Assembly: GCA_024672315.1 (NCBI GenBank)
Contig: GCA_024672315.1_4714.1
Length of the DNA stretch: 64,000 bases
Direction: 5' to 3' (one strand)
Source of the DNA: a phage
Positions within the stretch are counted from its first letter, which is position 1. The number at the start of each line of letters is the position of its first letter. Under the pieces are notes generated by a model. It was not told the DNA's origin. It was given only the letters and a program-made list of their open reading frames with translations, and ran no database searches. The translations under genes and the position numbers were made by a program. Below are positions 1-64,000 of this stretch, piece after piece.

Positions 1-191
1 CGCATCGATAGTCACACCGGTAGAACGACTGGTCTCGTGGGTAGAATCAAATCCGCTGTTGAACAACATGGCGAACGTGTTATTATCCATACGAGCAAAG
101 GTCTCCGCAATACGATCGGGATGAAAATCGGTGCGGTTGATGGTCGATTTCACAAAAACTCCTATAAACGATTTAATTATTGGTATTAAGA

Positions 192-677
192 TTAAAGCAG
201 GATCTGCGGACAGCAGCATGATTCGTAACCACCTTCATGGGGTAACGTATTGCTGGTGTCAGGCCAAACGAGCTGAATACCTGCAACTTTTTTACCATAT
301 CGAGCGAAAGCCGCTATCGCATACACTTCGTTGAAGGATTCAATATCCTCGATTTCGCGCACGTCAAGACGCAAGGTTTCACCCGTACCTTTCAAAGTCA
401 GATTGCCATCGAACGCGCCTAACGGGATGGTCTTTGCCTTCACCATGAAGTTACCCAGTTTGTTGATTGCTGAACCAAGGGCAGGGCAGTAACCGGATAC
501 GAAGATTTCCGGCATTCCGTGTTCGGTTAGACCAACAGTATACATATAGCCAGGCTCGTCGCTTCCCTCATCAGGAGCGACACTGATAATAGCCCATTGC
601 TTTTTCTCGATATATTCTTCGATAAAATCGTCCATTTTTGAAAAATTGTTTTCATTAAGTTTAACTGTGTTACTCAT
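192..677 (-). CDS. hypothetical protein
   Basis: 161-aa ORF in the minus-strand gene tiling; no recognisable motif. Confidence 0.4.
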   Translation of the reverse strand: MSNTVKLNENNFSKMDDFIEEYIEKKQWAIISVAPDEGSDEPGYMYTVGLTEHGMPEIFVSGYCPALGSAINKLGNFMVKAKTIPLGAFDGNLTLKGTGETLRLDVREIEDIESFNEVYAIAAFARYGKKVAGIQLVWPDTSNTLPHEGGYESCCCPQILL

Positions 678-963
678 GTTCTTTATCCTTTAAAGCGTTT
701 TCTAACCAGCGGACATAACTTTCACGATAAAGGTGAATATGTCTTTTACCGTCGCGAAAGTTAGGGTCAATAAGATGAATCGCAGCATGGGTTGAAGTCA
801 TCGCATGCTGTAAATGTTTTCGTGTTAATCGTCCAAGTTTTACCCAGCGTTGAATATACCGCGCGTCTGCCGCTAAACAGGTACGTTCGTCGATGAAAGG
901 TACCAATACCTGAACGATACTACCGTAATACACCATCGAGCTGTTGAACATCTGCGTCTCCAT
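670..963 (-). CDS. hypothetical protein
   Basis: 97-aa ORF, 8-nt overlap with downstream gene. Confidence 0.35.
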   Translation of the reverse strand: METQMFNSSMVYYGSIVQVLVPFIDERTCLAADARYIQRWVKLGRLTRKHLQHAMTSTHAAIHLIDPNFRDGKRHIHLYRESYVRWLENALKDKEHE

Positions 964-981
964 GCAAATGGATGGGGCGGA

Positions 982-1290
982 TTAGTGAAGAATTACCGTT
1001 TGCGACCCTTTCTCATACTCGGTAAGTAACTCGTCATATCGACGATCGACCGCCTTGATTGCATTATCGATCTCTGTCGTGTCTGATACAACAGATCGTT
1101 TCGCTTCCAGTCGATATACTAACGCATCACGCATACCCTCGGCAGCAGCGAGTTCACAGGTTGCTTGATGTTTATTATCCGAAAAGACGAAGAATGGTTT
1201 GTTCTCTTCATCAGCCAAGAAGTAGTCACGAATCGCAACCAACCTTTCTTCTGGAACCAGTTCACAATTGTTTTCGTTCATTCTCATCAT
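982..1290 (-). CDS. hypothetical protein
   Basis: 102-aa ORF, acidic. Confidence 0.4.
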   Translation of the reverse strand: MMRMNENNCELVPEERLVAIRDYFLADEENKPFFVFSDNKHQATCELAAAEGMRDALVYRLEAKRSVVSDTTEIDNAIKAVDRRYDELLTEYEKGSQTVILH

Positions 1291-1295
1291 CTCTC

Positions 1296-1628
1296 TTAAA
1301 GTTTTAACGTATTGACGCCGCTTATAAAGGCGTTGATTTCATTGTCGATGTTACCGGTTTGCTCGATAATCTTCTCCACCATCAATCTTGGTTTGTTATA
1401 AGCAATGCTTACAGCATCGGGACCATTTCCATACATGCTCGCGACGTAAATTCGAAGTTCTTTTAAACGATCAAGTAACAACTGCGCGATTTCCAGAACT
1501 TCTTCTGTGGCGGTCTGTGTGTTGCATTCGCGTAACTTGTGCTCTAACAGCGAAGTCGCAGCATCGAGCATGGATGTGTATTTACGATAGTTATAAATAT
1601 CAATTATAGCTGTCTGATTCATATACAC
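1296..1628 (-). CDS. hypothetical protein
   Basis: 110-aa ORF. Confidence 0.4.
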   Translation of the reverse strand: MYMNQTAIIDIYNYRKYTSMLDAATSLLEHKLRECNTQTATEEVLEIAQLLLDRLKELRIYVASMYGNGPDAVSIAYNKPRLMVEKIIEQTGNIDNEINAFISGVNTLKL

Positions 1629-1633
1629 GTTGT

Positions 1634-2002
1634 TTATTTATCGGGGTCTGGAAAATAGTAAAATCGCCAATGTAACATAGAAATCGCATTTCTTATTCGA
1701 TTCGCACGAACACAGCGTCCGAGAAAGGACTTGTAGCAAGAATCGCGATCCATAAACAACTCGTGGCTCGATTTCATCAGAACCACGATGTCTCTTATAT
1801 ACGAATTGCAGTACTCGATAAACGGATCTGTATCGTACGTATATTTCCTCGCACTACCTATCCCCAACTCCCTATTTAACTCACGACAATTTATCATGAG
1901 CTTCACATAACGGATAAGCCGAACGAAGTCACGTAAATTACGATTAAACCAATATCGATACCAAAATGACTGTATACCCCAACCAGTTCTATTTAACTTC
2001 AT
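1634..2002 (-). CDS. hypothetical protein
   Basis: 122-aa ORF. Confidence 0.3.
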   Translation of the reverse strand: MKLNRTGWGIQSFWYRYWFNRNLRDFVRLIRYVKLMINCRELNRELGIGSARKYTYDTDPFIEYCNSYIRDIVVLMKSSHELFMDRDSCYKSFLGRCVRANRIRNAISMLHWRFYYFPDPDK

Positions 2003-2633
2003 TGATACCTTCTATTAGTTGTACAGCAACTTCTTTTTCGGTGCTATAAAAGAACTTGCGGTGGAACTGAACAAGAAGCTTTTCGAATTTACATTGAACG
2101 ATCTTTTTGCGTTCAATATGGCCTAGGGAGAGCAAAGCACCCATACAGCGTACCGCTTGTTCGAGAACCTGTTTCGCGGTATCGTGATCGTCCGGTAACG
2201 GTAAATCTTCCTCATCATCTTTAGCGATAAGACGTCTAATGATGTTATCGATACGTATCTCATCACCGTTAATAAAAGCCCCCTTCTCCCATTCATCAAA
2301 TCGTTGATGGATTCGACGTTGTAAATTGGCCCTGTCTTCCATTAACTCTTTTAACTGGCTTTCTAAGTGGGATATGGTACGGCGGTCGGTATCAGTAAAG
2401 TTTTCCGATTCTTTGTACCACCAATCATTACGCGCTTGTAAGTCATTGATGCGAGAAATCGTCCGACGACACTCGTTAACAAACACATCACCGTTCGATA
2501 GCTCTGTACCGAAATAGCATTTGTATTTATAACGCATGACACGGATTAAACGTTTCGCTAGAAAACCTTGTTTCTCTAGTTTCTTCTTCAGTTGGGTGTA
2601 TTTCTCTTCTTTTGTTTCCGCGATATCTTTCAT
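1989..2633 (-). CDS. hypothetical protein
   Basis: 214-aa ORF. Confidence 0.45.
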   Translation of the reverse strand: MKDIAETKEEKYTQLKKKLEKQGFLAKRLIRVMRYKYKCYFGTELSNGDVFVNECRRTISRINDLQARNDWWYKESENFTDTDRRTISHLESQLKELMEDRANLQRRIHQRFDEWEKGAFINGDEIRIDNIIRRLIAKDDEEDLPLPDDHDTAKQVLEQAVRCMGALLSLGHIERKKIVQCKFEKLLVQFHRKFFYSTEKEVAVQLIEGINEVK

Positions 2634-3563
2634 GCCATATTCTCCGTTATATGCTTTAAACTGTTACGTACACTTTTCAATCGATGGTTAAATCCGGAAC
2701 GATAACATTTCCGTACAACCCATGGCGCTCGCGCTTTATTCGCCTGATGAAGCTGTTCATTGACCTGCGACGCTATACGTAAACGCTCTAATAAAGACCT
2801 CAACCGAACGACAACCAACGGCTGTTCTTTCACCTTCTCTAGTTTGAGTAAAGAGTCAATATGAAACTTTATTTCGATAATCTGATTCCTGTTTTTGCGG
2901 TACTGATGAATATACCAGCATCGACGAAAATAAGTGATGCTAAGCATAGGGTAGATCCTCTTCAACGCTATCTCCAACAATACATCGGATTAGGTGCTTT
3001 ATGGCATTTATAAATACCTACTTTCTTCTGTCTGCCTTTACCTGGGCCTCGTTTAATACGTTTGTTATAAACACGATCCAAATATCGAGTGGCGATAAAT
3101 CGGGATGAATACATCGGGTCGATATATTCTAGCGTACCTGCTTCTGTCACTTCGAGACATTGCATGCGTAACCTCTCTTTCCTCTAAAAGTCAGTCCAAC
3201 ATAAGCCACGGCATCGCTTTCGCGATAGAATCCACCGCAGCATTTGCGATCCTTCGTTCAGTCGTTGGTACCACATGCGCCACGAACCGTTTTCCTTTAT
3301 TGCAACCTTTCTTGTGTTTTCCTTTGACCAAACGAACGCCAATCATGTCGTTGATAACATGATTTAGTATATGGCGCTGTAGAGAATTAATCATCACTTT
3401 TACTCCAGGCAGAGAAGATTCTCGGTTTTAGTTCTATCTGTCCGTATATCCAGGTGTATCTCCATTTACCTTTACGAGGACCTTTCTTATTTTTAACACC
3501 TATCAGAATACGATAGGGGTATGACCAGGCCATTCTAAACTCCTAAAATAAATCTCGATATTC

Positions 3564-3890
3564 TTAATGCAATTGCTTCTTAAAACCTAATTTAAGAAGC
3601 GTCATTCTCTTGTCGATGGTATCTAATGCTTCCAGCAAGGATTTACGCTGCTCCTTTGTAAGCATATCGACGCGTAGACGTTCGTTAATTTCCGCTTTAA
3701 GCTGTATAGGAAGGGTTTGTGTAAGTATGCTATCAGCCTCCATCTCGTAACTATTTTTCGGTGTGGGTAATGCTTCAGTAACACCAGTGAGATAAAAACC
3801 GATAGTGGTTACTCGTTCATCCATTGCTTCTAGCAGTTCAGAACTTACCTCATCCACGATAGTTCTCCGTATTAGGGTGGGCGTACCCAC
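3564..3890 (-). CDS. hypothetical protein
   Basis: 108-aa ORF immediately downstream of the ThyA-like gene. Confidence 0.4.
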   Translation of the reverse strand: MGTPTLIRRTIVDEVSSELLEAMDERVTTIGFYLTGVTEALPTPKNSYEMEADSILTQTLPIQLKAEINERLRVDMLTKEQRKSLLEALDTIDKRMTLLKLGFKKQLH

Positions 3891-3904
3891 CCTCAGTTGT
3901 TAAT

Positions 3905-4924
3905 TTACACCGCCACCTTAGCCTTGATAGCCGGATGTGATTGATATCCAACAAACACAAAGTCTTCGTAACGGTAATCCGTAATACTTTCCGGTTTACG
4001 TACGATTGTTAGCTTCGGTAATGGATACGGCTCACGACTGAGCTGCTCTTTAACCTGTTCGAAGTGGTTGTGATAGATGTGGCAATCTCCACCCGTCCAC
4101 ACGAACTCACCAACGTCCATATTCAGCTGTTGGGCAAGCATATGTGTTAACAACGAATATGATGCGATGTTGAACGGTGTTCCAAGCAGCGCGTCCTGCG
4201 ATCTCGCGATCAGCATACACGACAAGGCACGTGTTGGTACGTTATGCGCATTCAACCAAAGTTCCGTTTCACTGTGTCGTACGTCATCCGTAACCCACTG
4301 GGTTCTTAATACGTCATTGTGCTGGACATAATCAACACGTTCATCGATCGTGAGTTCGTGGGTATAGAACTGATAAAATGAATGGCACGCGGGAAGCGCC
4401 ATATCGTCTAAATCACCTACGTTCCACGCGCTAACGATGATCCGTCGAGAATCAGGATCTTCTTTAAGCTGACGCATCACGTTTGCAATCTGATCGTGAG
4501 GTTTAACATACACGAGGTGTTTTAGCATACCGCCATCAAGAATGCCGCAATATTCATAGCCGCGTTGCATCAACTCACGAGTACGTTCTGTATCGTGCGG
4601 AACAACCACTTTGTAGTCGATCCATTCCCGCCATTGTTTGCCGTAAATCGGTCCTAGATTCCCTTCTTCGTCAGCCCATTCATTCCAAATACGAACACCG
4701 TTATCTTGAAGATAAGCAACGTTTGTGTCGCCGTTAAGAAACCAGAGCAGTTCGTGGATAACGCTCTTAAGGTGAATCTTCTTGGTGGTTACCAGCGGAA
4801 ATCCTTTCTTCAAGTCAAAACGCATTTGACGCCCGAATACAGAACGGGTCCCGGTGCCCGTGCGGTCGGCCTTATCGCGACCGTTATCCATGATGTCTTG
4901 CAAAAGGTCCAAATACTGTTTCAT
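3905..4924 (-). CDS. thyA: thymidylate synthase family protein (ThyA-like, with two insertions)
   Basis: 339 aa; N-terminus MKQYLDLLQ...DRTGTGT...[21 protein letters not shown], catalytic [25 protein letters not shown] and WTGGDCHIY closely match E. coli ThyA as recalled; GAGGA Shine-Dalgarno; ATGA overlap with upstream ORF. Confidence 0.85.
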
Positions 4925-5124
4925 TTTAATCCTCTAAGTGTTTCGAATAGTTCCTGAAATTTATAACGATATTTAGGATCGCTTAACGTGTAACAGCAAC
5001 CATGTAACACGTTATACGCGTAATCAACTTGTAAACCACGAACCTTCGGATCCAATGATAGATTCAACGGCGCATCATCAAAAATCCACGCTTCAATGTT
5101 CTTCTTGGATTCCTTCGTTAACAT
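4921..5124 (-). CDS. hypothetical protein
   Basis: 67-aa ORF whose stop overlaps the thyA start (ATGA). Confidence 0.4.
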
Positions 5125-5289
5125 CGTTTTTCACCTCGTCGTAAAAGTAAATAGAGTTTTGTCGAGACGCCCTAATTACTTACAACGTCGGTTCTCCCGG
5201 CTTCAGAGAATTCTTAAAATCCGTTAGTTTTGATAGATAGGGTAAGACGGCATAAAAGCCTCCCATTACGGGAGGCTCTATTAATCAGC

Positions 5290-5838
5290 TTATTTCACAA
5301 GAACAGCGAATTCGAGAACATGAATAGCTTCATCGTCCATCGGATTTGTCGTGGTATAACCGACGAAGCAATAGCCCATATCCACGATAAACTCTCTAAG
5401 TTTATCGATGACTGATGCCCCGATACGATCGTCAACAGACAGGCGACATTTACGGGTTATGTTTTGCCCGCGAGGAACGCCAGCTAACACGGATAGGAAA
5501 TGTACGATCTGGTTATTGGTTGCGAACTGCACGTAATCATCGTAGTGCTTAAGGTCTTTCATCGCAGACTCTACCGTCATACGACGACCAGGTGACACAT
5601 ACTCAGAATAAGAATAAGCTGCAATCGTGCGGCGGTCTTCAGTGAGGTAAGTATTCCCATCAGGATGATAACTCTCGATTGTTCCGTCTTCATAAGCGAC
5701 GGTCACAACAGGTGCGCCGTACTCGTCGCGACCAAAATCAATTTTACATTTATCCGAAAGCGGTAGAACCGTGCAAGGCTTTGCGTTGTTCTCATCTGGA
5801 AGATCGTAACCGCTCATCATTTTCAAAAACATAGACAT
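5290..5838 (-). CDS. hypothetical protein (tandem paralog A)
   Basis: 182 aa; N-terminus MSMFLKMMSGYDLPDENNAKPCT resembles the neighbouring ORF 5925..6458. Confidence 0.5.
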   Translation of the reverse strand: MSMFLKMMSGYDLPDENNAKPCTVLPLSDKCKIDFGRDEYGAPVVTVAYEDGTIESYHPDGNTYLTEDRRTIAAYSYSEYVSPGRRMTVESAMKDLKHYDDYVQFATNNQIVHFLSVLAGVPRGQNITRKCRLSVDDRIGASVIDKLREFIVDMGYCFVGYTTTNPMDDEAIHVLEFAVLVK

Positions 5839-5924
5839 AATAGAACCTCATGATAATAGATAATAGAAATGATAGATAGTACAACAAATTGAGGGGGTAT
5901 TATCCCACCCCCTCGTAGGGATTA

Positions 5925-6458
5925 TTATCTGACGACTGCGGTGATTTTGCCATCCATGCCGTCGTAATATGCTGTTAACTTACCAGTAAACAACTCTTCT
6001 AAAAGATGATTTACATCACTAACAAAGTTAGGATTGCCCGCTTTTACAAACTCGATATGACGCGTTTGTTTTACATCACGATCGATTAAACGGATTTCCA
6101 ACAACGCACAAATAAGGCTATCGTTAAGTTTGCCATTCAAATCCAACGCTTTCCCATACGTCGTAGCACGGACGTCTGCATACATACGGTCAACATCATC
6201 CTTCCCAAAACCACAGGAATAGGCGTACGTTGCGATGGTATTACCATTGTCCATTACATAAACGTTACCGCCTGGGTAATCGATGAATCGTTGATCCTTA
6301 TCGCCATGAGCGACGAACTCCAGTGTCGGTCTACCTAGTGAATCACGATTGAATTCGATTGTGGTCAAGCGATCTGGTACCACATGTAACGTAAACGGTT
6401 TTGCGTTGTTACGATCGCTAGTATCGCAGTTAGCCATTACTTTTACAATAACACTCAT
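5925..6458 (-). CDS. hypothetical protein (tandem paralog B)
   Basis: 177 aa; N-terminus MSVIVKVMANCDTSDRNNAKPFT resembles ORF 5290..5838. Confidence 0.5.
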   Translation of the reverse strand: MSVIVKVMANCDTSDRNNAKPFTLHVVPDRLTTIEFNRDSLGRPTLEFVAHGDKDQRFIDYPGGNVYVMDNGNTIATYAYSCGFGKDDVDRMYADVRATTYGKALDLNGKLNDSLICALLEIRLIDRDVKQTRHIEFVKAGNPNFVSDVNHLLEELFTGKLTAYYDGMDGKITAVVR

Positions 6459-6532
6459 GTTTTATTCCTTAGTAGTCCTAGTAGTAGTATTGAGGAATTT
6501 CACCTCATTAGATAGTCTAATTTAGTAATGTT

Positions 6533-6865
6533 TTACTGAAACAAGACATTAAATTCGACGAGATATCCATCGGCTCTATCACCGCGATATCTGTTGCAGA
6601 AAACACCGAATTTCATCAAGAACGCACATAACTCTTCGGCTTTGTATAACGGAATACGATTTTCGTCGAGCAGAGGACACTTATGGCTAACCCGCTCCGA
6701 CGAATCAACGCAACACAAATAAAGAAGGAATCGAACAATAGCTTGGTTCTTAGTGAAGCTCTCGAATTGACCCGCGGTTCTGAACTCATCGAGGAGCTTT
6801 GTCGTTTTCTTCAATCGTTCACGATCAAGCATGTTAACCTCAATACGAACATAACCCTCCTCCAA
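6533..6865 (-). CDS. hypothetical protein
   Basis: 110-aa ORF. Confidence 0.35.
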   Translation of the reverse strand: MEEGYVRIEVNMLDRERLKKTTKLLDEFRTAGQFESFTKNQAIVRFLLYLCCVDSSERVSHKCPLLDENRIPLYKAEELCAFLMKFGVFCNRYRGDRADGYLVEFNVLFQ

Positions 6866-6895
6866 CCCAACAGGGAAGGAGGAGGGAATATGCTG

Positions 6896-7210
6896 TTATT
6901 CTGTTTTCGGTGTTGAACCGTTCTTCTTGAAGTCGGATTCGTATTTCACGTTAGAATCGAGAACCTCACGAACGGTTTTATCTGTACAACCACGAGCGAT
7001 GTACGCATTAAGATCGTCGCGTAATTTACGCATCGTTGTTTTATCAGCATCAGAAATATCTGACTTGGTAAGACGGAATGCAATTGCATCACGAACTTTA
7101 TTCAGCGTTGCTGGGTTATTACGCTGTTCTGCAAATACTGCTTTGATGAATGTACCGCTATCTTTCGAAGCGACGGCTGCATCAAGAATCTCAATATGCT
7201 TTTCAGACAT
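6896..7210 (-). CDS. hypothetical protein
   Basis: 104-aa ORF. Confidence 0.4.
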   Translation of the reverse strand: MSEKHIEILDAAVASKDSGTFIKAVFAEQRNNPATLNKVRDAIAFRLTKSDISDADKTTMRKLRDDLNAYIARGCTDKTVREVLDSNVKYESDFKKNGSTPKTE

Positions 7211-7243
7211 CTTCTTTCCTTTAATAAACGATCATCGTCATAT

Positions 7244-8488
7244 TCATTTAGACACCGCCATGCTTCGCGCCATCGCAACGTCATACGCATCCATGATTGC
7301 ATCACCGATAGCGGTATGACGGATCAACGGAATACCCATATCTGGGTACTCTTTGGTGCCTAAGATGGATACCGGTTTGTCTTGATACGCGGCAATCATC
7401 GAACGAATATCCTGAACCTGGTTATAACGGCAGATTGGTTTGAAGCCCGCCTTACGGAACCAATGCTCCAATTGAGGCCAATCTGTTTCGCCACGAGCAA
7501 GATAATAGAAGGTATCTTTACCGTAGTAATCAGTAAACACTTCACGAATTGTATTAATAAACTCGTTTACTTCGGCGACGGCTTCTTTATAATCCATCAC
7601 TTTACTATGTTGAAAACAATAGTCACGCGCTTCCTTCGGTGCTTTGGTTTGCCACCATTCTACCGTTGATTCACTGATACGACCACCGTCAACGATTTGA
7701 CCGTGAACGTCAGGGAAGATATCTATACGTGGGCCGTTAGCAACGGATTCCGGATTAGCTAGATCAAAGAACACAATACCGATTTCCAGCAGTACCCCGT
7801 TCTTTTCCAGACTGAGATTCTCAACATCCAGACAAAAAGCGGGTTTCTCTACCGCCGATAAATCAAAACGTCCTTCATATCGTGGAGCTAGCTCAGCACC
7901 GAGGAACGTCTCTCGGATGAACTGGGAGAATGTTATATTCTCTGCTACTAAATCAATACCTAATTTACTTAGCAGAGGTATAAGTTCACGGTCGTTCTGC
8001 TTAATTAGCAACATCACTTGGTCGTTGACACAACAACTAATTGAGTAAAAGAGATGAACGATATCTAACGGTTTGTACGGAGCCTCAAAAATATGAGTCT
8101 GGAACGATTGGGCTAGCGCCTTATGCGTTTCTTCACGATGATTCATCAGTTGGAAAATAGCACAGCGCAGATAATGTCGAAGTGTTATCCCGTGAAGATG
8201 CGACGTATCTTCTTGAAATAACGTCATGAAACCGTGATACGTATAATACTCTCCTCTTTTAATTTCTTCGTGGAGTTCTTTGTTCCCCTTTATTTCCTCT
8301 GGTGTTATCGGTTCGATTTGATCGAGGATAATGTTGAGCAGGTCACTGCCGTGTACCTTAAACAGTTTTTCAACGGCAAGATTAGGTAATGTCGCAATCG
8401 CTGCGTACATTAATGTTTCTGCGGGATTAAGTTCTTTATTGTCAATTGTGATGGTTAAAGCCATTTTATTATACCTCATCGAAATCAA
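7244..8488 (-). CDS. hypothetical protein with C-terminal DEDDh-like 3'-5' exonuclease motifs
   Basis: 414 aa; C-terminal half has FCLDVEN (D-x-E) and HTAIGDAIMDAYDVAM (H-x-A-x-x-D) resembling DnaQ-type Exo I and Exo III motifs. Confidence 0.4.
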   Translation of the reverse strand: MISMRYNKMALTITIDNKELNPAETLMYAAIATLPNLAVEKLFKVHGSDLLNIILDQIEPITPEEIKGNKELHEEIKRGEYYTYHGFMTLFQEDTSHLHGITLRHYLRCAIFQLMNHREETHKALAQSFQTHIFEAPYKPLDIVHLFYSISCCVNDQVMLLIKQNDRELIPLLSKLGIDLVAENITFSQFIRETFLGAELAPRYEGRFDLSAVEKPAFCLDVENLSLEKNGVLLEIGIVFFDLANPESVANGPRIDIFPDVHGQIVDGGRISESTVEWWQTKAPKEARDYCFQHSKVMDYKEAVAEVNEFINTIREVFTDYYGKDTFYYLARGETDWPQLEHWFRKAGFKPICRYNQVQDIRSMIAAYQDKPVSILGTKEYPDMGIPLIRHTAIGDAIMDAYDVAMARSMAVSK

Positions 8489-8489
8489 A

Positions 8490-8831
8490 TTAGTTCAGTT
8501 CTGGTTTATCAGCAGCCAGACCAAGTCCAGCTAATATCACGTAGTCGTACCAAGCTTTTACTTTTGCTTTCGCTTCATCTAAACTATCAGCGTTGATGTG
8601 CGGAAACTCCTCGTTGACTGGGAAAGGTAAATCGCAGTCGTAGCTGGTATAATCCTTCCAACCTTTCCATTCGATAGTTAAAGAACCAAAAACGGTCTCA
8701 GCGACAATATGGTTATAGCGGCATTCTTCACATGGCGCGCGCTCTCCCGACCAAACAAGCTCATGCTGCGCTAAAAGTTGTTGTACGACCGATAACGGCT
8801 GCTCTTCATTAAGTTCGATACTGTCTATCAT
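8490..8831 (-). CDS. hypothetical protein
   Basis: 113-aa ORF. Confidence 0.4.
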   Translation of the reverse strand: MIDSIELNEEQPLSVVQQLLAQHELVWSGERAPCEECRYNHIVAETVFGSLTIEWKGWKDYTSYDCDLPFPVNEEFPHINADSLDEAKAKVKAWYDYVILAGLGLAADKPELN

Positions 8832-9424
8832 CGCATACCCTCCTTTTCCTTATCGTAATCGCTGCAAATATTGACAAACGCCGTATTATCAGACAGCCTG
8901 CTGACCATCTGACGGATTGCGACCAATGGTTCAAGTTTAGGATTGATTGATTCACCAGTCAACGCGCTTATTGCTCGTGTGATCTCAACCAAATCAACGT
9001 TCGGGTCTTTGTCATCGATAATAAGCAGACTCTTCGTTGGTTTCTGACGACGTTTGATGATCAACAAATACGTGATGAGGTTCTCACGCCAAGCGTCAGA
9101 ATCCAGATTACGTATTACGGTTAACGCGCGACGTTCTTCCGCCCATGATGGTTTCTCACGGATAACGGGCATGTAAGATAATTGCTCAGCAAGCCCTTTC
9201 AAACTGACCCGGTTGGTGCCACCGGGGTGCTCACTAATCCGCAACATCTCGGCTAACAGACGGACATAGGCGGTCGTTGTCGAAACGCCTCGTAACGGCA
9301 AGAACACATTATGTCCCGGAACCCCATCGTGACTCAGCGGTGCGATATATGCCATGAATCGCCGAATATCATCGTCGGTCTGTTCTCCAGCAACGAACTT
9401 AAACGCTTCCCGTAGAACGCTCAC
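8828..9424 (-). CDS. hypothetical protein
   Basis: 198-aa ORF, 4-nt overlap with downstream gene. Confidence 0.4.
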   Translation of the reverse strand: MSVLREAFKFVAGEQTDDDIRRFMAYIAPLSHDGVPGHNVFLPLRGVSTTTAYVRLLAEMLRISEHPGGTNRVSLKGLAEQLSYMPVIREKPSWAEERRALTVIRNLDSDAWRENLITYLLIIKRRQKPTKSLLIIDDKDPNVDLVEITRAISALTGESINPKLEPLVAIRQMVSRLSDNTAFVNICSDYDKEKEGMR

Positions 9425-9710
9425 TATGAAGTCTCCTTAATGTTTCTTGTATACGCAGTCTCTCCGGCAGGTACAGACGTTTGTATAGATCAACTAACAG
9501 ATAACGCATAACGGAAGCAACCACCAGGTATTCGCCTTCGGCTTCCGAGTAGCGTATCATGTTAATCGGGTAGTTCAAATAAGAATAAGAAAAGAGATCA
9601 TCGTTGGTGAGGTGATGATCTTCAAGATACTGACGAAACAATTTTGCTAAGGCATCGTACTCCATTCCGTAATAACACAACGACACCTGTCTTGCAGATA
9701 GTCGTTTCAT
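9399..9710 (-). CDS. hypothetical protein
   Basis: 103-aa ORF. Confidence 0.35.
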   Translation of the reverse strand: MKRLSARQVSLCYYGMEYDALAKLFRQYLEDHHLTNDDLFSYSYLNYPINMIRYSEAEGEYLVVASVMRYLLVDLYKRLYLPERLRIQETLRRLHSERSTGSV

Positions 9711-10549
9711 GCTGGGTTACCTTTTAGTTTTCCGCGTATCATGTCGACAACGCGTGAGGGATCAGAAATAACATTGGCGATAAGATGATCGATAGGTAGG
9801 TCGAGAACGATTTTCTTCAGCTGGAAAATCGTATCTTTACGACGTACGCCATAGAACACGCCATCTTTAAACACAACCTCGTACGAAATGGGGAGCTGGC
9901 TGATAATCGTGTTAGCGTAATCACCCAACCACATCGACCCCGCCATCAGATGCGCACAAACCGCATGACTAATACGCACATCTTTGTTCTTCTGGCTAAC
10001 GTCTTTGATTTTCGACATGGTGACCAGAAGCTCACCGATCTTACAGAGCATATCGTCATATACCCCAAAGAACTTAATCAGTTGTCGGGCACCTAACGAT
10101 ATATATGTTTCTCGCGGTAAGACACAACACACTTGCGGTAACGTTCCAACCCCATAGACACAACTGTGTGGTGACAATGGGAGCAATTCAGCAACCGCGT
10201 TTTTGATGTTGTTATACTCAACGATATCATTGAACGGTGAAAGGCCTTTCGTAATCGGTTTATCAAGCGTTACATCAAACTCTGCGAATGTCCATGCTGC
10301 TTTACGGGGTTCCCCCTTCTGGTACGGTGGAGCCAATACCGCAACAACGCGAAGCCGATATTCATGGGTATCACGTAGCTTAAGTTGGACCCCCTCATCG
10401 TCTCCTTCACGCACCAGTATGTAGCGGCTTGCGCAGTCATCACATACCACCGTTGGTTCGTGTTGGCCGTATGCTGCAAGCATCGGTTTACTAAGATCTT
10501 TATCACAGTGTTTACAGCGATGATCCTGTTCCTGATAACTGATTTTCAC
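9707..10549 (-). CDS. hypothetical zinc-ribbon protein
   Basis: 280 aa; N-terminal CKHCDK...CDDC cysteine pairs. Confidence 0.4.
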   Translation of the reverse strand: MKISYQEQDHRCKHCDKDLSKPMLAAYGQHEPTVVCDDCASRYILVREGDDEGVQLKLRDTHEYRLRVVAVLAPPYQKGEPRKAAWTFAEFDVTLDKPITKGLSPFNDIVEYNNIKNAVAELLPLSPHSCVYGVGTLPQVCCVLPRETYISLGARQLIKFFGVYDDMLCKIGELLVTMSKIKDVSQKNKDVRISHAVCAHLMAGSMWLGDYANTIISQLPISYEVVFKDGVFYGVRRKDTIFQLKKIVLDLPIDHLIANVISDPSRVVDMIRGKLKGNPA

Positions 10550-10564
10550 ACCGAGACCCCTTTG

Positions 10565-11521
10565 TTAATGCAAGACACGATCTGCTGGAATTATCGAGGC
10601 ATTGCTGTCGGACAGATTCGTCGCTTTACGATCGGGACTGAATCGACGAGCGTTCTCTTCATGGTAGTTGACGGGGTTATCCTGTTTTAACAGTTCCATT
10701 GCCTCATCAAACGTTAGTTCCCGAAATCCTCTTGGATAGAGGAACAGGGGTTCATCAACATCCAACCCTTTAACAAACCCGTGCGACAACCAGACGCTAC
10801 CATCAGCACTGTAAAGAACCGGCTCAACGTCATAATCCAAGACGTATTGATACCAATAATTAAACAGTTGAGCAATCCACCGATTACGTAATAAGTAATC
10901 GATCGTAACCGCACTACGCACGCTGTGGCACCAGCCGATCTTACCATCAACTTTCTGCAACAACGTACCCTCATTTGCTTGATGAATAACCGCATTAAAT
11001 AACCACGCAAGATCGGTTGCGAAAAGTGCGGCTTCTTGAATATCGCTAATGTAACGCATGGGTATCGTCAGATGCGTGCGGTAATGCGACATCGCCTCTT
11101 CGTAGTTGTCTCCTTCGATGCAGAGAGTCCCGTTTGGTGACAGATGCCCCTGATTCAACGACTGACCAATATAAAGATCAGCGATCGCATTAATATGTTC
11201 GACGGTACCCAAGGTTAACTCGGACATAAAACAATCGACATCAACAGCCATCGATGTACTGGAAACAAACGGATTGGCTGGGCGAGTTGTATTAGAGAAA
11301 ATAATCGACCAAATCGCTTCGTGTTTTTCATCCGATGGCAAAAACGAAATATGGCGTTCTGCGCTGTTATCGACAACAAATACCTTTACGGTTTTCAAAC
11401 AGCTAGTACAAACATAGCACGTGTTCGGCAACGGCATATCCGAAAACATATCGTAACGAATCGATGCCAACGAAATATCATGTCCGCAATGAGGGCATGT
11501 CGTATCAATAAGCGTTTTCAT
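10565..11521 (-). CDS. hypothetical zinc-ribbon protein
   Basis: 318 aa; N-terminal CPHCGH...CYVCTSC cysteine pairs. Confidence 0.4.
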   Translation of the reverse strand: MKTLIDTTCPHCGHDISLASIRYDMFSDMPLPNTCYVCTSCLKTVKVFVVDNSAERHISFLPSDEKHEAIWSIIFSNTTRPANPFVSSTSMAVDVDCFMSELTLGTVEHINAIADLYIGQSLNQGHLSPNGTLCIEGDNYEEAMSHYRTHLTIPMRYISDIQEAALFATDLAWLFNAVIHQANEGTLLQKVDGKIGWCHSVRSAVTIDYLLRNRWIAQLFNYWYQYVLDYDVEPVLYSADGSVWLSHGFVKGLDVDEPLFLYPRGFRELTFDEAMELLKQDNPVNYHEENARRFSPDRKATNLSDSNASIIPADRVLH

Positions 11522-11784
11522 TATTGAATTCCTTTTGATAAGAATAACTGAATATCGGTAAACTGTTCTTCAGGAACATCGTCAGCAGCCGTTAGAACCT
11601 TAGAGCCATGTTCATTGAGGTAAGCTTCCCGTAGACAACGATGACGTCGATTGGCTTCCTGGAACTCAGTGTCCGTCATGTAAACCAGCGTAAACTTCGA
11701 ACGTTTATTCGGATTATATCTCTTATTACGTTTCTTTGGTTTCTTCGCCATAATAGCCTCGTGAAGGTGGATGGGTGTACCCAT
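11521..11784 (-). CDS. hypothetical basic protein
   Basis: 87-aa ORF, lysine/arginine rich. Confidence 0.35.
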   Translation of the reverse strand: MGTPIHLHEAIMAKKPKKRNKRYNPNKRSKFTLVYMTDTEFQEANRRHRCLREAYLNEHGSKVLTAADDVPEEQFTDIQLFLSKGIQ

Positions 11785-11799
11785 CCACCTTCCTCCATG

Positions 11800-12321
11800 T
11801 TAAAGTGCGTTCATTTCTTCAGGTGTACGTACGGTACGCGTGTTGGGATCAACCATTGCTGGCACACCCGCTGGGCATTTACGGACATCGATTCGCATCT
11901 CTGGTTCTATCGGACGAACGCGATACGTTTTTCCATCATCGGTTAACACCGAAATGGTCAACGCTTGATTCAACTCACTAACGAAGTTCACTAAACGCTG
12001 TTGTCCGCCCTTCGACCAGAAGTTAAGATCGGTTTCTCCATTGAAATAACTGATTCCATCAGCGGTTCCAATCGTGATTTTAACGATACCTGGATAGTCA
12101 CGAAGAAGAGGTGCCTGATAACCTTCATCTTCCGTATCCAGTTTTACCCACGCGCCTCCCGTAGACAAGCAGTTAACTTCCAAGGCGGTTGGTGCGCTGA
12201 CTTCTGCTGATGACCAGGTATACATCGTGCCTAGTTTGGCGTGTCCAGTTTCCAGTTCGCTATAATCCCAAGCATGTGCTGAAGCTGTAATAAATAAAGC
12301 CGCAAGAAACAACTTTTTCAT
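11800..12321 (-). CDS. secreted protein (signal peptide)
   Basis: Internal start MKKLFLAALFITASAHA looks like a cleavable signal peptide; the track ORF extends upstream to 12441, but the ATG at 12321 is the likelier start. Confidence 0.45.
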   Translation of the reverse strand: MKKLFLAALFITASAHAWDYSELETGHAKLGTMYTWSSAEVSAPTALEVNCLSTGGAWVKLDTEDEGYQAPLLRDYPGIVKITIGTADGISYFNGETDLNFWSKGGQQRLVNFVSELNQALTISVLTDDGKTYRVRPIEPEMRIDVRKCPAGVPAMVDPNTRTVRTPEEMNAL

Positions 12322-12376
12322 TCTTTCGATTCCTATTAAAAAGTGACCGATTTCTGTGGTCGAGATTGCTAATAAA

Positions 12377-12838
12377 TTAATTCCGGTTTTGTTTCCGTAT
12401 TGCACGGTTACGTTTACGTTCTTGGTCCTTGATGGTACCAAGAAACTTCTTTAATTCTGACGGTTCGAGCGTACCCTCACGTACCACACCGTTTTGTTCG
12501 ATATGGTACGACCAATAACCAACTTCAGCCGTTAAGGATAACGTTGTCGGTTGTTCGTCAGGTAACGATCGGGGCGAGAAAATAAAGAGTAATTCAAAGG
12601 GCGTTTCTCGGCTGATGGTGGGACGGATACTCACATCAAGCCCCTCCCATCGCTGAGGTTTAAATATTCCTCCGGCGGCGATGATTGTCTCCGAGCGCTG
12701 GTCTACAAGCTCAGCTAATTCACGATCATCATTGAAATAAATATCGTGAAGGATATCCGTATCGATAAAAAACCCGCGATCCGAATCGTGACGAACAATG
12801 GAATTCTTCATTCTAACGCCTTTGTTGTTTGTTTTCAT
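12377..12838 (-). CDS. hypothetical protein
   Basis: 153-aa ORF. Confidence 0.4.
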   Translation of the reverse strand: MKTNNKGVRMKNSIVRHDSDRGFFIDTDILHDIYFNDDRELAELVDQRSETIIAAGGIFKPQRWEGLDVSIRPTISRETPFELLFIFSPRSLPDEQPTTLSLTAEVGYWSYHIEQNGVVREGTLEPSELKKFLGTIKDQERKRNRAIRKQNRN

Positions 12839-12885
12839 GTCCTATACGAACATGAAAAACCGTTAATTTTTACCGTAGTCGTGTG

Positions 12886-13161
12886 TTAAAAATCCACACC
12901 GCGACCCGTCATCGACGAAGGAACCGCGTGATAATAGAAGTAGATGTAATGGTCACGATGGCTAAAACAGTTTTTGCAAGCATAGAACTCTCCAGATCCA
13001 ATGAATGATTTAATACGTGTAACTTGAGGGTGTCGTGCGATTAACGCCTGTAAAACGATTTCCATTTGGTGTGCGCTCAGGCCCGGTCGAGCTGCGACAT
13101 GATAATGAAGCTCCTTAAGAAATCGCTTCCAGGGGTCAGGTTGTGTCGATGATCGAGGCAT
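12886..13161 (-). CDS. hypothetical protein
   Basis: 91-aa ORF; AAGGAG Shine-Dalgarno about 8 nt upstream of ATG. Confidence 0.4.
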   Translation of the reverse strand: MPRSSTQPDPWKRFLKELHYHVAARPGLSAHQMEIVLQALIARHPQVTRIKSFIGSGEFYACKNCFSHRDHYIYFYYHAVPSSMTGRGVDF

Positions 13162-13227
13162 CTTTATCTCCTTAACGGGTGCTGGTAACGCAGCATAAAC
13201 CCTCCCCGAAGGGAGGGCGGTTAACGA

Positions 13228-13785
13228 TCACTCCATCCATACTTCTTCGTCGTAATGATTTTCTATCGCATTACGCCAAAAACGCACGGTGTCCAAACTA
13301 ATCGGCGCATAGAAATGCTGATCAACGCCGACATTAAGTCCGTTAGCTTTCGCTAACATACAGCGATGAATATGACCGAATAAATTAAAGTAGCCTGGGT
13401 TTCTTTCGCTGGGCTTATGGCATAGCCAGTAGGATTCGTCATTGCTAATCGGCAACACCAACGGATGTTCATAAACCGCAGCAAACCCCATACCGAGCAA
13501 TTTATCACGCCACGCTTCAAAGCTTAATCCTGTCGCTTTGTATGCGTCTTCGTCCCAATTCCCCATCACCAATTGAACCTGGATATCAGAACGAATGGCT
13601 TCCACGAACTCGAACTTACCCCAATCACCTAAATGCCATAACACACTGTTCTTTGGAAGATTGTTGATGGCTTTCAGCATATGCTGGTTCATATCGGCGA
13701 CGCTTGCGAACGGACGGCGTGAATACGTCCAGGTACGCTCGCTATCAAAATGGGTATCCGACGTAAAGAAGATGGCCGGGGTCAT
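13228..13785 (-). CDS. calcineurin-like metallophosphoesterase
   Basis: 185 aa; motifs SDTHF, GDWG, GNWD, GHIH in canonical order. Confidence 0.6.
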   Translation of the reverse strand: MTPAIFFTSDTHFDSERTWTYSRRPFASVADMNQHMLKAINNLPKNSVLWHLGDWGKFEFVEAIRSDIQVQLVMGNWDEDAYKATGLSFEAWRDKLLGMGFAAVYEHPLVLPISNDESYWLCHKPSERNPGYFNLFGHIHRCMLAKANGLNVGVDQHFYAPISLDTVRFWRNAIENHYDEEVWME

Positions 13786-14264
13786 TGATTTAATTGCTCC
13801 AGAAACGCACGTCCCGATTTACTTGCTTTTAAATGCTGTTCTGCGGAAGTAAGCAGAAGATCGGTTGGCGTGTATGCAGCGCCACCTTTCCATGCTGTTT
13901 TCAGTTTACCCTTTTCGATACTGAACTGAATCAGTTGTTGGGTACCGAAGTTAAGCGTGTTCGTCGCAGCACTAAATACACCACCCATCATGCTGTAACC
14001 AAAGACTTTCACGTTTTCCGTGTAGAAGTCATTGTCGATCAATTTGTTCTGAAGCTCGAGTTGGTCGGACGGTAGCAATCCCCCATCAAAGACGCTTAAA
14101 ATACCAGCCAGGCGATACATACTCACCTTTCCTGAAACGCCCACCACGTAATTGCCATACAGGGTTTCTTCCAGTTTAGCAACAACGGTGCGATCGTCGG
14201 AGGTTTTCATCGAAACCTCAATACCATCACCAACTTCTGTTAACGTTAAATCAACGATACTCAT
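13782..14264 (-). CDS. hypothetical protein
   Basis: 160-aa ORF, 4-nt overlap with the phosphoesterase gene. Confidence 0.4.
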   Translation of the reverse strand: MSIVDLTLTEVGDGIEVSMKTSDDRTVVAKLEETLYGNYVVGVSGKVSMYRLAGILSVFDGGLLPSDQLELQNKLIDNDFYTENVKVFGYSMMGGVFSAATNTLNFGTQQLIQFSIEKGKLKTAWKGGAAYTPTDLLLTSAEQHLKASKSGRAFLEQLNQ

Positions 14265-14286
14265 TCATTATTCTCCGCTTTCATGT

Positions 14287-14973
14287 TTAACACATGATTT
14301 CACCATGTTTCTTTTCAACATACGTATAAACGTCATCCAAATAAGCAATGAGTTTATCACGATCCCCACACAGCGATTTAATCACCGCAATCTCTTTCAT
14401 ATAAAGCTGCTGACCTAACGCTGGATACGTAATCCAAGCGTAGCCGTCAGGCGCAAATTTAGAAATAAGATAATCGGCGGTTTCCTGTAATGCGAACTCT
14501 TTGCTCATCTGGCCGTAACGATGTTCGATTGCACGGATACCAAAACGTTCGCTATCGAGACGACCCATATCCGCCAGACGAAGCACCTGAGAAGCAACCG
14601 AACTACGTGGACCAGAGTACGATGCACGATGTTCAGCAATAAGTACGCGTATCTCCTCGATGTCTTCCGGTGTGAAAATATGCTGCTCGTTACGAAGCAG
14701 GATAACCGACGCACGAATACCCCCGATAAGGTGGTGGTATGTTCTGTTTTCGTGGCAAGCGATATCATGCATAAAAGCAGCGGTTAATAGACGACGACGT
14801 TCCGTGGGTCTGATGATCCCAACCACATCAGCAAGTTCATTTGCCAGTTCAACAACGGCAAGCACATGTTCTTCTTGATGTGCAAGATCGTTCTTCCGAA
14901 TATTTTCAATTACTTCAGCGCGTGTTTCCTGAGATAAAAAATTTAAACAATCCAACGAATATAAAGATTTCAT
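14287..14973 (-). CDS. HD-domain phosphohydrolase-like protein
   Basis: 228 aa; H...HD signature (AAFMHDIACHE); sits directly downstream of early-promoter-like motif 1. Confidence 0.5.
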   Translation of the reverse strand: MKSLYSLDCLNFLSQETRAEVIENIRKNDLAHQEEHVLAVVELANELADVVGIIRPTERRRLLTAAFMHDIACHENRTYHHLIGGIRASVILLRNEQHIFTPEDIEEIRVLIAEHRASYSGPRSSVASQVLRLADMGRLDSERFGIRAIEHRYGQMSKEFALQETADYLISKFAPDGYAWITYPALGQQLYMKEIAVIKSLCGDRDKLIAYLDDVYTYVEKKHGEIMC

Positions 14974-15013
14974 CGCACGTACCTCTTTGAATCTATTAAT
15001 AAATTTTCTTTAC

Positions 15014-15038
15014 TCACGTAAGTAATATAGCCGTGAAA
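15014..15038 (-). promoter_or_regulatory. conserved 25-nt promoter-like motif, copy 1 (TATATTAC core on the minus strand)
   Basis: Plus strand TCACGTAAGTAATATAGCCGTGAAA; near-identical copies at 39347 and 45204; lies about 50 nt upstream of minus-strand start codon 14973. Confidence 0.5.
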
Positions 15039-15133
15039 GGATTTGTGTTGGTCCGTCTCGATGCCCATCGTATTTTATGGATTGTCGAATGACGTCATTT
15101 TAAGGGACATCCCCGGCCTCCTCCCCAGGAAAG

Positions 15134-17263
15134 GTGTGGGGAGGAGTTTTTATCATACATTCTATTAAATCGAGCGCGATTATGTTGGATAGAATCAATC
15201 GTTTAATGAACCGAATAGCGGTTAAAAATCAGAGTAACAACACCGTGCATATCGGGGGTATCGATGCCTGGCGTCTTTCAGATGACATTCAGCGAATATG
15301 GGGTACCTCCCGATTTATGAAACATATGTTTCGTAATTTCTCTTCTAGTGGACTCAGTCTCCACAACTTTTACCTTCCCGATTTCGTTTATATTCTCGAA
15401 ACGATCATCGAAGCAAAGAATACCCGCAGTAATAAACGCATGCTGAAACACCTTATTGAGGTACTGCTGCAGGAAACCTGGTTGCAAAATACCACAATCG
15501 AGCAACCTGCAATCCTCGATAAAGCACGCATGAACAAAATGCTAACGCTCTCTTTGTTCGATTATCAAGATGAGTTTATCGACATCTATAACCGTAACGT
15601 ACCTAAATACCGACTGAAAGGATACGTGTGCGCAATGGGTGCCGGTGCGGGTAAAACAATCACCGCATTGGCTTTAAGCGCTGCAATGAACGTCGACGTA
15701 TTTGTGGTCTGCTGTCCTAAGAACACCATGCGTTCAGCATGGCAATCCGATGTAAACAAAGCCATCGTTGACCCTGCAACAGAAACCGCGTTCTGGTCAG
15801 ATACAATGCCCCCATCACAGCTGCAGAAAAGCGATAAGTATTATTTTCTGCATTACGAGTCGATGGGTTTATTAAACGATGTGATGATCAAGCATAAACG
15901 CACAGCGAAGCGCGTGTTGATCGTGGTTGACGAAAGCCATAACTTCAACGACAAGAACAGCCAACGTTCCCAACGACTGGTTGATCTCGTACAGACGATG
16001 CGTCAGACCATGAATGCGGATGTGCATGTCTTGTTTATGTCGGGTACGCCCGTTAAACAGATGGGTTCTGAGATGATCCCCTGTTTAGGTTGTATCGACC
16101 CGATGTTCCAAGGACAGGTGGTCGATAGCTTCAAAGCAATTTACGGTTTAACCAGCAGTCGCGCTAACGATATCCTCAGACATCGTCTTGGGTTCATGAT
16201 GCATGTCGTACCTAAAGAGGCTTACCGTAAAACCCGTCCGGAAGTTCAGGATGTTTACGTGAAGCTCCCTAACGGTAGCGATTATACCATCTCAAGTATC
16301 CGTGACGACATGGCGATATTTGTACGCGATCGGGCGAAGTATTACAAGGATAACTGGGGGCATTACAGAAAGATTTTTGATGATGCCTTGGACTACTATC
16401 GTAAGACTATTCGTACCGACGGAGAACGTAAAGAGCTATCTCGATACGAATCGATTGTTGCTCGTTTCCAGAAGGGTTACGACCCTGTCAGAGACAAAGA
16501 AGATGCGATGTTCTGCAACGCGTTTGAAAAACGTTCCATCATGCCGGTTCTTCCTTCTGATTTAAGGGTTGCTTTCAAAGACGCCAAGAGCGTCATCAAG
16601 TACGTTGGGTTGAAAATTCAGGGTGAAGCGTTGGCGCGTGTTCTAGGTGCAGCCCGCATTCGGTGTCATGTCGACATGGTGGAGTACATCGACTTCGAAG
16701 GGTACATCAACAACGCTGAAGCCAAAGTGTTGATCTTCACGTCGTACGTTCAGGTGGTTGAGCGCGTCGACAACATGCTTCGTGATGCGGGTTTCTTACC
16801 GGAACCCATTTACGGGAAGACCAACAAGAACATCAACCAGATACTTGCTCGTCTACGCGATGATCCTGACAGCGGTCCCGCTATCGCAACATTTGATAGC
16901 TTAGCTGAAGGGGTTCCAATGCTGATGTGTAATGTGGGTCTTTTCCTGAACAACCCATGGCGTTCATCCGATGAAATCCAAGCCATCAGTCGTCTCGATC
17001 GTGTAGGGCAAACGCAACCTGTTCGGATCTATCGTTTCATGTTGGATACAGGAAGCGAGGGTAACGTTTCTACACGTAGCCACGAAATCATGGAGTTAAG
17101 TCGACAGCTTGTTGAAGAAATCACGGGTGTCAAATACGTGGTGAACAAGCAAGACGATGTTAACTTGCAGGAAACGTTGGCGATGGAAGGATACGATCAA
17201 TACGTTACCGTAAACACCACGGAATACGATATTAAACCACGACCTGCGTTCTTGGAATGGTGA
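15134..17263 (+). CDS. SNF2/SF2-family helicase
   Basis: Walker A GAGAGKT, DExH-like VVDESHNF, helicase C-terminal motifs; track ORF starts at GTG 15134 inside a hairpin, first ATG is at 15182, so the start is uncertain. Confidence 0.65.
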   Translation: MWGGVFIIHSIKSSAIMLDRINRLMNRIAVKNQSNNTVHIGGIDAWRLSDDIQRIWGTSRFMKHMFRNFSSSGLSLHNFYLPDFVYILETIIEAKNTRSNKRMLKHLIEVLLQETWLQNTTIEQPAILDKARMNKMLTLSLFDYQDEFIDIYNRNVPKYRLKGYVCAMGAGAGKTITALALSAAMNVDVFVVCCPKNTMRSAWQSDVNKAIVDPATETAFWSDTMPPSQLQKSDKYYFLHYESMGLLNDVMIKHKRTAKRVLIVVDESHNFNDKNSQRSQRLVDLVQTMRQTMNADVHVLFMSGTPVKQMGSEMIPCLGCIDPMFQGQVVDSFKAIYGLTSSRANDILRHRLGFMMHVVPKEAYRKTRPEVQDVYVKLPNGSDYTISSIRDDMAIFVRDRAKYYKDNWGHYRKIFDDALDYYRKTIRTDGERKELSRYESIVARFQKGYDPVRDKEDAMFCNAFEKRSIMPVLPSDLRVAFKDAKSVIKYVGLKIQGEALARVLGAARIRCHVDMVEYIDFEGYINNAEAKVLIFTSYVQVVERVDNMLRDAGFLPEPIYGKTNKNINQILARLRDDPDSGPAIATFDSLAEGVPMLMCNVGLFLNNPWRSSDEIQAISRLDRVGQTQPVRIYRFMLDTGSEGNVSTRSHEIMELSRQLVEEITGVKYVVNKQDDVNLQETLAMEGYDQYVTVNTTEYDIKPRPAFLEW

Positions 17264-17268
17264 TTAAG

Positions 17269-17296
17269 AAGCTCTGTCTGACATCAGACAGAGCTT
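17269..17296 (+). terminator. intrinsic terminator-like hairpin followed by TTATG
   Basis: Perfect 12-bp stem AAGCTCTGTCTG/CAGACAGAGCTT with ACAT loop, then T-rich TTATGTTGTATTTG; directly after the helicase stop. Confidence 0.6.
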
Positions 17297-17363
17297 TATG
17301 TTGTATTTGTTGCAACAATCGTATGACGTATACGCGTTGTACTTATTTAATAAGGCAGAATAA

Positions 17364-18815
17364 ATGAAACTTAAACAAAGCTGGAAAGACGAACTTCTCG
17401 CGTTAGTAAACAGCAAAAACAGCTTACAGCTGACATTAGACGACGTAAAATTTGAACTAACTGAACCGGTAAGCGAAGTGCCCGGAACGGTTGTCGTTAC
17501 GATCAAACCGAACGATGATAGCCGTTACTTTAACGAGCAGTCTCTGACCTACATCCGTCGAGACATCGCTAAAAACTTCACCGGGATCCCGTTACGCGTT
17601 ATCGTTAAAAATGATACCGCTGTAAGGGATATCATCAACACGATCGCTGAACGTTACGGATTGGTATTTGACACAACCGTCGACTTCCTCGAATCCGAGC
17701 TGAATAAACAAATTACGTTCGAAGACACCGGTATTAAAGACATTACGGTTCCGGTTGCAAACACGTCTTATGTTTGGGCTGGTAATCTTCAGTTCAATAT
17801 CGCTAACGATACGTTGAGCTTGATTACGATCATCAAGCAAACCAATCTTACGAATCTGGTTTATCTGGATGGCGTTGAAGCTGACACATCGGGTTCGTTA
17901 CTGTTAGCAACGACCTCGGTTATCGGCGAAAACGGAAATGCCGAAACAACTGAAGGTGTCCTTGCCGCCACGTACTTCCAGAATATCCTGAACGTCATGG
18001 TTCGTTATGGTGATATTACCAGCGAACAAATGCAACAAGCAATGCAGACAATTAACGAAAGCGAAGACGCTCGTAGAGTAGAGGTGCGGTCATACGGTGA
18101 CGCCGAGTTACTGGTAACCACCAAGAAAGATTGGGTTATCGGTAGCCTTAAGGGTGCTATGGTTGTTGGTCACGCTTCACCTAAACCAATCCAATACATT
18201 CTTAAAACAAAAGGCGGCAGCATTATATTGTCATTAGATGGTTGGACAAATGTCAATATCGATTGGGGTGATGGGAATAAGACGACGGAGACCTCAGGCG
18301 ATAATGAATATCGACACAATTATGCGGACACTACAGAACGTACGATCGTCGCTACGGGTACCCCTACCAACGTTGAAGATACAGAGGTACAGCAAAGCTT
18401 CACCGGTGGTAACATCACTGAAATCGTTGACTGGAACAACGGATTACCTAAGGCCCCATCATTCCTTGCGGCGAACAGTTTAACTAAGGTTCCTGATTAT
18501 ATCCCGGCATACTGGACATCGTTAGAAGGTATGTTTACGCGATGCAGCGCTATTAACAACGTGAACATCACCAAATGGAACACCCGCAACATTACTTCAA
18601 TGAAGGACCTCTTCTACGGTTGCGCTACATTCAACCAACCGATCGGTTCGTGGGATGTTTCGTCTGTTAAGAATGCAGACAATATGTTGTCTGGGTGCTT
18701 CGCGTTCAATCAGGATCTGAGCGGTTGGACGTTCCCGGCAGGCACTTCACACGTCAACTACGACGCCATGACCGCCGCATGGCAGGCTGGTTATAAACCA
18801 CACTTCGCCGAGTAA
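17364..18815 (+). CDS. DUF285 / BspA-like repeat protein
   Basis: 483 aa; C-terminal repeats MFTRCSAINNVNITKWNTRNITSMKDLFYGCATFNQPIGSWDVSSVKNADNMLSGCFAFNQDLSGW match the DUF285 pattern. Confidence 0.6.
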   Translation: MKLKQSWKDELLALVNSKNSLQLTLDDVKFELTEPVSEVPGTVVVTIKPNDDSRYFNEQSLTYIRRDIAKNFTGIPLRVIVKNDTAVRDIINTIAERYGLVFDTTVDFLESELNKQITFEDTGIKDITVPVANTSYVWAGNLQFNIANDTLSLITIIKQTNLTNLVYLDGVEADTSGSLLLATTSVIGENGNAETTEGVLAATYFQNILNVMVRYGDITSEQMQQAMQTINESEDARRVEVRSYGDAELLVTTKKDWVIGSLKGAMVVGHASPKPIQYILKTKGGSIILSLDGWTNVNIDWGDGNKTTETSGDNEYRHNYADTTERTIVATGTPTNVEDTEVQQSFTGGNITEIVDWNNGLPKAPSFLAANSLTKVPDYIPAYWTSLEGMFTRCSAINNVNITKWNTRNITSMKDLFYGCATFNQPIGSWDVSSVKNADNMLSGCFAFNQDLSGWTFPAGTSHVNYDAMTAAWQAGYKPHFAE

Positions 18816-18835
18816 AAAAAAAATAGATAGTATAT

Positions 18836-18868
18836 CTTCCTCCCTACCCATAACGGGCGGGGAGGAAG
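18836..18868. terminator. bidirectional terminator-like GC hairpin
   Basis: CTTCCTCCC...GGGAGGAAG stem; A9 run on one side (T9 on the minus strand), TTTATG on the other; between convergent genes. Confidence 0.5.
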
Positions 18869-18885
18869 GTTTATGTGGTTATGAC

Positions 18886-19224
18886 TTAGAACCAGAGTTC
18901 TTTCATGAAGTAGGCTTCCATATCGTAGATAAGCCACTCGTCAGGGATTTCTAAAGGATCGTCTTCGGTTAAGGTCAGCATGTGTAGGGCGAACGCACGC
19001 TTAATATCGTTCAGCAGTTTCTCGTCGTCGTAACCTTCAGGTAACTTACGGTCAACCAGCTGGGTTTGTTTATAGACATCGCGGAACGCTTCAGGGCTGT
19101 GTTTGTCCATCGGAAATTGTTCAGCGGCCTGAACCATCGAAAGCGTCCAGCTTACAACATTGTAACGCTCACCGTTAATTTCACTGAACTGATCATCGAT
19201 TAAACAGATTTGTTGTACGTTCAT
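18886..19224 (-). CDS. hypothetical protein
   Basis: 112-aa ORF. Confidence 0.4.
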   Translation of the reverse strand: MNVQQICLIDDQFSEINGERYNVVSWTLSMVQAAEQFPMDKHSPEAFRDVYKQTQLVDRKLPEGYDDEKLLNDIKRAFALHMLTLTEDDPLEIPDEWLIYDMEAYFMKELWF

Positions 19225-20114
19225 TCATTTTCTCCATTCTTATCTTGATCGCAATCACACTCTTCGTTGTTCTTCTTACTTAAACGTAAGACACTGAGTG
19301 CAGCATGCTTAAGTTCTTGCAACGCGCTTTTCAGCTGACCTTCTTCATCGAAATCAAAATACTTCTCGTTGTAGCTTAACGCTGGAATCATATTTACGAG
19401 AGGTTCGATGGCAGGCATTAGCATTTCAATGACGACCTTAGGATCAACAAAGCGTTCAAACCCTTCAGGAAGTTTGCTCGCTACAACCTTATCGTTCTTG
19501 ATGTAGAATTTGTTCTTGAACAGATCGTCAAGAATAGCGTTCTCTTCATCCGTACGTTTTGCGTGAGGACGATCGATCATCTGCACAAACACGCCGCTCA
19601 ACGCTTCAGGCACGGTCGGATTTTCACGAAGATAAGTTCCAGCTGGAATTTCAATATCGATCTTCGTCCACTCAACAACCTGGTGGTCTCGCGTATAGAT
19701 GACGTCAACTTCCCATGCTAGACCATCAGCGCTTTCTACGGTGTAACGTGTTTTCGCCTGGCCTTCAGGAGCCATACGTTCGATCGCGTCAAACATCTCG
19801 ACTGGGATTTCGACTTCGCTTTCCGTTGCGTCACCTGGACCACGATACACCTTCGTGGTCATGATGTATTTCGGCTCTTCGTTATCGATCTGTATCGCAC
19901 GTGCGCGCACCTGACCTTTCACACCACCAACGGCCGTGTTATCAAACAACCATTGATGTTGCACCATATGTTCAATTTTTGATGCAACCTGACGAAGACG
20001 TTCAACACCGTCTTCAGCCAGTTTACCAAAGAAGACCAGCTCACGTTCCTGCTGTGTCTCACCACTTAACATCATTAAATTGGCGATTTGTTTCACGCCT
20101 CTTACTTGTGACAT
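19221..20114 (-). CDS. hypothetical protein
   Basis: 297-aa ORF. Confidence 0.45.
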   Translation of the reverse strand: MSQVRGVKQIANLMMLSGETQQERELVFFGKLAEDGVERLRQVASKIEHMVQHQWLFDNTAVGGVKGQVRARAIQIDNEEPKYIMTTKVYRGPGDATESEVEIPVEMFDAIERMAPEGQAKTRYTVESADGLAWEVDVIYTRDHQVVEWTKIDIEIPAGTYLRENPTVPEALSGVFVQMIDRPHAKRTDEENAILDDLFKNKFYIKNDKVVASKLPEGFERFVDPKVVIEMLMPAIEPLVNMIPALSYNEKYFDFDEEGQLKSALQELKHAALSVLRLSKKNNEECDCDQDKNGENE

Positions 20115-20182
20115 ACATGCTCCGGTTATAAGGGCCTACATCGAGGCCCCTCATTGATTTTTGATTCCACCAAACGCTATCG

Positions 20183-22813
20183 TTACAATTCAAAATCTTC
20201 ATCGATAACACGCTGGGTAAGCACTTTGTCGCTGAAGAACTCCACCTTGCGCTGATGGTATTTACGGTGCGCTTCGATAGAAGTACATACCAGATACCAG
20301 AACGTTGGCGTCATTCCTTCAAACTTCCCTTTCAGCTGACGCAGTCGTCCCAACACCTGAATGTTACCGGTTCGTGACCCCATCGCTAGCGTCATGAACG
20401 TCATCACCAAGTCAGGAAGGTCGATACCTGTACCTGCTGATTTCACGGTTGTAACGCTAATATCGTTATCCAGCAAGACCATGAAATCTTCTTCAGCAGT
20501 ATAAGGACCGATCTCTAACTCAGGAATACGCTCACTGAGATAGTGCGACAACGACTTACACATATCAACGGTTGCACAATACACCAGCATCTTCATGCCT
20601 TCCTGATACTGGTTCATGAAACCCTTGATAATAACGGTATAGATGAAGTTAAAGTACGCGAGTTTGAGTTGCTTGTTCTTCATGATAGACTGTTCGAATA
20701 TCGTGTGTGAATAAGCTCCGCCAAACCCTTTGTATCTGACTTTATCTGTACTGCGTAGTCGATATGTTACCGCATTTACCGCAATGTATTTCTTGTATTC
20801 GCCTTTCGCATAACGGGCTTCTTTCGGATACATCAAATACAACATCTGTTCGATAAACGGATCATCGGATACCGCTGTTGCCGACAGATAAATGATTTCC
20901 GGAATATTGGCGTAACACTTGACCTTAAACAAGAAATGCAATGCTTCGTGACACTCGTCATGAATCAGCAAACCTATGCCGGTCTTTTCCCAAAACTCAG
21001 CGGGATGGAAGGCATATGGTGCAACGCAATTATTCTTCTCGTAGTCCGCAATGTAACGTTGGAACATGTTCAAGGAGAACAATGCGATTTTGAAGTCGAG
21101 CTCACCTTGTTCAACCAAGGTTTGAAACTCCAACATACTGTAACGAGGAATGTCGGGATGCGGTGGATCCTCCTTAGCGTTCCCGCGTATCTCGATAACG
21201 TCCCCTGGTTCCATCCCGAAGAAGTTCAGCAGTGAGCTTCGCCAACCTGGCATGTATCTCGGCGACAGAATGATACCCGTCCGTACACCACGTCTAAACA
21301 CGATTTCCTGTGACATCGCGGTGTTATGCGTGACGATAAAGTCTTTCACCACAAACAACGCTGAAGGATCATCGATCGTAATGCAACGTGCATCCGCAAC
21401 ACGGGAAGGTTTAATTGACAGTACACGTAGCATACTTTCGAAGTATTGTCCGTCAACAGGACAGCGTTCCAGCTTCTTCGGAAGCGTAACGATTTCATGC
21501 GGACGTTTATACCGTATCGTAACCATGTACGCTAGCCGTCCCTTATGTCTCTCCCCCTTGTAGGTGTAATACGGTTGTTTAATACGTAGACGAGCATACC
21601 CACCAATCGAACGAACCAAGTAGATAACGTCATCTGAAAGCTGTTTGCTCGAAGTACAGAAAACAATAGATCCTCCCTTCTCCACCGTTCCGTCGGTATC
21701 GATAAGACCTGCGAGTATTTCGCAACGTTGTCTGTGTGACGCCATCATGTACTGTTTCGGAACAAACTTCTCCCAGGATCGTTTACCCATCAACCCCAAC
21801 TGATCAAGCGCTAATGCCGTCTCTGACCGCCCACCGTAATTGATTAACGTTGCGGCAGGCGTCTTCGTTACCGCATAGTCGTATTTCTCGCGGTACTGTA
21901 TTTCACAGTCATCCGGAAGACGACTTAACACCTTATTCAAGATGAAATCGTCAGGAGTTGTGATTATCGGGGATGTTGATAAATGACCATCCCCTAACAG
22001 AACACCAAGCACGTACGGATCAAGCGGTAGATCTGCATCAGGAGTATGCTCAGACTCACAGTACGGAATGTAAAGTCGTTTATTGGACAGCTCCAGGATA
22101 CGAATCATCTCAAGTGTATTGATAACCCGCATGGGATAAGGATTGTTTTTGTCCCATCCCCAGTTAGGTCTCATACATGCCCAGAGATGCTCGCCGCAGG
22201 CTTCAACACGGCGACCGTCAGCAAAGACAATCTCATAGAGCTGTTTTGCTTTATGGTCGAAGATATTGGTTACCTTCGTTGGTCGGCCATTAGCAGCCGT
22301 GATGGTATCACCTATCTTCAAATCGCCTAATTGACGCCATCCGCCAGGGACTTTTACGAGCGTGGTAAGCGGATTTGCTTTACCCGACCCCGTTTGAGCG
22401 GTGTTTAGGCTCATTCTGAAGGGGGTATCCTTACCCCCGTCCATGTACTCCAACCATTCTTGCTGATCTTCACGCCATGGAAACTTCCATTTCTTTACGA
22501 ACTCCACTTCTTTACCTGGCACCGGATCGTGATAAACGATTTCCAACCACTCTTTTCGTATCCCTCGGGAAAAGATAAAATCCAAAAACGATTTCAATTG
22601 TTCACGGAGTAAGTATACCTCGCTATAATCGCTTCTCGCTGCGGCATACGTGTTTATGGTATCGGTAACCATTCTCCGTGTACGAGGGTCACGCCGTTTC
22701 CTCAGATGCAAACAACGGTCTCGAAGGTAATGGCCGATAAGATGGGCAAATCGAAGTCCGTATCCGCTCAGCCTCATGCCATGCGAGAAGACGTCGATAC
22801 GAGCTAACTTCAT
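20183..22813 (-). CDS. SF2 helicase containing an intein (host protein plus intein)
   Basis: 876 aa; Walker A TGSGK is interrupted, followed after about 352 aa by T and later DExH motif LIHDECHEA and helicase C-domain motifs; ATGA overlap with the upstream beta-prime C gene. Confidence 0.75.
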   Translation of the reverse strand: MKLARIDVFSHGMRLSGYGLRFAHLIGHYLRDRCLHLRKRRDPRTRRMVTDTINTYAAARSDYSEVYLLREQLKSFLDFIFSRGIRKEWLEIVYHDPVPGKEVEFVKKWKFPWREDQQEWLEYMDGGKDTPFRMSLNTAQTGSGKANPLTTLVKVPGGWRQLGDLKIGDTITAANGRPTKVTNIFDHKAKQLYEIVFADGRRVEACGEHLWACMRPNWGWDKNNPYPMRVINTLEMIRILELSNKRLYIPYCESEHTPDADLPLDPYVLGVLLGDGHLSTSPIITTPDDFILNKVLSRLPDDCEIQYREKYDYAVTKTPAATLINYGGRSETALALDQLGLMGKRSWEKFVPKQYMMASHRQRCEILAGLIDTDGTVEKGGSIVFCTSSKQLSDDVIYLVRSIGGYARLRIKQPYYTYKGERHKGRLAYMVTIRYKRPHEIVTLPKKLERCPVDGQYFESMLRVLSIKPSRVADARCITIDDPSALFVVKDFIVTHNTAMSQEIVFRRGVRTGIILSPRYMPGWRSSLLNFFGMEPGDVIEIRGNAKEDPPHPDIPRYSMLEFQTLVEQGELDFKIALFSLNMFQRYIADYEKNNCVAPYAFHPAEFWEKTGIGLLIHDECHEALHFLFKVKCYANIPEIIYLSATAVSDDPFIEQMLYLMYPKEARYAKGEYKKYIAVNAVTYRLRSTDKVRYKGFGGAYSHTIFEQSIMKNKQLKLAYFNFIYTVIIKGFMNQYQEGMKMLVYCATVDMCKSLSHYLSERIPELEIGPYTAEEDFMVLLDNDISVTTVKSAGTGIDLPDLVMTFMTLAMGSRTGNIQVLGRLRQLKGKFEGMTPTFWYLVCTSIEAHRKYHQRKVEFFSDKVLTQRVIDEDFEL
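21323..22378 (-). mobile_element. intein with LAGLIDADG homing endonuclease domain
   Basis: About 352 codons between GSGK and T; Hint-like N-terminal block, two LAGLIDADG motifs (LLGDGHL, AGLIDTDGT), C-terminal VTHN followed by +1 Thr; first intein residue appears to be Ala. Confidence 0.7.
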
Positions 22814-24816
22814 AACGTGATTACATCCTCCGGTTTAGGTTCTTTACGCGGTAACAGCATGTAGTCGATCGGATGATCCGGCTTCATGGTTGGGATATAA
22901 CTGTTCGGGTTTTGGAACGCATCCAGCTGCTCTTGGTGAGCGAACTTCATACTCAAGGAGCGCATGTTCATGTTCTTCTTGAAGGTGCTGAAGTATCGTG
23001 TTGTTCCCTGTTTCGGCATGCGATAATCTTTCGTGTGTGGCGAACGAATCATGCTGGCGTAGAGAATAACATCGAGATGCGAAAGGTTCATTCGCAGACG
23101 CTGGGCACACAGACGATGCCAATAGTACAGCACGTTTGCAACTTCCTCCGGTGTTGCTTCGTCTTCCGAGAGGAATCCGGCACTGAAAGAACCTTTCCCG
23201 AATTTGAACTCACGTTCGATTTCTTTTGCGTACTCCATCATGTTTTTGTGGATTAACGGCATCTGGAATAACGTACGTGAATTGTCCCAATGTTTCAAGT
23301 CGAAAATCACAATCCCGTCAGACGTCACTTCCCAGCTATGGCGTTTGAGATAACGGATAAACGCTTTACTCGGTACAACAGGACGGCCGCAGAAATCGAA
23401 ATTGACTTTGAGTTTACGATAGCTTTCATCTTTCCTGTCGTAAATCTCCATATCGCAAAGCGTCATGTTAAACAGACGTTGCGGTATCAACGAACTGATT
23501 TCTTCCGCTTCCGCTACGTCGTACAACATGTTCGCAAGACCTAACTTCATCTTAATCAGCACATGTTTACCTTTCAGCTCACGTGCGAGTTTGATGTCGT
23601 TCATGTTCTGGCTGTAGCGAAGGATATGTTGATATTCCGGTGGGATTGGTGCTGTGGATACCGTTGACGAACCATCGTGGTGTTTGGTAGAAAGAATGTT
23701 CTGCGTTACCTGTTGCGAACAGGTACGCGCTGCACCGTCGCCGACATTATCAGTCAATGCGAAGTTATGACTTAATTCACCGTAACACGTCGTACATACC
23801 CCAGCAGGATCGGGATGATGACAATAGTTAACGGAGCGCATACGCACTGTGGTGCCGATCAATTCTTTCATGTGTGGCTGTATCGCTACCAACGAACCGT
23901 CATCACGAATAATGAATCGACCGTGGAAGCCACGCAGGTCAGTCTCATCACGGATTGGCATCGGGATGGTCTCTTTACTACCACAATCACCAGGATGGAG
24001 TCGTTGTACAACCGCTGTCGCTATCTGAAGTTCACGACCGAAATATTCAGACTTTTTAATCTGCTCTTTGTTGAACAGCAACGATTTCGCCGCAGAACGA
24101 CTTTCTTTCAAGCTGTCAGGAAGAGAGATCAAACCGGCTGCATACGACCGCATTACCGGATCGCGGAATATCTCGGAGTTAATATCGGTCAAGAATCCAC
24201 GCATCCCAATACACTGTAGCACCTGCCCAATCGAAACGTGTTCGGTTCTTACCGCACGTGCGATAGGGTTTGCATGTAACGTTTTATCGGTGCTCAGTAC
24301 CTTTGTCAGTTTCTTGTATGCGCTTTCGATACCTTCGCGGGTGGGTTCCGCTTCAGCGATGATTTTCTTAACTTCGGGGTGTACGGTAATCTGATAAAAA
24401 TCGTCCGCGCAAATCGTTGTTACGTATTCCTCCAACGCATACGTAAAGAAGTTATACACATTGTTAAACATATCGAACAGTGCTTTCCAGAGAACCTCAC
24501 GATTCTCTTGTGGATAAGCATACATGCATTGACGATACGCGGCGCTTTGCAACGCAACCGATGAACCCGCTGTGAACTTGCGTTTATCAACCAGGTTCTC
24601 TTTTGTCAATGGTGTCTCAGGATACATGCGATGCACAGACCAGTGCATGTAACTAAAGAAAATGCGTCGTGCACGCAATTCATGAACGCCATCGTCCATC
24701 TCGATATACACACGGTCATTAGGTTGTGCCCACTCGAACACCTCATCAACCGGCCAATGCATAAGCTCGCGTGCCCTCACACGACGTTTCGTGGTGGTTG
24801 TCTGTGTTGTAATCAT
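22810..24816 (-). CDS. multisubunit RNA polymerase beta-prime-like subunit, C-terminal fragment
   Basis: 668 aa; VRMRSVNYCHHPDPAGVCTTCYGE...VGDGAARTCSQQVTQNILSTKHHDG aligns with E. coli beta-prime [21 protein letters not shown]...[25 protein letters not shown] (trigger-loop region) as recalled. Confidence 0.7.
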   Translation of the reverse strand: MITTQTTTTKRRVRARELMHWPVDEVFEWAQPNDRVYIEMDDGVHELRARRIFFSYMHWSVHRMYPETPLTKENLVDKRKFTAGSSVALQSAAYRQCMYAYPQENREVLWKALFDMFNNVYNFFTYALEEYVTTICADDFYQITVHPEVKKIIAEAEPTREGIESAYKKLTKVLSTDKTLHANPIARAVRTEHVSIGQVLQCIGMRGFLTDINSEIFRDPVMRSYAAGLISLPDSLKESRSAAKSLLFNKEQIKKSEYFGRELQIATAVVQRLHPGDCGSKETIPMPIRDETDLRGFHGRFIIRDDGSLVAIQPHMKELIGTTVRMRSVNYCHHPDPAGVCTTCYGELSHNFALTDNVGDGAARTCSQQVTQNILSTKHHDGSSTVSTAPIPPEYQHILRYSQNMNDIKLARELKGKHVLIKMKLGLANMLYDVAEAEEISSLIPQRLFNMTLCDMEIYDRKDESYRKLKVNFDFCGRPVVPSKAFIRYLKRHSWEVTSDGIVIFDLKHWDNSRTLFQMPLIHKNMMEYAKEIEREFKFGKGSFSAGFLSEDEATPEEVANVLYYWHRLCAQRLRMNLSHLDVILYASMIRSPHTKDYRMPKQGTTRYFSTFKKNMNMRSLSMKFAHQEQLDAFQNPNSYIPTMKPDHPIDYMLLPRKEPKPEDVITL

Positions 24817-24961
24817 TATTACTTTCCGATTTAAATGGTTTTATCATACGGTTTACCAATTCCGTTGGAATTTACTATCGCCATGATAGCATCGGGAATC
24901 CCTTCTCTTAGGTTATGTAGGTGTTAATATATCTCCACTGCCGGAGTAAAAGTCGGCAACA

Positions 24962-25447
24962 TTACCCGGCTTTCTGTCGTAGAGCGTACGGATCCATAGC
25001 GTCTGACATATCCGAAACAACCGTGAGAATGAAGCCCTTTATCTGTCTCACTTCGGTCACACGCAATCCTTTATCGTTACGATATACGTTTTCTTCACCA
25101 ACCAACTTTGGTCGGATAACATAAACGCCATCAACAAACGGGAATGTCGAATACGGATAAACACCAATAGAAATGATGTTTGGATGATCGCCTCGAAGGT
25201 CACGTCCGAACTTATCGACTCGACCATAAATCGTTCCATCCGCACCCTCCACTTCAATGAGGTCGTTACGAATATCCTGAAATAGCTGTTCTAAGGTGTT
25301 GGCAGGGTACGTATATGCGACGCCTAACGCTGGATCCTCGATCGTTTTGACATTGAATCCGTTAAGCCAAACAATCCGTTCATTCGCCCATGTTTCTTCA
25401 TATACCGTTAATCCATCGCCGTATATGTTGGCGTGTGCTATCTCCAT
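24962..25447 (-). CDS. hypothetical protein
   Basis: 161-aa ORF. Confidence 0.4.
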   Translation of the reverse strand: MEIAHANIYGDGLTVYEETWANERIVWLNGFNVKTIEDPALGVAYTYPANTLEQLFQDIRNDLIEVEGADGTIYGRVDKFGRDLRGDHPNIISIGVYPYSTFPFVDGVYVIRPKLVGEENVYRNDKGLRVTEVRQIKGFILTVVSDMSDAMDPYALRQKAG

Positions 25448-25604
25448 AATCTCATTTCCTCTTCTACGTAGAAATAGATGACATGTTGGATATACGTTGC
25501 CTTTGCATATATTGCTTTATTTCCGTCAGAAATAACGGAAAATAAAAACAACAACATAGTTCCCTCCCACCTCCACATGGGAGAGGGAGGGCTATACGTG
25601 TTTA

Positions 25605-25967
25605 TTACTCGATGCTGTCTTCTTCCGTATCTTCCTCTTCAGAACCATCGAATGTTTTCATTGTGGCGGTGGTATCCCAGTTAGCTGCGTAATCAGCCAT
25701 CGCTTCGCGCAGTGCTTCTTCACCAGCATCACCAGCCAGGTCAAGTACAACCAAACCCTGTGCGACGTTTTGAGCGACGGTATCAATAACGGTTGCATCT
25801 TCTTCAAAACTACGTACGGGTTCAATGGTACCTACATCAACAGCGTAGTTCGTGGTTGCTGTAAACACGGCGACTTGTAGCGCATTGCTATCTTCATCAT
25901 GCAGTGCTGCCTCAATACCGATTGGACGAGCCAGTTCTTGCAGTGTTAATTTGCGAATTAAGTTCAT
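25605..25967 (-). CDS. hypothetical acidic protein
   Basis: 120-aa ORF with strongly acidic C-terminus. Confidence 0.4.
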   Translation of the reverse strand: MNLIRKLTLQELARPIGIEAALHDEDSNALQVAVFTATTNYAVDVGTIEPVRSFEEDATVIDTVAQNVAQGLVVLDLAGDAGEEALREAMADYAANWDTTATMKTFDGSEEEDTEEDSIE

Positions 25968-26000
25968 TATGTTTTTCCTCAGGTGAATGTTAGCAATCGT

Positions 26001-26348
26001 TTAAAACTTTAAAACTTTTTCGATACGATGGTTGACGAATTCATTGAACGACTCTTCGGCTTGTTCGATAATTTCATCAACATCGATATCTAATTGTTGG
26101 GGTTGGATAACATGCTCTTTCATGGTTTCCAGCCAGTATTCGGCTTTAACCATAACGTTAGCGACGTGTTCGACCTGGCTGCGTATGTCGACGATCTGGC
26201 AATCAGGATTGTTAATATCGATGATGTGTCCGTGGTGTTTGATAAACCCTAACTTATTCGACGCCCTTACCGCATCGCGGGCAAGGTCTTGCAAGATTAA
26301 ATTATTGACGTAGTTCACTGCTATGGAACGATTTTCTTTATCACTCAT
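26001..26348 (-). CDS. hypothetical protein
   Basis: 115-aa ORF. Confidence 0.4.
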   Translation of the reverse strand: MSDKENRSIAVNYVNNLILQDLARDAVRASNKLGFIKHHGHIIDINNPDCQIVDIRSQVEHVANVMVKAEYWLETMKEHVIQPQQLDIDVDEIIEQAEESFNEFVNHRIEKVLKF

Positions 26349-26467
26349 ACCAGGGATCCTCTTTTAAGTGTTCACATTCTAGTGTTAAGCAGTTAAAATA
26401 AACCGTCCCTTTAATCAGCATAAACATCCTCCTCCCACCACATGGGCAGGAGGAGGCGTAATATGCA

Positions 26468-26878
26468 TCAGAAAGGAGGACGATCTTTAAATTCTAGCAA
26501 TGTATCTTCGAAGCAAGCGATAAGTTCAGACTGCAATTCGGTACGGCCTTGTTCACCGAAGAGTTCCAGCAACATTAACCCCCGAGCGGTCTTCGTAGCA
26601 ACCTCTTCGCAGATGCGGAGATCGCGAACTTCATCATCGCCGACATCTTTACGTAACTGCGCTGCAATGGGCTTAAGATTGCCGTTTTCATCGTGTTCGT
26701 CACGAAATGCATCATAAGCCGCATCGATGTTCGCGATCCGTGTCAATCCTTCAGAATCCCGCCAGTCTCGATATAATCCAAGCAGACGGTTATGATTCTT
26801 CGTTTTGACGTTCGGTGCTGGAAGGTTGCGCAACAGATGTGGTGTAATCATTGCTATCACGCTATCCGAATGATCCAT
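26468..26878 (-). CDS. hypothetical protein
   Basis: 136-aa ORF. Confidence 0.4.
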   Translation of the reverse strand: MDHSDSVIAMITPHLLRNLPAPNVKTKNHNRLLGLYRDWRDSEGLTRIANIDAAYDAFRDEHDENGNLKPIAAQLRKDVGDDEVRDLRICEEVATKTARGLMLLELFGEQGRTELQSELIACFEDTLLEFKDRPPF

Positions 26879-26889
26879 CGTATACCTCG

Positions 26890-29058
26890 TTAGCTTTCGC
26901 AGTCATCTGCGTCGATGATTTGTCCGCCAGCAACGTTCAGCTGATGATACAGGATCCTCAACGCACGGTTGCCGCCAATGGGATACTTCTCGAAGTTGGT
27001 CGCAATAGGAATCGCTGACGGCTTATCGGTCGCATAGATGCTTTCAGTGATGCTATCCACCTGTTTTGGATTGTTCGCATAGTCCATAAAGACGCTTGCG
27101 AACCATCCGCCAGCAAAGGCGGTAACTTCGCGATGTTCAGATTCACCACAGTAACGAGTCGGTTGCTCTTTACCAGGGGAACTGTATTTATCGCTATTAC
27201 TGAGTTTCGACGGTAATCCGTGCGCTTGCAGTTTAGGAATACCCACAGCTGACCAGTCGTTCGCCGTCTTCTCCAACATCATGATGTACGTGTCACCGAT
27301 CGCAATATCGTTCTTGGTTGTCCGCCATTGCCCGGAACGCCCACGATACCGTACAGGACCTTTCTTCAACGGGAACTCACGAATCAGATTCTCCATACGT
27401 TCTGAACCTGCTGCGATACTGTCCGTCGGGATATAAACTTCCGTACCGTGGCGTTGTACGTACCGTAAATGATCCCATTTATCCTCATCCGTGATACAGT
27501 ATTTTTCAACAACCTGTTCCACGAACTCAGGACTGACGATATAGTAGTAGCGCATCAGTGTGTTCCAAGCGGTCTCCAGATCGCCTGCATCCATCACCGG
27601 TTTCAGTTCACGCATGATCTGATCACCAACACCGTTGATGTATGGCGCATTAACACGACTCAAACTCATCCTTTTGATTACCGTGCTATCGTCGAACATA
27701 AAGTCCGCAACATTACCCCATTGGTCAACCGGCATTTCATCGTCTTCCATGATGTCGGTTACGACGAATTTATCACCCGCCATACCGGTGAATTTAAACC
27801 CGATACCTGGAACAACGTCGTACGTGTAGGTGATGGTCACACGCCAATCATCGAGATTCTCTTTGCGGTAATCGCGGGTTGGTAACACATGACGTAGCTG
27901 TCCGTTCGGATTGCGGATATCGATACCGTGTTCAGCATCAGCCAGGTTCAACCACCACATCACCGTTTGATGATGACGTATCGGCGTACCAACGCGTTCA
28001 CGTTCGTACTTACGAACAGCATCCTGAATTCGGGTGTAAAGCAAACCGATTGCGTTTTCATATTTCAGGAATTGACGATACGGAGGACGCATCTTCTCTT
28101 CCATCATAATCGCACGCTCGCGGGCTTGACGTCCAGAACGACGATGTCGATCGCTGACAACATCGATATCCGTTACACGCGCATTCGGTTCAGCGTAAGT
28201 GAGATCATCGTAAACATAATCCACACGCTGAAGGTTACATGTCATCATGTCAACAACGCTAAGAATAGGATCGATTTCGCGTGTTGCTGCAAGTAACCCA
28301 TCTTTACGAATACGCTCACCGTTCTCGGGTATTGCTTGATATACCTCGTCATCACCGTAGAGATTGATTGGGTATCGTGATTTACCTGACGTGATTGTTC
28401 GCTTCTCAATACCTGTGCTGGTGAAATGCTTCAATACACCACGACGGGCAACACCACCATCCTCGATACACTGATAGAAGCTACCGAAACACACTTTGCA
28501 ATCGCGACCGTAACCCCACTCGCGTGTTTCTTGATTGATCGCTGGGCTTTCCATCAAACGAGAATATCGCGGTACGATCTGGCCTCGACGGAGGGAATGG
28601 AACAAGTTGGTTGGTCGAAAACGGAAACCGTACTGCTGATGCATGATGTGATGCTCAGGCACTTCAAGCAAGCGTAGCTCGTGACGGTTACCATCCTCTT
28701 GGTTTTCATACAGCACGTAATGCATCGTGTTTGTTTTGATGCTGTTTGCTGTATGCCCCGGTTGGAAACGTGGGATGATATCTATGATGCGAGATTCGAC
28801 TGGAAACTCTACTGACCACGTGTTCTGTCCGTACTGGTATTCGATCCCCGTCGTCAGTCGGGACGGTTTCGCATCTTTGATAACCAACGCTTGGCTAAGA
28901 TGTCCACCAAACATCGCAGCGCGCTGTGCTGAGTTATAATGCAGTAGCCCGTTAAGTCCAGTCCCTACGCCAGTATACTCCTGTTTAATGGGAATGATTT
29001 TACCTTCAGCGATTGCCTGCTTCACAGATTCATAAAGAGGTTTTTCTTTATAATGCAT
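26890..29058 (-). CDS. multisubunit RNA polymerase beta-like subunit, C-terminal fragment
   Basis: YNSAQRAAMFGG resembles GANMQRQAVP; GDKFVVTDIMEDDEMPVD...SRVN resembles GNKGVVSKI..EDMPY..SRMN; GDTYIMMLEK resembles GYMYMLKL; CGESEHREVTAFAG resembles GGQRFGEMEVWALEAYG; start placed at ATG 29058 (SD AGGAAG) rather than track start 29223. Confidence 0.65.
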   Translation of the reverse strand: MHYKEKPLYESVKQAIAEGKIIPIKQEYTGVGTGLNGLLHYNSAQRAAMFGGHLSQALVIKDAKPSRLTTGIEYQYGQNTWSVEFPVESRIIDIIPRFQPGHTANSIKTNTMHYVLYENQEDGNRHELRLLEVPEHHIMHQQYGFRFRPTNLFHSLRRGQIVPRYSRLMESPAINQETREWGYGRDCKVCFGSFYQCIEDGGVARRGVLKHFTSTGIEKRTITSGKSRYPINLYGDDEVYQAIPENGERIRKDGLLAATREIDPILSVVDMMTCNLQRVDYVYDDLTYAEPNARVTDIDVVSDRHRRSGRQARERAIMMEEKMRPPYRQFLKYENAIGLLYTRIQDAVRKYERERVGTPIRHHQTVMWWLNLADAEHGIDIRNPNGQLRHVLPTRDYRKENLDDWRVTITYTYDVVPGIGFKFTGMAGDKFVVTDIMEDDEMPVDQWGNVADFMFDDSTVIKRMSLSRVNAPYINGVGDQIMRELKPVMDAGDLETAWNTLMRYYYIVSPEFVEQVVEKYCITDEDKWDHLRYVQRHGTEVYIPTDSIAAGSERMENLIREFPLKKGPVRYRGRSGQWRTTKNDIAIGDTYIMMLEKTANDWSAVGIPKLQAHGLPSKLSNSDKYSSPGKEQPTRYCGESEHREVTAFAGGWFASVFMDYANNPKQVDSITESIYATDKPSAIPIATNFEKYPIGGNRALRILYHQLNVAGGQIIDADDCES

Positions 29059-29077
29059 AGGACTTCCTATTATCGAA

Positions 29078-29443
29078 TTGAGGTACGTCATGTCTAACAC
29101 GCCCCTGAACGACTTTCTTAAGACAAACCCCGATGACCTCATCCACGATCTTGATTTCAGGAACGTTGTTGAGATGCATCTGGAATATTTCAAAAATGCC
29201 GGACTGGTCTCTACGATAGACATACCACCCGAACGCGCCTACGAATTCGATGGTAACTTTTATGGATTGTGTCGTGTTCTGCTCGGTGAGGGCAGTGAAC
29301 CAATGCACTGGATAACCATGAGACTCAATGGTTATCGTGACCCTACGGAATACACCGCCGATGTTCTAACCATGAAGATTGTCGATACAAGCGCAATCAA
29401 CACATTAAAACAACAGTACCGCACAATCCACTACAGCGCTTAA
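29078..29443 (+). CDS. hypothetical protein
   Basis: 121-aa plus-strand ORF with GAGGT Shine-Dalgarno, divergent from the beta-like gene. Confidence 0.45.
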   Translation: MRYVMSNTPLNDFLKTNPDDLIHDLDFRNVVEMHLEYFKNAGLVSTIDIPPERAYEFDGNFYGLCRVLLGEGSEPMHWITMRLNGYRDPTEYTADVLTMKIVDTSAINTLKQQYRTIHYSA

Positions 29444-29448
29444 GATAA

Positions 29449-29477
29449 CCCTCCCACAGCGTAAAGCGTAGGGAGGG
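29449..29477 (+). terminator. GC hairpin followed by TTTATGCCG (plus orientation)
   Basis: CCCTCCC...GGGAGGG stem, then CATTTATGCCGTC; immediately after the stop of 29078..29443. Confidence 0.5.
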
Positions 29478-29508
29478 CATTTATGCCGTCGTTCGATGAC
29501 TTAATACA

Positions 29509-30789
29509 TCAGAAACGATTTACAGTACGTCCTGTCCACGCGCTCAGGATGTTGTTACGTTCCATCTCAGCACGACGACGTAAACCGTTTGGCGACTGCG
29601 GTGCTTGCGGCATCCCCCATCCAGCAGGTTGCATGCCCATGCCCGGCCAAGCAGCGTTATTGAACATCGTACCGTTACGTTCAGCAACACGGTTCATCAA
29701 CGCATCAAACGTGCTATTACCTGCCGGTTGGTTACCACCACTTTCCCACTGATTAGGTTGGACAGGTGCGGTTTTACCTAACAGGTTATCGATCACACTG
29801 CCTGTTGAAGCAGGACGCGGTTGCATACCTTCATGTGCAGCTGCTGATGGATTCGGCTTAACCGTCGGCTGTGGACGACTGTTCAGCGTTACACCCATGT
29901 TGTATTTCGCTGGCGGAATTTGACCACGATGTTGATTAATCGGTTCAAAATCCTCGACCCAGGTAACATCACAATAACCGTTCTCTTTACCGTCGTACTT
30001 ATCACCAAACAGTTTGATGAGATGGTTCAGCGGTTCCATCAGCTTAGCGAAGCTGTGGATAAGACAATCGAAATACGGGGCATGAGGGTCGCTTGACCCA
30101 GCGTTGTACGTTTCACTTACCTCACCCGCGTGCGGGATAACGTACTCAACCAGGTTTCTCAGCATGTTAAGATCTTTCTTGGAAATCTCAACACCGCACC
30201 AGTACGTTTTCTTATCTTTCGTGCTGATATGTTCTTCTTCCATGAACGGGAAAGTAACGACCGCAACACGGGTCATCTTCTTACCCATGTAGGTTGCACC
30301 AGTACGACGAAGATAGATTTTGGACAGCGTATACGGCGTGTCACGTTTCAGCCAAACGGTGACCAGTTTGCCCAGGGTCGTTAATGTTTTATCGCTGGCG
30401 TCCGCAAGGATGTTGAAGAACTCTTTTTGCTTCGGTCCGAAACGTTTTGCTTCTTTAGGATTGATTGCGGTTTCAACCATCCAAATCAGCATGGAGCATA
30501 GCGTGGCGTTAAAACGAACAACCATCGCACGACGCAGGAACTGAAGTACTTCCGATTCGCCGTTCATCACGTCTTCACTTAGCGGATGGAACAGCACGCG
30601 TTCAGCCAGCTGATTTCCGGTACGAACTTCGGAAACCGGCATCAGCAACGGCATGCTTTCCACGGTAGCGGCAACCGCAACAACTTTACCATCCCCATCC
30701 GTAAAACGATATTCTAATTCGTGGGCGTCATTCTCAAAATAGTTAACGCTCTGTAGTGCTTTGCGATAAGCTTCGATAAGCTTCGACAT
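29509..30789 (-). CDS. hypothetical protein
   Basis: 426-aa ORF with low-complexity G/Q/P-rich C-terminus. Confidence 0.45.
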   Translation of the reverse strand: MSKLIEAYRKALQSVNYFENDAHELEYRFTDGDGKVVAVAATVESMPLLMPVSEVRTGNQLAERVLFHPLSEDVMNGESEVLQFLRRAMVVRFNATLCSMLIWMVETAINPKEAKRFGPKQKEFFNILADASDKTLTTLGKLVTVWLKRDTPYTLSKIYLRRTGATYMGKKMTRVAVVTFPFMEEEHISTKDKKTYWCGVEISKKDLNMLRNLVEYVIPHAGEVSETYNAGSSDPHAPYFDCLIHSFAKLMEPLNHLIKLFGDKYDGKENGYCDVTWVEDFEPINQHRGQIPPAKYNMGVTLNSRPQPTVKPNPSAAAHEGMQPRPASTGSVIDNLLGKTAPVQPNQWESGGNQPAGNSTFDALMNRVAERNGTMFNNAAWPGMGMQPAGWGMPQAPQSPNGLRRRAEMERNNILSAWTGRTVNRF

Positions 30790-30844
30790 ATTGTATTTCC
30801 TTTTCTTTACGTCAACGGTCCCCCTACAACAGGGGACCTATGGA

Positions 30845-32431
30845 TTAGAAGTTGCCTTTGGTAGTTACCGCATCCACCAGGTTAAACAAATCAACGCTCA
30901 GCTTATACACCTCCTGCTGACTACGGTTGAGCAGCGGGCTGTATGCAGATGGGTTGATGTTCGGCATGGTGTACGGAATCGGTGCAGAACCGTCAACGCT
31001 GATCTTGAACTGGCTATCCAGGAACAGGTTAATCGCGCCGCTCACCATAACCGCGTTCGGGTTGTTGCCCAACATGGAGGGTAGGATATTGGTAATCATG
31101 TCAGAACGCATTTGTTCAGCAGCACGGTTACAATCGTATCCTTTAATGAACGGTACAGCGTCGGTAACCGCAACAGCCCACTGACCAGGCATGATACCGA
31201 GTTCTGGGTGACCGTGGTTGTCAGCAATGAAACGGAACGACTCCAACATGCGATAGGTCATCGCAGCAGGCATCATTGCAGCAAGCGATGAACAATACAG
31301 CGTTGGATAATCGATCACGTCCCAGCTCTGGCTATCGGTCGGCATCCAACCAAACTCGGTGGTTGCTGACGTACCGCGACGAGCTTCCACATACGGGAAT
31401 AACGTTAAGACATCACGGATATGTTCACCGAACATCCGTTTCATGTCTGCCCAACTCAGGCTACCGCTGAAAGCGAATCCTTCATCACGCATAATCGCAC
31501 CGAATACCGGATGCGCAACCAACGGTTCTTCACGAACAGCTTGAGCGGCTTCCACGTAAATATCCTCGTTCTCCGCGCTACCTGGATGAGACCCGCTTTC
31601 GTACGTCTGACGAATAGCCCCAACATTATCGAAGGCTTTTCTTAGATAGATGGTTGGGATGTTCGTATCAGCACTAGCGGGTTTGATTTTCTCTGTTGCG
31701 AAACACATTGCTGCTTCCACACCACGGAAAACCGGTTCCGGCTGTGGTGGATAGGATGTACGATGAACCACGTCAGCGTAGGCGGGATCGAACTGCTGCA
31801 TCACGTTCTGCATCGCTGGGTCCATGAACTGGTTATCAAAACCGCCATTGCCTACCCAACGTGCTGTTGATGCATAAGTCAGCGTATCCTGAACACGAGT
31901 ACTGAACTGAACATCGCGATTAACAGGGTCGTATGCACCAGTCAGCAGGTTCGTTGCATCCATCGGGGTTGCACGAACGATTTGCTTACCGAACATATCC
32001 GTCGTGGTTGTTTCGGTTACCTGGATTACGTTCGTGAAGAAGAACACCAGTTCATTCGGCAGATCGATAGCACGCGTTGTAAACGCATCAAGGCTTACAG
32101 AATGGTCAGTGTATCCAGAAATGTAATGAACACGCTTGGTTCCTGGTGCAAGGGCCAAGGATTCTTCTACAGCCATCATGAAATGGAAACGGCGTGTGCC
32201 CCAACCATTCGCAATCTCCGAAACCCCCTCAGGTTCTGCAGACTGTTGCAACAAACCGGTTGCAAGCTTATTGATTGCTGATGGTGTTGTTGCCGTACCG
32301 AATCGCGTCGTGTTAATGAAGTCTTCGATGCTACGCATGCTATCTGCGTGGAATCGTAGTGGACGACGTTGTACATTGTTGTACGGTGCGGTTTCAACCA
32401 TCAGTATTTCACGAACATTCATCGGGATCAT
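30845..32431 (-). CDS. hypothetical protein
   Basis: 528-aa ORF. Confidence 0.45.
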   Translation of the reverse strand: MIPMNVREILMVETAPYNNVQRRPLRFHADSMRSIEDFINTTRFGTATTPSAINKLATGLLQQSAEPEGVSEIANGWGTRRFHFMMAVEESLALAPGTKRVHYISGYTDHSVSLDAFTTRAIDLPNELVFFFTNVIQVTETTTTDMFGKQIVRATPMDATNLLTGAYDPVNRDVQFSTRVQDTLTYASTARWVGNGGFDNQFMDPAMQNVMQQFDPAYADVVHRTSYPPQPEPVFRGVEAAMCFATEKIKPASADTNIPTIYLRKAFDNVGAIRQTYESGSHPGSAENEDIYVEAAQAVREEPLVAHPVFGAIMRDEGFAFSGSLSWADMKRMFGEHIRDVLTLFPYVEARRGTSATTEFGWMPTDSQSWDVIDYPTLYCSSLAAMMPAAMTYRMLESFRFIADNHGHPELGIMPGQWAVAVTDAVPFIKGYDCNRAAEQMRSDMITNILPSMLGNNPNAVMVSGAINLFLDSQFKISVDGSAPIPYTMPNINPSAYSPLLNRSQQEVYKLSVDLFNLVDAVTTKGNF

Positions 32432-32432
32432 T

Positions 32433-34019
32433 TTATTTTTTTCCTCTTAAATTTACTACGTGTTCATTTAATCGAACAACTAATTGCACAAGCTGCTGAC
32501 GGATATCTGCTGGACAAAGCATCAATCCTTTACGGTCAGCTGGGACTTTCTCAAGGATTTCCGGGCCTGCTGCTGAAACATCCCAGTCCCATTCACAAAA
32601 CGCATCGGCCACCATGTTAATACCGACAACCGGTAAAGTTGTACGTTCATCTTCATACATGGCGTGTGGATACAATTTATTGACAGTAATGATCTCCTGT
32701 GGTTTTAATTGGTGGATAATCTGATAAACATCGTCGCGTTTAACCTGGATACCTACGGTCAGCGCTGCCAGTTGAGGAAAACCCCAATGGTCTAATAAGC
32801 AAGCTGCAATCGCTAACGCTTTTGCTTGATGCACGGCTTCAATCGGTGCCAGACTTCTCGCCGGAAGATGGCTATCAAGCAACCATTGTGCCAGTGCTCG
32901 GCATCCACGGTTGATTGGTTTTAACTCAACGGTGTCATCATGTTTAGCGTACGTGTATCCGTCGTAACGTTTTGCGATACGCGCATACATGTCTTCAACT
33001 TTACCGTAAGGTGCTGTTTCGTCGACGTCGTGCAACACACGTTCCATCTGGGTGAGATACGCAATATCAAGAATGAGTACACGCGGTGAACGTTTATCTT
33101 TCACCATCAACGCATCAATCACGCCTTGACTGTCTTCATCTTGCGCGTTCCCTCGTGGGGTTTTCTCACGAATAGGTCCGCTGAAACGTCGTTCCGTACA
33201 AAGGTTATTCACATAGCTAAAGATCAGTGTTACCAGATGCGTACAACTCACCAACACCCCATCTTTAACGACAGGCTGTACGGCTTGGTCCAAGTCGCGT
33301 ACGGCTAGACGACGGACGATAGCTTGTGAACGCAACCAGCCTGGCACTTTCTCCGTCGACATGTAATCCACGGTCATCGACAGCGTGATCTTTTTATCAC
33401 CCGTCTGTGCGCGGATATAGTCTTCCAGTCGGTCGTAAGCAGCGATATCATGAATGCGTGTTTTATACATCAGTGACATAGCCACTTCTTCTTTACGGAC
33501 TGTCCCGTACGTTTTCCCTGCGTCAATCAGAAACTCTGCCCAAATCGGCACCATCAGACGGACGTAGATCGCTAACGCCGTTAACTCAACGTAATCATTT
33601 CGTAAATAGGTTTTCTCGGGTATATCATCCTCACCTAATGTTGTTTTCATGTCCGGCGGTAATTTTACCCAACCTGGGGTATTACACAATGCCAGAATCT
33701 CTTCATACACAACCGGTTTGTAAATTTCACCAACGGCGCGACTCAACTCCTCCATTTGTTGCTGTGGAGCAATGTAGTTATCCATCGCTTCACGTGCTTT
33801 AACGAACCCTTCGAAGATGTCGTCGATTCGACGTGGGTTCTTTTGTTCTATCCAGGCGAGATACTTGTTAATCTCCCGCATCTGATTGCTAGCCATATCC
33901 CCATCGATCTTGATGTAACCCTGACCTGAAAATTCCACGGTACGTCCATCACGGTGTTTGATGAGGTAGTGATCCAGCTTTTCTTTTCCTTGCGTCGTAA
34001 TGACGGGCACTATGTGCAT
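32433..34019 (-). CDS. hypothetical protein
   Basis: Track ORF runs to 34154 (573 aa); internal ATG at 34019 (MHIVPV...) with AAGAGG Shine-Dalgarno is the likelier start. Confidence 0.45.
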   Translation of the reverse strand: MHIVPVITTQGKEKLDHYLIKHRDGRTVEFSGQGYIKIDGDMASNQMREINKYLAWIEQKNPRRIDDIFEGFVKAREAMDNYIAPQQQMEELSRAVGEIYKPVVYEEILALCNTPGWVKLPPDMKTTLGEDDIPEKTYLRNDYVELTALAIYVRLMVPIWAEFLIDAGKTYGTVRKEEVAMSLMYKTRIHDIAAYDRLEDYIRAQTGDKKITLSMTVDYMSTEKVPGWLRSQAIVRRLAVRDLDQAVQPVVKDGVLVSCTHLVTLIFSYVNNLCTERRFSGPIREKTPRGNAQDEDSQGVIDALMVKDKRSPRVLILDIAYLTQMERVLHDVDETAPYGKVEDMYARIAKRYDGYTYAKHDDTVELKPINRGCRALAQWLLDSHLPARSLAPIEAVHQAKALAIAACLLDHWGFPQLAALTVGIQVKRDDVYQIIHQLKPQEIITVNKLYPHAMYEDERTTLPVVGINMVADAFCEWDWDVSAAGPEILEKVPADRKGLMLCPADIRQQLVQLVVRLNEHVVNLRGKK

Positions 34020-34223
34020 AACAACCTCTTTTCGCGGTTCCCTGTTAAAACGTCTTCTGTGACGTCTACCACAAAGGTAATATAAGCGTGAATAATTTTG
34101 GATTCCGGCTGAGTTATCGCTCAGCATGCAAGGCATCCCGCCGAAGCGAGACACCTTGCACTAACGGAAAATATTCGCGTTACCTTCTGAATCGAAGACT
34201 CAGAATGCGATGCTAAAGCATGA

Positions 34224-35012
34224 TTAGAACGCTAAGCCATCAAAGGCTACGGACGGATCATCGTCGTCATTTGCGCTTGGCGCATCCCAACGGGTATCAG
34301 GGGCCGCTGAAGCCGAACTTGATGCGTTAGAGTTACCGTTGTACTGGCCGTTACCAGCATTACGGTTACCGCCGCCGTTGTTGTTACGGTTATAGCTATT
34401 GTTGCCACCATTACTTACGCTACGGCTTTCACCGTCGAAGTTGGTTGCGAGGATGCTTGGCAACACCGCGCGATGAATACGTACAAATTCCAACGCACAA
34501 AGCGGAGAAACAACCCCGATCTGTAAAGGTTGCCCAGACTCATCAACCAGAGCGTGGAAGCGCGGTGGCTTGAATACGAATTGGATGTTCGGTTTTTGGT
34601 ACGCTGTTACAGCGATATATACCGAACCATCATCGTTCTTACCAACCCATGTTGTACTTTCGGTAATCTGTTTCTTCTTACCTGGGTTATTGCGATCGTC
34701 GATAACCTTTTCGTTCTTCATCGCAAAGCGTTGGCCTGGTTTACCCTTAGCAACCTGCTCGAGGATCGCAAGCAGGTTATAGAACGCGTATGAGCTCATG
34801 CGTGCCCAAATGCTTTCAGCGCGACCCTGCTGGTCTTTACGACCGGTGTAAACCGTGATACGCGGTTGATTCTTAGCAACGCTAATTTTCAATGAGGGGA
34901 TTGAATTACCGCCCTCAACCTTTTCGTCCGCCCACAGTTTCCAGTTGTTGTCGTCATACGCTGTAGGAATAATGTTTCCTTGTGGTTTACTGCCCGAATT
35001 CCAATTGCTCAT
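34224..35012 (-). CDS. putative single-stranded DNA-binding protein (SSB-like)
   Basis: 262 aa; Gly/Asn-rich disordered region followed by acidic tip DDDDPSVAFDGLAF, the architecture typical of SSB C-terminal tails; the core fold was not verified. Confidence 0.4.
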   Translation of the reverse strand: MSNWNSGSKPQGNIIPTAYDDNNWKLWADEKVEGGNSIPSLKISVAKNQPRITVYTGRKDQQGRAESIWARMSSYAFYNLLAILEQVAKGKPGQRFAMKNEKVIDDRNNPGKKKQITESTTWVGKNDDGSVYIAVTAYQKPNIQFVFKPPRFHALVDESGQPLQIGVVSPLCALEFVRIHRAVLPSILATNFDGESRSVSNGGNNSYNRNNNGGGNRNAGNGQYNGNSNASSSASAAPDTRWDAPSANDDDDPSVAFDGLAF

Positions 35013-35085
35013 TTTCAGCCTCGTTACGTAGTGTGAATCAATTTCTGGTTCAGATGATAGTCAATATTAGTTAAAAATTACAGCC

Positions 35086-35919
35086 TCAGCGGAACATGTC
35101 CAACAGAAAACGTTTTGCGAAGGGGTCACGTAACTGGTTGACGCCAAAGCGTGTACGGTCTTCCGTTGTTAATGGATTCCACTGACTCTGTTTCGCAAGA
35201 TCTAACAGCATCCTTTTTATTTTCACCGGCCCGCTGTTGAACTGTACGGCTTGGTCACCGAACGTTCCCAACGTCATCTTTGTAAATGGAAGGTTCGCAA
35301 CCTCTGGACGATCCCCACCAGTAAGTTTGGTTGACCACTGATGTTTTCGTTTCAAGGTTCCGGTATGGCTTTCTACCAAAATAAGTTCACCAAAACCGGT
35401 TCTTGCCAACAAGTCAGAAACATAGTGCGTGGTGATATACGATGTCTTGGTTATCGCGGGTAATTTACAATCCATCGATTCGATATTAGGGAGTCGATCT
35501 ACAGACGCCATCAACCCACGATAAAGTGTAGCGAGTCCTTTTTGTTTTTCGGTGTGTGGCTCCTTATGTGTAGCGTGCGGATAAACACGCTTTATTGACG
35601 CATAGGTTGGCGCATATATCCGCAAGCGAATATGGGGAACGAGTTCATTCACCAGCTGCCTTAGCTGTAGTAACTCGTTTTGAAAATCCCCTGTTATCAT
35701 CGATAATGGTAATTTATGTTGTTCAACGTCTTCAAAGCTTTCAACGAAATTGCGTGCTAAAGTACGCAGGTTGAACAACCAATCCATCGGTGTTTCTGGC
35801 TGTTGCTGTACGGCTGATAATGTTGCAGACGTACCTACCGATAAAGGATAATCACCTAACGTGCGGGCGTACATATTGCTCATACCCCACAACTCCTTCT
35901 TATCATGGCAACGTATCAA
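35086..35919 (-). CDS. hypothetical protein
   Basis: 277-aa ORF. Confidence 0.4.
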   Translation of the reverse strand: MIRCHDKKELWGMSNMYARTLGDYPLSVGTSATLSAVQQQPETPMDWLFNLRTLARNFVESFEDVEQHKLPLSMITGDFQNELLQLRQLVNELVPHIRLRIYAPTYASIKRVYPHATHKEPHTEKQKGLATLYRGLMASVDRLPNIESMDCKLPAITKTSYITTHYVSDLLARTGFGELILVESHTGTLKRKHQWSTKLTGGDRPEVANLPFTKMTLGTFGDQAVQFNSGPVKIKRMLLDLAKQSQWNPLTTEDRTRFGVNQLRDPFAKRFLLDMFR

Positions 35920-37045
35920 GCCAAGCAGAAACCTTTAAGGCATCAACGTTCGGGTATTTATTACGAATGCGTTCGACCAACAAACGCTTAACGTTGTCCT
36001 TTGTCAAGTCCCCACCTTTCTCGATAACGTTATTGACGAAACTGTTCTTTAATAGCGACTGGTTGTTCTTAGCGTCCGTTTTAATTGACCAAACGAAGCC
36101 TGGATACAAAGAAGGAATGGAACGAAACGTTTTCGCCGCATCGTCTTCCTTATCACAGCGTATTCGGATATGATCACCCTTCTTCAATGGAGCCAATTCC
36201 CGTTCCAACACACGAATGATTTCATCTCCAACAAGACCGTGCAGTTTTATCGTCTTGTAGACATCTGCTTTCTTGTTCTCAACAAACTCCCACTGGTCGT
36301 TAAACGTTTCCGTTAACATATAACGGAGGTATCCCTTCGGACCTTCTTCACCGTGCGCCAAGCGACCAAATGAACCGCCAACCATGATACGTCCTTTCTG
36401 GGATTGTAAGTGGATATGTCCGCTCACGACCCACCCTTGGGTCTTCTCCACCATTGCGTTATACGCATCGCTGCTATGAACACATGTTGCTTTTAACGCT
36501 TCTGGTGGAAGTTGATATTCAAACGCACCGTGCATCAGAATAAAGTCCGGCGATCCCTTCTCATCAATAAGTCGGTTCACGGCCGACAACGTCACATCCG
36601 GGTCGTGGCTGTAGTTATCTGGAAGATAAAGTACTTTTAAACCAAAGTCTTCATCAACCATGCAGAGGTCATCGTAATAACGAACTTTCGCTCCTATCTC
36701 CATGACCTCGTTCTGTTCAACGAACCACTGACTTTGCTTCTGGTCGTGTAAATTGGTACCCTCAAGAAAGATCAATGTAATATCGTGTTTTCTCGCATAC
36801 CGTAACAACCAGGTACCCCAGGCACGAACAGCAACCACGTCACTCGTCACAAATGTCGTAATACGATCGAAGACATCGCCGCTGAACGTAATCACATCAA
36901 GCAGCGCAGGATCTTCTTTTGTAATGTAATAACGTAGTTGGCTAATCAGGTTTACTGTCGGTGTTTGACGGTGGATAAAGTGAATATCCGACAAGTTGAT
37001 TCCACGTAATACCCCAGGCGTTTTATTTCGACTGAAGTCTCGCAT
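35903..37045 (-). CDS. Mre11/SbcD-like metallophosphoesterase nuclease
   Basis: 380 aa; motifs LSDIHF, GDVFD, GTNLHD, MHGAFE, SGHIH in Mre11/SbcD order. Confidence 0.65.
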   Translation of the reverse strand: MRDFSRNKTPGVLRGINLSDIHFIHRQTPTVNLISQLRYYITKEDPALLDVITFSGDVFDRITTFVTSDVVAVRAWGTWLLRYARKHDITLIFLEGTNLHDQKQSQWFVEQNEVMEIGAKVRYYDDLCMVDEDFGLKVLYLPDNYSHDPDVTLSAVNRLIDEKGSPDFILMHGAFEYQLPPEALKATCVHSSDAYNAMVEKTQGWVVSGHIHLQSQKGRIMVGGSFGRLAHGEEGPKGYLRYMLTETFNDQWEFVENKKADVYKTIKLHGLVGDEIIRVLERELAPLKKGDHIRIRCDKEDDAAKTFRSIPSLYPGFVWSIKTDAKNNQSLLKNSFVNNVIEKGGDLTKDNVKRLLVERIRNKYPNVDALKVSAWLDTLP

Positions 37046-37827
37046 CAGAATTCCTCTAAATTGCTGCTGCTAATAGTCCCCGTCGTAGACGGCATGTTTC
37101 TACTACCCACCGACGCTGTTGTTGAAGAGGTTCTGGCTAGATTCAATCCGTTTAATAAACCACGCTCTTTTACCGTACGACGTGAACCATCACGAACGTC
37201 GTAAAGGGGTACGTTATAATGGTCAAAAATCCGAAGCCATTGCACGTAATCAGCAACAACATGGTCTTTGCTTTCATTCGGGGCAAAGCGATCAAGCTGA
37301 TGGTCGACGTAAGCTTTAGCGCTTTCAGGATTGAAGTTATACTGTCGGCGTGCTTTGTCCACCATCGCGAGGAAACATGTATTGGGGTCACGATTGATAT
37401 ATGAACGCGTCCGGATAAAGATAGCCGGTACCGTAAACAGAACCTTGTTGTTATTCCCGTCAGCAACGATGTTAACCGCACGATGTGGTTGGCCTGCTAT
37501 CTTGCACCAATCGTGAACAATGGTGCTATTACTCAACATCTCCGCGTATTCAGGATCCTGCGAAAACATTCCTGCGAACGGGTACAAGAAATGTTTAACG
37601 AACAGCGATTCGGGCAGGATGTTGGGACGCGTCATCTCCTGTAAACCTTTTCGTAGAAGCTCGCTGTTGTCTACCAGCTCCTGCCACATATCCGGTCGTG
37701 TTTTCGGGATGGACGGGTCCTGAGCACGACGAATGCGTTCTTCTTCATTTACAACCACTACCCCAGCCGGATACCCCAATAAATCCGTTCCTTCGCTAAC
37801 GTTGCTGTTAGTTTGGCGCGCCTTCAT
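37045..37827 (-). CDS. hypothetical protein
   Basis: 260-aa ORF. Confidence 0.4.
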   Translation of the reverse strand: MKARQTNSNVSEGTDLLGYPAGVVVVNEEERIRRAQDPSIPKTRPDMWQELVDNSELLRKGLQEMTRPNILPESLFVKHFLYPFAGMFSQDPEYAEMLSNSTIVHDWCKIAGQPHRAVNIVADGNNNKVLFTVPAIFIRTRSYINRDPNTCFLAMVDKARRQYNFNPESAKAYVDHQLDRFAPNESKDHVVADYVQWLRIFDHYNVPLYDVRDGSRRTVKERGLLNGLNLARTSSTTASVGSRNMPSTTGTISSSNLEEF

Positions 37828-38215
37828 TTACTTCCTCCTGCCACTTGATAAAATTACCACGCTCGGATCGCAGAACACCACCCAGATCGTACGATATACC
37901 TTTCTCTGTGACAATCCCTCCAATCTGGAGATCGACACGTTCCGTCGTCGGATCGATATACTTGACACGGACTTTCAATTCCACGCGATCGTAATAACGC
38001 ATTAAATAATCATACAACATCCGGTATGTCGCATCTTCCAATTTGGGTGCGCTATACTGCGATGTTGCAATGAGGTACGGTAGTGAAACGATGGAACCTT
38101 GATAGCAATACGACTGGGAATAATTCGATATTGCGAAATTGGTCATTAACCCATCCAACTTTTTACCCGATGCGGTTAAAAAGCTCGACAGTCCCGGTAA
38201 CGGATTCGATGCCAT
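37808..38215 (-). CDS. hypothetical protein
   Basis: 135-aa ORF. Confidence 0.4.
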   Translation of the reverse strand: MASNPLPGLSSFLTASGKKLDGLMTNFAISNYSQSYCYQGSIVSLPYLIATSQYSAPKLEDATYRMLYDYLMRYYDRVELKVRVKYIDPTTERVDLQIGGIVTEKGISYDLGGVLRSERGNFIKWQEEVNEGAPN

Positions 38216-38228
38216 GAGGAACTCCTCT

Positions 38229-38702
38229 TTAAGCGTAATTCATTCCAACCAATCTATCGTAGTTAGGCATATGCCCTAACTCCAGTTCGACAGGCATGGA
38301 TACATTGGTGCGTGGTGCGTAAAATGTTCGCGTATGCATATCGATATACCCACAGTCCAAATAAACAATATCGGACAACTCCGACGGATGTTTAGGCGCG
38401 GGAATCTTTAATCGATTATAACACTCAAGCTGCCACCAAGCATGAAAAAAGTTATTGTAGGCGTACGATTTACTGTTGGCAACTTTAAGTCCGTAGATCA
38501 CCCATAACGCCGCCATGAAGTTGGTTGCGTTAATTCGCATCGGTTGTTCATTATTGAGCATGTACGTGTAGGTAAACAACGGTGTGTTACCGTCACCAAA
38601 ACGTCCGACTAAGGTATTGTTCGTGTGTTCGACCTCAAAGGAAAAATGCTGGCTGCTATTGCCATCAAAATGGATCATTCCGTTCTCCTCAAGCTTTTTC
38701 AT
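38229..38702 (-). CDS. hypothetical protein
   Basis: Track ORF starts with GTG inside a hairpin at 38768; first in-frame ATG at 38702 (MKKLEEN...) preferred. Confidence 0.4.
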   Translation of the reverse strand: MKKLEENGMIHFDGNSSQHFSFEVEHTNNTLVGRFGDGNTPLFTYTYMLNNEQPMRINATNFMAALWVIYGLKVANSKSYAYNNFFHAWWQLECYNRLKIPAPKHPSELSDIVYLDCGYIDMHTRTFYAPRTNVSMPVELELGHMPNYDRLVGMNYA

Positions 38703-38797
38703 TTCATAGAGTGGTGGAAATTCGTAGAAAGTTACAAAAATAAAAAAGAATGGGTAGCCCCTCCCCACCCGAAGGTAGGGAGAGACCGCAAATATAT

Positions 38798-39283
38798 TTA
38801 AACCAAAGCTGCGATAACGTCGTTAACATTGCGGCCTCGCAACTCTGCCGCTAAACGAATAACTTCATCCAGGGAACGGTTTGTACGAATCTTGGCCACT
38901 TTCCAATTTTCAGGATACTGTTCGAAGTTAAGCAACCAAGTCATTACCTTTGCTTGTTCCATACCGTTGAGTTTAATTGTCGTGCGCGGATTGGCTTTGA
39001 ACCACTTCTTGCTCAGCTGCGCCATACGGCGAACAGGGTAAGCGTAAGCGCGAGTCCAGTCTTTGGACAGATTGTCGAGTAATTCACAGTAGCTGTTGTC
39101 GTAGTCTTTGTTGATACGACGTAATAACCAGTTGGCGGTCATCTGATAAAGTTTATCATCTTCACGTAACCGCATACCTGCTACTGCTAAATAAATGATA
39201 AGACCTGCGCCCAGGATGAGAGACAGGATGAACAGAATTTGGGTTTCTTGTGCTAAAGTCATTTTACTATCCTCGGATTTCAT
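38798..39283 (-). CDS. hypothetical membrane protein
   Basis: 161 aa; N-terminal hydrophobic helix LFILSLILGAGLIIYLAVAG; GAGGAT Shine-Dalgarno; directly downstream of promoter-like motif copy 2. Confidence 0.45.
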   Translation of the reverse strand: MKSEDSKMTLAQETQILFILSLILGAGLIIYLAVAGMRLREDDKLYQMTANWLLRRINKDYDNSYCELLDNLSKDWTRAYAYPVRRMAQLSKKWFKANPRTTIKLNGMEQAKVMTWLLNFEQYPENWKVAKIRTNRSLDEVIRLAAELRGRNVNDVIAALV

Positions 39284-39346
39284 TAGGATTTAATTTCCAA
39301 TATAAGGACAATGTGATATGCCTTATACAGTCGATTGATGTTGTAC

Positions 39347-39371
39347 ATCACCTAAGTAATATAGCCGTGAA
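39347..39371 (-). promoter_or_regulatory. conserved 25-nt promoter-like motif, copy 2
   Basis: Plus strand TCACCTAAGTAATATAGCCGTGAAA; about 70 nt upstream of minus-strand start 39283. Confidence 0.5.
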
Positions 39372-39381
39372 AAATAATGGA

Positions 39382-40179
39382 TTAACGTGTTCTCCTGTCA
39401 CGATGTGTATACGACTGAAGACCGATGTCCATATGCGGTAACGTCAGCGTCTGCCAGATCTGTCGTGCGTAGCGATCAAGCGTATAATCGTCAGTAACAC
39501 AATCGACGGGTTCGATGAGGTGAGTCGTATACTGGCTTTTCACAGAGAAAGGTTCGTTGTTAGCTGTATCTCCTAATCCGCTTTTCACCGTGAAGACAAG
39601 ACGTGTGACTATCATCGCCTTATGTTGCTGTTCATTGTAACGAAGGCTGCGGTATACGGCATAGCTTCCTCCTTTTAGGCTTCGGGTATAACGAAGGTCG
39701 GAGGTCGTCTCGGAAATCTGATACAGCATCCAGTCTAACGTATCTCGCCAGTACACATCATCCACATCAGGAACCGTGATACCGTACCGCGTAGGCAGCA
39801 ATTCTAAAAGCAATTTATAAAGACCGCGACGTAAGCCATGCTCTTCGGTTTCCGATAAACCGTTTCCAACGTAACGTGAAATACGTGTACGTAAATACGT
39901 ACGGATGAACATATTCGCCATCAGTGTTTTCACTCTGCTACTGGTATCCTCAAAGCGATCAACGCTGAAACTCGTTTCAATCAACCGTCCATTAAAATAC
40001 AATGCAGCAACATACATCGCATTATTGCTATCTCGTTCAATGTTTAAACGACCGCAGATATTGGCTGCGTCGTTCATGGTAAATTCTAATTTATCGTGTT
40101 CGATACGATAGATAATATCCTCCTGGGTTGCTAGGCTCGCAATGCGACGATAGCCCGGAGAAGTACGTTTTACACTCAT
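39382..40179 (-). CDS. hypothetical protein
   Basis: Track start 40218 coincides with the TATG of a TTTATGCCG element; ATG at 40179 with ACGAGGA Shine-Dalgarno preferred. Confidence 0.45.
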   Translation of the reverse strand: MSVKRTSPGYRRIASLATQEDIIYRIEHDKLEFTMNDAANICGRLNIERDSNNAMYVAALYFNGRLIETSFSVDRFEDTSSRVKTLMANMFIRTYLRTRISRYVGNGLSETEEHGLRRGLYKLLLELLPTRYGITVPDVDDVYWRDTLDWMLYQISETTSDLRYTRSLKGGSYAVYRSLRYNEQQHKAMIVTRLVFTVKSGLGDTANNEPFSVKSQYTTHLIEPVDCVTDDYTLDRYARQIWQTLTLPHMDIGLQSYTHRDRRTR

Positions 40180-40221
40180 GATTGTCCTCGTTTTCAATTT
40201 TAAGATTGCGTGCGGCATAAA

Positions 40222-40246
40222 CCCTCCCCGCCTTATGCAGGGAGGG
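40222..40246 (-). terminator. GC hairpin followed on the minus strand by TTTATGCCG
   Basis: CCCTCCC...GGGAGGG stem; minus-strand TTTATGCCG at 40213..40221. Confidence 0.5.
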
Positions 40247-40261
40247 TAGCCATTAAATGGA

Positions 40262-40900
40262 TTAACCTAATTTACCACCGGCGATATTGGTGAAATCTTC
40301 GCCATCAGGAACTTGCAGTAGGATACGTGCCATGTCCCAGTTGGTTAATGTGATTGCTTTATCATCGATACTCAGTTCTGGTAGGTCGAGTTCATGATCA
40401 TCAAACTCGTAGGAAATACTCCACGTTTCATCTGTTTTAGGATCGGTCATCAATACACCGTCTGTTACACGCATGTAGTCCGGATGCAGTTCATTACTGA
40501 ACGTACTGAACGGATCGGTGTAACATTCAGCATACCCCTCGATCTGCTGACGCTGTGCCTTCGTACGTAATTCAGGGCACGCCATGATCAGTTGTCGAGA
40601 TATACCGTTTGCCGCACGGAAGTCTTCCACGGTGATACATGGCATAACCACATCGTCATGGAAGATGTTCTCCGATTGTCTCAACAGCGTCTTACGGAGT
40701 TCAGCATAGTTTATCTGATTAAATGCGTCGAACGTTGCTAACGATTCAGCGTAAAAATGCTTTACGTGTTCGCTTGCGCCGCCGAGGCTATTCATCAGCT
40801 TGTGGCCGTACTCCATAAAGCTTTTATCGAGACCGGAGGACATTTCTCCGAACCTCAGTGCACGATAACTGTCTCGTCCACCTGTAAATATTTGCGCCAT
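40262..40900 (-). CDS. hypothetical protein
   Basis: 212-aa ORF. Confidence 0.45.
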   Translation of the reverse strand: MAQIFTGGRDSYRALRFGEMSSGLDKSFMEYGHKLMNSLGGASEHVKHFYAESLATFDAFNQINYAELRKTLLRQSENIFHDDVVMPCITVEDFRAANGISRQLIMACPELRTKAQRQQIEGYAECYTDPFSTFSNELHPDYMRVTDGVLMTDPKTDETWSISYEFDDHELDLPELSIDDKAITLTNWDMARILLQVPDGEDFTNIAGGKLG

Positions 40901-40915
40901 TACAGGCGTCCTCCT

Positions 40916-43151
40916 TTAGCAATGGTTGTTAGTTGCTTCTATTTCGTCAAGATACGGTTCTACGTCATCGCCCTCCACGAATTCGTTGAACCAACAGTCA
41001 ATGGTAGAAATAACCGGTGACTGGTGTTCACATTTCTTAGATACCTTAAAAGGTACGTTATTATCCATCATACCGAGTTCGGGTCGAAAACGCCCGAAAT
41101 GTTTCGCAGTCCAAATGTCTGGGACGATATGGTTGTTCATAGCGTCTCCGTCGCTGTTTATCGACTATATCTTCATCCTCATTGCGAGGAGTCTCCCGTT
41201 TGGGTCTGTGTTTAACAGAGCCTACTCTACTCGACGTCGCGTCTTTCGATAGTCTGTGAGCACACATCTTAACAAACATTCGTGGATTCCTAAACAGGTG
41301 AATGTTCTTGTTGAGATGCTTCGCTGCGGATTATTCCCGTCCTACCTCTTTTACCGTACCCAGTTCATTACGCTGGCCCTCATCTATGTCACCACGATGA
41401 GTTGGTGTGTAGTCCGATTACAGAAACTTCCCGTCAATTAGAGAGTTTTAACTACGTTCCTGTTACCAGAAACCAGATCCCGACGGTATCAATAAATCAA
41501 CGTAAGTTATTGATTTAATTGAAAAAACTGAAATCTGCATTATCTAAATCTTCAGTATGGTTCGCTACGCCATACCCGCACATACGTGCAACTTACGTCT
41601 TTCACGTAAGAAGAGACTATATCTTTCACCCTCAGCATTATCTGGTCGGGGCTCCCATTTCGGCGGTCATCTGACCGGTGGTTTCCCACGCCGCTTGGCC
41701 CTAACGCCCGTAAGCGATAGTCGTTGAGCGCATCTCCGTTCTGGAGACTTCGCTGCGGATTCCCCAATCCTTGCCGCTTTTACCATACCCGAATGATTAG
41801 TTCAGCCCCACGCGCTGTTCCCAGGCGTGGTTGGTGGACAAGGCTCTAAGTAGGTTCCCGCATTAGAGAGTTCCTCGTAACAACATTTCTGCGTTACTGG
41901 GCCTAACGACCCTTTCAAGATCATCACGCTTAACCCGATGGTGTTATCCTGCGGATCGCGTTTAACCTTGGTGATTTCAAGACATTGGTTACTGCTTCGG
42001 TCAAGTGATGGGTTTCGAACAAAGCCACACACAATCCCATCGAACGGTGTATCAGCAATAAGCTCATCATGCAGCTCGCTCATCATCGGATGATAATTAC
42101 GGACATGTTCCGCAACGAACGCACGTGCTGCTCTTGGTGAATAACCACGATGGAATAACTTGGATTGGATATGTTCTTTATTGGTTAAAGTAAATGGTGC
42201 GTATGGGAAATGCAGATGATAATAACGATGGTTCGCTGTTATCGAACTGATTACGGTACGCGTGGTAAATGGATGTAATGTACCTAATATGTTTTTACGT
42301 GTGATACCTTTCTTCTTACCGATGAACTCATCGAAAATCGCCGCATGGTATTGCAGCAGCTTCAATTGCACTTTCGCCATCCAGTTTTCTTTCTTTCTGG
42401 CGCTCAAAGGTGTTGTTGGATGATAGATACTGTTCAACGTACCGATAGCATCGATCGCACCTTCCATTTTGCTATCCGCATAACGACCGGTTGGCGTATT
42501 CTCGATAACGAACATCATGGCCGCAGGAAAGCTGATATACTGACTGAAGAACTTATCACGATGAATACGGATGAATTCTCGTAGCGTGTCAACTTTCTCC
42601 GTGTTCTTCGGTCCACGTAACGTCGGTCCTTTATACAAGATCTCCATGATGCGATCGAAGTTCTGTATAAAACTATTTACGCCACGTCGTATCCCGAATA
42701 CATCGAATTGCTGCTCCAGATAGTTCTTGAGTTCGATGGGTCGTTTTACATTTGGACGGTAACTGGCATCAATGAGCCACGTCATCGTTTCAAAGCTTTT
42801 GATATTCAACTCGCTTGCCAGCACGAGATGGACCAACGGGTTAATGAACGCATCGATTCCTTCAGGAACGCGCGCCCACACCGTCGAACGAATCTCCTGT
42901 TCTGCTGGGTAGGTTACAACCGTTTTACAGTTTGGACACACCGTGCCGAGCAGCTCACCACGATTGTAGAAACCACAACCACATTGTGGCGTGATATCCA
43001 ACGTATCGCTGGAGTAAACACGGGTGATAAAACTGTTTAATTTCTTCTTCTCTTCGACGACTTTTGTATCGTAATCGTTCAACAAAATCGGCGTAAAAGG
43101 AAGTTCTGCGAGCTGTCTATCGAAACTCACGATATCGAGCATGATGGCCAT
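40916..43151 (-). CDS. multisubunit RNA polymerase beta-prime-like subunit, N-terminal fragment, interrupted by two putative group I introns
   Basis: Exon 1 (43151..41879) has zinc-ribbon CGCGFY...CPNC and RNPSLDR resembling NRAPTLHR; proposed micro-exon 41543..41531; exon 3 (41153..40916) encodes DGDAMNNHIVP...LGMMDNN resembling DFDGDQMAVHVP...LMMSTNN; spliced length 1524 nt, in frame. Confidence 0.65.
41154..41530 (-). ncRNA. putative group I intron B (377 nt, no ORF)
   Basis: Minus-strand Q-like AATCCGCAGC (41332..41323), R-like GCTCACAGACTATCG (41261..41247), S-like GAAGATATAGTC (41174..41163); AAATC (41516..41512) complementary to exon end GATTT; ends in G; 5' region homologous to intron A. 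Confidence 0.6.
41544..41878 (-). ncRNA. putative group I intron A (335 nt, no ORF)
   Basis: Minus-strand Q-like AATCCGCAGC (41761..41752), R-like GCTCAACGACTATCG (41729..41715), S-like AAAGATATAGTC (41626..41615), GAAA-loop hairpin (41610..41592); starts after an exon U, ends in G. Confidence 0.6.
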
Positions 43152-43193
43152 GGGGTATCTCCTACAAATGAAAAAGAACGTTAGGACGTATAA

Positions 43194-43217
43194 GGGAGGG
43201 AGGTTGCCCTCCCTCCC
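43194..43217 (-). terminator. GC hairpin between the 631-aa gene and the beta-prime N gene
   Basis: GGGAGGGAGG / CCTCCCTCCC perfect 10-bp stem with short loop. Confidence 0.5.
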
Positions 43218-43243
43218 GTCAGATTACATCGAACGTTCTTCCA

Positions 43244-45139
43244 TTAGAACAGGTTGAATGCCCCACCCATGTTGTTACCGCCAACATTCGGACGATCGCT
43301 ACGTGCGTAGATGTTGCCGGAGATGTTACCCAGACCACGAGCACGTGCTGCCATGTTACCACGAACAGCGGTACCTGCCAGGTGCTGGATGTTCTCAGGA
43401 CGGATGGTGAAGCCAGCATCAGCCGCAGCTTCGATCAGCGCCTGCAGTGCTAACGGATCGAAGTCGTAACGCATTGCCCAGCCGGTTTGTTCCCAGCTAC
43501 CAGACAGAACACGATCAATGATTTCGTGACGAGCGACAACACGCTGAGACATCGTCATATCGGTACGGTCGAAGCTGTCTTCCCAAGCTTCTACGGTATC
43601 CGGGTTAGTGATGTTCATCATGTACAGATCGTCCATATCACGAATATCGTGACGGTGACCATCCTGGTGGTTGTAGTAACCCAGCGGGATACGGTTACCG
43701 GTAGCGTAGACCAGCGGTTGGCCGTATTGATATTTCTTGCTGAAGCAACCCAGGGTAGTATCATCGAAGGCACGGTAGAGTGCTTTGTAACCTTCGGAGA
43801 TTTCTTGAACTTTACCGTCAACGTTGCCCGTAAAGATCTTCTCAGCCGCCGGGATCATACGCAGCAGCCAGCTATACTCGCCTTCTTCCGGTACGTCGAT
43901 AGAAATCAGCAGAGACGGATACAGAACCTGTTGCAGGAACTTGTAAATCTGCTCGTTGGTTTGCGTAGACAGATCCAGCGGTGCAGTCACTTCAGGATCC
44001 AGCACCATCGCCAGAGCACCTGGGTTATGCGGACCAATACCACGAGCCGCGTTGCTGATTAAAGACTGTGCCCATGCCATGCCGCTGTTCAGCGTAGCGA
44101 TGGTACCAATCAGACCCAGCACGAAGCTGTTCGGTGTGAACGCATCCAGCTCCAGCGGGTAAACGCTGGTCATCACGTAACGCGGCTGGTACTGTACAGT
44201 CGGCGGTACCGGATAGCCGTTAACCAGAACAGGGCCTTGGTTGAAGGTCGGGTTCTGCGGGCTGTAGGTCAGGTCAATGTAACCGGTGGTGGCGACCAGA
44301 CGCTGTTGACTATCGTAATCGCTCATCGCTTGACGGATGCGGTTAGAGATAGTTACAGTGATGTCAGAACGCACAGGGTTACCAACAATATCGCTGTCCT
44401 GCATACCGCTGGTGTTGTACTGAACGCTGCTGATTGGCTGATCGCTTGCCATCATGCCCAGGTTGAACTGCGGCAGACCCAGTTTATCACCGAGACGGAT
44501 TTCGATCGCGGTTTGGATTGCGTTATCTGCAGCAGACAGCAGGGTGGTTGCCAGATGCGCAGATTCAGCGGTGATTTCATTGGTCACCACAGCCAGACCA
44601 GCGATACGAACAGTACCGTTAGACTTACCGCCAATAGCTGAATACATTGCCGCCATGACTTCGTTGATGAACGTACCGTTCAGGTTATCAACCCAGGTAC
44701 GCGGTACCAGAATGTTACCATGCGGACCTTGTTCTTCACGACGCGGCAGCGGAGCCAGACCAGCAACCAGCGGCAGGACGTAACCGAAGAAGTGGTTATG
44801 ATCACCAACTTTTGCACCGCTCATAACAACCAGGGTCGGATACGGTACGCTGTACTGGTTCGGGTCAACCGCAACAAAGATGAAGTCGTCTTTGAACTGG
44901 GTATCTTCCAGATATTTCTCCATCAGACGACGGAGATTCAGTACCTGCTCGGAGCCGGTATTACGGCTGATACGACGGCTCAGTGTACGGTTGATCGTAC
45001 GCATCGTATGAGTTACTTTAGGACGGTCGGCAAAATCTGCAGCGGTTTCCAGCGCCTCATCAGCACGTTGTGCGGTGCGGGTTTCAGCTGCACGAATTTC
45101 TACATTATCGTTACCGTTATTACGTACGTCTAAGCCCAT
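43244..45139 (-). CDS. hypothetical protein (candidate nuclear-shell/chimallin-like protein, speculative)
   Basis: 631 aa; AAGAGGAA Shine-Dalgarno; directly downstream of promoter-like motif copy 3; chimallin assignment rests only on size, likely early expression and genomic context. Confidence 0.5.
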   Translation of the reverse strand: MGLDVRNNGNDNVEIRAAETRTAQRADEALETAADFADRPKVTHTMRTINRTLSRRISRNTGSEQVLNLRRLMEKYLEDTQFKDDFIFVAVDPNQYSVPYPTLVVMSGAKVGDHNHFFGYVLPLVAGLAPLPRREEQGPHGNILVPRTWVDNLNGTFINEVMAAMYSAIGGKSNGTVRIAGLAVVTNEITAESAHLATTLLSAADNAIQTAIEIRLGDKLGLPQFNLGMMASDQPISSVQYNTSGMQDSDIVGNPVRSDITVTISNRIRQAMSDYDSQQRLVATTGYIDLTYSPQNPTFNQGPVLVNGYPVPPTVQYQPRYVMTSVYPLELDAFTPNSFVLGLIGTIATLNSGMAWAQSLISNAARGIGPHNPGALAMVLDPEVTAPLDLSTQTNEQIYKFLQQVLYPSLLISIDVPEEGEYSWLLRMIPAAEKIFTGNVDGKVQEISEGYKALYRAFDDTTLGCFSKKYQYGQPLVYATGNRIPLGYYNHQDGHRHDIRDMDDLYMMNITNPDTVEAWEDSFDRTDMTMSQRVVARHEIIDRVLSGSWEQTGWAMRYDFDPLALQALIEAAADAGFTIRPENIQHLAGTAVRGNMAARARGLGNISGNIYARSDRPNVGGNNMGGAFNLF

Positions 45140-45203
45140 TTGGGATTCCTCTTTTCTTAAACTTTATTAAATGACGTCATTGAATCAGCTTCTACTCGCT
45201 CAT

Positions 45204-45228
45204 TCACCTAGGTAATATAACCCTGAAA
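45204..45228 (-). promoter_or_regulatory. conserved 25-nt promoter-like motif, copy 3
   Basis: Plus strand TCACCTAGGTAATATAACCCTGAAA; about 75 nt upstream of minus-strand start 45139. Confidence 0.5.
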
Positions 45229-45393
45229 TTTTTTTCAATATTGGTGTAACCGCATTGAACGATATAAACCCCTAGGCGAACGCTGCCGAGAAGCAACATT
45301 CTTTCTACATATAATCAGGATATGTCTGTAAACTTTTACTTCTCTTATTGAGAGTAATGTCATATCCGTTTACCATCTTCTTACGGAGTTCGT

Positions 45394-46488
45394 ATGTTTC
45401 GTGTTTTAAATAACCTCCCGCGAACATCATCGGGTGTGCAACCCGTCCCTCAGAAAGACTATCTAATACGCGAAGTTCAAAGAAACCTACAGACAATCCA
45501 GAACCACTATCAAGGTTTTACCTTCGCGGTTCAGAGCGATCACATCCTTGCGTTGCTGCTCGCACAGCTCCCTATGAGATACGACATCTCAGTACAAACT
45601 TACTACGACATGATTCTCGATCTTACCCCAGAATTGGGTAATCGTGTCAAGTTGACAACATCAAGATACGCGGGTAAGTTATTCGACGGTGCTTTCTATC
45701 CGGGATTGCACGAAGCTATTATTGCAACCGGTGAAAGTCGTCTTATTTCACGTGACGTTCTTGATAACTGGCGTAATTGGTCACCAGTTAGAATCGTGAC
45801 GCATCCATACGCAAATCTTCGTTACATTCCTCTTCACCGAAAGCAGATTGAAGAAGGACGAGGTTTTGCGGTTATTATGGTTGATGTGCCTTTATTAGCG
45901 CTACAGTATCGAATGTGGTCTTTGGTCATGGGTCATAACGACGACGGTAAATGGGTGGTTAAAGAACCGGTTACAAGCTTCCTTGCGAGTTTTCCGTTGG
46001 TTAACGCATTATACTCACACAACGATGTTGTTATACGCAATCGTTGTTTATGGATATCTCCGGCTAAGAATCCACTCAAATCACCAATTTACGTTAACGA
46101 CCTTGATAACGTATTCAGCCAAGTCGTTCTGTCCGTACAGCATCATTTATTACGAAGAAGACGAAGCTACACCGACATGCTTAAACAGATACCGAGTTTA
46201 TACGGAGATCAGTACCAAGCAACCCGAATGGGCTACACCGTCGATCTTCGACAAACACGATGGGCAAGGGATCTGGGTTGTCTGTCATTATGGCAACAAC
46301 TCGTCACATTGCAAAACGTATCTGAAAGCGTCGGGTTCAGCAGTCAAATCGATAATGACCTGTATCGTGCTGCCGACCGAAGTCTAAAAGAAGGTAACTG
46401 GGAGTCCTCTCCGTTACCTGGCGATTTAAGACGTGAAGTTATTGCACAGGTTGCCGACCTCTTAAAAATTCTTCCTGCTGGTGCATAA
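45394..46488 (+). CDS. hypothetical protein
   Basis: 364-aa plus-strand ORF with ACGGAG Shine-Dalgarno. Confidence 0.5.
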   Translation: MFRVLNNLPRTSSGVQPVPQKDYLIREVQRNLQTIQNHYQGFTFAVQSDHILALLLAQLPMRYDISVQTYYDMILDLTPELGNRVKLTTSRYAGKLFDGAFYPGLHEAIIATGESRLISRDVLDNWRNWSPVRIVTHPYANLRYIPLHRKQIEEGRGFAVIMVDVPLLALQYRMWSLVMGHNDDGKWVVKEPVTSFLASFPLVNALYSHNDVVIRNRCLWISPAKNPLKSPIYVNDLDNVFSQVVLSVQHHLLRRRRSYTDMLKQIPSLYGDQYQATRMGYTVDLRQTRWARDLGCLSLWQQLVTLQNVSESVGFSSQIDNDLYRAADRSLKEGNWESSPLPGDLRREVIAQVADLLKILPAGA

Positions 46489-46554
46489 TCACCTCCCTCT
46501 TCCCTTGCATCCTCCCAACCCGTAAGGGAAGGGAGGATGGGGTGGTGGATTATG

Positions 46555-48708
46555 TTACTCTGTGGTTTCTCGCTTCGGTAAATAACTTGCTGCAATGTCT
46601 TGGGCTAACAATGTATTGTTTTTATTCGAGATGAAAATACCGTAACTTTCCATTAACGCGTAATACGAACGCACGAGCGTAGAGATCAATCGACGAATAT
46701 CCATACCTTGAATAAAGATATCGGGAAGCCCGGAGGCTTCGATCACCGGTAATGGTATCGTTAAGTTGCTTATCGTTTTCTTATCGTTACGTACAATCCA
46801 ATCACGGAAACGTTGTTGTAACCCTTTATCCTCCCAGGAATCAATCCAATCGTTAAGAAGCGTTTTGTTCTTCGTCGCCAACGGCACACGAACCCCAACA
46901 TAGGGTGGTTCCTGGCAATGGCCGTACGATTGAGCAAACACCTCTTCCCACATATCGTAAGACTGTTTCGTTACTGCAACATGCGGTTTCACTTTAACAC
47001 GTGTTAAGAAATCAGGATCACCACGTTTCATGGACTCAACGATTTCGTTTTCTAACGAGATAATATCGTCAAGAACCAATCGAATGCTGATCTTCTCATT
47101 ACGTAACAGCTTATCCATGATACCGCACATCATGCGTTCAACACGTTTGACGATCATTTTTGGTGCTGACGCATCGCGCATAACCGGACCTTTCAATTCC
47201 AGCTTCGGTGGATTGATAGGAACCCCTTCACGCATGGTCATGTAACCGTAATAGTTTTTACCCATCGAGGTTAACGACAGAATCAAGAACATATATTCGT
47301 TCTTCATTTCCATCACGTACATATGCTCTTTCGCCACACCGATATTACCAGAACACATCGCCATCAGATGGACTGTAATCTGCGTAACCAGATAGATAAG
47401 CGTGTTTGCTAAGCGCGTCGAAACTGGATTGATCTCCATATTTCCAAATCGCCACTGAACCCACTCCTGGCAGGTAAACACTGTCGAGTCGGTATCAGAC
47501 AACACACCCACTTCACGGATTGCTGATGGGAAAGCATAAACGCCAGCCGGTTGATTCTCGGTACGCCAGAACGCCATAATCAAATCAGCGTAGCTTTGGA
47601 TACGCTGTAGCATTAATTTTGTCGTTGCTGCGGTAAGACGATAACCAAGTTCATTTCCTTTTTCTAGCGCTACGTAAATCGCCTCCCCATTCAAGAACTC
47701 CGTGCATTGTGCTGTAATCCAAGCAACCGTGTTGTTATCCATGGAAGCAATAATGGCTTTAGCCTCTTCCATCGTTTCAACAGGTTCGGATGCCAGTTCA
47801 CATAACGAGTCAAGAAAATCTCGAACAAATTCAGGATTAAGCTCACGTAACGAGTACAGGTTATTGCTGTACATGTAGCAGGCGCGTTCTAATGGCGTTA
47901 AACCGGTAATTAGCTCCCGGATGGTCAGCTCTTTCTCTGGGTCGAAAGTATATCGATGCAAGCATTTCGATACGTTAGCCCAAACCTCTTCCGGCGTAGG
48001 GTAATGCAGTTTGTATTTTACCATTACCTGCTCAATGGCTTTACGATCGCTATTACGAACAATGCTCACGATGTTTTCAATTGCGATATCACAATCGTAA
48101 TAATGGAAATTGCCCGCAAGGAAGCGTTCGTTGTTCGCATTGGCTGAACCTGAAGCACAGCGACATGTTGTCGTTAAGCTTGGATGCGCAATCGGATTAT
48201 AAAAAGGGTTGAACTTGGACGCCTGGGTTCCTGACAAACTGTTGTTATCTAACTTGGTGTTGGTTTGTCGCTTATCGTGTAACTCAGCTTCATCTTTACG
48301 TCCGTGTGCTTGTGCTATCGACATTTGTTTCTTTTGTTTCTTACGCAACTTACCGTTTTCAACCGCAAAGTCGCTTAGCACACTGGAGCGTGTCTCACGT
48401 GGATAACAGTTAGCCCACACCGGCGTGATAATTAAATTATTTTCTTTAATATCGTTGAAGTATTGGCTGAACTTGATGACTTCTTTTTCACGATTTCCTT
48501 CGGTACGCTGTGTTAATACCAGGCAGTCGGGATCAACCATCCCGTATTTTCCACCAGGACGAACCGTTTCAAGAACAAACTGCAACGCTTCCTGCTGAGA
48601 TATCCCACGCATGCGCATTAAGAATAGGGTATAATCCTGTACCGCTTCTTTGGTCATATCCAACGTACGACCATATCCGTTTTCATCGTAAAAGAACGGA
48701 TTTTCCAT
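46555..48708 (-). CDS. hypothetical large protein
   Basis: 717 aa; GGAGGA Shine-Dalgarno; contains SDTDS, but motif order does not fit a canonical family-B polymerase. Confidence 0.5.
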   Translation of the reverse strand: MENPFFYDENGYGRTLDMTKEAVQDYTLFLMRMRGISQQEALQFVLETVRPGGKYGMVDPDCLVLTQRTEGNREKEVIKFSQYFNDIKENNLIITPVWANCYPRETRSSVLSDFAVENGKLRKKQKKQMSIAQAHGRKDEAELHDKRQTNTKLDNNSLSGTQASKFNPFYNPIAHPSLTTTCRCASGSANANNERFLAGNFHYYDCDIAIENIVSIVRNSDRKAIEQVMVKYKLHYPTPEEVWANVSKCLHRYTFDPEKELTIRELITGLTPLERACYMYSNNLYSLRELNPEFVRDFLDSLCELASEPVETMEEAKAIIASMDNNTVAWITAQCTEFLNGEAIYVALEKGNELGYRLTAATTKLMLQRIQSYADLIMAFWRTENQPAGVYAFPSAIREVGVLSDTDSTVFTCQEWVQWRFGNMEINPVSTRLANTLIYLVTQITVHLMAMCSGNIGVAKEHMYVMEMKNEYMFLILSLTSMGKNYYGYMTMREGVPINPPKLELKGPVMRDASAPKMIVKRVERMMCGIMDKLLRNEKISIRLVLDDIISLENEIVESMKRGDPDFLTRVKVKPHVAVTKQSYDMWEEVFAQSYGHCQEPPYVGVRVPLATKNKTLLNDWIDSWEDKGLQQRFRDWIVRNDKKTISNLTIPLPVIEASGLPDIFIQGMDIRRLISTLVRSYYALMESYGIFISNKNNTLLAQDIAASYLPKRETTE

Positions 48709-48783
48709 AAATCCTCCAAAAGTTATTTAGTCTGTCTACATCATCTCGTATATCTGTTAAAAAAGAAGGACGGCATAAAAAAG

Positions 48784-48812
48784 AACCGATCCAGCCGAAG
48801 CCAGATCGGTTA
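48784..48812 (-). terminator. hairpin followed on the minus strand by TTTATGCCG
   Basis: AACCGATC...GATCGGTT stem; minus-strand TTTATGCCG at 48771..48779, then GGAGGA and the start of the 717-aa gene. Confidence 0.45.
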
Positions 48813-49007
48813 AAAAGGATAATAACTGACAGAAAGATATCGATGATGTTCGTGAAACAAGATCTTCTCTCGTGCACAATGATGCTAGATCAGAGGGAGG
48901 TTGTAACACGAGAGGCGATTCGCCAAAGAAGGAATAAAAAACACGAATCTATCTTATTTCACTGATGGCACTAACCACTCAAAATATATAGTACTGTATG
49001 TAAAAGT

Positions 49008-49421
49008 TTACTGATTAATCAAGTCGTTAGCAACAATCTTAGTGTAACCTGCCTGATTAAGAATCTGATTAATTTTCGTCACGTCGGTCGCATCCTCAAT
49101 AACGATGCTGGGTTTATAGATCAGCGTCTTGGTAACGACGATTGTACTCTCCTTAATCCAAGGAATCCCTAGAATCACATACTCGCCATCGGCTGTAATG
49201 ACCTCGACGTAATTGTATCTCGTCGGATCGTTCGGTACACTAGACGGGAGCCGGGAATAAATCTGTTGGTGAATGGCGTCTACATCACGGCCGTTGCGCA
49301 CAGCCGTACGATAATTGTACACGGCGCTAATTTCTACTCCGTTGAAGTTAACCCCAAGTTCTGGGGCGTATACATCAAAACTCACAACAGAGCCAATCTT
49401 TTCTAAATCAGAAGCTGGCAT
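49008..49421 (-). CDS. hypothetical protein
   Basis: 137-aa ORF. Confidence 0.4.
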   Translation of the reverse strand: MPASDLEKIGSVVSFDVYAPELGVNFNGVEISAVYNYRTAVRNGRDVDAIHQQIYSRLPSSVPNDPTRYNYVEVITADGEYVILGIPWIKESTIVVTKTLIYKPSIVIEDATDVTKINQILNQAGYTKIVANDLINQ

Positions 49422-49432
49422 AATAGCATCCT

Positions 49433-49954
49433 TTATTTAAAAATGTATTCGTATCCGAAGGTCGTCGCCGACCAGACCCGGATAGATGATAGTGTTCCGC
49501 CACGATAAAACGTTTTTGTGAATTCCATATCCTGGGCAACACGATAATAAACACGTCCGATAATACGCACGATAAGGTTTCGTGATAACGATCTCTCCTC
49601 GCAGTACTCATCGATAAAGTCATCGTCGATATCCGATAAGACAACATCTGCAATTTCTTGCAGTAGATTCCTCATCAGCATCTGCCTTCCTTCGGTACCC
49701 CACCCAGACAAACAGTAATCGTCTTCTGCCTGACTATAGATGTCGTTAACCGCCTGTTCGAGCAGTTGCTCAAGATAGTAGTCATCGCGTTTTATAACGT
49801 GGCGACGGCGCTCAGTGGCGTATTTTTCCATCCTGTGTTTCTCTTGTTCGGCGTATGTATTAACGACGCCACAGTCTTTTCTGGATCGTCCCACAATGCA
49901 CGACGAAAACTGGATACTACCATAACGGTAGGATAGATTTGTACAACCTCCCAT
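49433..49954 (-). CDS. hypothetical protein
   Basis: 173-aa ORF; start uncertain because it overlaps the next ORF. Confidence 0.35.
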   Translation of the reverse strand: MGGCTNLSYRYGSIQFSSCIVGRSRKDCGVVNTYAEQEKHRMEKYATERRRHVIKRDDYYLEQLLEQAVNDIYSQAEDDYCLSGWGTEGRQMLMRNLLQEIADVVLSDIDDDFIDEYCEERSLSRNLIVRIIGRVYYRVAQDMEFTKTFYRGGTLSSIRVWSATTFGYEYIFK

Positions 49955-50280
49955 CCGTAACGATGTGCGTTAGTCGTACGTCCGACATTGAACAGACATA
50001 GCTGATTTAAGAAACAGAGCTGCATCTTCGTAAACAACACCATGTCTTCACGTTTAACGTATCCGAGGATATACGCATTCTCGAACGCCTCGCGTGACAA
50101 GACGGGACGATTAAGATACCGCAACGCCAGTACCAACAACGTTGTTATGCGCAACGGATCTTCTGGGTCATTCATGGTGCTCAGCTCTGCTTGTAACCAG
50201 TCAGGGATAGTAACCGTCAGACGATAGGTATCTGTTCCACGATCAACCACATTCAATGTTGAAAAAGGCAACATATCCAT
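49792..50280 (-). CDS. hypothetical protein
   Basis: 162-aa ORF. Confidence 0.35.
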   Translation of the reverse strand: MDMLPFSTLNVVDRGTDTYRLTVTIPDWLQAELSTMNDPEDPLRITTLLVLALRYLNRPVLSREAFENAYILGYVKREDMVLFTKMQLCFLNQLCLFNVGRTTNAHRYGWEVVQIYPTVMVVSSFRRALWDDPEKTVASLIHTPNKRNTGWKNTPLSAVATL

Positions 50281-50818
50281 GAATTCCTTCTAGCTCGAGG
50301 TTGTTCTCGCCGGTCTTCGGTAATAACCCACTGGCCGTTAACATCTGTGTCATCGAGTAGTCAAAGCACGGAAATATCAGGTTAACGGTTTCCTGGATCG
50401 CGTCAACATAACTATAAATGGCTTCATAATACTCACCATCATGATCTACGCTAACCAGTTCCTGACACAGTTCTTCGCTTATCATTTCATATACCGGTGG
50501 ATACCACGATTGAAATGGTCGCTGCATACGTAACGACCAATACTCGTACGTCGTATACTGAAGCACGTCATATGCCGATACGTTAATGCGGTCGAAGAAA
50601 GTATACTTGTCCATATGCTGATACAACATCGCCAGCACGGTTTCCAAGCACACCGATATCCGCACGCCGTCATCTTTCCCGTTAAGAAAATTAGGTTTCT
50701 GCCGATAACGCACAAATGCCGACGGCTTCGATTGCATTATTCCACCACCAACCATAACGTCATACTCGTATCTAACGTAAAATTGAAATGCCACCAATCT
50801 TCTACACGTGGAATCCAC
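50243..50818 (-). CDS. hypothetical protein
   Basis: 191-aa ORF. Confidence 0.35.
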   Translation of the reverse strand: MDSTCRRLVAFQFYVRYEYDVMVGGGIMQSKPSAFVRYRQKPNFLNGKDDGVRISVCLETVLAMLYQHMDKYTFFDRINVSAYDVLQYTTYEYWSLRMQRPFQSWYPPVYEMISEELCQELVSVDHDGEYYEAIYSYVDAIQETVNLIFPCFDYSMTQMLTASGLLPKTGENNLELEGIHGYVAFFNIECG

Positions 50819-51420
50819 GTACGAAGGATTTGGTTAACTTCGCTTCGCATCACCGATAAACGACAACGAAAATCGAACTTCTCATCATGGCCGTAGTCTT
50901 CATGCATGAAAACTTCATCCAGAACGAACTCAAGTTGCATGTCGACATCACGGCCAGAGATATTCCGTTTGTACAAATACAACTCAATCGTGTCGTAAAG
51001 CAACGTATGAATATCATAATTTCCGTTCGGTGAGAAATAAGGTAACCGCTCATCGAGCATCGAAAACAGATATTCGCTGTAGTTTAATAACGGGATGATG
51101 TACCGACGCCCTGTCTGTGGTGTGCGAATATGTATCGAAACCTGACTTGGGCGCGGAATAACCGACGGCTTAGAATCGTCTCTCTGAAATTGCTCTAAAG
51201 ATCGCAACAAAGGTGGCCGCATTGTAACTCTCCAACGCCCAATTGTAAGGCCCTTCCAACATGTGTTCCCATACGTGAATAAACTCACTACCGAAGACAG
51301 GCTCCAGCGCCATGGTGAGATTCGTAAGTTCTGACGCGGCCGCATGGTAAGCATCAACATGTCTTTCCATTGACGGATCGTCTTCATTGAAAATACGTTC
51401 TGTATCGCCAGCCCGCTCAA
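50737..51420 (-). CDS. hypothetical protein
   Basis: 227-aa ORF, ATGA overlap with upstream gene. Confidence 0.4.
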   Translation of the reverse strand: MSGLAIQNVFSMKTIRQWKDMLMLTMRPRQNLRISPWRWSLSSVVSLFTYGNTCWKGLTIGRWRVTMRPPLLRSLEQFQRDDSKPSVIPRPSQVSIHIRTPQTGRRYIIPLLNYSEYLFSMLDERLPYFSPNGNYDIHTLLYDTIELYLYKRNISGRDVDMQLEFVLDEVFMHEDYGHDEKFDFRCRLSVMRSEVNQILRTWIPRVEDWWHFNFTLDTSMTLWLVVE

Positions 51421-52394
51421 TAAGTTCGGTAATGAGATCTGTCCATGTCTCGTGACACGTCATCATTTCCTGCTCTCGACTTAGTATGCCGATGTCTGCG
51501 TGGACGCTGGACTCGAACCGGTCTAAAAGGACCCGAAGAACGTGCACCTTGTCGATGTATTTCACCGTTATCCAAGAAAGCGGTTGCCATCGACTCAACA
51601 TCCATCCGGTACTCGGGAACCCCAAACTCATATAGTACGGGTTGCACCGGACCGAAGACGGAGCGACGTTGTTTAAATCGTTCCTTAAGGGCAAGGCCTT
51701 GTTTAATATAAACGGGTTCATTGGCGAGCTGTTCCGCTTTTCGTTTTGCGTGAGCCAATCGAAGTTCTTCCAATTGCCCAAGCCATTCAAATTGTTCATC
51801 TGTTAGCTCCTGGGGACGTTCAACAATCGCGCCAGACGGGCAGATATTGATCGTAATGTTAATTGACGGCATCGCCATCACTCGAGGATTACTATTACGT
51901 ACGCGGACAACGTGTTCGGTTGCTGATTTACGATCGACGCAATACTCTGTTTCTTGGAACTCAAATGCTTTTAACGGCGTTGGTTTTGTTTGACGTTTAG
52001 GAACGCGGCCAAGATCAACAATATAGGCATAATCGCACACACGTTCTATTCCGTAAATACGGTTATCCGACCAGTTCTTACCAAACAGCTTATTGTGATG
52101 ATAAGACAGATATTCGGTTACCATACCCTGGACAACATCGAAGTCTTCTCGAAATTCAGGTTGGTACCAAATCGGGCCGAGAATATCTGCGAACGATTCA
52201 TGACGATATCGAGGATCATGTCGAGTCCAGGTCATTCTCTGGTTAAGATCGAAATCCACCAACAACTCGGTTAATTGCAATTTTTCCTTCGGAGAAAGCT
52301 GGCGTTGATGATGCAAACTCAGGCAATCGATAAGCGGTAATGAAACCCACGATGCTAATGTGTACAAATCGATCCTGGCTAATCTCTTGGTCAT
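51417..52394 (-). CDS. hypothetical protein
   Basis: 325-aa ORF. Confidence 0.45.
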   Translation of the reverse strand: MTKRLARIDLYTLASWVSLPLIDCLSLHHQRQLSPKEKLQLTELLVDFDLNQRMTWTRHDPRYRHESFADILGPIWYQPEFREDFDVVQGMVTEYLSYHHNKLFGKNWSDNRIYGIERVCDYAYIVDLGRVPKRQTKPTPLKAFEFQETEYCVDRKSATEHVVRVRNSNPRVMAMPSINITINICPSGAIVERPQELTDEQFEWLGQLEELRLAHAKRKAEQLANEPVYIKQGLALKERFKQRRSVFGPVQPVLYEFGVPEYRMDVESMATAFLDNGEIHRQGARSSGPFRPVRVQRPRRHRHTKSRAGNDDVSRDMDRSHYRTY

Positions 52395-52485
52395 ACTCTT
52401 TTCCTAAGTCCCCATTGTTTATACACACGATATCTGGGAATAGTTAAAATATACGGCGTAAAACGAAGCAGGAGAGTTTCTGACG

Positions 52486-52806
52486 TCATTTTCTCCCTCT
52501 TCGAATACCACCGATACCTCTTTCGTCTAAGACGTCCCAGGCACGCTTTATTTCATCCTCCGTTGCTCTGGTATCTGGAGGGACAACCATAACACAGTCG
52601 TGGAATGGCCAATGTGTAGGTCTGGGATTAGCGAACAAATCATCCCATTCAAATGTCCATTCTTTCTTTGAGCGATTGTAATAGAGCGTAAGGTACGTGT
52701 TGGTATACGCCGGATAACCACGCATAACCTCAATATCCTTGCGATCTTGCCGTTCCTGATTCCAATCGTTAAACCGCTTTCTTATTTTCTCCCACCACTT
52801 TCCCAT
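52486..52806 (-). CDS. hypothetical protein
   Basis: 106-aa ORF; AGGAGA Shine-Dalgarno; TTTATGCCG about 20 nt upstream. Confidence 0.4.
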   Translation of the reverse strand: MGKWWEKIRKRFNDWNQERQDRKDIEVMRGYPAYTNTYLTLYYNRSKKEWTFEWDDLFANPRPTHWPFHDCVMVVPPDTRATEDEIKRAWDVLDERGIGGIRRGRK

Positions 52807-52828
52807 GCTTTCTCCTACGCGGCATAAA

Positions 52829-52850
52829 AGCCTGCCCCGAAGGACAGGCT
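52829..52850 (-). terminator. hairpin followed on the minus strand by TTTATGCCG
   Basis: AGCCTG...CAGGCT stem; minus-strand TTTATGCCG at 52820..52828. Confidence 0.45.
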
Positions 52851-52859
52851 CGATAGAAC

Positions 52860-53060
52860 TTAATAACCATCCAATTTCAATGAAGGATGGTTGACGATAT
52901 GTGCGTGTTTTGCTGGGTCATATAGCTGATATGGAAAATAGCCATGCCATTGACGGCCTTGGCATTTCGTACACAGGAACTGACCAGCACTTTGTCGATT
53001 CTCGTAAGCGAGTTCGGTACTATCAACATGACCGCAACGTTCGCAGATAAACAGCGACAT
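52860..53060 (-). CDS. small zinc-ribbon protein
   Basis: 66 aa; CERCGH...CTKCQG cysteine pairs. Confidence 0.35.
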   Translation of the reverse strand: MSLFICERCGHVDSTELAYENRQSAGQFLCTKCQGRQWHGYFPYQLYDPAKHAHIVNHPSLKLDGY

Positions 53061-53097
53061 AGCGCATCCCCATTCACTTGAACTTTTTGGTTCGGTG

Positions 53098-54078
53098 TTA
53101 GAAAAGCAAGAAACCGCTATTCTTCGCTTCCGCTACAGTTTCGTCACCAACTTTCGGTGCCTGTTGACGTGCGTTACGATGTTCGATGTAACGTTTCGCT
53201 TCGTCCGCGATCTGTTTGATAATACCCCCTAAACGATCGGTACTTAAAACAAACGACGTCGCTTCACGAATCGGGCTGCTTTCAGGCACAAAACCATCAC
53301 AGCTGTAAATAGCGCTAACGCCCATGACTTTGGTCGCGTCTTTCGGATAAAGCGTACAGAAAGCAATCGGGCTATCGTTCTCTTTCGTCCAATCGTATCC
53401 CATGAACGTATTCAGTTCGGTGATCGTTGGTTCCAAACCGGTAACACGCGGATGGTTTAAGAAGTTTTCCAGGTCGGCGCTGTCAAGACGACGGTTCTCG
53501 CCAGAAAACAGAACACAAAGCTGGCTAATAACAACCTGCACGTCCAGGTTGACATCCTGCTCCGATTTCCCATTTTCGCCATTCATGTGATAGCTAACAA
53601 TCACTGGACGTTTCAACCCTTCTGCGGCTGCCATCAGTCCTTTGAAGGTGCGATCGGCGTTGATCGTCTGACGCTCATCATCGAACGAGGCAACGATACA
53701 ACACACCACACGTTCACCGCGTTCCAGCAGATTAGCAACCAACGCAGGACCGGCAACAGAACCTGAACCACCGCTCAAACTAAAGACCACGATATTAAAT
53801 TTACCTGGCGTATGCTTATTGAGAATACCTGGGATTTGTGAACAGATCAGCTCAGCGTTCTCATCACGCTTCTTACCGGAACCGTCTAGCTCACGACCAG
53901 CTGCATCTTTAAAGATGTAAATATGATCGTCGCCCAGTGTGCTATCGCGTAGGTTAGCGCGGCTGGTATCAACATACGTCATGCTGTGTAATCCTTTCGC
54001 GACTTCGCCTTCAAATGCTGAGCCGATTTCGCCACCACAACCACCGACAGCCCAAATATGTACTTGGTTCTCTTGCAT
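53098..54078 (-). CDS. phuZ: tubulin/FtsZ-like GTPase (PhuZ-like)
   Basis: 326 aa; N-terminal glycine loop IWAVGGCGGEIG and tubulin signature FSLSGGSGSVAGP (GGGTGSG-type); AGGAG Shine-Dalgarno; size matches phage PhuZ. Confidence 0.7.
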   Translation of the reverse strand: MQENQVHIWAVGGCGGEIGSAFEGEVAKGLHSMTYVDTSRANLRDSTLGDDHIYIFKDAAGRELDGSGKKRDENAELICSQIPGILNKHTPGKFNIVVFSLSGGSGSVAGPALVANLLERGERVVCCIVASFDDERQTINADRTFKGLMAAAEGLKRPVIVSYHMNGENGKSEQDVNLDVQVVISQLCVLFSGENRRLDSADLENFLNHPRVTGLEPTITELNTFMGYDWTKENDSPIAFCTLYPKDATKVMGVSAIYSCDGFVPESSPIREATSFVLSTDRLGGIIKQIADEAKRYIEHRNARQQAPKVGDETVAEAKNSGFLLF

Positions 54079-54142
54079 GTGAACTCCTAACTTAATATGT
54101 ATTTAACGCACAATGAATCTTACTTTGCTAAAGGGGTGACCC

Positions 54143-54985
54143 ATGGGTGCTATTGACTACAGTGTAGATCGTATCTGTCGTACAATACCGGCAGATATCC
54201 TACAGTATTGCTATATCGATCGTTACGACTGGCGTAATCGCTATCCTCGTTCCGTAGAAGACATCATTACCGATTGGGTAATCCGTAAACGGGTTATCGG
54301 CGACATCGATATCTACGGGGGACTACAAACCGTTATTCCCCTTGATGATGCCGGTGTCACTATCGAAGAAGTCACCATTAACTGTTATGTTTTCCACATC
54401 CCGTTGGAAGCCACGCAGGGACGTTATATCACGTCTGCATTATCCATTATTTCAGGGAGCGTGAACAACTACGGAATAAACTATAACGGTCAATGGGGCG
54501 CTTTCAACCAAACCCAATTTCAACGTCAGCTTTGCGGATGGAACCCCGCAAGCAACACATTACAGCAAGGGATGAACGCGTTCGGTCCCATGAACGTTCT
54601 TAGTACAGCCAACGTTGATATCATCGCCCCTAACACCATCATGGTGAACAACGTCACGCCTGTACAATTTCCCCTGAGTCTACGTTGTTTCCTTGCCCAC
54701 GATCCGGAACTTACTAACCTCAGCATGGAGGTTTGGAACGACTTCTACAAACTCTGTTTATACGCCACACAAAGTGACATCTACAACAGAACCGTTATCC
54801 GTCTTGATAGAGGTGTTACAGCACAAGGACAAGAAGTCGGTGCATTCAAGGAATACATCGATCGCTTTGCTGATGCTGAAAACACATATCAGGAATTCCT
54901 GAACGAAACGTGGGCTGGCGTTGCTGCCTGGAACGATCCACAAACTAAACGTCGCGCCATTCGTTTGCAAACCGGTTACTTCTGA
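54143..54985 (+). CDS. hypothetical protein
   Basis: 280-aa plus-strand ORF. Confidence 0.45.
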   Translation: MGAIDYSVDRICRTIPADILQYCYIDRYDWRNRYPRSVEDIITDWVIRKRVIGDIDIYGGLQTVIPLDDAGVTIEEVTINCYVFHIPLEATQGRYITSALSIISGSVNNYGINYNGQWGAFNQTQFQRQLCGWNPASNTLQQGMNAFGPMNVLSTANVDIIAPNTIMVNNVTPVQFPLSLRCFLAHDPELTNLSMEVWNDFYKLCLYATQSDIYNRTVIRLDRGVTAQGQEVGAFKEYIDRFADAENTYQEFLNETWAGVAAWNDPQTKRRAIRLQTGYF

Positions 54986-55593
54986 TTAACGATAGCTTCC
55001 TCCCTCGGTGTTTTCGAGGGAGGTATTTGCCGTTTAAACACTTTCAGCACGTTCGTAAATTCAGCAGCAATAATACAGGCCGAGGTTGATAGCTTATTGC
55101 TGAAAATGAGATCGTCCGGTAAACAATCGAACTGAATACCGTATTGCGTCTTTGTCTCATCAACGATCAATGACGGTGTCGATCTTGTCTTCGCAATGTC
55201 GGTGATATACAAACGTAAAAATAATTCACCGTCTTCGCTATCCATAAAACGATAGGCGTTACCAGAAAACGCAACACATGGTGTAACGATAAATTGAACA
55301 CGATCGTCGATCGGATGGATATTTAACCAACGTTCGATATCATTACTACTCACATTTTGCATATTTACTACGGTAAAAGCAAATAGCGTATCGTGATGCT
55401 TGGAATAATGCAGCACATACGCCGCACCTTTCTTTTTGTGAATCCCTTCAATGTATTCTATTGTCGTATAGCCGGATTTATATAGCTTTACTTGCGGTTT
55501 CTCACTCATCATAACAGCCCTTCCCGTTTCATCGCAGCGCGCATACTTGCGTAAAGCGCATTCTTCATCGCACCTGGACGCAACGGATAACAA
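54976..55593 (-). CDS. hypothetical protein
   Basis: 205-aa ORF. Confidence 0.4.
   Translation of the reverse strand: MLSVASRCDEECALRKYARCDETGRAVMMSEKPQVKLYKSGYTTIEYIEGIHKKKGAAYVLHYSKHHDTLFAFTVVNMQNVSSNDIERWLNIHPIDDRVQFIVTPCVAFSGNAYRFMDSEDGELFLRLYITDIAKTRSTPSLIVDETKTQYGIQFDCLPDDLIFSNKLSTSACIIAAEFTNVLKVFKRQIPPSKTPREEAIVNQK
54999..55023 (+). terminator. GC hairpin after plus-strand gene 54143..54985
   Basis: CCTCCCTCG / CGAGGGAGG stem with GTGTTTT loop, followed by TATTTGCCG. Confidence 0.45.
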
Positions 55594-55808
55594 ATCTCAT
55601 ATCGACGTCCTTGTTTTACAGCAATTTTCCTTCCGTTCAGAAACAACGTGCCATTATCCAACAACAACTCACCTTGTAGTATCATGAGTCCTGCTTTAAC
55701 ATGACGTCCTTCTTCTTTCGTTAAGACCTTATAGCCGTGTTTATCCAATAACCACAATTCGTAGATACCATGCGCAGCCTTCGGCATTACTTTCTTCTTC
55801 GTCGTCAT
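55509..55808 (-). CDS. hypothetical protein
   Basis: 99-aa ORF. Confidence 0.35.
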   Translation of the reverse strand: MTTKKKVMPKAAHGIYELWLLDKHGYKVLTKEEGRHVKAGLMILQGELLLDNGTLFLNGRKIAVKQGRRYEICYPLRPGAMKNALYASMRAAMKREGLL

Positions 55809-55820
55809 GGAAGATCCTCC

Positions 55821-56195
55821 TTAAACTCCTTGTCGGATCATCACCAACCGGAGCATGTTGTATTCCAATGTAGCGCTTTCTAATTCGAATTCATATCGAT
55901 ACCAGAAATTCGGCTCTAATTGACCTACAACACATTTACGAACATCTGTCTGCACCTTCCTCGACAGCACCTGTAACAGTTGTGTTATCTCCGGCTTGAA
56001 GTAATGCGCCAAACCTAACTGATCAGAATAAAACAGGCCACAATCAAAGATGGCCTGTAAAATAACATATTCAACCATCAGGTGACGCGCATCGGGGTCA
56101 GGGAATGGCGAACGTAAAGCGAGGTCTAACACATCGACGATTGGGCCGACATAAATGGCGGCGCGGTACTCACGAATAACACTGATGTTATCCAT
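55821..56195 (-). CDS. hypothetical protein
   Basis: 124-aa ORF. Confidence 0.4.
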   Translation of the reverse strand: MDNISVIREYRAAIYVGPIVDVLDLALRSPFPDPDARHLMVEYVILQAIFDCGLFYSDQLGLAHYFKPEITQLLQVLSRKVQTDVRKCVVGQLEPNFWYRYEFELESATLEYNMLRLVMIRQGV

Positions 56196-56208
56196 GGTAG
56201 CCTATTCA

Positions 56209-57033
56209 TTAACTATCGCTTTCTGATGTATCGACGTAGTTGAAAATACGATCCCGTAAACACTCGTAACGAGGCAACGCGCTAAGAATGATCATCTTCA
56301 ACTGCATCGCGATCGATACGCGTTCTTCATCCGATGCATCATCTCCCCATTTACCCGGCTTAACCTGAATAGGTTCATGCGGATCCTGCGGGAATATAAA
56401 ACTTAACAACAGATAATCCGTACGGAACTCCCACACTTCTCGACCGTCGTTATCGGTTTCTTTACGTAACGTGAAGAGTTGACGTTCGGTGGTTGGATCC
56501 AGCATCAGCGGTCGACCACGAACAATCTCCAGTTTACGTGGGCTGACGAACGTCGTACGTTCGGGAAGGTATTTTTCAACATCATCCGTATCCAACAAGA
56601 ACAAAATGATGTCGTCGAAATACTTCGGTGCGTACGTGTGTATCGGTTCACCGTCGCTATACGAAGAGATCTCTTGGAGTATTGGTGTCTTACACGAAAA
56701 GTTCTGGCATGAACCACGGGTGATCGGTAAGGTGGTCCATTGATGTTCTGTAGACAATTCAACAGGCACCAACGGATAGTCATCAATGAATACCACACAC
56801 GTTGTGCTAATGGGTATTCTTCCGTCATTACCCGGTTCAAAAACCAAACGTATCTTACCAGTAATCAGCGCCATCTCATCTGGCATTAAATGGCTTGCTG
56901 ACCGGGCAAGTCTGAAACCGCTCGCCTGTTTATAAGGTTCGGGTTTATAGCCACGGACAATAAGAGAGACATCCGCAAGTTCAACGCTCACGAATGCATC
57001 TTTGGTGTCTTCATTGTTCGTCGTTAACGTCAT
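56209..57033 (-). CDS. hypothetical protein
   Basis: 274-aa ORF. Confidence 0.45.
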   Translation of the reverse strand: MTLTTNNEDTKDAFVSVELADVSLIVRGYKPEPYKQASGFRLARSASHLMPDEMALITGKIRLVFEPGNDGRIPISTTCVVFIDDYPLVPVELSTEHQWTTLPITRGSCQNFSCKTPILQEISSYSDGEPIHTYAPKYFDDIILFLLDTDDVEKYLPERTTFVSPRKLEIVRGRPLMLDPTTERQLFTLRKETDNDGREVWEFRTDYLLLSFIFPQDPHEPIQVKPGKWGDDASDEERVSIAMQLKMIILSALPRYECLRDRIFNYVDTSESDS

Positions 57034-58048
57034 TGTTCATTTTCTCCATTGCAACGAATCGTTCAAGCTCGCGTAATAAACGCTCTTTTAACGCAGGATC
57101 AACTTCCGGAGCATGTTTATCACGATACCATTCGGTCCCGTTGTATTGCAGGCTAACATGCCACGTTCCTAACGGGCTTTCCTCTGCAGCAGCGATGAAA
57201 TTCTTAACGCCGGTTTTGGTAGGATACTCCATGATAGGAACAGCCTGCTTCAGATCCATTACGGTAAGATCCTGGAAGTTATAATCCAGAAGCGTTAACG
57301 CACGTTTGTCGCGTAACAGTAACCCGCAATCCAAGATGGTGAAATCAATACCCCAGAAACGTAACTTACCTCCAACCCCAACAGGAGTGTGACCACGATA
57401 AACCGCGAGATAAATCTCACCTTTATCGGTTTCTTTGTTGTATCCAGCAATAAAAGCGGCTGTGATTAATGGTTGGTGTCCTTTCGCTAAGAAGACAGGG
57501 TGGTTATGATACAACCAGTCACTACGAATCAGATCGGTAACCTGACCTAAACGTGCTGTTGGTACCATCACCGATCCCAGAGTCTCATCAACAGGAACCT
57601 GGTAATATTCAAACAGAACACCATCGATTTCTTCGGTAGCGTAAGGCGTACGTGTAGGATCGTTAAGGAGTTTACGGAGTTTTGTGTCGATTTCGTTAAC
57701 ACGGCTACCCTGCTCTTTCTCACGACTGCCGATAACAAAAGCAACAAGATTGCGCACGCTAACAAAAACATCATCTTTCTCAGTGTCGCTGAGATCAGCT
57801 TCATCCGGCATTGTTGTCCAATGTAACGGACCTTCAACAACCTTAAGCCATTTATCTTCACGTTCAGGATAAACAAAAGGCTTATGCACAGGAACACTGG
57901 TGTGCTGAACTCGCAATAACAGGCTACATAACGGCGGTAATGTTTTCTCTAGAGGAGGAACAATACCTGAGGTAACGGAAATAACGTAACGATTAAGAAC
58001 AAGAGAAGCTGAATAAGTGATGTTATCTAATCCTGGTAATTGATCCAT
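57011..58048 (-). CDS. hypothetical protein
   Basis: 345-aa ORF. Confidence 0.45.
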   Translation of the reverse strand: MDQLPGLDNITYSASLVLNRYVISVTSGIVPPLEKTLPPLCSLLLRVQHTSVPVHKPFVYPEREDKWLKVVEGPLHWTTMPDEADLSDTEKDDVFVSVRNLVAFVIGSREKEQGSRVNEIDTKLRKLLNDPTRTPYATEEIDGVLFEYYQVPVDETLGSVMVPTARLGQVTDLIRSDWLYHNHPVFLAKGHQPLITAAFIAGYNKETDKGEIYLAVYRGHTPVGVGGKLRFWGIDFTILDCGLLLRDKRALTLLDYNFQDLTVMDLKQAVPIMEYPTKTGVKNFIAAAEESPLGTWHVSLQYNGTEWYRDKHAPEVDPALKERLLRELERFVAMEKMNNDVNDEQ

Positions 58049-58303
58049 GATAGAAATCCTTAGTATATTTGATATGTTGTTTAATTGACATATTAAGTTT
58101 AAAAGAGGTTATGTTTTACGTATTGTTAATAACGTATTCTTATCTCTATTAAGTTATGTTCTATCTAAAGATAGTAAACAGATATAATGCTCCCCACCTC
58201 CCCATTCTCCCAAGTAATACTGGCCTACCGGCCCTCTCCTTTTTAAGGGAGAGAGTAAGCATTCAGTATTGCTCAAATGAATAAGCAAAACAGTATAAAC
58301 TTA

Positions 58304-58327
58304 CCGTCTCGAGATAACTCGAGACGG
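58304..58327 (-). terminator. palindromic terminator-like hairpin
   Basis: CCGTCTCGAG ATAA CTCGAGACGG perfect 10-bp stem; T-rich sequence follows on the minus strand after gene 58354..58707. Confidence 0.5.
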
Positions 58328-58353
58328 CGTAGTATCTGTTTATCTCTTTTATG

Positions 58354-58707
58354 TTAACAGCCTATTTCTGCATGAACCTTTAACGATTCGAATACATCTT
58401 CCTTCTTTATCATCGTCTTGTATAAACGTGATTGAGCAATGATCTTTATCCATTGTTGCGGATCGCGTAAATTCACATTTTCAAAACGGGGTGGGGTATT
58501 ATCTCCGTCGAGTCGGATATACCCTAAGAGCAATCCTTCATGGTGTCCTCGACGGATTTCGATATGCGGTTTGAGGAAGATGCGGTTATCTGGTGGATAC
58601 CAGCTTACGGTGTAATAATGGTTTCCTGAAACAACGAACTCATGAACGGTTTTTGTTTCATCATCAATGACCGCGTTTACGCTGGGAATCATTAATTTTT
58701 GAAGCAC
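58354..58707 (-). CDS. hypothetical protein
   Basis: 117-aa ORF. Confidence 0.4.
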   Translation of the reverse strand: MLQKLMIPSVNAVIDDETKTVHEFVVSGNHYYTVSWYPPDNRIFLKPHIEIRRGHHEGLLLGYIRLDGDNTPPRFENVNLRDPQQWIKIIAQSRLYKTMIKKEDVFESLKVHAEIGC

Positions 58708-59291
58708 GGGACATAAACCTCCATCAACATCGCATAAAGCGCACCAAGCCCATGCAGGACTTGGTTAGGTGCAAAGGTCGGTGTGTAACATACTTGTTCG
58801 GTTGGTGCTTGTTGACGTAAGTCTAGCGGATCCCCGTTAATAAGCATCTGCAGGAGATCGGCGTCATCTTGCAATGTGTCTTCATCGATGTATGCGTCAA
58901 CACAAAGCAGTCGGTGTAACTGTTCTGGTTTAATTGAAATACCGACAACCATGCAGTTGTTGTAAGTGGCGTTGTCCAGAAAGAAGTGAATGACACCCGC
59001 CTGAGGATCGCCACCGTAGTGGAGCCAACGCGTAAAGCCAGCCGACATCATCCATAGCGGGTTGTGTTGTAACGCACTGACGACGCGGGTCTCGAATTCC
59101 AAACCAAACTTCTGGAAGATCGCACCCATCTGGAAACGATCTTCATCGAGACGGTAGCGGAATATACAAGCATCCGATCCCGTTGAGTTGTCGTACACCG
59201 AAAGATACCCACGATGGATTTCCACGGTAACATTGTTGTCGTCAAGCGTAGCGCTCGCAACGCCGTTAGAAAAGGTTGGAACAAAGCTCAT
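58692..59291 (-). CDS. hypothetical protein
   Basis: 199-aa ORF. Confidence 0.4.
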   Translation of the reverse strand: MSFVPTFSNGVASATLDDNNVTVEIHRGYLSVYDNSTGSDACIFRYRLDEDRFQMGAIFQKFGLEFETRVVSALQHNPLWMMSAGFTRWLHYGGDPQAGVIHFFLDNATYNNCMVVGISIKPEQLHRLLCVDAYIDEDTLQDDADLLQMLINGDPLDLRQQAPTEQVCYTPTFAPNQVLHGLGALYAMLMEVYVPCFKN

Positions 59292-59839
59292 CTTGTAATC
59301 CTTAATTTACCTGAATGAATTATTGTTGACGGGTCCACGACGCGACCGTATTTCGCATTACGTAATACACGATGTCCAAAGAAGTCGGCGGTTTCCAAAA
59401 CAACCGTGTAACAACCCAGCTGATGTTGATGTCCCCAAAACCGTTCAATGGGAATCCAGCAGGGCGACATGCCTTTGTGTCGCCAATCCGTAACACAACC
59501 GAATTCAGCAAACTGTTCAGTAAACCACTCGTCAATGTCGGTATCCGTAAAGAGAAATACGTGGTTTTTAACCAGATAAGCGAACCCAGGATAAAAAAGC
59601 TGAGGGTCATCCGGGTCACGTAGATAAACACGAAGTTTGTCTAGCGTACCCTCGACAACGATTGTATCGGGTAATCCTGGCGGCGTGAACCGAAGTTGGA
59701 AGTTATCCTCGTTTGCCGAGGCGTTAACCAAATACCCCAGTTGAAGGGGTCGATGCAGTTCGAAAAGGTTAAACGTTAATGCATATTCGATATACTCTAA
59801 TCCTATATTCATGTCTGACCTATGTGGTATGGACGGCAT
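59288..59839 (-). CDS. hypothetical protein
   Basis: 183-aa ORF; degenerate TACATTAC element about 30 nt upstream on the minus strand. Confidence 0.4.
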   Translation of the reverse strand: MPSIPHRSDMNIGLEYIEYALTFNLFELHRPLQLGYLVNASANEDNFQLRFTPPGLPDTIVVEGTLDKLRVYLRDPDDPQLFYPGFAYLVKNHVFLFTDTDIDEWFTEQFAEFGCVTDWRHKGMSPCWIPIERFWGHQHQLGCYTVVLETADFFGHRVLRNAKYGRVVDPSTIIHSGKLRITR

Positions 59840-59944
59840 TGCATTGCCTTCCGCGAGTGTAATCAGGAAGGTAATGTAGGTTTATTTTAATCTCCATTTC
59901 GCGATGATATGACAGTCTTTATTACGTTTACCATCTGAGGGAGC

Positions 59945-61189
59945 ATGCTCATGTCTTCTATTTTACAGGTGTTTAATGCGCATGCGGAAGGCATTGACAT
60001 CGACGAGTATTTTGTTAATCAGGTTATCCGTTACGCGACACGCTTCCGTACGCAAGACCAAGAACATATGCGTTTTTTCGGTGGGGTTCTGTTAGGTGTA
60101 CAGAAAATCCGATTCACAACAAGACATAACGATATGTGGTTTTCCGACGTCTTGATGATGGATGAAGAAAGCTTACGGCGCGATTTGAGTAAACTGCCCT
60201 TTTACAATACACAGACCAACCGTGTCGCCTCGAACGCCTTTAATCTAAGTTGCTGTTGGTTGCTTTATGCGATCTTCCACAGCAAACAAATCAAAAAAGA
60301 AAAGGTTCGTGAAGCCGGGATGCTTGCAGCAATGCAAGTCCTCCATTATAAATTCATTTGCGGTCTGGTAGCACGACGTTATCCTTATAACGCTGATCCG
60401 GCTATCGCTATTAAGGCGTACGATGAGTTAACACTCAAATCAGGCATCAAGCGCATGAATAGCTGGAATGAGTACATCGACGAACGCTGTAATGCCATCA
60501 TTGCGCGCAATAGTACACATTTCAGTCGCTGGTCAACCCTGGAACCTGATAGTGTCGCCGAACGTTTTGTACGTGATGTGAATACTGGAATCCGTAAGGT
60601 TATCAACCGTATCACCGATACGTACTACGCGATGTACGAAGAAGGTAAGAAGATAGGCACGTCTTCTCAAACTGTAGAATTAGACGATGGTCTCGCTGTT
60701 CGCGATATTAAACGCAACGAAACCACTTATCGTCAATATCTGTTCGAGATCGCTTATGACCGAACAAGTTTCGTTAAACGTGAACTCATGGTCGTCATCC
60801 TCGACGTGCATCATACGACCAATCTTTTATCCCTTGAGCGAGCGTTAAGCTATATCAGCGCTAACGTAGAACGACCGACAAGAGACGGAAAACAGGTCTC
60901 TCAGATGTTGCGGCTTGTAATGGAACATGCTATCGAGTATATCATCTTGAATAAGGTCGATATGCGCGATCTCACGTTCTTATTCTACATGCGTAACGTG
61001 TACACGTCTAACCGTACCAGCAACCCGAAACTGTTAGAGCTGCGTAAACTCGGCTCTGAAGTCATTAAGAAAGCAACCAACGCGAGAAACGACGCTGAAG
61101 CCGCAGCGACACGTACCGGTGTCTTTCTGTATATCCTGCTTCGGGTGTTTAGCCGTAACTATTACGTTCGACGTGCGATGTCACGTTAA
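59945..61189 (+). CDS. hypothetical protein
   Basis: 414-aa plus-strand ORF. Confidence 0.45.
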   Translation: MLMSSILQVFNAHAEGIDIDEYFVNQVIRYATRFRTQDQEHMRFFGGVLLGVQKIRFTTRHNDMWFSDVLMMDEESLRRDLSKLPFYNTQTNRVASNAFNLSCCWLLYAIFHSKQIKKEKVREAGMLAAMQVLHYKFICGLVARRYPYNADPAIAIKAYDELTLKSGIKRMNSWNEYIDERCNAIIARNSTHFSRWSTLEPDSVAERFVRDVNTGIRKVINRITDTYYAMYEEGKKIGTSSQTVELDDGLAVRDIKRNETTYRQYLFEIAYDRTSFVKRELMVVILDVHHTTNLLSLERALSYISANVERPTRDGKQVSQMLRLVMEHAIEYIILNKVDMRDLTFLFYMRNVYTSNRTSNPKLLELRKLGSEVIKKATNARNDAEAAATRTGVFLYILLRVFSRNYYVRRAMSR

Positions 61190-61382
61190 CAATGTAACGG
61201 TAAAACTTTACTGACGTTGGTTATTATTTGAAGCATAGGGCTTCACCCAGGAGTACCATCCCTTTAAGTCGTTTGTCCTCTCCTGGTTAACTGTCGTTCT
61301 CTCACAGTGCTCGACAGACCAAAAATGCTCAGGCCTCATAGCCTCCTCTGGGAATGGAACCCAGAGGAGGACTATGTTTGCC

Positions 61383-61691
61383 TTAAAATTCAATGCGACC
61401 TTTTGTCGTAAACAATACACCTCTTTGCCAACAGAAAAGATCCTCCGATTGAGCACAAACACGAATACCCGCATCGAATAGATGTTTTGTTCTGGCGCTT
61501 AAACAATCTGGATCTTCTACATACAACAGAAGACGTTGGCATTTATTTTGAATGCGTTCGACAAGGATATTCTTATCGCTTAAAATAAAATGCGCGTTAT
61601 CTGTTAAGTTATCGTCGGTTTCCAGCTGCTTGACAAGTTTGATTAAAATACGTAATTGCTCAAGTGTGTCATGATCAAGTGAATCACCCAT
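61383..61691 (-). CDS. hypothetical protein
   Basis: Track ORF starts at TTG 61703; ATG at 61691 with GAGGT Shine-Dalgarno preferred. Confidence 0.4.
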   Translation of the reverse strand: MGDSLDHDTLEQLRILIKLVKQLETDDNLTDNAHFILSDKNILVERIQNKCQRLLLYVEDPDCLSARTKHLFDAGIRVCAQSEDLFCWQRGVLFTTKGRIEF

Positions 61692-61776
61692 GGCGTACCT
61701 CAACGTTATACGTCGTTTGTATTATAATACGCTATAGTCTCCCCGCCTATATTAACGGGGAGTCTGCAGACTACTC

Positions 61777-63894
61777 TTAGAAAAAACCGCCCGGACGGTA
61801 TTGACCCATCGTCATCCACGCATTACGAGAAATATTCCGTTCATTCGAAGAGCGGCTTATTTGACGATAAGTATTCGCTCGTTCCTCCCTTGCTTTCGTG
61901 ATCATCGCATCAATAGAAACAGCCGCTGAATCCTCCCCACGTATTTTTCCTTTATACGTAAGAAGCTCTGCCTCCAATCGATCCAAGATAAGGCCGTTGG
62001 TTTCGGTCTTAAGCAACTCATAAATTTCAGCAACGCGCTGACGTAGCTTCGCTTGCTGTTGGTTAAGATACGCTTCATACGGATCGATTTCACCCGTCAC
62101 AGATGCCGGTAAACGACTCATGACTTTAAGCGGATCGATACCGTAATGAATCTGTTTCTTAGCACGCTTGATGAACCACATCGCTAACATCCAGGCGAAC
62201 GTCATGTCATCATGCATTCCATCCTGGTGATCGACACGCCCATCTTTGATAACCAATCCAAGGATCTCGGAACACAACATCTTGTCGCGTAATTGCCCGC
62301 GAGTTTCTACAATACCTTCCATCAAGATGTCGGAATACAACTCCATACGTTTGCGTGCATCCGTTGTGAAGCCCAAATGCCGTTTACGTTGAGCGTACCA
62401 ACTTTCATCACGCATGCTCAATGGCAGTTTCAGGTCTTCGAACATCGCTGGGTTATCAGCATGTCTGTCCACAATCGTGTTGTATACACGTTTGAACACG
62501 TCGATGCCCGCTTGTCTCAGGAACTCTTCAATTGCGTCTAACAACATGATTGCACTGCTTTTACGTTCAGGAATCAACGTAACGTTCTTAAAACGCATCA
62601 TGAAGTTGGCCATCCAACGAGCAAAAGAAAGCAGGCTCAGTTTATTAAAACGTCCTGTCGCAACAACTTCTGCTGTTTCCACATCCACCATCACCAAACC
62701 GATAGCGTCACGACCTATCGCATCACTGGTATCTAAACCAGCAACCACCTTATTGTTCTGCATGTATGTCTCGATTTGACCTCGAGGTATATACCAGTTA
62801 ATGCAGTAGCCTTCAGGTGAGATCTCGATATGGTCGATTTCACGTTGTCCCGCCATGATCATCTCAACCATCTCAGCGGTTAACGGACTTTCTGCTGAAC
62901 CGTTGGTCCAAATGTTCATGTAGTCGCGGTCTTTCTGAAGTTTATCACCTTCCGTTTCGTTCATGGTTTTTGCTAACCATTCGTCACTGAAGCCCAGCTG
63001 AGCATGGTTCCATTGTGCCCCGATCCTGACGGTCGCTTTGCTGAGCTCGCACGGTACGTTGTTCAATACCGTCTGATGCAGATGCTTTTCGTTACGGCAG
63101 TCAAAGAAACTTTCAGAGAACGGCGCTGAACGCATGAAAACTTCATAAGCCCATTTACCTTCACGTTTATCCAATTCACCTGCCGTTGTCGTATAGATGA
63201 TACTTGTCAGGTCGCCGTTGCTTAATGCTTCGTCACGTGCTGCACCCATCGCACCGATACCAGCAGGAACAATGATTTCGATGTATTTCGTAAACGCGGT
63301 TTCGTCGCTGTGGAATAGCGGGGTTGTTAGACCACGACCGATGTTTGTTGCTTGTTTCTTATCCGAACGCGGAATCTTTACCGATAACTTGTTCTTAAAC
63401 CGCGTGTAGGTTACGTTCTCTTTGTTCGATGAATCGCGACTATCCAGCGTCCAGAGATATGCAGGCAACAGATCGCGTATACTACGCACGTCTTCTACCG
63501 TTTTCGTACGGGCATCACCGTCTTTTGTTAACTGAATAACCTCGGTGTTTCGACTACGAACATAGGTTAGATAACAGAACAATCCTAACATGGTCATGGA
63601 TTTACCGGTCTGACGTATCTGTATCTGATACCAGTTCGTTCGGGTAAATATCCCCCAAAGCATCGGAATGTTACCACGGTTAGCACGGAATGAAATTTTG
63701 TTATCGCCCGCTTTAGCCGGAACACGCATCACTTCACGGAAGAAGTACCACGGATTAAGATAGCATTCCGCACTGATCATCTGAATCTGTTCTGACGTCA
63801 AATTCGGTGCGTGGGGATCAACGCCAATCAATCTTGGGTTTAATAACGCCATGAAAAACGCAGAGTTCCGGACACCGAATTCACGACGATACAA
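61777..63894 (-). CDS. terL: terminase large subunit-like protein
   Basis: 705 aa; Walker A IRQTGKS, Walker B TPLFHSDE, TTTAG coupling-like motif, nuclease-domain acidic motifs GLDTSDAIG and DHQDGMHDD. Confidence 0.65.
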   Translation of the reverse strand: MYRREFGVRNSAFFMALLNPRLIGVDPHAPNLTSEQIQMISAECYLNPWYFFREVMRVPAKAGDNKISFRANRGNIPMLWGIFTRTNWYQIQIRQTGKSMTMLGLFCYLTYVRSRNTEVIQLTKDGDARTKTVEDVRSIRDLLPAYLWTLDSRDSSNKENVTYTRFKNKLSVKIPRSDKKQATNIGRGLTTPLFHSDETAFTKYIEIIVPAGIGAMGAARDEALSNGDLTSIIYTTTAGELDKREGKWAYEVFMRSAPFSESFFDCRNEKHLHQTVLNNVPCELSKATVRIGAQWNHAQLGFSDEWLAKTMNETEGDKLQKDRDYMNIWTNGSAESPLTAEMVEMIMAGQREIDHIEISPEGYCINWYIPRGQIETYMQNNKVVAGLDTSDAIGRDAIGLVMVDVETAEVVATGRFNKLSLLSFARWMANFMMRFKNVTLIPERKSSAIMLLDAIEEFLRQAGIDVFKRVYNTIVDRHADNPAMFEDLKLPLSMRDESWYAQRKRHLGFTTDARKRMELYSDILMEGIVETRGQLRDKMLCSEILGLVIKDGRVDHQDGMHDDMTFAWMLAMWFIKRAKKQIHYGIDPLKVMSRLPASVTGEIDPYEAYLNQQQAKLRQRVAEIYELLKTETNGLILDRLEAELLTYKGKIRGEDSAAVSIDAMITKAREERANTYRQISRSSNERNISRNAWMTMGQYRPGGFF

Positions 63895-64000
63895 GATCGC
63901 TAAATCACGCCAACTTGTGTTTGTTGTTTCCCAGTGTGGAACAGCCTGAGGAAAATAATCCCAATCTTCCTCAAACAGGATGATTTTCTTCGGATCAACA

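Follow-up and report, generated by a model that had tools for sequence, protein, structure and literature searches.

What a segment of 352 codons, starting with alanine, is doing in the middle of the P-loop of a helicase gene is the question raised by the locus considered here. This locus lies in a window, i.e., the whole stretch of 64,000 nucleotides that was analysed, from a Goslar-like giant E. coli/Salmonella phage, a nucleus-forming chimallivirus. An earlier note, made from the letters of the DNA, had proposed the presence of an intein, and the analysis reported here makes it very probable that the insert is a mobile intein of class 3 in which a double-motif LAGLIDADG homing endonuclease is embedded. 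The coordinates of the features are collected in Table 1.

Table 1. Features of the intein-containing helicase gene, with positions in the window
Feature	Positions	Strand	Remarks
Precursor gene, 876-aa SF2 (DExH) helicase with the intein inside	20183..22813	minus	orthologue: Goslar gp164
N-extein, 145 aa, last residues Walker A ...TGSGK	22379..22813	minus	collinear with Goslar gp164 residues 1-145
Intein, class 3, 352 aa (Ala1 ... His351-Asn352)	21323..22378	minus
C-extein, 379 aa + stop, first residue Walker A Thr	20183..21322	minus
HINT splicing domain, N-terminal part, intein residues 1 to ~106	22061..22378	minus	PDB alignment to class 3 DnaB inteins, residues 4-67; model secondary structure; boundary approximate
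Block A, ANPLTTLVKVPGG	22340..22378	minus
Block B, GRRVEACGEHLWAC	22175..22216	minus	block positions per PMC2807308
His64, block B10	22187..22189	minus
Trp66, block B12, class 3 signature residue	22181..22183	minus
LAGLIDADG homing endonuclease domain, intein residues ~107-311	21446..22060	minus	boundaries approximate
LAGLIDADG motif 1, PYVLGVLLGDG, with Asp130	21986..22018	minus
LAGLIDADG motif 2, LAGLIDTDG, with Asp229	21689..21715	minus
Block F, DARCITIDDPSALFVV	21347..21394	minus
Cys332, block F4, predicted initiating nucleophile	21383..21385	minus	aligns with MchDnaB1 Cys124
Block G plus +1 residue, DFIVTHN/T: Thr350 (G5), His351, Asn352 (cyclising residue)	21320..21343	minus
Thr+1 (Thr498)	21320..21322	minus

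The position of the insert could be determined to the base. The precursor reads ...NTAQTGSGK(145), continues with A146NPLTTLVKVPGGW...FIVTHN497 and resumes with T498AMSQEIV, the VTHN end followed by the +1 Thr being read directly from the ORF. Removal of the 352 codons yields a 524-aa protein that aligns without any gap with gp164 of Escherichia phage Goslar, at 97.7% amino acid and 91.1% nucleotide identity, and it precisely restores GSGKT, the insertion being in frame as that of an intein. This comparison with an intein-free homologue, suggested in the earlier note as a means of fixing the insertion point, bore out the limits given there: the approximately 352 residues announced after TGSGK are exactly 352. 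The first residue is indeed Ala (Ala146, codon GCA at 22376..22378), a boundary fixed by the Goslar allele, and shifted boundaries giving a Cys or Ser first residue are excluded by the codon-exact collinearity with Goslar at both protein and DNA level. Since an intein-less allele collinear to the codon exists, chance is of no concern for the insertion. The Lys/Thr position has been described as the 'classic' P-loop intein site (PMC5050341), and it is between the Walker A Lys and Thr that the insert is located. A group I intron or another RNA element was rejected, as no Rfam family reached threshold across the window and the reading frame is continuous. Besides, a tblastn search of the window for further inteins, with the intein as query, found only itself, the next match having an E-value of 0.46.

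Regarding the host protein, the spliced sequence carries GSGKT at 142, DECH at 267, SAT at 292 and GRLR at 470, its motif VI reading QVLGRLRQ. Motifs I, II, III and VI are all present, and judged from these motifs the host is an SF2-type helicase, as had been claimed. It matches PHROG 16 'DNA helicase' (E 1.6e-26) and NCBIfam XPB (E 6e-6), the Pfam families ResIII, DEAD and Helicase_C giving only scores below threshold and a search of PDB sequences with the spliced protein returning nothing at E up to 0.1. The precursor gene and the upstream ORF (22810..24816) share the ATGA overlap reported previously, GTTATGAAG, and an identical 4-nt overlap is found in Goslar gp165/gp164. This upstream ORF is a homologue of phiKZ gp74 (7ogp_D, E 1.3e-86) and matches the C-terminal half of bacterial beta-prime; the label 'beta-prime C' that it had been given is a reasonable one. 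The precursor gene stands immediately downstream of this nvRNAP beta-prime C-like gene. The computed masses are 101.2 kDa for the precursor, 40.0 kDa for the free intein and 61.2 kDa for the spliced product, the last value replacing the approximately 58 kDa expected in the earlier note. Two plus-strand ORFs that overlap the precursor gene, 21150..21563 and 22046..22330, were taken as shadow ORFs without support. Elsewhere in the window, an SNF2 helicase (15134..17263) carries GAGAGKT without interruption.

The residues of the insert were then compared with those of solved inteins. The best PDB matches of the intein in a phmmer search are MchDnaB1 (6rix/6riy, E 2e-9) and Msm DnaBi1 (6bs8), both of class 3, and in the PDB alignments W66, H64, C332, and T350 fall on Trp67, His65, Cys124, and Thr143 of MchDnaB1, which are the catalytic residues of that class 3 intein (PMC7664689). 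Cys332 stands in the context RCITID and Thr350 in VTHN, while block B7 is occupied by Cys61. Class 3 inteins are devoid of an N-terminal nucleophile, are initiated by the block F Cys and show a preference for P-loops and helicases (PMC2807308); their WCT triplet consists of Trp at block B12, Cys at F4, and Thr at G5 (PMC2807308, PMC5050341). The insert displays what is expected of an intein in general, with blocks A, B, F, and G, the block B His, a His-Asn end and a nucleophilic +1 residue, and of class 3 in particular, with a position 1 other than Cys, Ser or Thr, a complete WCT triplet and Thr+1; the Cys, Ser or Thr with which class 1 inteins carry out the N-S/O acyl shift at position 1 is replaced by Ala1 in the window copy. 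The earlier note was right to infer a non-canonical first splicing step from Ala1, and this step corresponds to the published class 3 mechanism (PMC2807308). Since the full class 3 signature is present, Ala1 is explained: in a helicase P-loop intein, it is a textbook class 3 situation and no new puzzle.

Conservation was counted over 45 full-length relatives. The first residue is Ala in 34 of them, with Gly in 5, Ser in 2, Glu in 2, and Leu in 1. His64 and Cys332 are each found in 44/45, Trp66 in 41/45, and Thr350 in all 45, and the terminal HN is found in 44 of the 45, followed by Thr (38/45) or Ser (7/45). Thr or Ser at +1 is typical of class 3 inteins, without being absolute. In addition, some alleles more than 90% identical to the window copy start with Ser (SLINSTP versus ANPLTTL) and keep the WCT triplet.

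The Pfam Intein_splicing profile reaches only E 0.027 with the insert, below threshold, and support for the HINT assignment therefore comes from the alignments to PDB entries, from that of the family and from the predicted fold. The AlphaFold2 model of the intein (pLDDT 94.5, pTM 0.92) is matched by Foldseek to TliVMA (E 5e-18), PI-SceI (TM 0.77) and PI-PfuI, and also to class 3 mini-inteins (target TM ~0.8), including MchDnaB1 and Msm DnaBi1, as well as to gp41-1. The predicted structure of the insert is thus a HINT fold, and the Hint-like N-terminal block that had been claimed agrees both with the alignment of the block residues to solved class 3 inteins and with the model.

A splicing route for the window intein can be derived from the published class 3 pathway. 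In the 101-kDa precursor, ATP would not be properly bound because the P-loop is split. As position 1 is Ala, the N-S acyl shift at the first residue would be absent, and the thiol of Cys332, in block F, would instead attack the Lys145-Ala146 peptide bond with the assistance of His64 and Trp66 of block B, thereby giving a thioester-linked branched intermediate. The N-extein would then be handed to the hydroxyl of Thr+1, giving a block G branched intermediate, after which cyclisation of Asn352, aided by His351, would release the 40-kDa intein, and an O-N shift would restore GSGKT in the 61-kDa helicase. In turn, when two phages infect the same cell, the endonuclease of the free intein would cleave alleles that lack the intein, Goslar gp164 being one of them, and repair of the break would transfer both the intein and the extein sequence next to it.

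With regard to the endonuclease, both LAGLIDADG motifs mentioned in the earlier note were found, and Pfam LAGLIDADG_3 (E 7e-7) and Hom_end (E 1e-4) match the insert above their cut-offs. Catalytic Asp130 is present in 45/45 relatives and Asp229 in 43/45. Foldseek matches the predicted endonuclease domain to I-DmoI (E ~1e-5, target TM ~0.55) and to the endonuclease domains of PI-SceI and PI-PfuI, the modelled domain having the pseudo-dimeric alpha-beta-beta-alpha-beta-beta-alpha fold. From the Pfam matches and the conservation of both catalytic Asp residues, the endonuclease looks intact, and its candidate cleavage target is the Goslar gp164 site ACCGCAGGCACGGGGTCTGGTAAA/ACAGCCATGTCGCAGGAGATCACC.

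Related inteins are found in 869 phage records, and the insert has homologues within host proteins of unrelated kinds, among them PhoH, terminase, ClpX, DnaB, and RNAP subunits. The spliced helicase matches 290 phage records, from related jumbo phages, of which 170 cover at least 80% of it in one place; among the matches listed, the full-length helicase rows span about 1.5 kb, which is too short for an intein. Judged from these records, the distribution of the intein is sporadic, as expected for a mobile element. The intein-bearing allele belongs to a 66-member cluster at 90% identity, several members of which are on contigs of about 237 kb, and the intein is present in the 12 of 12 full-length members of this cluster that were examined. 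Close alleles vary mostly within the endonuclease domain. A second Goslar-like contig (sister allele L005) carries a different class 3 intein, of 229 aa, at the same insertion site, in which no LAGLIDADG motif is detectable. Intein-plus and intein-minus alleles coexist in genomes that are about 96% identical. No donor of the intein was found; in phage records, its best relatives do not exceed 44% identity.

Over the 24 kb of synteny compared, identity to Goslar is lowest directly beside the insertion, the first 450 nt or so of the C-extein (about 20870..21322) being unusually divergent; such a minimum, resembling a recombination tract, is as expected for co-conversion. This divergent flank matches Goslar only, at 83%, and no donor was found for it. 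Since it is common to the second intein-bearing allele, it could instead be the allele of Goslar that is recombinant.

In this context, the alternative that best withstands the data is that of a splicing intein whose endonuclease is inactive and which is inherited vertically in this phage lineage, without homing. Homing endonucleases commonly decay after fixation of the allele, and one close allele has Asp130 changed to Gly, which indicates that such decay occurs in this lineage; the lack of a detectable LAGLIDADG motif in the 229-aa intein of L005 and the presence of the intein in every examined full-length member of the 90% cluster point in the same direction. In the window copy, however, the two motifs are preserved with D130 and D229 and match family-invariant columns, the domain is modelled with high confidence, and intein-plus and intein-minus alleles are found in genomes about 96% identical with the recombination-like tract at the site. 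An inactive endonuclease is regarded as unlikely.

A dead, non-splicing remnant, leaving the helicase inactive or working with a split P-loop, would be in line with the Pfam Intein_splicing score below threshold, but the residues for all four splicing steps are present and conserved. Besides, the first 450 nt of the C-extein differ from Goslar by 87 nucleotide changes that result in just 8 amino acid changes, by which count the extein is under strong purifying selection; this suggests that the helicase is still needed and argues that the intein splices. Given also that the helicase matches 290 records of related jumbo phages and that the intein-bearing allele belongs to the 66-member cluster, with several members on contigs of about 237 kb, a dead remnant appears very improbable. 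Even less credible is a class 2 (KlbA-like) intein, where the +1 residue itself makes the attack on the N-terminal junction, without a block F branched intermediate: the N-terminal nucleophile is absent here as in class 2, but class 2 inteins are defined by the absence of the WCT triplet and rely on attack by Cys+1 (PMC2807308), whereas the triplet is complete and conserved in the window intein, its +1 residue is Thr, and its closest solved relatives are class 3 inteins. Finally, the reading of the 352 residues as a conserved accessory, non-splicing domain of the helicase family, by which the earlier note would have been refuted, has a negligible probability and met with the opposite outcome, nothing being found in its favour. 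The segment is precisely absent from Goslar gp164, 170 of the 290 phage records cover at least 80% of the spliced helicase in one place, with the listed full-length rows spanning about 1.5 kb, and homologues of the insert lie in unrelated proteins.

The mobile class 3 intein being retained, one may ask whether it is more than a selfish passenger, either through its endonuclease or through a redox-conditional activation of the helicase, which we consider quite improbable. The endonuclease of an intron in PhiPA3 reportedly serves as an interference-competition weapon in co-infected cells, and by analogy the intein endonuclease could possibly play this role against intein-less Goslar-like phages; if so, it must enter the phage nucleus, perhaps carried along by the helicase precursor before splicing. 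It is also possible, as in Msm DnaBi1, that the thiol-dependent class 3 chemistry ties helicase activation to the redox state, via Cys332 and the block B7 Cys61. The chief value of the finding is one of annotation: public records of this phage lineage label the gene 'hypothetical protein' or 'LAGLIDADG family homing endonuclease', while it should read intein-containing helicase, with a mature product of 524 aa. Besides, class 3 gains a full-length member that bears an endonuclease and comes from an E. coli/Salmonella phage, and the natural intein-less target allele in the well-studied model phage Goslar provides a convenient pair for class 3 splicing and homing in nucleus-forming phages. Knowledge of splicing mechanisms is unchanged by the finding, class 3 being already well described. 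A 2025 Annual Review on nucleus-forming phages discusses intron homing endonucleases and never mentions inteins.

Among known systems, class 3 inteins include the DnaB intein of mycobacteriophage Bethlehem (Tori et al. 2010, PMC2807308), DnaBi1 of Mycobacterium smegmatis (6bs8, PMC6195587) and DnaB1 of M. chimaera (6rix/6riy, PMC7664689). Like these, the window intein has no position-1 nucleophile, a WCT triplet, a block B His, a His-Asn end and Thr+1, and shares with them the P-loop insertion in a helicase-type ATPase and the phage context. It differs in its host protein, an SF2 DExH helicase of a chimallivirus and not DnaB, and, unlike the crystallised Msm and Mch mini-inteins, it keeps a full LAGLIDADG endonuclease. 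Over its N-terminal 65 residues, the window intein shares about 30% identity with the class 3 DnaB inteins, and its B7 residue is Cys61.

Much closer in genomic setting are the allelic inteins of Erwinia phage Rebecca (gp251, MK514281) and Proteus phage 10 (MT661596), which lie in orthologous helicases at the same GK/...THN/T site, the helicase genes being directly downstream of an RNAP subunit gene as in the window. Their architecture and size are those of the window intein, as are the EHLW, QC(I), and VTHN motifs, and identity is 41-43%; the phages belong to different genera, and in Proteus phage 10 the first residue of the intein is Leu. Neither record mentions an intein, the gene being listed in each as a helicase and no more. 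At the level of the predicted structure, the window intein resembles PI-SceI (the VMA1 intein), TliVMA, and PI-PfuI, which give its strongest structural matches (E 5e-18 to 1e-11, TM up to 0.77), in that a HINT domain is interrupted by a double-motif LAGLIDADG endonuclease; these three are nevertheless of class 1, with a Cys1 nucleophile and Asp at block F4, and only 12-17% identical to it. Finally, the window element is comparable to the intron homing endonuclease of a nucleus-forming jumbo phage in sitting in an essential gene and in that it could in principle act on co-infecting relatives, but whereas the latter endonuclease lies in a group I intron that is removed at the RNA level, the element of the window is an intein.

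Reading of the 876-aa helicase ORF places the insert exactly where the earlier note had claimed it: the Walker A motif, ...NTAQTGSGK145, is followed by 352 residues, A146NPLTTLVKVPGGW...DFIVTHN497, and then by T498AMSQEIV..., which bears out the reported succession of TGSGK, insert, VTHN and +1 Thr. The upstream ORF stops and the helicase starts within a shared ATGA, the overlap from which coupling had been proposed, and this upstream gene, described as beta-prime C, is indeed a phiKZ gp74 homologue, with similarity to bacterial beta-prime in that subunit's C-terminal half. That description was accurate, and its only correction concerns size, the computed masses being 101.2 kDa for the precursor, 40.0 kDa for the intein and 61.2 kDa, instead of about 58 kDa, for the spliced product.

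Coordinates of the intein, its host gene and neighbouring genes in the window
Feature	Position	Strand	Basis or remark
Helicase ORF, 876 aa	20183..22813	minus	
Intein insert, 352 residues	21323..22378	minus	ORF translation
Non-virion RNA polymerase subunit, 668-aa ORF	22810..24816	minus	phiKZ gp74 homologue (7ogp_D, E 1.3e-86), PHROG 3015
Beta-like, 777-aa ORF	26890..29223	minus	weak Rpb2 domain 6 match
SNF2-type second helicase (ResIII, SNF2-rel, Helicase_C)	15134..17263	plus	P-loop GAGAGKT uninterrupted
BspA-family leucine-rich repeat surface protein	17364..18815	plus	Goslar annotation; after SNF2-type helicase

On alignment evidence, the window comes from a phage closely related to Escherichia phage vB_EcoM_Goslar (Goslar), a nucleus-forming chimallivirus: positions 10000..34000 match Goslar 137771..160707 with 96% identity over 96% of the length, the only large gap being the 1056-nt intein insert. 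Goslar gp164, a 524-aa protein labelled "DNA helicase", aligns to the window gene as two segments that together account for 60% of it, and deletion of codons 146-497 gives a gap-free alignment to gp164 (97.7% amino acid and 91.1% nucleotide identity) in which GSGK|TAMSQ is restored. The boundaries of the insert can therefore be moved neither at the protein nor at the DNA level, and this codon-exact collinearity fixes its first residue as Ala, as previously suspected, and the residue that follows it as Thr. The possibility that the 352-aa segment is a conserved, non-splicing accessory domain of the helicase is excluded, since it is missing precisely in gp164 and since, among 290 phage records matching the spliced helicase in a tblastn search, 170 align with at least 80% of it at a single place, the full-length matches listed spanning about 1.5 kb.

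An identical 876-aa protein exists in public data, within a 66-member cluster at 90% identity whose members are named only "hypothetical protein" or "LAGLIDADG family homing endonuclease"; two of them start at Met48 (829 aa). Several come from ~237-kb contigs, some of these in Salmonella enterica assemblies, so that sequencing data of bacterial isolates do contain Goslar-like phage genomes. The order RNA polymerase subunit, then helicase, is kept in Goslar, Erwinia phage Rebecca and Proteus phage 10. The gp74 homologue and the beta-like ORF are split multisubunit RNA polymerase genes, which are typical of phiKZ-like phages, while the SNF2-type helicase and surface protein genes are the only plus-strand genes of their stretch, their Goslar counterparts being flanked by annotated terminators.

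The identification of the insert as an intein, supported overall, arises from both sequence and predicted fold. In its central part the insert matches the Pfam families LAGLIDADG_3 (E 7e-7) and Hom_end (E 1e-4), with a match to Intein_splicing near its N-terminus that falls below threshold, and within the insert every NCBIfam match at E ~1e-5 or better falls on the intein part of a model that includes one (DnaB PRK07773, E 2e-15; RFC; Tes; and, more weakly, RecA and GyrA). The solved structures that match best by sequence are two class 3 inteins, from M. chimaera DnaB (6rix/6riy, E 2e-9) and from M. smegmatis DnaB (6bs8, E 9e-8), PI-SceI matching the endonuclease part. An AlphaFold2 model built from a 41-sequence alignment (pLDDT 94.5, pTM 0.92) retrieved with Foldseek the bifunctional inteins TliVMA (E 5e-18), PI-SceI (TM 0.77) and PI-PfuI, as well as class 3 mini-inteins (target TM ~0.8) and I-DmoI, a LAGLIDADG enzyme that is free-standing. 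No second intein was found in the window, nor does any Rfam family, group I introns included, score anywhere in it.

Class 3 inteins were defined by Tori et al. by the lack of a Ser, Thr or Cys at the N-terminus and by a "WCT" triplet, whose members stand at position 12 of block B (Trp), position 4 of block F (Cys) and position 5 of block G (Thr); mostly they are followed by Thr or Ser at +1, and they typically interrupt the P-loop of a helicase-like ATPase, for example DnaB, RecG, SNF2 or a phage terminase (PMC2807308), the Lys|Thr position being called the "classic" P-loop insertion by Kelley et al. (PMC5050341). In the window intein, blocks B, F and G read GRRVEACGEH64LW66AC, DARC332ITIDDPSALFVV and DFIVT350HN|T, and HMMER aligns His64, Trp66, Cys332 and Thr350 with His65, Trp67, Cys124 and Thr143 of 6rix, the catalytic triad plus Trp (PMC7664689). 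Across 45 full-length relatives from metagenomes and genomes, position 1 is Ala (34), Gly (5), Ser (2), Glu (2) or Leu (1), the +1 residue is Thr (38) or Ser (7), and His64 (44), Trp66 (41), Cys332 (44), Thr350 (45) and the terminal His-Asn (44) are kept; in a second family alignment, Cys332, Thr350, His351 and Asn352 are invariant columns. Host junctions are nearly all G-x-G-K | A-Q-P-L ... V-T-H-N | T, in PhoH, helicases, terminases, ClpX and other proteins. The insert carries every feature of class 3 inteins and of intein-borne LAGLIDADG endonucleases that can be judged from sequence.

The complete WCT signature thereby supports the non-canonical first step that the initial Ala had been taken to imply, which is the established class 3 pathway. 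Transposed from this published pathway, splicing would start with attack of Cys332, aided by His64 and Trp66, on the Lys145-Ala146 peptide bond, giving a thioester branched intermediate; the N-extein, the helicase part before the intein, would then be transferred to the Thr+1 hydroxyl, cyclisation of Asn352 would free the intein, and an O-N shift would leave the 524-aa helicase with a complete GSGKT P-loop. As Walker A is split while the intein is present, the precursor is expected to be inactive as an ATPase, like the P-loop inteins discussed in PMC6195587. A class 2 mechanism, which could also operate from Ala1, is unlikely, since class 2 inteins by definition lack WCT and rely on attack by Cys+1; a dead, non-splicing intein is likewise unlikely, the catalytic set being intact and the exteins under purifying selection. 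Four cluster alleles more than 90% identical (P0084, P0085, P0089, P0093) start with SLINSTP instead of ANPLTTL (intein residues 1-7, 22358..22378), the rest of the HINT domain hardly differing; a single intein lineage is thus polymorphic at position 1, consistent with a non-catalytic role of this residue.

Sequence comparisons point to present or recent mobility of the element. Both LAGLIDADG motifs are present with their catalytic Asp (Asp130 in 45 of 45 relatives, Asp229 in 43), and tblastn finds intein relatives, in differing host genes, in 869 phage records, 300 of them mycobacteriophages and most of them jumbo phages of Enterobacteria, Pseudomonas, Vibrio and Aeromonas. Same-site allelic inteins with 41-43% identity occupy the orthologous helicase of Rebecca and Proteus phage 10, and RAY and Ea35-70, close relatives of Rebecca, have this helicase without an intein. 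A second Goslar-like contig from IMG/VR, IMGVR_UViG_3300011560_000001 (L005), has at the identical GSGK|T site a different class 3 intein of 229 aa (residues 146-374 of gene 1501..3762), with Ala1, DHLW, RCITVD and VTHN|T, in which neither a LAGLIDADG motif nor a Pfam endonuclease match is detectable and whose DNA is only ~58-64% identical to that of the window intein. The helicase gene of the Goslar-like lineage therefore has at least three alleles.

Within the 24-kb syntenic block, the lowest identity to Goslar adjoins the insertion (77-87% over 20800..21322 versus ~96% elsewhere); the last 24 nt of the N-extein (about 22379..22402) are 75% identical, and 12 of the 48 nt flanking the site differ between intein-bearing allele and Goslar. 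Since the C-extein, downstream of the intein, has within its initial 450 nt 87 nucleotide changes, mostly synonymous, that yield only 8 amino acid changes, this tract looks like imported, still-selected helicase sequence, as co-conversion during homing predicts. The divergent tract is common to the window and L005 (mutually 91-98% identical), and the recombinant could therefore equally be the Goslar allele itself.

In 12 full-length close alleles of the cluster, variable positions number 36 of 352 in the intein versus only 12 of 524 in the exteins. Of the former, 24 fall in the endonuclease domain (21446..22060), many of them immediately behind LAGLIDADG helix 1 and in the strands that come next (intein residues 134-138 and 156-169), the usual DNA-contacting surface. 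The most realistic uncertainty is whether the endonuclease is still active: against the intact motifs of the window intein stand the D130G change of the catalytic Asp in allele P0094 and the motif-less L005 intein.

The searched literature yielded no intein linked in substance to Goslar, and a 2025 review of nucleus-forming phages nowhere mentions inteins. As far as this literature shows, class 3 had been seen neither in this phage lineage nor in such a host protein, a chimallivirus SF2 helicase encoded beside the nvRNAP beta-prime C gene. Mechanism, insertion site and phage association are all textbook, and the alanine, normal for class 3, is no puzzle. Where Thr or Ser usually stands at block B position 7, the window intein has Cys61 (22196..22198) and 25 of the 45 relatives have Cys as well, the family consensus at B6-B7 being Cys-Cys; the codon of the catalytic Cys332 lies at 21383..21385. 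Speculatively, the nearness of Cys61 to Cys332 brings to mind the disulfide that serves Msm DnaBi1 as a redox switch (PMC6195587).

Follow-up and report, generated by a model that had tools for sequence, protein, structure and literature searches.

Non-virion RNA polymerase genes of a Goslar-like jumbo phage and two predicted group I introns in the codons of the beta' catalytic loop

Split non-virion RNA polymerase (nvRNAP) genes belong to the core gene set of nucleus-forming jumbo phages, and the structure of the phiKZ enzyme has been solved. The composition of this enzyme and the role of gp68, a subunit identified in purified phiKZ nvRNAP, have been described (PMC7598289), and in phage RAY the nvRNAP subunits localise to the phage nucleus (PMC10299810). 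Introns are known from phiKZ RNA polymerase (RNAP) genes (PMC11512511). More generally, mobile group I introns occur at catalytic-residue codons of essential polymerase genes (PhiPA3 gp210; phiKZ gp56, gp72 and gp179), and two or three introns per phage gene are documented for Twort orf142 and the Bastillevirinae DNA polymerase (PMC11620839, PMC11512511, PMC11878797).

Here, we analyzed a 64-kb stretch of phage DNA (the window) that is collinear with positions 127,729-191,757 of Escherichia phage vB_EcoM_Goslar (NC_048170; hereafter Goslar), with 95-97% nucleotide identity over all 64 kb and only three indels. The window encodes chimallin, the nuclear shell protein (43244..45139, minus strand; Pfam PF25677 Chimallin_Phikzvirus, E = 4e-28, above cut-off), whose counterpart in the Goslar record is named 'nuclear shell protein'; within the collinear stretch, that record also lists PhuZ and terminase. 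Genes follow the order chimallin, beta'-N and, further on, SbcD-like, gp66, gp67, gp68, gp69, gp70, beta-C, beta'-C and helicase, which is the order of phiKZ gp54-gp75. Based on its chimallin gene and on core gene blocks collinear with a type member, the source is classified as a Goslar-like, nucleus-forming jumbo phage (Chimalliviridae, Goslarvirus). The chimallin gene lies directly upstream of beta'-N, as in phiKZ gp54-gp55, and is genomic context, not an RNAP subunit.

Polymerase subunit genes in the window

A preliminary description had read three genes, at 22810..24816, 26890..29058 and 40916..43151, as split beta/beta' homologues of a phiKZ-like phage. All three encode RNAP subunits on the minus strand with these ends: phiKZ nvRNAP chains are their best PDB matches (E = 1e-59 to 1e-86), and the profile searches that had been proposed as a check placed them in PHROGs 'RNA polymerase beta subunit' families (E = 1e-113 to 1e-180) and in no unrelated family. 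Pfam was too insensitive for these proteins, and we used PHROGs and PDB sequence searches instead; a Pfam scan of the ORFs returned only Rpb2_6 at a sub-threshold 16.5 bits and nothing contradicting RNAP. A Pfam zinc-ribbon match was dismissed as due to chance. AR9 nvRNAP and bacterial beta and beta' were weaker PDB matches than phiKZ nvRNAP, in the expected regions.

The nvRNAP beta'-C gene (22810..24816, minus strand; 668 aa) is the homologue of phiKZ gp74 and its product is 99.7% identical to Goslar gp165. Residues 11-654 match PDB 7ogp_D (PHIKZ074; E = 1.3e-86, PDB sequence search), the protein falls in phrog_3015 (E = 5e-170, PHROGs) and E. coli beta' residues 733-947 align to its residues 195-390. 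The CxxC-YG motif recognized earlier is present as CTTCYG at residue 341. The beta-C gene (26890..29058, minus strand; 722 aa) corresponds to phiKZ gp71 and gp73 without interruption, with gp71 (E = 5e-42) and gp73 (E = 2e-39) matching adjacent halves of the protein. Its product is 100% identical to Goslar gp171, matches PDB 7ogp_C (E = 6e-86, PDB sequence search), belongs to phrog_3295 (E = 1.5e-180, PHROGs) and aligns over residues 420-601 to E. coli beta residues 1063-1241. The longest ORF reaches 29223, and the start at 29058 agrees with the Goslar annotation. Most of the beta motifs listed previously were found (NSAQRAA at residue 42, GDKFVV at 428, SRVN at 467 and EVTA at 644), but EDMP was not; by visual reading, EDDEMP stands near that place.

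While the three genes are real, the earlier count overlooked a fourth in the same interval. The gene at 32433..34019 (minus strand; 528 aa from the ATG at 34019) is homologous to that of phiKZ gp68, the fifth subunit of nvRNAP (BLASTP E = 5e-34, 24% identity along nearly the whole protein; tblastn 2e-35), and holds the same place in the gene order. Its product is 99.8% identical to Goslar gp175, which is annotated as hypothetical. The gp123-like beta-N gene had been expected to lie outside the window, and this agrees with our searches: tblastn gave no match within the 64 kb, and the Goslar homologue is at 39951-41621, ~86 kb outside the window-equivalent region. By analogy with Goslar, the beta-N gene is probably elsewhere in the genome.

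Two predicted group I introns in the beta'-N gene

The beta'-N gene had been described as a single ORF (40916..43151) with a zinc ribbon and a catalytic loop. We found the zinc ribbon (CGCG..CPNC, residues 57-75), but the frame starting at 43151 meets a stop at 41802 when left unspliced, and 'NADF' and 'DGD' lie in different frames ~380 nt apart, with no single frame holding the catalytic loop. Instead, the gene consists of three exons and two introns. Exon 1 (41909..43151, minus strand; 414 codons plus 1 nt, ending ..GLSVMILKG plus T) matches PDB 7ogp_A (PHIKZ055/056.1; E = 1.5e-59) and phrog_2987 (E = 2e-113), and the identity of its product to Goslar gp247 is within the 99.7-100% range of the subunit set. 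Its end is set by Goslar, in which the exon 1 sequence runs directly into that of the next exon (AAAGGTTATAATGCCGACTT). This next exon is a 13-nt mini-exon, ATAATGCAGATTT (41531..41543, minus strand), with the codons (T)AT AAT GCA GAT TT(C) for Y-N-A-D-F. Exon 3 (40916..41153, minus strand, stop codon included) starts C GAC GGA GAC GCT ATG.. (..DGDAMNNHIVPD..), corresponds to phrog_2987 positions 426-475 and matches phiKZ gp56.1 (E = 4e-5).

Once joined, the three exons form a frame of 1494 nt that is free of internal stops, reads ..LKGYNADFDGDAMNN.. and encodes a 497-aa protein that aligns to 7ogp_A residues 41-495 (E = 2.7e-68, with a provisional junction containing a 16-residue placeholder insert as query). 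NADFDGD occupies residues 416-422 of the predicted spliced product only, since the introns at 41908..41544 and 41530..41154 separate NADF from DGD and the motif becomes coding only after splicing. The protein ends 75 aa later, and beta' is split after the double-psi beta-barrel, as in phiKZ-type nvRNAP. The Goslar record lists the pieces as separate CDSs (gp247 and gp185), as gene callers do. In phiKZ, the solved chain is a gp55-gp56.1 fusion that reads LKAPNADFDGD, so the gene is evidently expressed across its intervening sequence.

In group I introns, the 5' splice site follows a U (the U.G pair of P1), the last nucleotide is a G and a guide sequence forms P1 and P10. Both introns of the window follow a T (U in RNA) and end in G. 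Intron 1 (41544..41908, minus strand; 365 nt, no ORF) is inserted after the T of GGG TAT, between Gly and Tyr codons, and matches Rfam RF00028 with 30.8 bits (E = 1.2e-5 locally, 5.5e-4 for the whole window). It forms a P1 of 4 bp only (GGGU/GCCC) and a P10 of 5 bp (UAAUG/CGUUA); Goslar, L007 and several more relatives lack it exactly. A phage database search gave no close relative of it, the matches being limited to core stretches of 60-120 nt in other phage introns. Intron 2 (41154..41530, minus strand; 377 nt, no ORF) is inserted after the TT of TTC GAC, between NADF and DGD, and scores 47.8 bits (RF00028, E = 1e-10), with its 3' end at the predicted terminal G (41154). From an internal guide sequence at 41486..41474, adjacent segments form P1 (CAGAUUU/GGAUCUG, 7 bp, U.G at the splice site) and P10 (CGACGG/CCGUCG, 6 bp). 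Intron 2 is precisely absent in L007, L021 and L027, has 96.8% identity to the core of the Goslar intron and, by its sequence, is an ORF-less form of that intron, which carries the HNH endonuclease gp186. Two exon/guide pairs have changed in a compensatory manner between the window and Goslar, with synonymous exon changes.

Both RF00028 matches span the whole model yet score under the gathering cut-off of 50, as does the homologous Goslar intron (46.9), which is annotated as Intron_gpI in its record. At gathering thresholds Rfam gave no matches in the window, whereas in E-value mode the two introns were the only matches in 64 kb. Minimum-free-energy z-scores (-1.2 and -1.9) were unremarkable and uninformative. 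We rejected the P1 helices drawn by Rfam (a hairpin inside the leader for intron 2 and one spanning the border of exon 1 and intron 1) because the resulting splice sites leave stop codons or delete LKG; comparative boundaries together with guide-sequence pairings give other P1 helices.

Intron boundaries were fixed by precise presence or absence across 19 related genome and contig sequences, in some of which each of the sites is empty. These relatives show six intron combinations at four sites (a to d) within about 26 nt: a; c; a+c; c+d; a+c+d; and b+d, the window being a+c with no endonuclease. In all 19, as in the window, intron removal restores the reading frame and the joined exons give VMILKGYNADFDGDAMNN. 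Carriers have a chimallin identical to that of the window, apart from a few with about 97% identity. Among Goslar-like contigs, at least 427 index blocks contain a beta'-C identical to that of the window. The introns belong to three families, one of which is found at different sites in different genomes; mini-exons range from 13 to 18 nt, and only some copies contain an HNH endonuclease. A fifth site in the catalytic-loop codons is occupied in phiKZ, and a degenerate-pattern scan of IMG/VR found no fully intron-less Goslar-type allele. The literature searched, with incomplete coverage, contained no description of such a closely spaced, ORF-less arrangement, and the Goslar genome paper is silent on introns and RNA polymerase. 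We lean slightly towards the view that the beta' catalytic-loop codons (K-G-Y-N-A-D-F-D-G-D-A-M) are an undescribed group I intron hot spot in chimalliviruses, with almost free assortment.

Alternative readings and proposed working of the enzyme

We consider it very probable that the interval carries four of the five nvRNAP genes of a Goslar-like jumbo phage, and that the beta'-N mRNA must lose two ORF-less group I introns. Chimalliviruses encode both a virion and a non-virion polymerase, each with split beta/beta' homologues (PMC7598289), and beta'-C is faintly similar to phiKZ vRNAP gp80 (E = 0.002), as would be expected if the genes specified a virion-packaged enzyme (vRNAP) that enters the cell together with the DNA to transcribe early genes. 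In blastp, however, the same protein matches gp74 at E = 3e-95, and the best match of every subunit is the nvRNAP paralogue, by 30-90 orders of magnitude (E = 1e-32 to 3e-95, and 1e-39 to 3e-95 in blastp for beta'-N, beta'-C and beta-C, versus 0.002 or worse for gp80, gp149, gp178 and gp180). No tblastn match of these four vRNAP proteins to the window had an E value below 0.5, the cluster includes a homologue of gp68, a subunit of purified phiKZ nvRNAP (PMC7598289), and the gene order is that of the phiKZ nvRNAP region gp54-gp75. A virion enzyme is already contradicted by these comparisons and is very improbable; orthology and gene order assign the polymerase to the non-virion class. Still less credible, and likewise contradicted, is that the ORFs derive from a cellular rpoB/rpoC, as fragments, or from a different viral RNAP lineage (crAss-like or YonO-like single-subunit), captured by an unrelated element. 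Direct similarity to bacterial beta and beta' exists but is weak (E = 1e-4 to 1e-2), whereas all of the nearest relatives are proteins of jumbo phages. The window shares 95-97% identity with Goslar and encodes chimallin, with PhuZ and terminase in the collinear Goslar stretch, and sigma-70-like promoters are not enriched (25 found versus 31 expected).

For beta'-N, the division into CDSs (gp247 and gp185) in the Goslar record and by gene callers, together with Rfam intron scores under the gathering cut-off, could also point to a disrupted pseudogene or to separate polypeptides, with inert insertions and a catalytic loop supplied otherwise. We regard this as highly unlikely. Excision at boundaries that follow a U and end in G yields one 497-aa frame with the invariant YNADFDGD, its product aligns throughout with the phiKZ subunit of solved structure, and the frame is restored in all 19 relatives with any of the six intron combinations. 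Moreover, the guides co-vary with synonymous exon changes and the 13-nt piece is untranslatable alone. Goslar, with a comparable two-intron gene, is a viable laboratory phage (PMC10299810), and the phiKZ homologue is evidently expressed across its intron as the gp55-gp56.1 fusion chain.

For the non-virion polymerase with a spliced beta'-N mRNA, a working scheme can be drawn by analogy with phiKZ and AR9. The subunits would be synthesised once infection has begun, with the injected virion RNAP probably transcribing their genes from early promoters, and would form a five-subunit enzyme without alpha and omega, in which the split beta and beta' halves rebuild the double-psi beta-barrel active centre. 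Within the chimallin shell, and with the gp68-like protein as a sigma-like initiation subunit, the enzyme would transcribe the middle and late genes of the phage independently of host RNAP. The beta'-N mRNA would lose the two ORF-less introns flanking the 13-nt mini-exon and would then encode the Mg-binding loop YNADFDGD; AAAGGGT, ATAATGCAGATTT and CGACGGAGAC would be joined in that order, and the predicted tryptic peptide across the junctions is GYNADFDGDAMNNHIVPDIWTAK. The guide of each intron should pair with its own 5' exon (P1) and 3' exon (P10). Because each has its own guide and each occurs alone in related phages, the introns are expected to splice independently.

We found an early-promoter-like motif upstream of the gp68-like gene (TTCACGCTTATATTACCT; 34075..34092, minus strand) and another upstream of chimallin and beta'-N (TTCAGGGTTATATTACCT; 45210..45227, minus strand). 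The 18-nt motif has four sites versus 0.05 expected, counted with a pattern derived from these same four sites; each site lies on the coding strand and outside the gene starts used. Only the extended motif is enriched: for the 8-mer TATATTAC by itself, 4 occurrences compare with 2.1 expected, which is no enrichment. Based on the description of jumbo-phage early promoters (PMC7598289), we infer that the TTCASGSYTATATTACYT sites are candidate early promoters. Scans of the window for sigma-70 promoters and terminators were at background level.

Comparison with known systems

The polymerase is ordinary, already known and annotated in Goslar, and only the intron hot spot may be new. For annotation, three corrections follow: the enzyme is of the non-virion type, the interval holds a fourth subunit gene and the beta'-N 'ORF' is three exons, so that the catalytic subunit appears split or truncated in the output of gene callers and in the Goslar record itself. 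The mosaic of introns at active-site codons could interest research on mobile introns and phage-phage competition: in a tractable E. coli phage, it provides many naturally occurring alleles with and without introns, at insertion sites only a few nucleotides from one another. If true, the hot spot would lend itself, as a natural system, to the study of how introns compete and home, and of splicing across a 13-nt exon, in an essential gene; it may also be linked to the interference that introns mediate between co-infecting jumbo phages.

Goslar has the same genes in the same order (proteins 99.7-100% and DNA 95-97% identical), with gp165, gp171 and gp247+gp185 annotated as 'RNA polymerase beta subunit' and one group I intron annotated in the beta'-N gene. 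The two differ in their insertions: the extra intron of the window, between the G and Y codons, is absent from Goslar; the Goslar intron between NADF and DGD has an HNH endonuclease ORF inside a 14-bp P9 stem, while that of the window does not; a further, unannotated Goslar intron between DGDA and M is absent from the window; and the helicase contains an intein in the window but not in Goslar.

Compared with phiKZ nvRNAP (gp55/56.1, gp74, gp71/73, gp123 and gp68; PDB 7OGP), four of the five subunits are present in the window with full-length alignments, although at only 24-32% protein identity. The two share the beta and beta' split points, the chimallin neighbour, the gene order and a group I intron in the catalytic-loop codons of beta'-N. 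However, phiKZ has one intron between N and A with the HNH gene gp56, whereas the window has two ORF-less introns, between G and Y and between F and D; beta-C is interrupted in phiKZ (gp72 between gp71 and gp73) and continuous in the window. The nvRNAP of Bacillus phage AR9 (PDB 7S00/7S01) likewise has split beta and beta' and a gp68-like promoter-specificity subunit (function: PMC7598289), and is homologous to beta'-N, beta'-C and beta-C (E = 1e-7 to 2e-17), but is much more distant than phiKZ. The genome of AR9 is made of uracil-DNA and encodes no chimallin, and the promoter logic of this phage should not be carried over to the window. Relative to the introns described in chimallivirus RNAP genes and multi-intron phage genes, the two in the window have no endonuclease gene and only 13 nt of exon between them, and Goslar-like phages differ from known multi-intron phage genes in filling four sites within about 26 nt, in six combinations.

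Identity and gene order of the polymerase

The window is collinear with positions 127,729-191,757 of Escherichia phage vB_EcoM_Goslar (95-97% identity in a whole-window alignment), a nucleus-forming jumbo phage of the genus Goslarvirus that carries a chimallin gene, and Goslar was the sole phage-genome match to 40000-44000 (megablast, 97% identity). Three indels in all separate the two: 1049 additional bases in the window (21327..22375), 17 nt where Goslar has 1435 nt (41141..41157) and 367 nt where Goslar has 2 nt (41544..41910). In the Goslar record, gp165, gp171 and gp247 carry the annotation 'RNA polymerase beta subunit', and the adjoining gene is named 'nuclear shell protein'; the chimallin ORF of the window (43244..45139) scored above the Pfam cut-off for PF25677.

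A preliminary description had read three ORFs as parts of a split, phiKZ-like RNA polymerase (RNAP). The genes are real, although one of the supposed ORFs consists of three exons and one subunit had been overlooked. Profiles from PHROGs placed the proteins in 'RNA polymerase beta subunit' families (E 2e-113 to 1.5e-180), while a Pfam scan gave nearly no match for them. The ends proposed for beta'-C (22810..24816) and beta-C (26890..29058) held, with the longest ORF of the latter reaching 29223. Most of the quoted motifs were found in translation, including the zinc ribbon CGCG..CPNC of beta'-N, CTTCYG of beta'-C and NSAQRAA, GDKFVV, SRVN and EVTA of beta-C; 'EDMP' was absent as quoted, with EDDEMP roughly there by eye.

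The best matches among PDB sequences were all to the phiKZ non-virion RNAP (nvRNAP, 7OGP): chain D (gp74) for beta'-C (E 1.3e-86), chain C (gp71/73) for beta-C (E 6e-86) and chain A (gp55/gp56.1) for beta'-N exon 1 (E 1.5e-59), followed by the AR9 non-virion RNAP and then by bacterial beta and beta', with beta'-C aligning to residues 733-947 of E. coli beta' and beta-C to 1063-1241 of E. coli beta. Because the phiKZ non-virion subunits matched strongly (blastp/tblastn; gp55 4e-65, gp74 3e-95, gp71 5e-42, gp73 2e-39), whereas the virion RNAP subunits gp80, gp149, gp178 and gp180 reached a best E of only 0.002 and had no tblastn match in the window, the polymerase is, judged by homology, the nvRNAP of a Goslar-like chimallivirus, which supports the original reading and narrows it. 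Its beta-C gene is uninterrupted at 27775..27735 (aa ~428-442), by GDKFVV, where the gp72 insertion splits phiKZ gp71/gp73.

The overlooked subunit is a homologue of phiKZ gp68 (32433..34019, minus strand, start at 34019), matched over nearly its full length (BLASTP, E 5e-34) and 99.8% identical to Goslar gp175. The nvRNAP has gp68 as its fifth subunit; in AR9, it is the homologue of gp68 that provides promoter specificity (PMC7598289). The phiKZ gene order is gp54 (chimallin), gp55/gp56 (HNH)/gp56.1 and, further on, gp65 (SbcD-like), gp66, gp67, gp68, gp69, gp70, gp71/gp72/gp73, gp74 and gp75 (helicase); every one of these mapped to the window with order kept, on the minus strand (tblastn). 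As the preliminary description had guessed, beta-N lies elsewhere: phiKZ gp123 had no tblastn match within the 64-kb window, and the Goslar homologue is at 39951-41621, well beyond the equivalent region.

Adjoining beta'-C, the gp75-like helicase (20183..22813, minus strand) is 876 aa long compared to 524 aa in Goslar. The insert (~21323..22378) is a 352-aa intein within the Walker A motif (GSGK/TAM; slashes mark insertion points), and its homing-endonuclease domain is of the LAGLIDADG type (Pfam LAGLIDADG_3, E 3e-6); its first residue is Ala, not Cys/Ser, and its C-terminal end reads ..THN/T. Goslar and five other relatives with identical beta'-C all carry the 524-aa, intein-less helicase.

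Exons and introns of the catalytic subunit gene

The region 40916..43151, taken earlier for a single beta'-N ORF, is not one: the frame from 43151 stops at 41802, followed by 660 nt with stops in all frames and then by a 74-codon ORF (41140..40916). The group I intron model matched over its full length at two minus-strand segments, 41929..41593 (30.8 bits, E 1e-5) and 41521..41154 (47.8 bits, E 1e-10). Both scores fall below the Rfam gathering score of 50, and the Rfam E-value scan gave no other RNA-family match in the entire window. Reading the window against Goslar set the boundaries on the minus strand as exon 1 (43151..41909, 1243 nt), intron 1 (41908..41544, 365 nt), the mini-exon ATAATGCAGATTT (41543..41531, 13 nt), intron 2 (41530..41154, 377 nt) and exon 3 (41153..40916, 238 nt). 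The joined exons form a 1494-nt frame with no internal stops, encoding 497 aa (..GLSVMILKG-YNADF-DGDAMNNHIVPD..), and a provisional spliced protein, with 16 placeholder residues inserted at the junction, matched residues 41-495 of 7ogp_A (E 2.7e-68). Because exon joining gives YNADF-DGDAMNNHIVPD, and the solved phiKZ protein reads ..LKAPNADFDGDQLN.. at the catalytic loop, the invariant Mg-binding loop is predicted to be encoded in the spliced mRNA only.

Both introns follow a U, end in G and have no ORF longer than 75 codons; their minimum-free-energy z-scores were uninformative. Intron 2 has an internal guide of textbook form, 5'-CCGUCG/GGAUCUG-3' (41486..41474), whose first half pairs with CGACGG of the 3' exon (P10, 6 bp) and whose second half pairs with CAGAUUU of the 5' exon (P1, 7 bp, with the splice-site U.G). 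In Goslar the exon reads CCGACUU and the guide GAGUCGG, so that two synonymous exon differences are paired with compensatory guide changes. Intron 1 has a shorter P1 (GGGU with GCCC) and a 5-bp P10 (UAAUG with CGUUA). Around the intron sites, window 41895..41921 and 41531..41543 differ from Goslar (L001, 22948..22975) by five synonymous changes in 27 nt (CTC>TTG, GGT>GGG, GCC>GCA, GAC>GAT), far above the 3-5% background divergence. Of the five, two are compensated in the guide, a pattern that co-conversion tracts or variation of the homing site would be expected to give.

Candidate expression signals and a working scheme

The 18-nt motif TTCASGSYTATATTACYT, with a G-rich GTG box on its 3' side, occurs four times in the window compared to 0.05 expected, for a pattern derived from those same sites (15020..15037, 34075..34092, 39354..39371 and 45210..45227, minus strand). 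Each copy sits on the coding strand, outside the gene starts adopted in this analysis, and two lie upstream of the chimallin/beta'-N pair and of the gp68-like gene. The motif is a candidate early (virion-RNAP) promoter, which fits the AT-rich motifs reported for early promoters of jumbo phages.

At least nine intergenic sites have a GC-rich hairpin (often CCCTCCC...GGGAGGG) directly 5' of TTTATGC(C/T)G, near 52828, 48779, 40221, 26424, 13199 and 5256 on the minus strand and near 17295, 18870 and 29480 on the plus strand. Hairpins of this kind are annotated as terminators in the Goslar record, and the TATG agrees with the core of phiKZ late promoters. Another possibility is that the G-rich arm and the ATG serve as ribosome-binding site and start codon, for example at 40218.

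Based on homology, four of the five nvRNAP genes are present as orthologues of Goslar and phiKZ genes, the catalytic one interrupted by introns. By analogy with phiKZ and AR9, these genes would be expressed after injection, their products would join beta-N in a five-subunit enzyme without alpha or omega, and this enzyme would transcribe middle and late genes within the chimallin shell independently of host RNAP (PMC7598289, PMC10299810). Both the TTCASGSYTATATTACYT sites and the lack of enrichment of sigma-70-like promoters in the window are consistent with this scheme.

Intron sites in relatives and in phiKZ

Goslar lacks intron 1, and its intron 2 holds the HNH endonuclease gp186 within a 14-bp stem close to the 3' end, followed by a 13-nt mini-exon, CGACGGTGACGCT, and an extra 355-nt intron at DGDA/M (L001, 21157..21511; weak Rfam match, 16.7 bits). 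The RefSeq record gives one Intron_gpI, with gp247 and gp185 as separate CDSs; the mini-exon and the second intron, 3' of the HNH gene, are missing from it, so that the record mis-annotates the catalytic subunit.

For 19 related sequences (Goslar, two IMG/VR contigs, six contigs with the exact exon-1 ORF of the window and ten with its exact chimallin), we solved for segments whose removal restores VMILKGYNADFDGDAMNN. This was possible in all 19, using four sites within about 26 nt: a (GGN T/AT, between Gly and Tyr), b (GCT/GAC, NA/D), c (TT/C GAC, NADF/DGD) and d (GCN/ATG, DGDA/M). Six combinations occurred. Site a is occupied alone in 2 sequences and site c alone in 2; a+c is found in the window and 6 others (HNH gene in the c intron of one), c+d in 5 (HNH in three), a+c+d in 3 and b+d in 1. 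A pattern search of IMG/VR found no intron-less allele, and none occurred among the 19. Of the 17 site-c introns, counting that of the window, 4 contain the HNH gene. Three relatives (L008, L014 and L028) each have three introns and two 13-nt mini-exons, and in another (L007) 18 nt separate two related introns. Chimallin is identical to that of the window in 16/19 relatives and ~97% identical in Goslar and the two IMG/VR contigs.

By sequence, the introns form three families: site a, site c, and site d together with site b. Across their last ~48 nt, site-a introns share 90-94% identity with the site-b intron; in the window this part of intron 1 (41544..41591, ..GCGGGTATGGCGTAGCGAACCATACTGAAGAT..) resembles the 3' end of the L007 site-b intron, the two being otherwise unrelated. 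This shared end suggests that intron 3' ends are exchanged as modules. By eye, the 3' end of intron 1 also resembles that of the phiKZ gp55 intron (50480-50545).

The phiKZ intron occupies a further position, AAT/GCT (N/A), with a group I core scoring 75.6 bits. RNAP genes of the phiKZ-like type are known to carry introns, which are used in phage-phage interference (PMC11512511; PMC11620839; PMC12908238), and cases of two or three group I introns in one phage gene are known as well (PMC11878797); the literature searched, with incomplete coverage, yielded no description of the multi-site arrangement. The polymerase is already known, and the intron hot spot at active-site codons is the sole element that may be new.

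Follow-up and report, generated by a model that had tools for sequence, protein, structure and literature searches.

The RNA polymerase locus

The window, by which we mean the whole stretch of DNA that was analysed (64,000 nucleotides, contig GCA_024672315.1_4714.1), comes, judging from its sequence, from a nucleus-forming jumbo phage that is a close relative of the E. coli phage Goslar; DNA identity to Goslar is ~97–98%. The gene studied here encodes the N-terminal subunit of the non-virion RNA polymerase (nvRNAP) beta-prime, of the phiKZ gp55 type. In tblastn comparisons it was 31–35% identical over ~95% of its length to the annotated nvRNAP beta-prime of RAY, Noxifer, and others, and in addition to this homology it has a zinc ribbon, the NADFDGD double-psi beta-barrel, and a chimallin gene as its neighbour. 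The order of chimallin and then polymerase matches phiKZ gp54–gp55, and the neighbouring gene in an intronless relative (L128) matches the Pfam family PF25677 (Chimallin_Phikzvirus). A Pfam search with a 212-aa ORF downstream gave no match. As annotated by ORF calling, a 449-aa ORF (43151..41802, minus strand) holds a CxC...CxxC zinc ribbon and a VRNPSLDR segment without NADFDGD, and DGDA is readable upstream of the ATG of a small ORF (41140..40916, minus strand). The features that we assign to the locus are as follows.

43244–45139, minus strand: gene for chimallin, the phage nuclear shell, directly upstream of the polymerase gene; annotated in Goslar as 'nuclear shell protein'
41909–43151, minus strand: exon 1, ending ...AUC UUG AAA GGG U; collinear with Goslar up to 41911, with the boundary taken from Goslar, L128, and L134
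41544–41908, minus strand: intron A, predicted group I intron of 365 nt, preceded by U41909 and ending in G41544; RF00028 match and clean insertion relative to Goslar
41899–41908, minus strand: guide sequence of intron A, CGUUAGGCCC, with P1 and P10 pairing to the flanking exons
41615–41722, minus strand: helix P7 of intron A, GACUAU (41722–41717) with AUAGUC (41620–41615)
41531–41543, minus strand: micro-exon of 13 nt, AUAAUGCAGAUUU, collinear with the Goslar exon sequence ATAATGCCGACTT
41154–41530, minus strand: intron B, predicted group I intron of 377 nt without an ORF, preceded by U41531 and ending in G41154; RF00028 match
41490–41516, minus strand: hairpin AAAUCAA/UUGAUUU inside the P1 loop of intron B, containing AAATC (41516–41512)
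41474–41486, minus strand: guide sequence of intron B, CCGUCG|GGAUCUG, with 13/13 pairing to the ligated exons
41163–41254, minus strand: helix P7 of intron B, GACUAU (41254–41249) with AUAGUC (41168–41163)
40916–41153, minus strand: exon 3, C GAC GGA GAC GCU AUG AAC ... UAA, encoding (F)DGDAMNNHIVP... to the stop; collinear with Goslar from 41140

Group I identity of the two introns

We scanned the whole 64-kb window on both strands with all 4227 Rfam families at E ≤ 0.01. Only two matches were returned, both to the group I intron family RF00028, both on the minus strand, and both over model positions 1–253, the full length: 41154–41521 on intron B (47.8 bits, E 4.7e-9 for the whole window) and 41593–41929 on intron A (30.8 bits, E 5.5e-4 for the whole window). 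Since both scores are below the Rfam gathering score of 50, a default scan at that score reported nothing. The Goslar copy of intron B, at 46.9 bits, is also below the gathering score, yet it is annotated as Intron_gpI; a third intron of Goslar, intron C, scored 16.7 bits. An earlier note on this DNA had proposed that two group I introns in tandem, with a micro-exon of 13 nt (41543–41531) between them, split the NADFDGD codons, and this proposal is borne out by the covariance-model search, with its two full-length minus-strand matches, and by the restored reading frame.

The core motifs named in that note, AAATC included, were all found at the minus-strand positions given there: AATCCGCAGC at 41761–41752 and 41332–41323, GCTCAACGACTATCG at 41729–41715, GCTCACAGACTATCG at 41261–41247, and AAGATATAGTC at 41625–41615 and 41173–41163. 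P7, anticipated from GACTA/TAGTC, forms as GACUAU/AUAGUC in both introns together with P3 (CUCUC/GGGAG), in the expected pseudoknot order. The two introns share homologous P3–P6 segments, and the 14-mer AATCCGCAGCGAAG was found in >120 viral contigs. Minimum-energy folding of the introns against shuffles gave modest z values of −1.5 and −2.3. Covariation was counted within each intron type only; a plain MAFFT alignment of A with B slips register in the core.

In intron A, helices P1–P9 all form, and the 12 differences from the L007 copy break no modelled pair. Between its P7 strands lie helices labelled P7.1/P7.2, the 3' strand of P3, and the P8 region, as placed by the Rfam alignment. The 16 variable sites among three copies of intron B likewise break no modelled pair, and between its P7 strands lie the stretch where P7.1/P7.2-type helices would sit, the P3 3' strand, and P8. 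The whole P9 region is missing from intron B, with only 9 nt, GAUAAACAG, after P7; this loss might weaken the selection of the 3' splice site. For intron A, the covariance model drew a P1 of its own, a GAUGAUCUU/AGGGUCGUU hairpin starting at 41929, which we rejected: it would cut inside conserved codons.

Exon-intron layout and predicted product

Intron A is absent from Goslar, which reads ILKGYNADF unbroken at this site. When the exons were joined in silico, they gave an in-frame ...YNADFDGDAM..., in which the micro-exon contributes positions 2 and 3 of the Tyr codon, all of the Asn, Ala, and Asp codons, and positions 1 and 2 of the Phe codon. The predicted doubly spliced mRNA of 1494 nt encodes a 497-aa protein reading ...SVMILKGYNADFDGDAMNNH..., with junctions at GGGU|AUAAUG and GAUUU|CGACGG (in longer form, GAAAGGGT|ATAATGCAGATTT|CGACGGAGACGCTATG); the tryptic peptide GYNADFDGDAMNNHIVPDIWTAK of the predicted product spans both. 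This product scored 36.9 bits with Pfam PF00623 (cut-off 25.3), and the Pfam search found no PF00623 match in the unspliced ORF. Across the junctions it agrees with the intronless homologues at every residue. An uninterrupted ...ILKGYNADFDGDAM... is read in Goslar and also in an intronless relative of 65% identity (P0002/L128, with the same chimallin neighbour), and the latter carries LILKGYNADFDGDAMNHH unbroken and GACTTTGATGGTGATGCCATGAAC continuous over the start of exon 3. The exon 1 product is 100% identical to Goslar gp247 over residues 1–419, indicating that the gene is under selection. Taken with the covariance matches, these data make it highly probable that two independent ORF-less group I introns interrupt the codons of the catalytic Mg-binding loop, and that double splicing restores the 497-aa protein.

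Guide sequences and the micro-exon

In intron B, the guide pairs with the ligated exons at 13 of 13 positions, a result reached by 5 of 5000 shuffles. Its P1 comprises 7 bp between GGAUCUG and CAGAUUU of the micro-exon, with the wobble pair U41531–G41480, and is recovered in the unconstrained minimum-energy fold; P10 abuts P1 and comprises 6 bp between CCGUCG and CGACGG of exon 3. Compared with Goslar, guide and exon show two compensatory changes and one one-sided change. The AAATC that the earlier note had taken as the guide of intron B belongs instead to the local hairpin and in Goslar would mispair with the exon; the guide is at 41486–41474.

Intron A has a P1 of 4 bp between GCCC (41902–41899) and GGGU of exon 1 (41912–41909), with the wobble pair U41909–G41902, and a P10 of 5 bp between CGUUA (41908–41904) and UAAUG of the micro-exon (41542–41538). 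In the L007 copy, G41907 is changed to A, which turns a U-G pair of this guide into U-A. The pairing involves 9 of 11 bases and was equalled by 32% of shuffles; since it is not significant by itself, the 5' boundary of intron A rests on the comparative evidence.

All of the 13-nt exon is used by the two guides: bases 2–6 form P10 with the guide of intron A, and bases 7–13 form P1 with that of intron B. The micro-exon thus serves both introns without overlap, so that either could go first. With a 13-nt exon consumed by the guides of two ribozymes, group I introns could hardly be packed much more closely and still splice independently.

Introns in related phages

Among the 13 Goslar-like sequences examined, seven different sets of introns occur; the four insertion sites all lie in one stretch of 26 coding bases, and at least one intron is present at the locus in every sequence. 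Three introns with two 13-nt exons were found in 6 of the 13, and the unit of intron A, micro-exon, and intron B occurs in six further contigs. Goslar itself (NC_048170) has intron B without A, and a metagenome allele, L134, has A without B. The ncRNA 'Intron_gpI' and the HNH gene annotated between Goslar gp247 and gp185 are the Goslar copy of intron B; the insertion site is shared, and the core is 96% identical. Goslar also carries intron C, 13 nt downstream of B, which is not annotated in NC_048170; its predicted junctions are GGTTATAATGCCGACTT|CGACGGTGACGCT|ATGAAC. The Goslar CDSs are not joined, and the annotated start of gp185 falls within intron C. The Goslar genome paper leaves the introns unmentioned, and our literature search found no paper on introns in the Goslar polymerase gene.

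In sister phages, a gene for an I-HmuI-like HNH homing endonuclease lies in the P1 loop of intron A; in intron B, it lies in the P9 loop. L134 intron A has a 323-aa I-HmuI-like HNH ORF, and Goslar intron B has a 336-aa HNH endonuclease gene (HNH_3 and NUMOD1) inside the P9 stem; the two endonuclease ORFs are 27% identical (E 2e-26). Goslar intron B retains both the endonuclease gene and P9, whereas intron B of the window has lost both. No ORF in A or B of the window matched Pfam, including a 71-aa ORF within intron A. By this comparison, introns A and B of the window are ORF-less deletion derivatives of mobile introns.

Proposed splicing and its alternatives

The pre-mRNA would run from exon 1 (43151–41909) through intron A (41908–41544), the 13-nt exon (41543–41531), and intron B (41530–41154) to exon 3 (41153–40916). 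In each intron, the guide would form P1 with the last bases of the exon before it, the pair at the cleavage site being a U-G wobble, and free guanosine would attack after the exon-terminal U; the freed exon end would then attack after the intron-terminal G, while the guide holds the downstream exon (P10). That this takes place in infected cells, that it is independent of a protein helper, and in which order the two reactions may occur are points that we infer from the DNA.

Splicing at the proposed junctions might depend on a helper protein of the phage or its host, either a chaperone or a maturase, above all in the P9-less intron B and in intron A with its short P1. The 3' tail of 9 nt in B and the P1 of 4 bp in A are in keeping with such a requirement, which we nevertheless regard as unlikely. 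None of our observations speaks against it. Derivatives of the T4 sunY intron with a truncated P9 are active in vitro. In its favour, transcription is physically apart from translation in nucleus-forming phages (PMC12908238), so that ribosome-assisted folding of the type described for T4 introns (as cited in PMC10914365) would be unavailable.

It is highly improbable that the introns have decayed and lost the ability to splice, leaving a broken gene and a polymerase function supplied by some other source or by fragments that are translated separately. In favour of this reading, neither A nor B contains an endonuclease ORF, B lacks P9, and both covariance scores are under the gathering score. 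However, guide and exon have co-evolved through the two compensatory changes, the exon 1 protein is fully conserved, 28 of 28 variable sites spare the modelled helices, and none of the 13 Goslar-like sequences is without an intron here. Moreover, the 13-nt exon is not translatable alone, so that a core gene would be deprived of its catalytic aspartate loop if the introns stayed in place.

Returning to splicing at two introns, the earlier note had placed three of the four splice sites as we do, namely the 3' end of intron A (41544) and both ends of intron B (41530..41154), but it set the 5' site of intron A at 41879|41878 rather than at 41909|41908 (AAAGGGU|CGUUAG). Its intron A of 41878–41544 would give a 1524-nt mRNA with ten extra residues, SLGPVTQKCC, before YNADFDGD. 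This version is in frame, has exons ending in U and introns ending in G, and its CC-Y loosely resembles VCAAY of E. coli; we give it very little credence. In an alignment of the spliced protein, NADFDGD is continuous in the homologues, and the ten residues are absent from Goslar and from the intronless homologues P0002, P0003, P0004, and P0010. The additional 30 nt belong to the 365-nt insertion relative to Goslar and hold the guide GCCC and helix P2 (41897–41893/41881–41877), inside which 41879 falls; L134 diverges right after GGGT, and with the extra residues the PF00623 score drops to 23.5 bits, under the cut-off. With the 5' site at 41909|41908, the mRNA is 1494 nt and SLGPVTQKCC is intron read-through.

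Finally, there is next to no chance that the 755-nt interruption (41908–41154) is a single intron, composite or nested (twintron), that is excised whole, as the closeness of the two cores and their homologous P3–P6 segments might suggest. Excision in one piece would take out NADF and throw the exons out of frame (GGG U|C GAC...). In other phages, A and B each occur alone (B in Goslar, A in L134); each has its own guide, terminal G, and P7, and the two lie side by side with a coding exon between them instead of one interrupting the other.

Relation to known phage introns

Introns were predicted earlier in the phiKZ gp55/gp56 locus, which is orthologous to the gene of the window (PMC10914365, PMC11512511). 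Further predictions in phiKZ RNA polymerase genes concern gp71-73/gp72 and gp178-180/gp179, and an intron is described in PhiPA3 gp210 (PMC10914365, PMC11512511, PMC11620839). Like these, introns A and B are group I introns, often with HNH endonucleases, at catalytic residues of multisubunit RNA polymerase genes of jumbo phages; in contrast, the phiKZ and PhiPA3 introns are single, lie at another base position, and are described without a micro-exon. The PhiPA3 intron sits in the beta subunit of the virion polymerase, whereas those of the window are in non-virion beta-prime. In phiKZ, long-read transcriptomics detected no splicing of the predicted RNA polymerase introns (PMC10914365).

In phage genes with several group I introns, as in phiNIT1 and Twort, the internal exons are small and may be skipped (PMC11878797, with its citation of Landthaler & Shub 1999). 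The phiNIT1 exon is described just as 'small', whereas the internal exon of the window is 13 nt and wholly taken by two guide pairings, and in sister phages two exons of this kind follow one another. Our literature search for micro-exons between phage group I introns yielded this remark on phiNIT1 and nothing else. Tandem group I introns of fungal mitochondria also have neighbours split by very short exons (PMC8393795), but those introns are organellar and maturase-dependent. The introns of T4 td, nrdB, and sunY and those of the SPO1/SP82 DNA polymerase genes, with I-HmuI, share the core motifs AAUCCGCAGC and GACUAU/AUAGUC with A and B. They are also alike in having additional helices in the P7–P3 interval and, in the sister copies, HNH genes of the I-HmuI kind; the subgroup was assigned by eye from the Rfam alignment.

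Intron gain, loss, and possible competition at the catalytic loop

Although this kind of element is well known, the two introns are packed unusually tightly, and their arrangement varies between near-identical phages. In Goslar-type genomes, the catalytic subunit of this polymerase, the principal transcription enzyme of the phage, is mis-annotated as fragments: gene callers give a 449-aa read-through product and an orphan of 74–79 aa, and the true 497-aa protein would emerge only after two or three splices. The consecutive 13-nt exons of sister phages make it possible to study in a natural setting how splice sites are chosen and exons skipped, and the endonuclease-bearing and ORF-less copies in near-identical phages show clearly how introns are gained and lost, and possibly hop between sites, at an active site.

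Competition mediated by intron endonucleases is already known among nucleus-forming phages. One speculative reading, which we rate as doubtful but worth stating, is that the 26–31 bases of the catalytic loop are a contested landing pad for related group I introns, that the introns and their I-HmuI-like nicking endonucleases are weapons or immunity determinants between co-infecting Goslar-like phages, and that the 13-nt spacing is a non-accidental minimum exon. The weapon or immunity role may be proposed by likeness to PhiPA3 gp210, for which action against phiKZ has been shown. If the reading were true, 13 nt would be the smallest exon with room for both pairings, P10 of one intron and P1 of the intron that follows, recombination in shared introns could reshuffle the sets (A+B × B+C giving A+B+C), and the locus would never be intron-free in Goslar-like phages. 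Besides the four insertion sites in the catalytic-loop codons of Goslar-like phages, a fifth is found in phiKZ-like phages; in the Phikzvirus T2P, an intron lies between N and A of NADFDGD, and its 3' end resembles that of intron A.

Two group I introns interrupt the polymerase beta-prime gene

The region is ~97-98% identical to Escherichia coli phage vB_EcoM_Goslar, a jumbo phage that forms a nucleus, and the gene interrupted here corresponds to Goslar gp247. Annotated genes for non-virion RNA polymerase beta-prime subunit 1 (RAY, Noxifer, Eowyn and many others) match it at 31-35% identity over ~95% of the length. The ORF of the nuclear shell protein chimallin lies upstream, and this gene order is the phiKZ gp54-gp55 arrangement. 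When 40800-43300 was read on the minus strand, a 449-aa ORF (43151-41802) with the zinc ribbon and VRNPSLDR, lacking NADFDGD, was found, and DGDA was encoded directly 5' of the ATG at 41140.

Features of the locus
43244-45139, chimallin ORF, upstream of the polymerase gene
43151-41909, minus strand, exon 1
41908-41544, minus strand, intron A
41543-41531, minus strand, 13-nt micro-exon
41530-41154, minus strand, intron B
41153-40916, minus strand, exon 3
41154-41521, minus strand, group I intron match, 47.8 bits, E 4.7e-9
41593-41929, minus strand, group I intron match, 30.8 bits, E 5.5e-4

An earlier note had proposed two tandem group I introns here from core elements occurring in duplicate. 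Every one of these elements was found where it had been placed, with two copies each of AATCCGCAGC, GCTCA(A/C)(C/A)GACTATCG and AAGATATAGTC. The Rfam search gave no match in the 64-kb window at the curated threshold; in E-value mode (E<=0.01, whole 64 kb) it gave exactly two, both group I intron, on the minus strand and covering the full model, with scores below the Rfam gathering score. The observation is thus real and not a chance resemblance.

The 449-aa read-through product of exon 1 into intron A corresponds to a protein database cluster of 159 member sequences (P0001), indicating that automated gene calling routinely reports an artefactual truncated or extended form. Directly downstream of the polymerase gene is a 212-aa ORF (40262-40900, minus strand), whose position is kept in Goslar (gp184) and in a 65%-identical relative (L128); a Pfam search with it gave no match.

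Comparative evidence fixes the splice sites

Blastn against Goslar gave three collinear blocks: window 43300-41911, matching Goslar exon 1; 41543-41158, for which the Goslar match begins two bases later; and 41140-40800, matching the last Goslar exon. Goslar thus lacks the 365 nt at 41908-41544 and reads ATC CTC AAA GGT TAT AAT GCC GAC TT (I L K G Y N A D F) uninterrupted. A group I intron is expected to follow U and end in G, and the insertion has unambiguous ends, after U41909 and with G41544 as its last base. The earlier note had ended exon 1 at 41879, which is 30 nt too far downstream by this comparison and falls within intron helix P2. The intronless homologues P0002 (65% identical, with the same chimallin neighbour), P0003, P0004 and P0010 read LKGYNADFDGDAMN, LTAYNADFDGDEMN, VKGFNADFDGDQMN and VKGYNADFDGDQLN, respectively, and none has the ten-residue insert. 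A metagenome allele (L134) has the identical exon end GAAAGGGT, after which a different intron sequence begins immediately. Pfam PF00623 (cut-off 25.3) scored 36.9 bits with the corrected 497-aa product, 23.5 with the 507-aa product proposed before and nothing with the unspliced ORF. Since all these lines agree, the 5' site of intron A is 41909, not 41879. The other three sites, 41544/41543, 41531/41530 and 41154/41153, had been placed correctly, and the spliced mRNA is 1494 nt.

The 13-nt exon is partitioned between two guides

When CAGAUUU/CGACGG, the exons as ligated, was slid over the first 150 nt of intron B, the sole perfect antiparallel partner was CCGUCGGGAUCUG (41486-41474), pairing at 13/13 positions (11 Watson-Crick and two G-U) with the U-G wobble exactly at the 5' splice site. 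This score was matched by 5/5000 shuffles, and P1 also formed in the unconstrained minimum-energy fold. In Goslar, the exon is CCGACUU and the guide GAGUCGG: an A-U and a U-A pair have each become C-G, both fully compensatory, and one U-G has become U-A. This exon/guide covariation is the strongest single sign of selection on intron B to splice. AAATC, earlier taken as the guide, belongs instead to one strand of a local hairpin (AAAUCAA/UUGAUUU) and would mispair with the Goslar exon.

The guide of intron A, CGUUAGGCCC, occupies the first bases of the intron, where GCCC pairs with exon GGGU (U41909-G41902 wobble) and CGUUA pairs with micro-exon bases 2-6. This pairing is short and not significant alone (32% of shuffles equal it), so the intron A boundary rests on the comparative evidence. 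The two introns thus divide the micro-exon completely: P10 of intron A takes up bases 2-6 and P1 of intron B bases 7-13, with base 1 left free.

Variation preserves the modelled folds

Both introns were modelled by hand, guided by the Rfam alignment, with P1, P2, P3, P4, P6/P6a, P7 and P10 and 0 non-pairs in the window sequence; P5 and P8 were added for intron B, and a P5-extension helix, helices between P7 and P3 and three 3' hairpins for intron A. Among three copies of intron B (window, L007, Goslar), 10 of 16 variable sites are in modelled helices, and between two copies of intron A (window, L007) 6 of 12 are; no pair is broken in either. The two introns share a homologous P3-P6 core (79.5% identity over 44 nt) and further motifs, and the 3' hairpins of intron A resemble other introns of the locus (89.6% over 48 nt). 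By eye, the introns were assigned to a T4-like subgroup. In the window, intron B has nine bases after P7 and P9 is absent; Goslar intron B has a long P9 stem around a 336-aa HNH_3/NUMOD1 endonuclease gene.

Intron content varies among related phages

Viral and metagenome scans, the Goslar record and one Logan contig gave 13 Goslar-like sequences, some possibly redundant. None carries an intron-free allele; the sole one found was in the 65%-identical relative.

Arrangements in 13 Goslar-like sequences (L numbers, related contigs; C and D, further introns)
A and B: the window only (1/13)
B (with endonuclease) and C: Goslar
A, B and C, with two 13-nt exons, ATAATGCAGATTT and CGACGGKGAYGCT: L007, L129, L131, L133, L136, L137
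A alone, with a 323-aa I-HmuI-like HNH gene in the P1 loop: L134
D alone, after AAYGCT, between A and D of NADF: L132, L135
D and a C-type intron, with an 18-nt exon: L006
D, on an incomplete contig: L138

The commonest arrangement found, A+B+C, has three introns, and its two 13-nt exons follow one another within 26 coding bases (L007 5244-6365). In L134 (NFYZ01000026.1), the endonuclease ORF comes after the 5' splice site and before the guide (in the 1420 nt that follow the search pattern), and its product is 27% identical to the Goslar intron-B endonuclease (E 2e-26). The second Goslar micro-exon, CGACGGTGACGCT (13 nt, L001 4246-4258), is followed by intron C (355 nt, L001 4259-4613), which comes after U, ends in G and separates DGDA from MNNH. 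The Goslar record does not annotate intron C, inside which the annotated gp185 start codon lies, and Rfam gave a partial match only (16.7 bits, E 0.32). D is a fourth insertion site, holding a C-type intron (L006 5252-5976; also L132, L135, L138). In L006, the exon upstream of the second C-type intron, at a candidate boundary, apparently ends in C (GAUGCC), not U, which would mean C-G in place of the usual U-G wobble.

In the phiKZ-like Pseudomonas phage T2P (Phikzvirus), the orthologous gene is split by a 484-nt intron (L003 1546-2029) that separates N from A in NADFDGD and includes a 37-aa remnant bearing the annotation 'HNH homing endonuclease'. The 3' hairpin of this intron, GGGTATGG...CCATACTGAA, is matched in introns A, C and D, and genera thus share intron modules. 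With T2P included, five insertion sites fall within ~31 coding bases.

Predicted splicing and relation to known introns

This analysis documents the folds, the boundaries, the covariation of the guides and the restored protein. Most probably, each intron leaves the single pre-mRNA in a canonical group I reaction of its own, whichever goes first, and double splicing would restore the Mg-binding loop of the essential polymerase. Joining GGGU to CGACGG, with the micro-exon skipped, would put the reading frame out, and a productive mRNA would thus require both introns to be removed at the correct sites. We infer that splicing occurs, and without a helper protein. The window introns are ORF-less descendants of mobile introns, and their mobility now depends on endonucleases of relatives or on recombination.

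Several introns in one phage gene have reportedly been published for Twort orf142. That jumbo-phage polymerase genes have group I introns at catalytic residues is already known: those of phiKZ gp55/56, gp72 and gp179 were predicted in 2002, according to PMC10914365 and PMC11512511, and the 2024 study PMC11620839 characterised that of PhiPA3 gp210. In phiKZ, long-read sequencing did not see splicing of the predicted polymerase introns (PMC10914365). For phiNIT1 and SIOphi, PMC11878797 describes genes with several introns, an internal exon of small size and the skipping of exons. The Goslar record already labels intron B; our literature search found no description of intron A or Goslar intron C, of the 13-nt exons or their complete use by both flanking guides, or of combinatorial intron polymorphism at the polymerase loop site.

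Related sequences occur outside the locus. The 14-mer AATCCGCAGCGAAG, at the P4/P6 junction and common to both introns, is present in more than 120 viral contigs, a lower bound. Two or three copies occur in each of L054, L055 and L068, which hints at other multi-intron loci. The intron A core (41674-41761, minus strand) matches a sequence of the unrelated coliphage Av-05 (Vequintavirinae; L130, NC_025830, record 65-152) at 85.6% identity over 88 nt. The match lies shortly after the end of the terminase large subunit CDS, which ends near the start of the circular record, and suggests that terL may contain an unannotated related intron.

Follow-up and report, generated by a model that had tools for sequence, protein, structure and literature searches.

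Near-identical homologues of the phage-nucleus proteins ChmA and PhuZ in a 64-kb Goslarvirus sequence

The 64,000-nucleotide stretch of phage DNA analyzed here (the window; contig GCA_024672315.1_4714.1 of assembly GCA_024672315.1) originates from a Goslarvirus. These jumbo phages of the Chimalliviridae form a nucleus and have E. coli and related enterobacteria as hosts. Almost certainly, ORF 43244..45139 encodes the shell protein ChmA, which would be transcribed early by the virion RNA polymerase, and ORF 53098..54078 the tubulin PhuZ, which would form the vortex that rotates the phage nucleus. DNA of Escherichia phage vB_EcoM_Goslar (Goslar) is collinear with the window at 95–98% identity, a 1-nt intergenic indel shifting the coordinate offset past 48.7 kb. 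The surroundings are those of a chimallivirus, with an RNA polymerase beta' gene, a divergent family B DNA polymerase gene and homologues of PicA and ChmC. The beta' gene adjoins chmA directly downstream, the same order as in phiKZ, PhiPA3 and RAY. At 8–14 kb from chmA, on the side away from phuZ, lie picA (Goslar gp174; 30845..32431, minus strand; 96.8% identity by blastn), encoding a nuclear-import factor of the same machinery as the shell, and chmC (Goslar gp176; 34224..35012, minus strand; 98.4% by blastn), encoding a nucleus-associated RNA-binding protein. The initial annotation, made from the letters of the sequence, had correctly recovered chmA and phuZ as hallmark genes of the phage nucleus, with exact coordinates but leaving unstated that both are on the minus strand. 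Both are near-identical to the characterized ChmA and PhuZ of Goslar, for which structures, cell biology and knock-down data have been published, and in this sense they are already known and represent nothing new. The identity of the two proteins follows directly from the matches given below; based on 97.5–99.7% identity to the Goslar proteins, we infer that promoter function, expression timing, lattice assembly and vortex behavior of this variant resemble those of Goslar.

The 631-aa product of chmA (43244..45139, minus strand), whose designation as nuclear-shell protein had initially been offered as speculative, is chimallin, the major protein of the phage-nucleus shell. It shares 97.5% of its residues with Goslar gp189 (GenBank MK327938; gp246 in RefSeq NC_048170), with 16 substitutions and no indels, and the cryo-EM structure of Goslar chimallin (PDB 7SQT) matches residues 1–631 with E = 0. 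The Pfam family Chimallin (PF25677) covers residues 19–596 at 98.3 bits versus a cutoff of 27, and PHROG 4795 ('nuclear shell protein') matches at 1.8e-54. The N- and C-terminal regions, corresponding by collinearity to the segments NTS, CTS1 and CTS2, can be aligned over their entire length with those of Goslar ChmA; near the tails only G38D, Q39R and V621G are changed, the Goslar segment boundaries being approximate as the published residue numbers are those of 201phi2-1. With a dN/dS of 0.11 relative to Goslar, chmA is under purifying selection. That the protein might instead be a structural component of the virion, belonging to capsid or tail, is so improbable as to be negligible, and this candidate was rejected on the Pfam, PHROG and PDB matches: the solved chimallin structures are matched over the full length, and Pfam and PHROG return chimallin or nuclear-shell families only, with no capsid or tail family among the matches. 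Virion-related matches in the region are confined to the neighbors gp190 (a weak PHROG match), gp192 and gp202, and gp189 is absent from the text of the preprint on the Goslar virion structure.

Turning to the expression signals of chmA, an early promoter-like motif of the virion RNA polymerase type, TTCAGGGTTATATTACCTAGGTG, is located at 45205..45227 (minus strand), 65 nt upstream of the chmA ATG, and is preceded by the A-tract GAAAAAAATTT. The extended 23-mer TTCASGSYTATATTACYTWSGTG occurs four times in the window with at most one mismatch versus zero times in 100 shuffles, and all four copies are on the coding strand, 41–86 nt upstream of start codons, one of them (34070–34092) preceding the gp175–picA gene pair; the bare 8-mer TATATTAC by itself is not enriched in the window (4 copies vs 2.1 expected). 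The same element is found 5' of chmA in phiKZ, RAY and KpGz_1, and in the one-mismatch form TATATCAC in PhiPA3, so that the motif upstream of chmA is conserved in four other genera. It also matches promoters predicted for phiKZ and 201phi2-1 in the literature, and a review describes chmA as transcribed by the virion RNA polymerase and ChmA as among the most abundant early proteins. The motif may thus be considered a putative promoter, and the conserved element 5' of chmA provides a handle for finding early genes of Goslarviruses. A scan for sigma-70 promoters gave fewer matches than shuffled sequence and none that was convincing 5' of chmA or phuZ, as expected because such phages use their own RNA polymerases. 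The Shine-Dalgarno (SD) sequence of chmA, AAGAGGAA, is found 6 nt before the ATG (45146..45153, minus strand). Directly 3' of the stop codon, a terminator-like hairpin (43171..43242, minus strand), with GGGAGGGAGGG-CAAC-CCUCCCUCCC nested in a longer stem and followed by UUUUU, folds at -41.1 kcal/mol (z = -6.05), a stability reached by none of 200 shuffles. The initial annotation had rated the expression signals of chmA above all others in the window, which does not hold in that form: the motif is real and an SD is present, but the SD:anti-SD duplex (-6.0 kcal/mol) ranks only 34th among 77 crude ORF calls, with that of phuZ in 20th place (-6.8 kcal/mol). What makes chmA stand out is that it has both one of the four motif copies and, right after its stop codon, a terminator hairpin of very high stability. 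With its own motif, SD and terminator, chmA is predicted to be a self-contained unit.

Within the stretch 40916–43151, the adjoining beta' gene harbors two polymorphic group I introns that flank a 13-nt micro-exon. Their Rfam scores of 47.8 and 30.8 bits fall short of the cutoff of 50, and they surface only under E-value thresholds; at gathering thresholds, Rfam gives no match in the window. Since the exon sequence flanking the introns is polymorphic as well, the junctions were assigned by visual inspection and verified in translation, the predicted beta' mRNA reading ...AAAGGGU/AUAAUGCAGAUUU/CGACGGAGAC... (slashes marking the junctions).

The second gene, phuZ (53098..54078, minus strand), encodes a phage tubulin of 326 aa that differs from Goslar gp201 (GenBank; gp234 in RefSeq) by the single conservative substitution E229D (99.7% identity). 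PDB matches include 9PM9 (4e-220), phiKZ PhuZ 3ZBP (8e-29) and 201phi2-1 PhuZ 3R4V (6e-15), and PHROG 4733 ('tubulin PhuZ') covers the full length at 2.9e-68. The Pfam model Tubulin (PF00091) scores 29.9 bits (E = 8e-7), just under its 33-bit gathering cutoff, which is usual among divergent PhuZ proteins. The tubulin/FtsZ glycine loop and signature on which the original proposal rested are both borne out by alignment: AVGGCGGEIG occupies residues 10–19, with the T1 loop at 12–19 (G12-G13-C-G15-G16-E-I-G19), and SLSGGSGSVAGP residues 100–111, with the T4 signature S102-G-G-S-G-S-V108 aligned to the GGGSGSV loop of 201phi2-1 PhuZ (PhuZ201). The T4 motif GGSGSV departs from the canonical signature GGGTGSG. 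In T7, R-L-D199-S-A-D202 aligns with R-L-D187-V-H-D190 of PhuZ201; the GTPase residues are intact, and the C-terminal tail (residues ~295–326) is identical to that of Goslar PhuZ/9PM9. At a dN/dS of 0.02 relative to Goslar, phuZ, too, is under purifying selection. An SD sequence, AGGAG, lies 5 nt before the ATG (54084..54088, minus strand), and the window search found no copy of the early 23-mer motif 5' of phuZ. In a literature search on 9PM9, no paper on this structure turned up.

The tubulin/FtsZ superfamily includes TubZ as well as PhuZ, and the term TubZ-like has been applied to the PhuZ of phiKZ. One may consider the protein to be a partition tubulin of the TubZ type, as found on plasmids and prophages, that segregates the phage genome with the help of a centromere-binding adaptor, the more so as Goslar-like genomes persist in, and are co-sequenced with, bacterial cultures. 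We regard this as extremely improbable: a PDB sequence search up to E = 10 retrieved PhuZ-type chains and the unrelated 109-aa chain 1nnx (YgiW, E = 0.18) but no TubZ, the protein shares 99.7% of its residues with the PhuZ of Goslar, which forms filaments around the nucleus and rotates it, and there is no evident TubR-like gene next to phuZ, its downstream neighbor encoding a 66-aa zinc-ribbon protein. PhuZ of Goslar has been reported to form dynamic filaments that depend on GTP and set the phage nucleus in motion, and comparable dynamics may be anticipated for the present variant, which is one residue away. The role originally attributed to PhuZ, positioning of the phage nucleus, does not hold for Goslar, where PhuZ rotates it; the published dominant-negative catalytic mutant D202A abolishes vortex and nucleus rotation and leaves positioning unchanged.

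The 11 kb from 43244 to 54078 could be taken for one co-regulated phage-nucleus module or operon, as the products of both end genes and of gp193 in between act at the nucleus. This is very unlikely in view of what the span contains. Upstream of chmA, with its own promoter-like motif and terminator, the gp190 homologue (364 aa; 45394..46488) is on the opposite, plus strand; it belongs to PHROG 3938 of unknown function (4e-53) and more weakly matches a PHROG 'virion structural protein' family (7e-11). It is followed by the divergent family B DNA polymerase (Goslar gp191/gp244; 46555..48708, minus strand; Pfam PF20286, 1.6e-204; 99.6% aa identity), which is not part of shell or cytoskeleton, and by a terminator-like hairpin upstream of the polymerase gene (48784–48811). 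The gp192 homologue (49008..49421, minus strand) is a Pfam SH3DP protein (PF20287, 3e-36); in the cryo-EM preprint on the Goslar virion, gp192 is a component of the capsid vertex-binding complex and gp202 likewise a virion protein. The gp193 homologue (132 aa; 49433..49831, minus strand) has no match in Pfam or PHROG but is 100% identical to Goslar gp193, which localizes to the phage nucleus (Birkholz et al. 2022); small proteins without a match to any annotated family also lie between chmA and phuZ. Located 37 nt downstream of phuZ, the gp200 homologue (66 aa; 52860..53060, minus strand) displays a CxxC...CxxC zinc-ribbon pattern with weak Pfam zinc-ribbon matches under the curated cutoffs. 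It is probably co-transcribed with phuZ: the gap between the two has no terminator-like site, and the unit appears to end in the hairpin AGCCUGUCC-UUCG-GGGCAGGCU followed by UUUUAU (52824..52850, minus strand), at a position homologous to that of a terminator in the Goslar annotation. Considering further that phuZ is not preceded by an early motif copy and that picA and chmC lie beyond chmA, the gene arrangement argues for chmA and phuZ as separate transcription units, 8 kb apart, in a span predicted to hold at least three minus-strand units parted by terminators.

The exact ChmA and PhuZ sequences are already public on contigs of ~234–240 kb, in assemblies of E. coli and Salmonella and in gut metagenomes. 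Among the listed copies of both protein clusters (E. coli, Salmonella, Shigella, metagenomes), all except Goslar's own entries are named 'hypothetical protein', and most database copies bear names such as 'hypothetical protein [Escherichia coli]' or '[Salmonella enterica]', which might suggest that chmA and phuZ are bacterial or prophage genes. This is exceedingly unlikely, since the carrying contigs are stand-alone and, at 234–240 kb, similar in size to the Goslar genome, and since a lytic phage is collinear with the window over all of its 64 kb. A search for chmA among 5,426 complete E. coli RefSeq genomes yielded no match and hence no sign of a prophage or plasmid form in these genomes. A published analysis recovered 237 Goslarvirus genomes from bacterial assemblies and takes such contigs as co-sequenced lytic Goslarviruses, with which the 234–240 kb contigs are consistent. 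The practical value of assigning both genes to a Goslarvirus thus lies in annotation, as the 'hypothetical protein' copies could be given the names ChmA and PhuZ.

Going by its homologues in Goslar and phiKZ, chmA would be transcribed from the TATATTAC-type promoter very early in infection by the injected virion RNA polymerase, and the mRNA would be translated in the cytoplasm. ChmA would then self-assemble into a flexible square lattice of tetramers, held together by N- and C-terminal tail segments that dock on neighboring protomers, in keeping with the description of shell architecture and tail function by Laughlin et al. 2022. The resulting shell would enclose the replicating phage DNA and keep out ribosomes and host nucleases. 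PhuZ, as a GTPase of the tubulin/FtsZ superfamily, would polymerize into filaments that form a vortex around the shell and push on the cell membrane, thereby rotating the nucleus, as in Goslar. GFP fusion and cryo-ET demonstrated that Goslar ChmA encloses the phage DNA in a shell during infection (Laughlin et al. 2022; Birkholz et al. 2022), and the present variant is expected to behave likewise.

Comparing the system with its closest relative, ChmA agrees with Goslar ChmA (PDB 7SQT/7SQU/7SQV) in its length of 631 aa and in genomic position (beta' downstream, gp190 and DNA polymerase upstream), and presumably has the same function. It differs by G38D, Q39R, R81Q, A167S, A177V, A326V, T338S, Y436F, K439N, E441D, E443K, R445Q, V461T, L474Q, H488Y and V621G. 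Seven of these 16 substitutions are within residues 436–461, and 5 fall into the patch 436–447. This patch is also variable in other Goslarvirus ChmA proteins (7 of 12 columns vary among 16 sequences), and its density of variable columns was reached in only 5 of 20,000 permutations. Although this is an unlikely proposition, residues 436–447 may form a patch on the protein surface that experiences diversifying pressure, exerted by a host factor or by the phage's own import and docking partners; together with the mix-and-match beta' introns, this could reflect ongoing competition or incipient speciation among co-circulating Goslarviruses.

The chimallins of Pseudomonas phages (PhiPA3 PhuN/gp53, PDB 8FNE; also 7SQQ–7SQS and 8IGG) belong to the same family (PF25677) but share only ~22–25% aa identity with the ChmA studied here; the TATATTAC-type element 5' of chmA and the chmA-then-beta' gene order are common to these phages and the window. 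At the structural level, protomers of Goslar and 201phi2-1 superimpose with an r.m.s.d. of 1.8 A and both form a tail-mediated lattice, while the CTS2 tail of Goslar is shorter than in the Pseudomonas phage chimallins and makes different contacts (Laughlin et al. 2022). As to the tubulin, Goslar PhuZ (PDB 9PM9/9PMK) is identical in the T1 and T4 loops, D199/D202 and the C-terminal tail, E229D being the only difference, whereas the PhuZ proteins of 201phi2-1 (gp59; 3R4V, 3J5V; ~27% identity) and phiKZ (gp39; 3ZBP) share the GTPase core, a GGSGS-type T4 and the RLDxxD motif of T7. In the Pseudomonas phages, a bipolar PhuZ spindle centers the nucleus; the PhuZ of Goslar instead rotates the nucleus by way of a vortex and is dispensable for positioning it.

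Both ORFs singled out in the initial annotation are present at precisely the coordinates given there. The 631-aa ORF (43244–45139, minus strand), for which a role as nuclear-shell protein had been no more than speculation, encodes chimallin (ChmA). Its database matches include the cryo-EM entries of Goslar chimallin, 7SQT/U/V, over residues 1–631 (E = 0), PhiPA3 PhuN and two more chimallin structure sets (1e-11 to 2e-22), the Pfam model Chimallin_Phikzvirus (98 bits, cutoff 27) and the PHROG 'nuclear shell protein' family (2e-54). Relative to ChmA of Escherichia phage vB_EcoM_Goslar, we counted 16 substitutions and no indels (dN/dS 0.11). Five of the 16 fall within residues 436–447 (43799–43834, minus strand), where variable positions cluster: 7 of these 12 columns vary among 16 Goslarvirus sequences, a density matched by only 5 of 20,000 permutations. 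Laughlin et al. (2022) described chimallin tetramers that form a flexible square lattice, joined via one N-terminal and two C-terminal segments, and the same architecture in Goslar chimallin; ChmA knock-down during Goslar infection causes arrest at an early vesicle stage.

The tubulin-like ORF (53098–54078, minus strand; 326 aa) encodes PhuZ, in agreement with its original assignment. Matches were obtained to PDB entry 9PM9 (4e-220), phiKZ PhuZ (3ZBP, 8e-29), 201phi2-1 PhuZ (3R4V and 3J5V, 6e-15) and the PHROG 'tubulin PhuZ' family (3e-68); the general Pfam Tubulin model scored 29.9 bits, just under its cutoff of 33. A single residue, E229D, distinguishes the protein from Goslar PhuZ. The quoted tubulin motifs AVGGCGGEIG and SLSGGSGSVAGP occupy residues 10–19 and 100–111. 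A lack of GTPase residues, which would have spoken against the assignment, was not seen in the alignment: D199 and D202 correspond to the T7-loop aspartates D187 and D190 of PhuZ201 (PhuZ of phage 201phi2-1), and D202 is exactly the residue mutated in Goslar PhuZ by Birkholz et al. (2022), so that the GTPase residues are intact. In that study, the D202A protein kept the filament vortex from forming and much reduced nucleus rotation, but left nucleus positioning unchanged. The proposed function of positioning the phage nucleus thus holds for Pseudomonas phages, but not for this lineage.

The claim that chmA carries the strongest expression signals in the window was not confirmed as stated: the promoter-like motif is real, but the Shine-Dalgarno sequence is not exceptional. 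Although AAGAGGAA is indeed found 6 nt 5' of the ATG, its predicted pairing energy with the 3' end of 16S rRNA places chmA only 34th among 77 ORFs, with phuZ 20th. The 8-mer TATATTAC alone is not enriched in the window, but the 23-nt context common to its four copies, TTCAsGsyTATATTACyTwsGTG, occurs four times at ≤1 mismatch versus zero in shuffled sequences. All four copies lie on the coding strand (here minus), with start codons 41–86 nt downstream: the chmA copy (45205–45227) and those upstream of an HD-domain gene (gp159; 15015–15037), of the gp175-PicA gene pair (34070–34092, one mismatch) and of gp182 (39349–39371). Three of the four, the chmA copy included, have exact matches at the homologous Goslar positions; the gp175-PicA copy was not found in Goslar by exact-match search. 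The motif agrees with predicted promoters tabulated for phiKZ, 201phi2-1, OBP and N1M2. A closely similar element precedes chmA in phiKZ, RAY and KpGz_1, and in PhiPA3 with one mismatch; the A-tract in front of it is shared by phiKZ, PhiPA3 and RAY. According to a review, chmA is transcribed by the virion-packaged RNA polymerase and its product ranks with the most abundant early proteins. On grounds of its conservation, the 23-nt motif is therefore probably the early promoter. A highly stable hairpin (z = -6) with a U-run after it closes chmA, which is thus a monocistronic unit. A motif search of the window returned no copy upstream of phuZ; downstream of phuZ lie a 66-aa zinc-ribbon ORF and, after that, a UUCG-loop terminator.

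The idea that the 11-kb span between the two genes constitutes a dedicated module was rejected, as its interior genes are mixed and terminator-like hairpins divide it into at least three minus-strand units. It contains gp190 on the opposite strand, a divergent family B DNA polymerase, homologues of gp192 (49008–49421, minus) and gp193 (49433–49831, minus; 132 aa), and seven small ORFs without annotated family (gp194–gp200). The Pfam name of the gp192 homologue, 'SH3 fold domain associated with phage DNA polymerases', is at odds with the reported place of gp192 in the capsid vertex-binding complex of the Goslar virion. Goslar gp193 was described in one paper as nucleus-localised and 'of unknown function' and labelled 'RecA homolog' in a later preprint; the latter fits poorly with the 132-aa size and the absence of any Pfam or PHROG match. 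On the other side of chmA, 8–14 kb away, lie homologues of the nuclear-import factor PicA (Goslar gp174; 30845–32431, minus) and of the nucleus-associated RNA-binding protein ChmC (Goslar gp176; 34224–35012, minus), so that the window holds four named phage-nucleus components rather than two. Beyond phuZ, we noted a gp202 homologue (DUF7484; 54143–54985, plus), reported as a baseplate lower-wedge protein, and a gp232 homologue without family match (54976–55512, minus), whose dN/dS of 0.46 (most neighbours, 0.01–0.13) and 93.3% amino-acid identity with its Goslar counterpart mark it as the fastest-evolving gene in the neighbourhood of the focal genes.

Directly downstream of chmA, the RNA polymerase β' gene (40916–43151, minus) contains a pair of group I introns, of 365 nt (41908–41544) and 377 nt (41530–41154), whose Rfam scores of 47.8 and 30.8 bits are both under the cutoff of 50, with a 13-nt micro-exon (41543–41531) between them. 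Their excision yields an uninterrupted 497-aa ORF with YNADF|DGD, which places intron 1 inside the universal Mg-binding catalytic motif (NADF|DGD). Contigs with identical ChmA (loci L005–L008) carry one or the other intron, or both. In Goslar, the exons are annotated as separate genes (gp188 and gp185), and only the first intron is present (96% identity), followed by a 1.4-kb segment (167846–169282) with the HNH/NUMOD1 homing-endonuclease ORF gp186 that is missing at the window's 41140/41158 junction. Elsewhere, the DNA helicase gene (Goslar gp164; 20183–22813, minus) contains an in-frame 1,050-nt insertion (21326–22376), lacking in Goslar, that adjoins the GSGK P-loop. With its LAGLIDADG motifs (Pfam LAGLIDADG_3, 3e-6) and its end in ...THN|T, it looks like an intein; it has no Rfam match.

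The exact sequences of both proteins were already in public collections, ChmA on 234–240 kb contigs from E. coli assembly GCA_024613925.1 and gut metagenomes; the database copies listed are all 'hypothetical protein' apart from Goslar's own entries. Complete RefSeq E. coli genomes contain no copy. Bacterial assemblies yielded 237 Goslarvirus genomes in a study from 2025. The entire window is collinear with Goslar 127,729–191,761 (95–97% identity) save for three structural differences that leave both focal genes unaffected, and the 11.2-kb span with both genes is 97.9% identical. The Goslar counterparts are annotated in RefSeq (gp246, 'nuclear shell protein'; gp234, 'tubulin PhuZ') and appear in the literature under their GenBank numbers gp189 and gp201. 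The finding is thus a correct rediscovery of an already known, well-characterised system.
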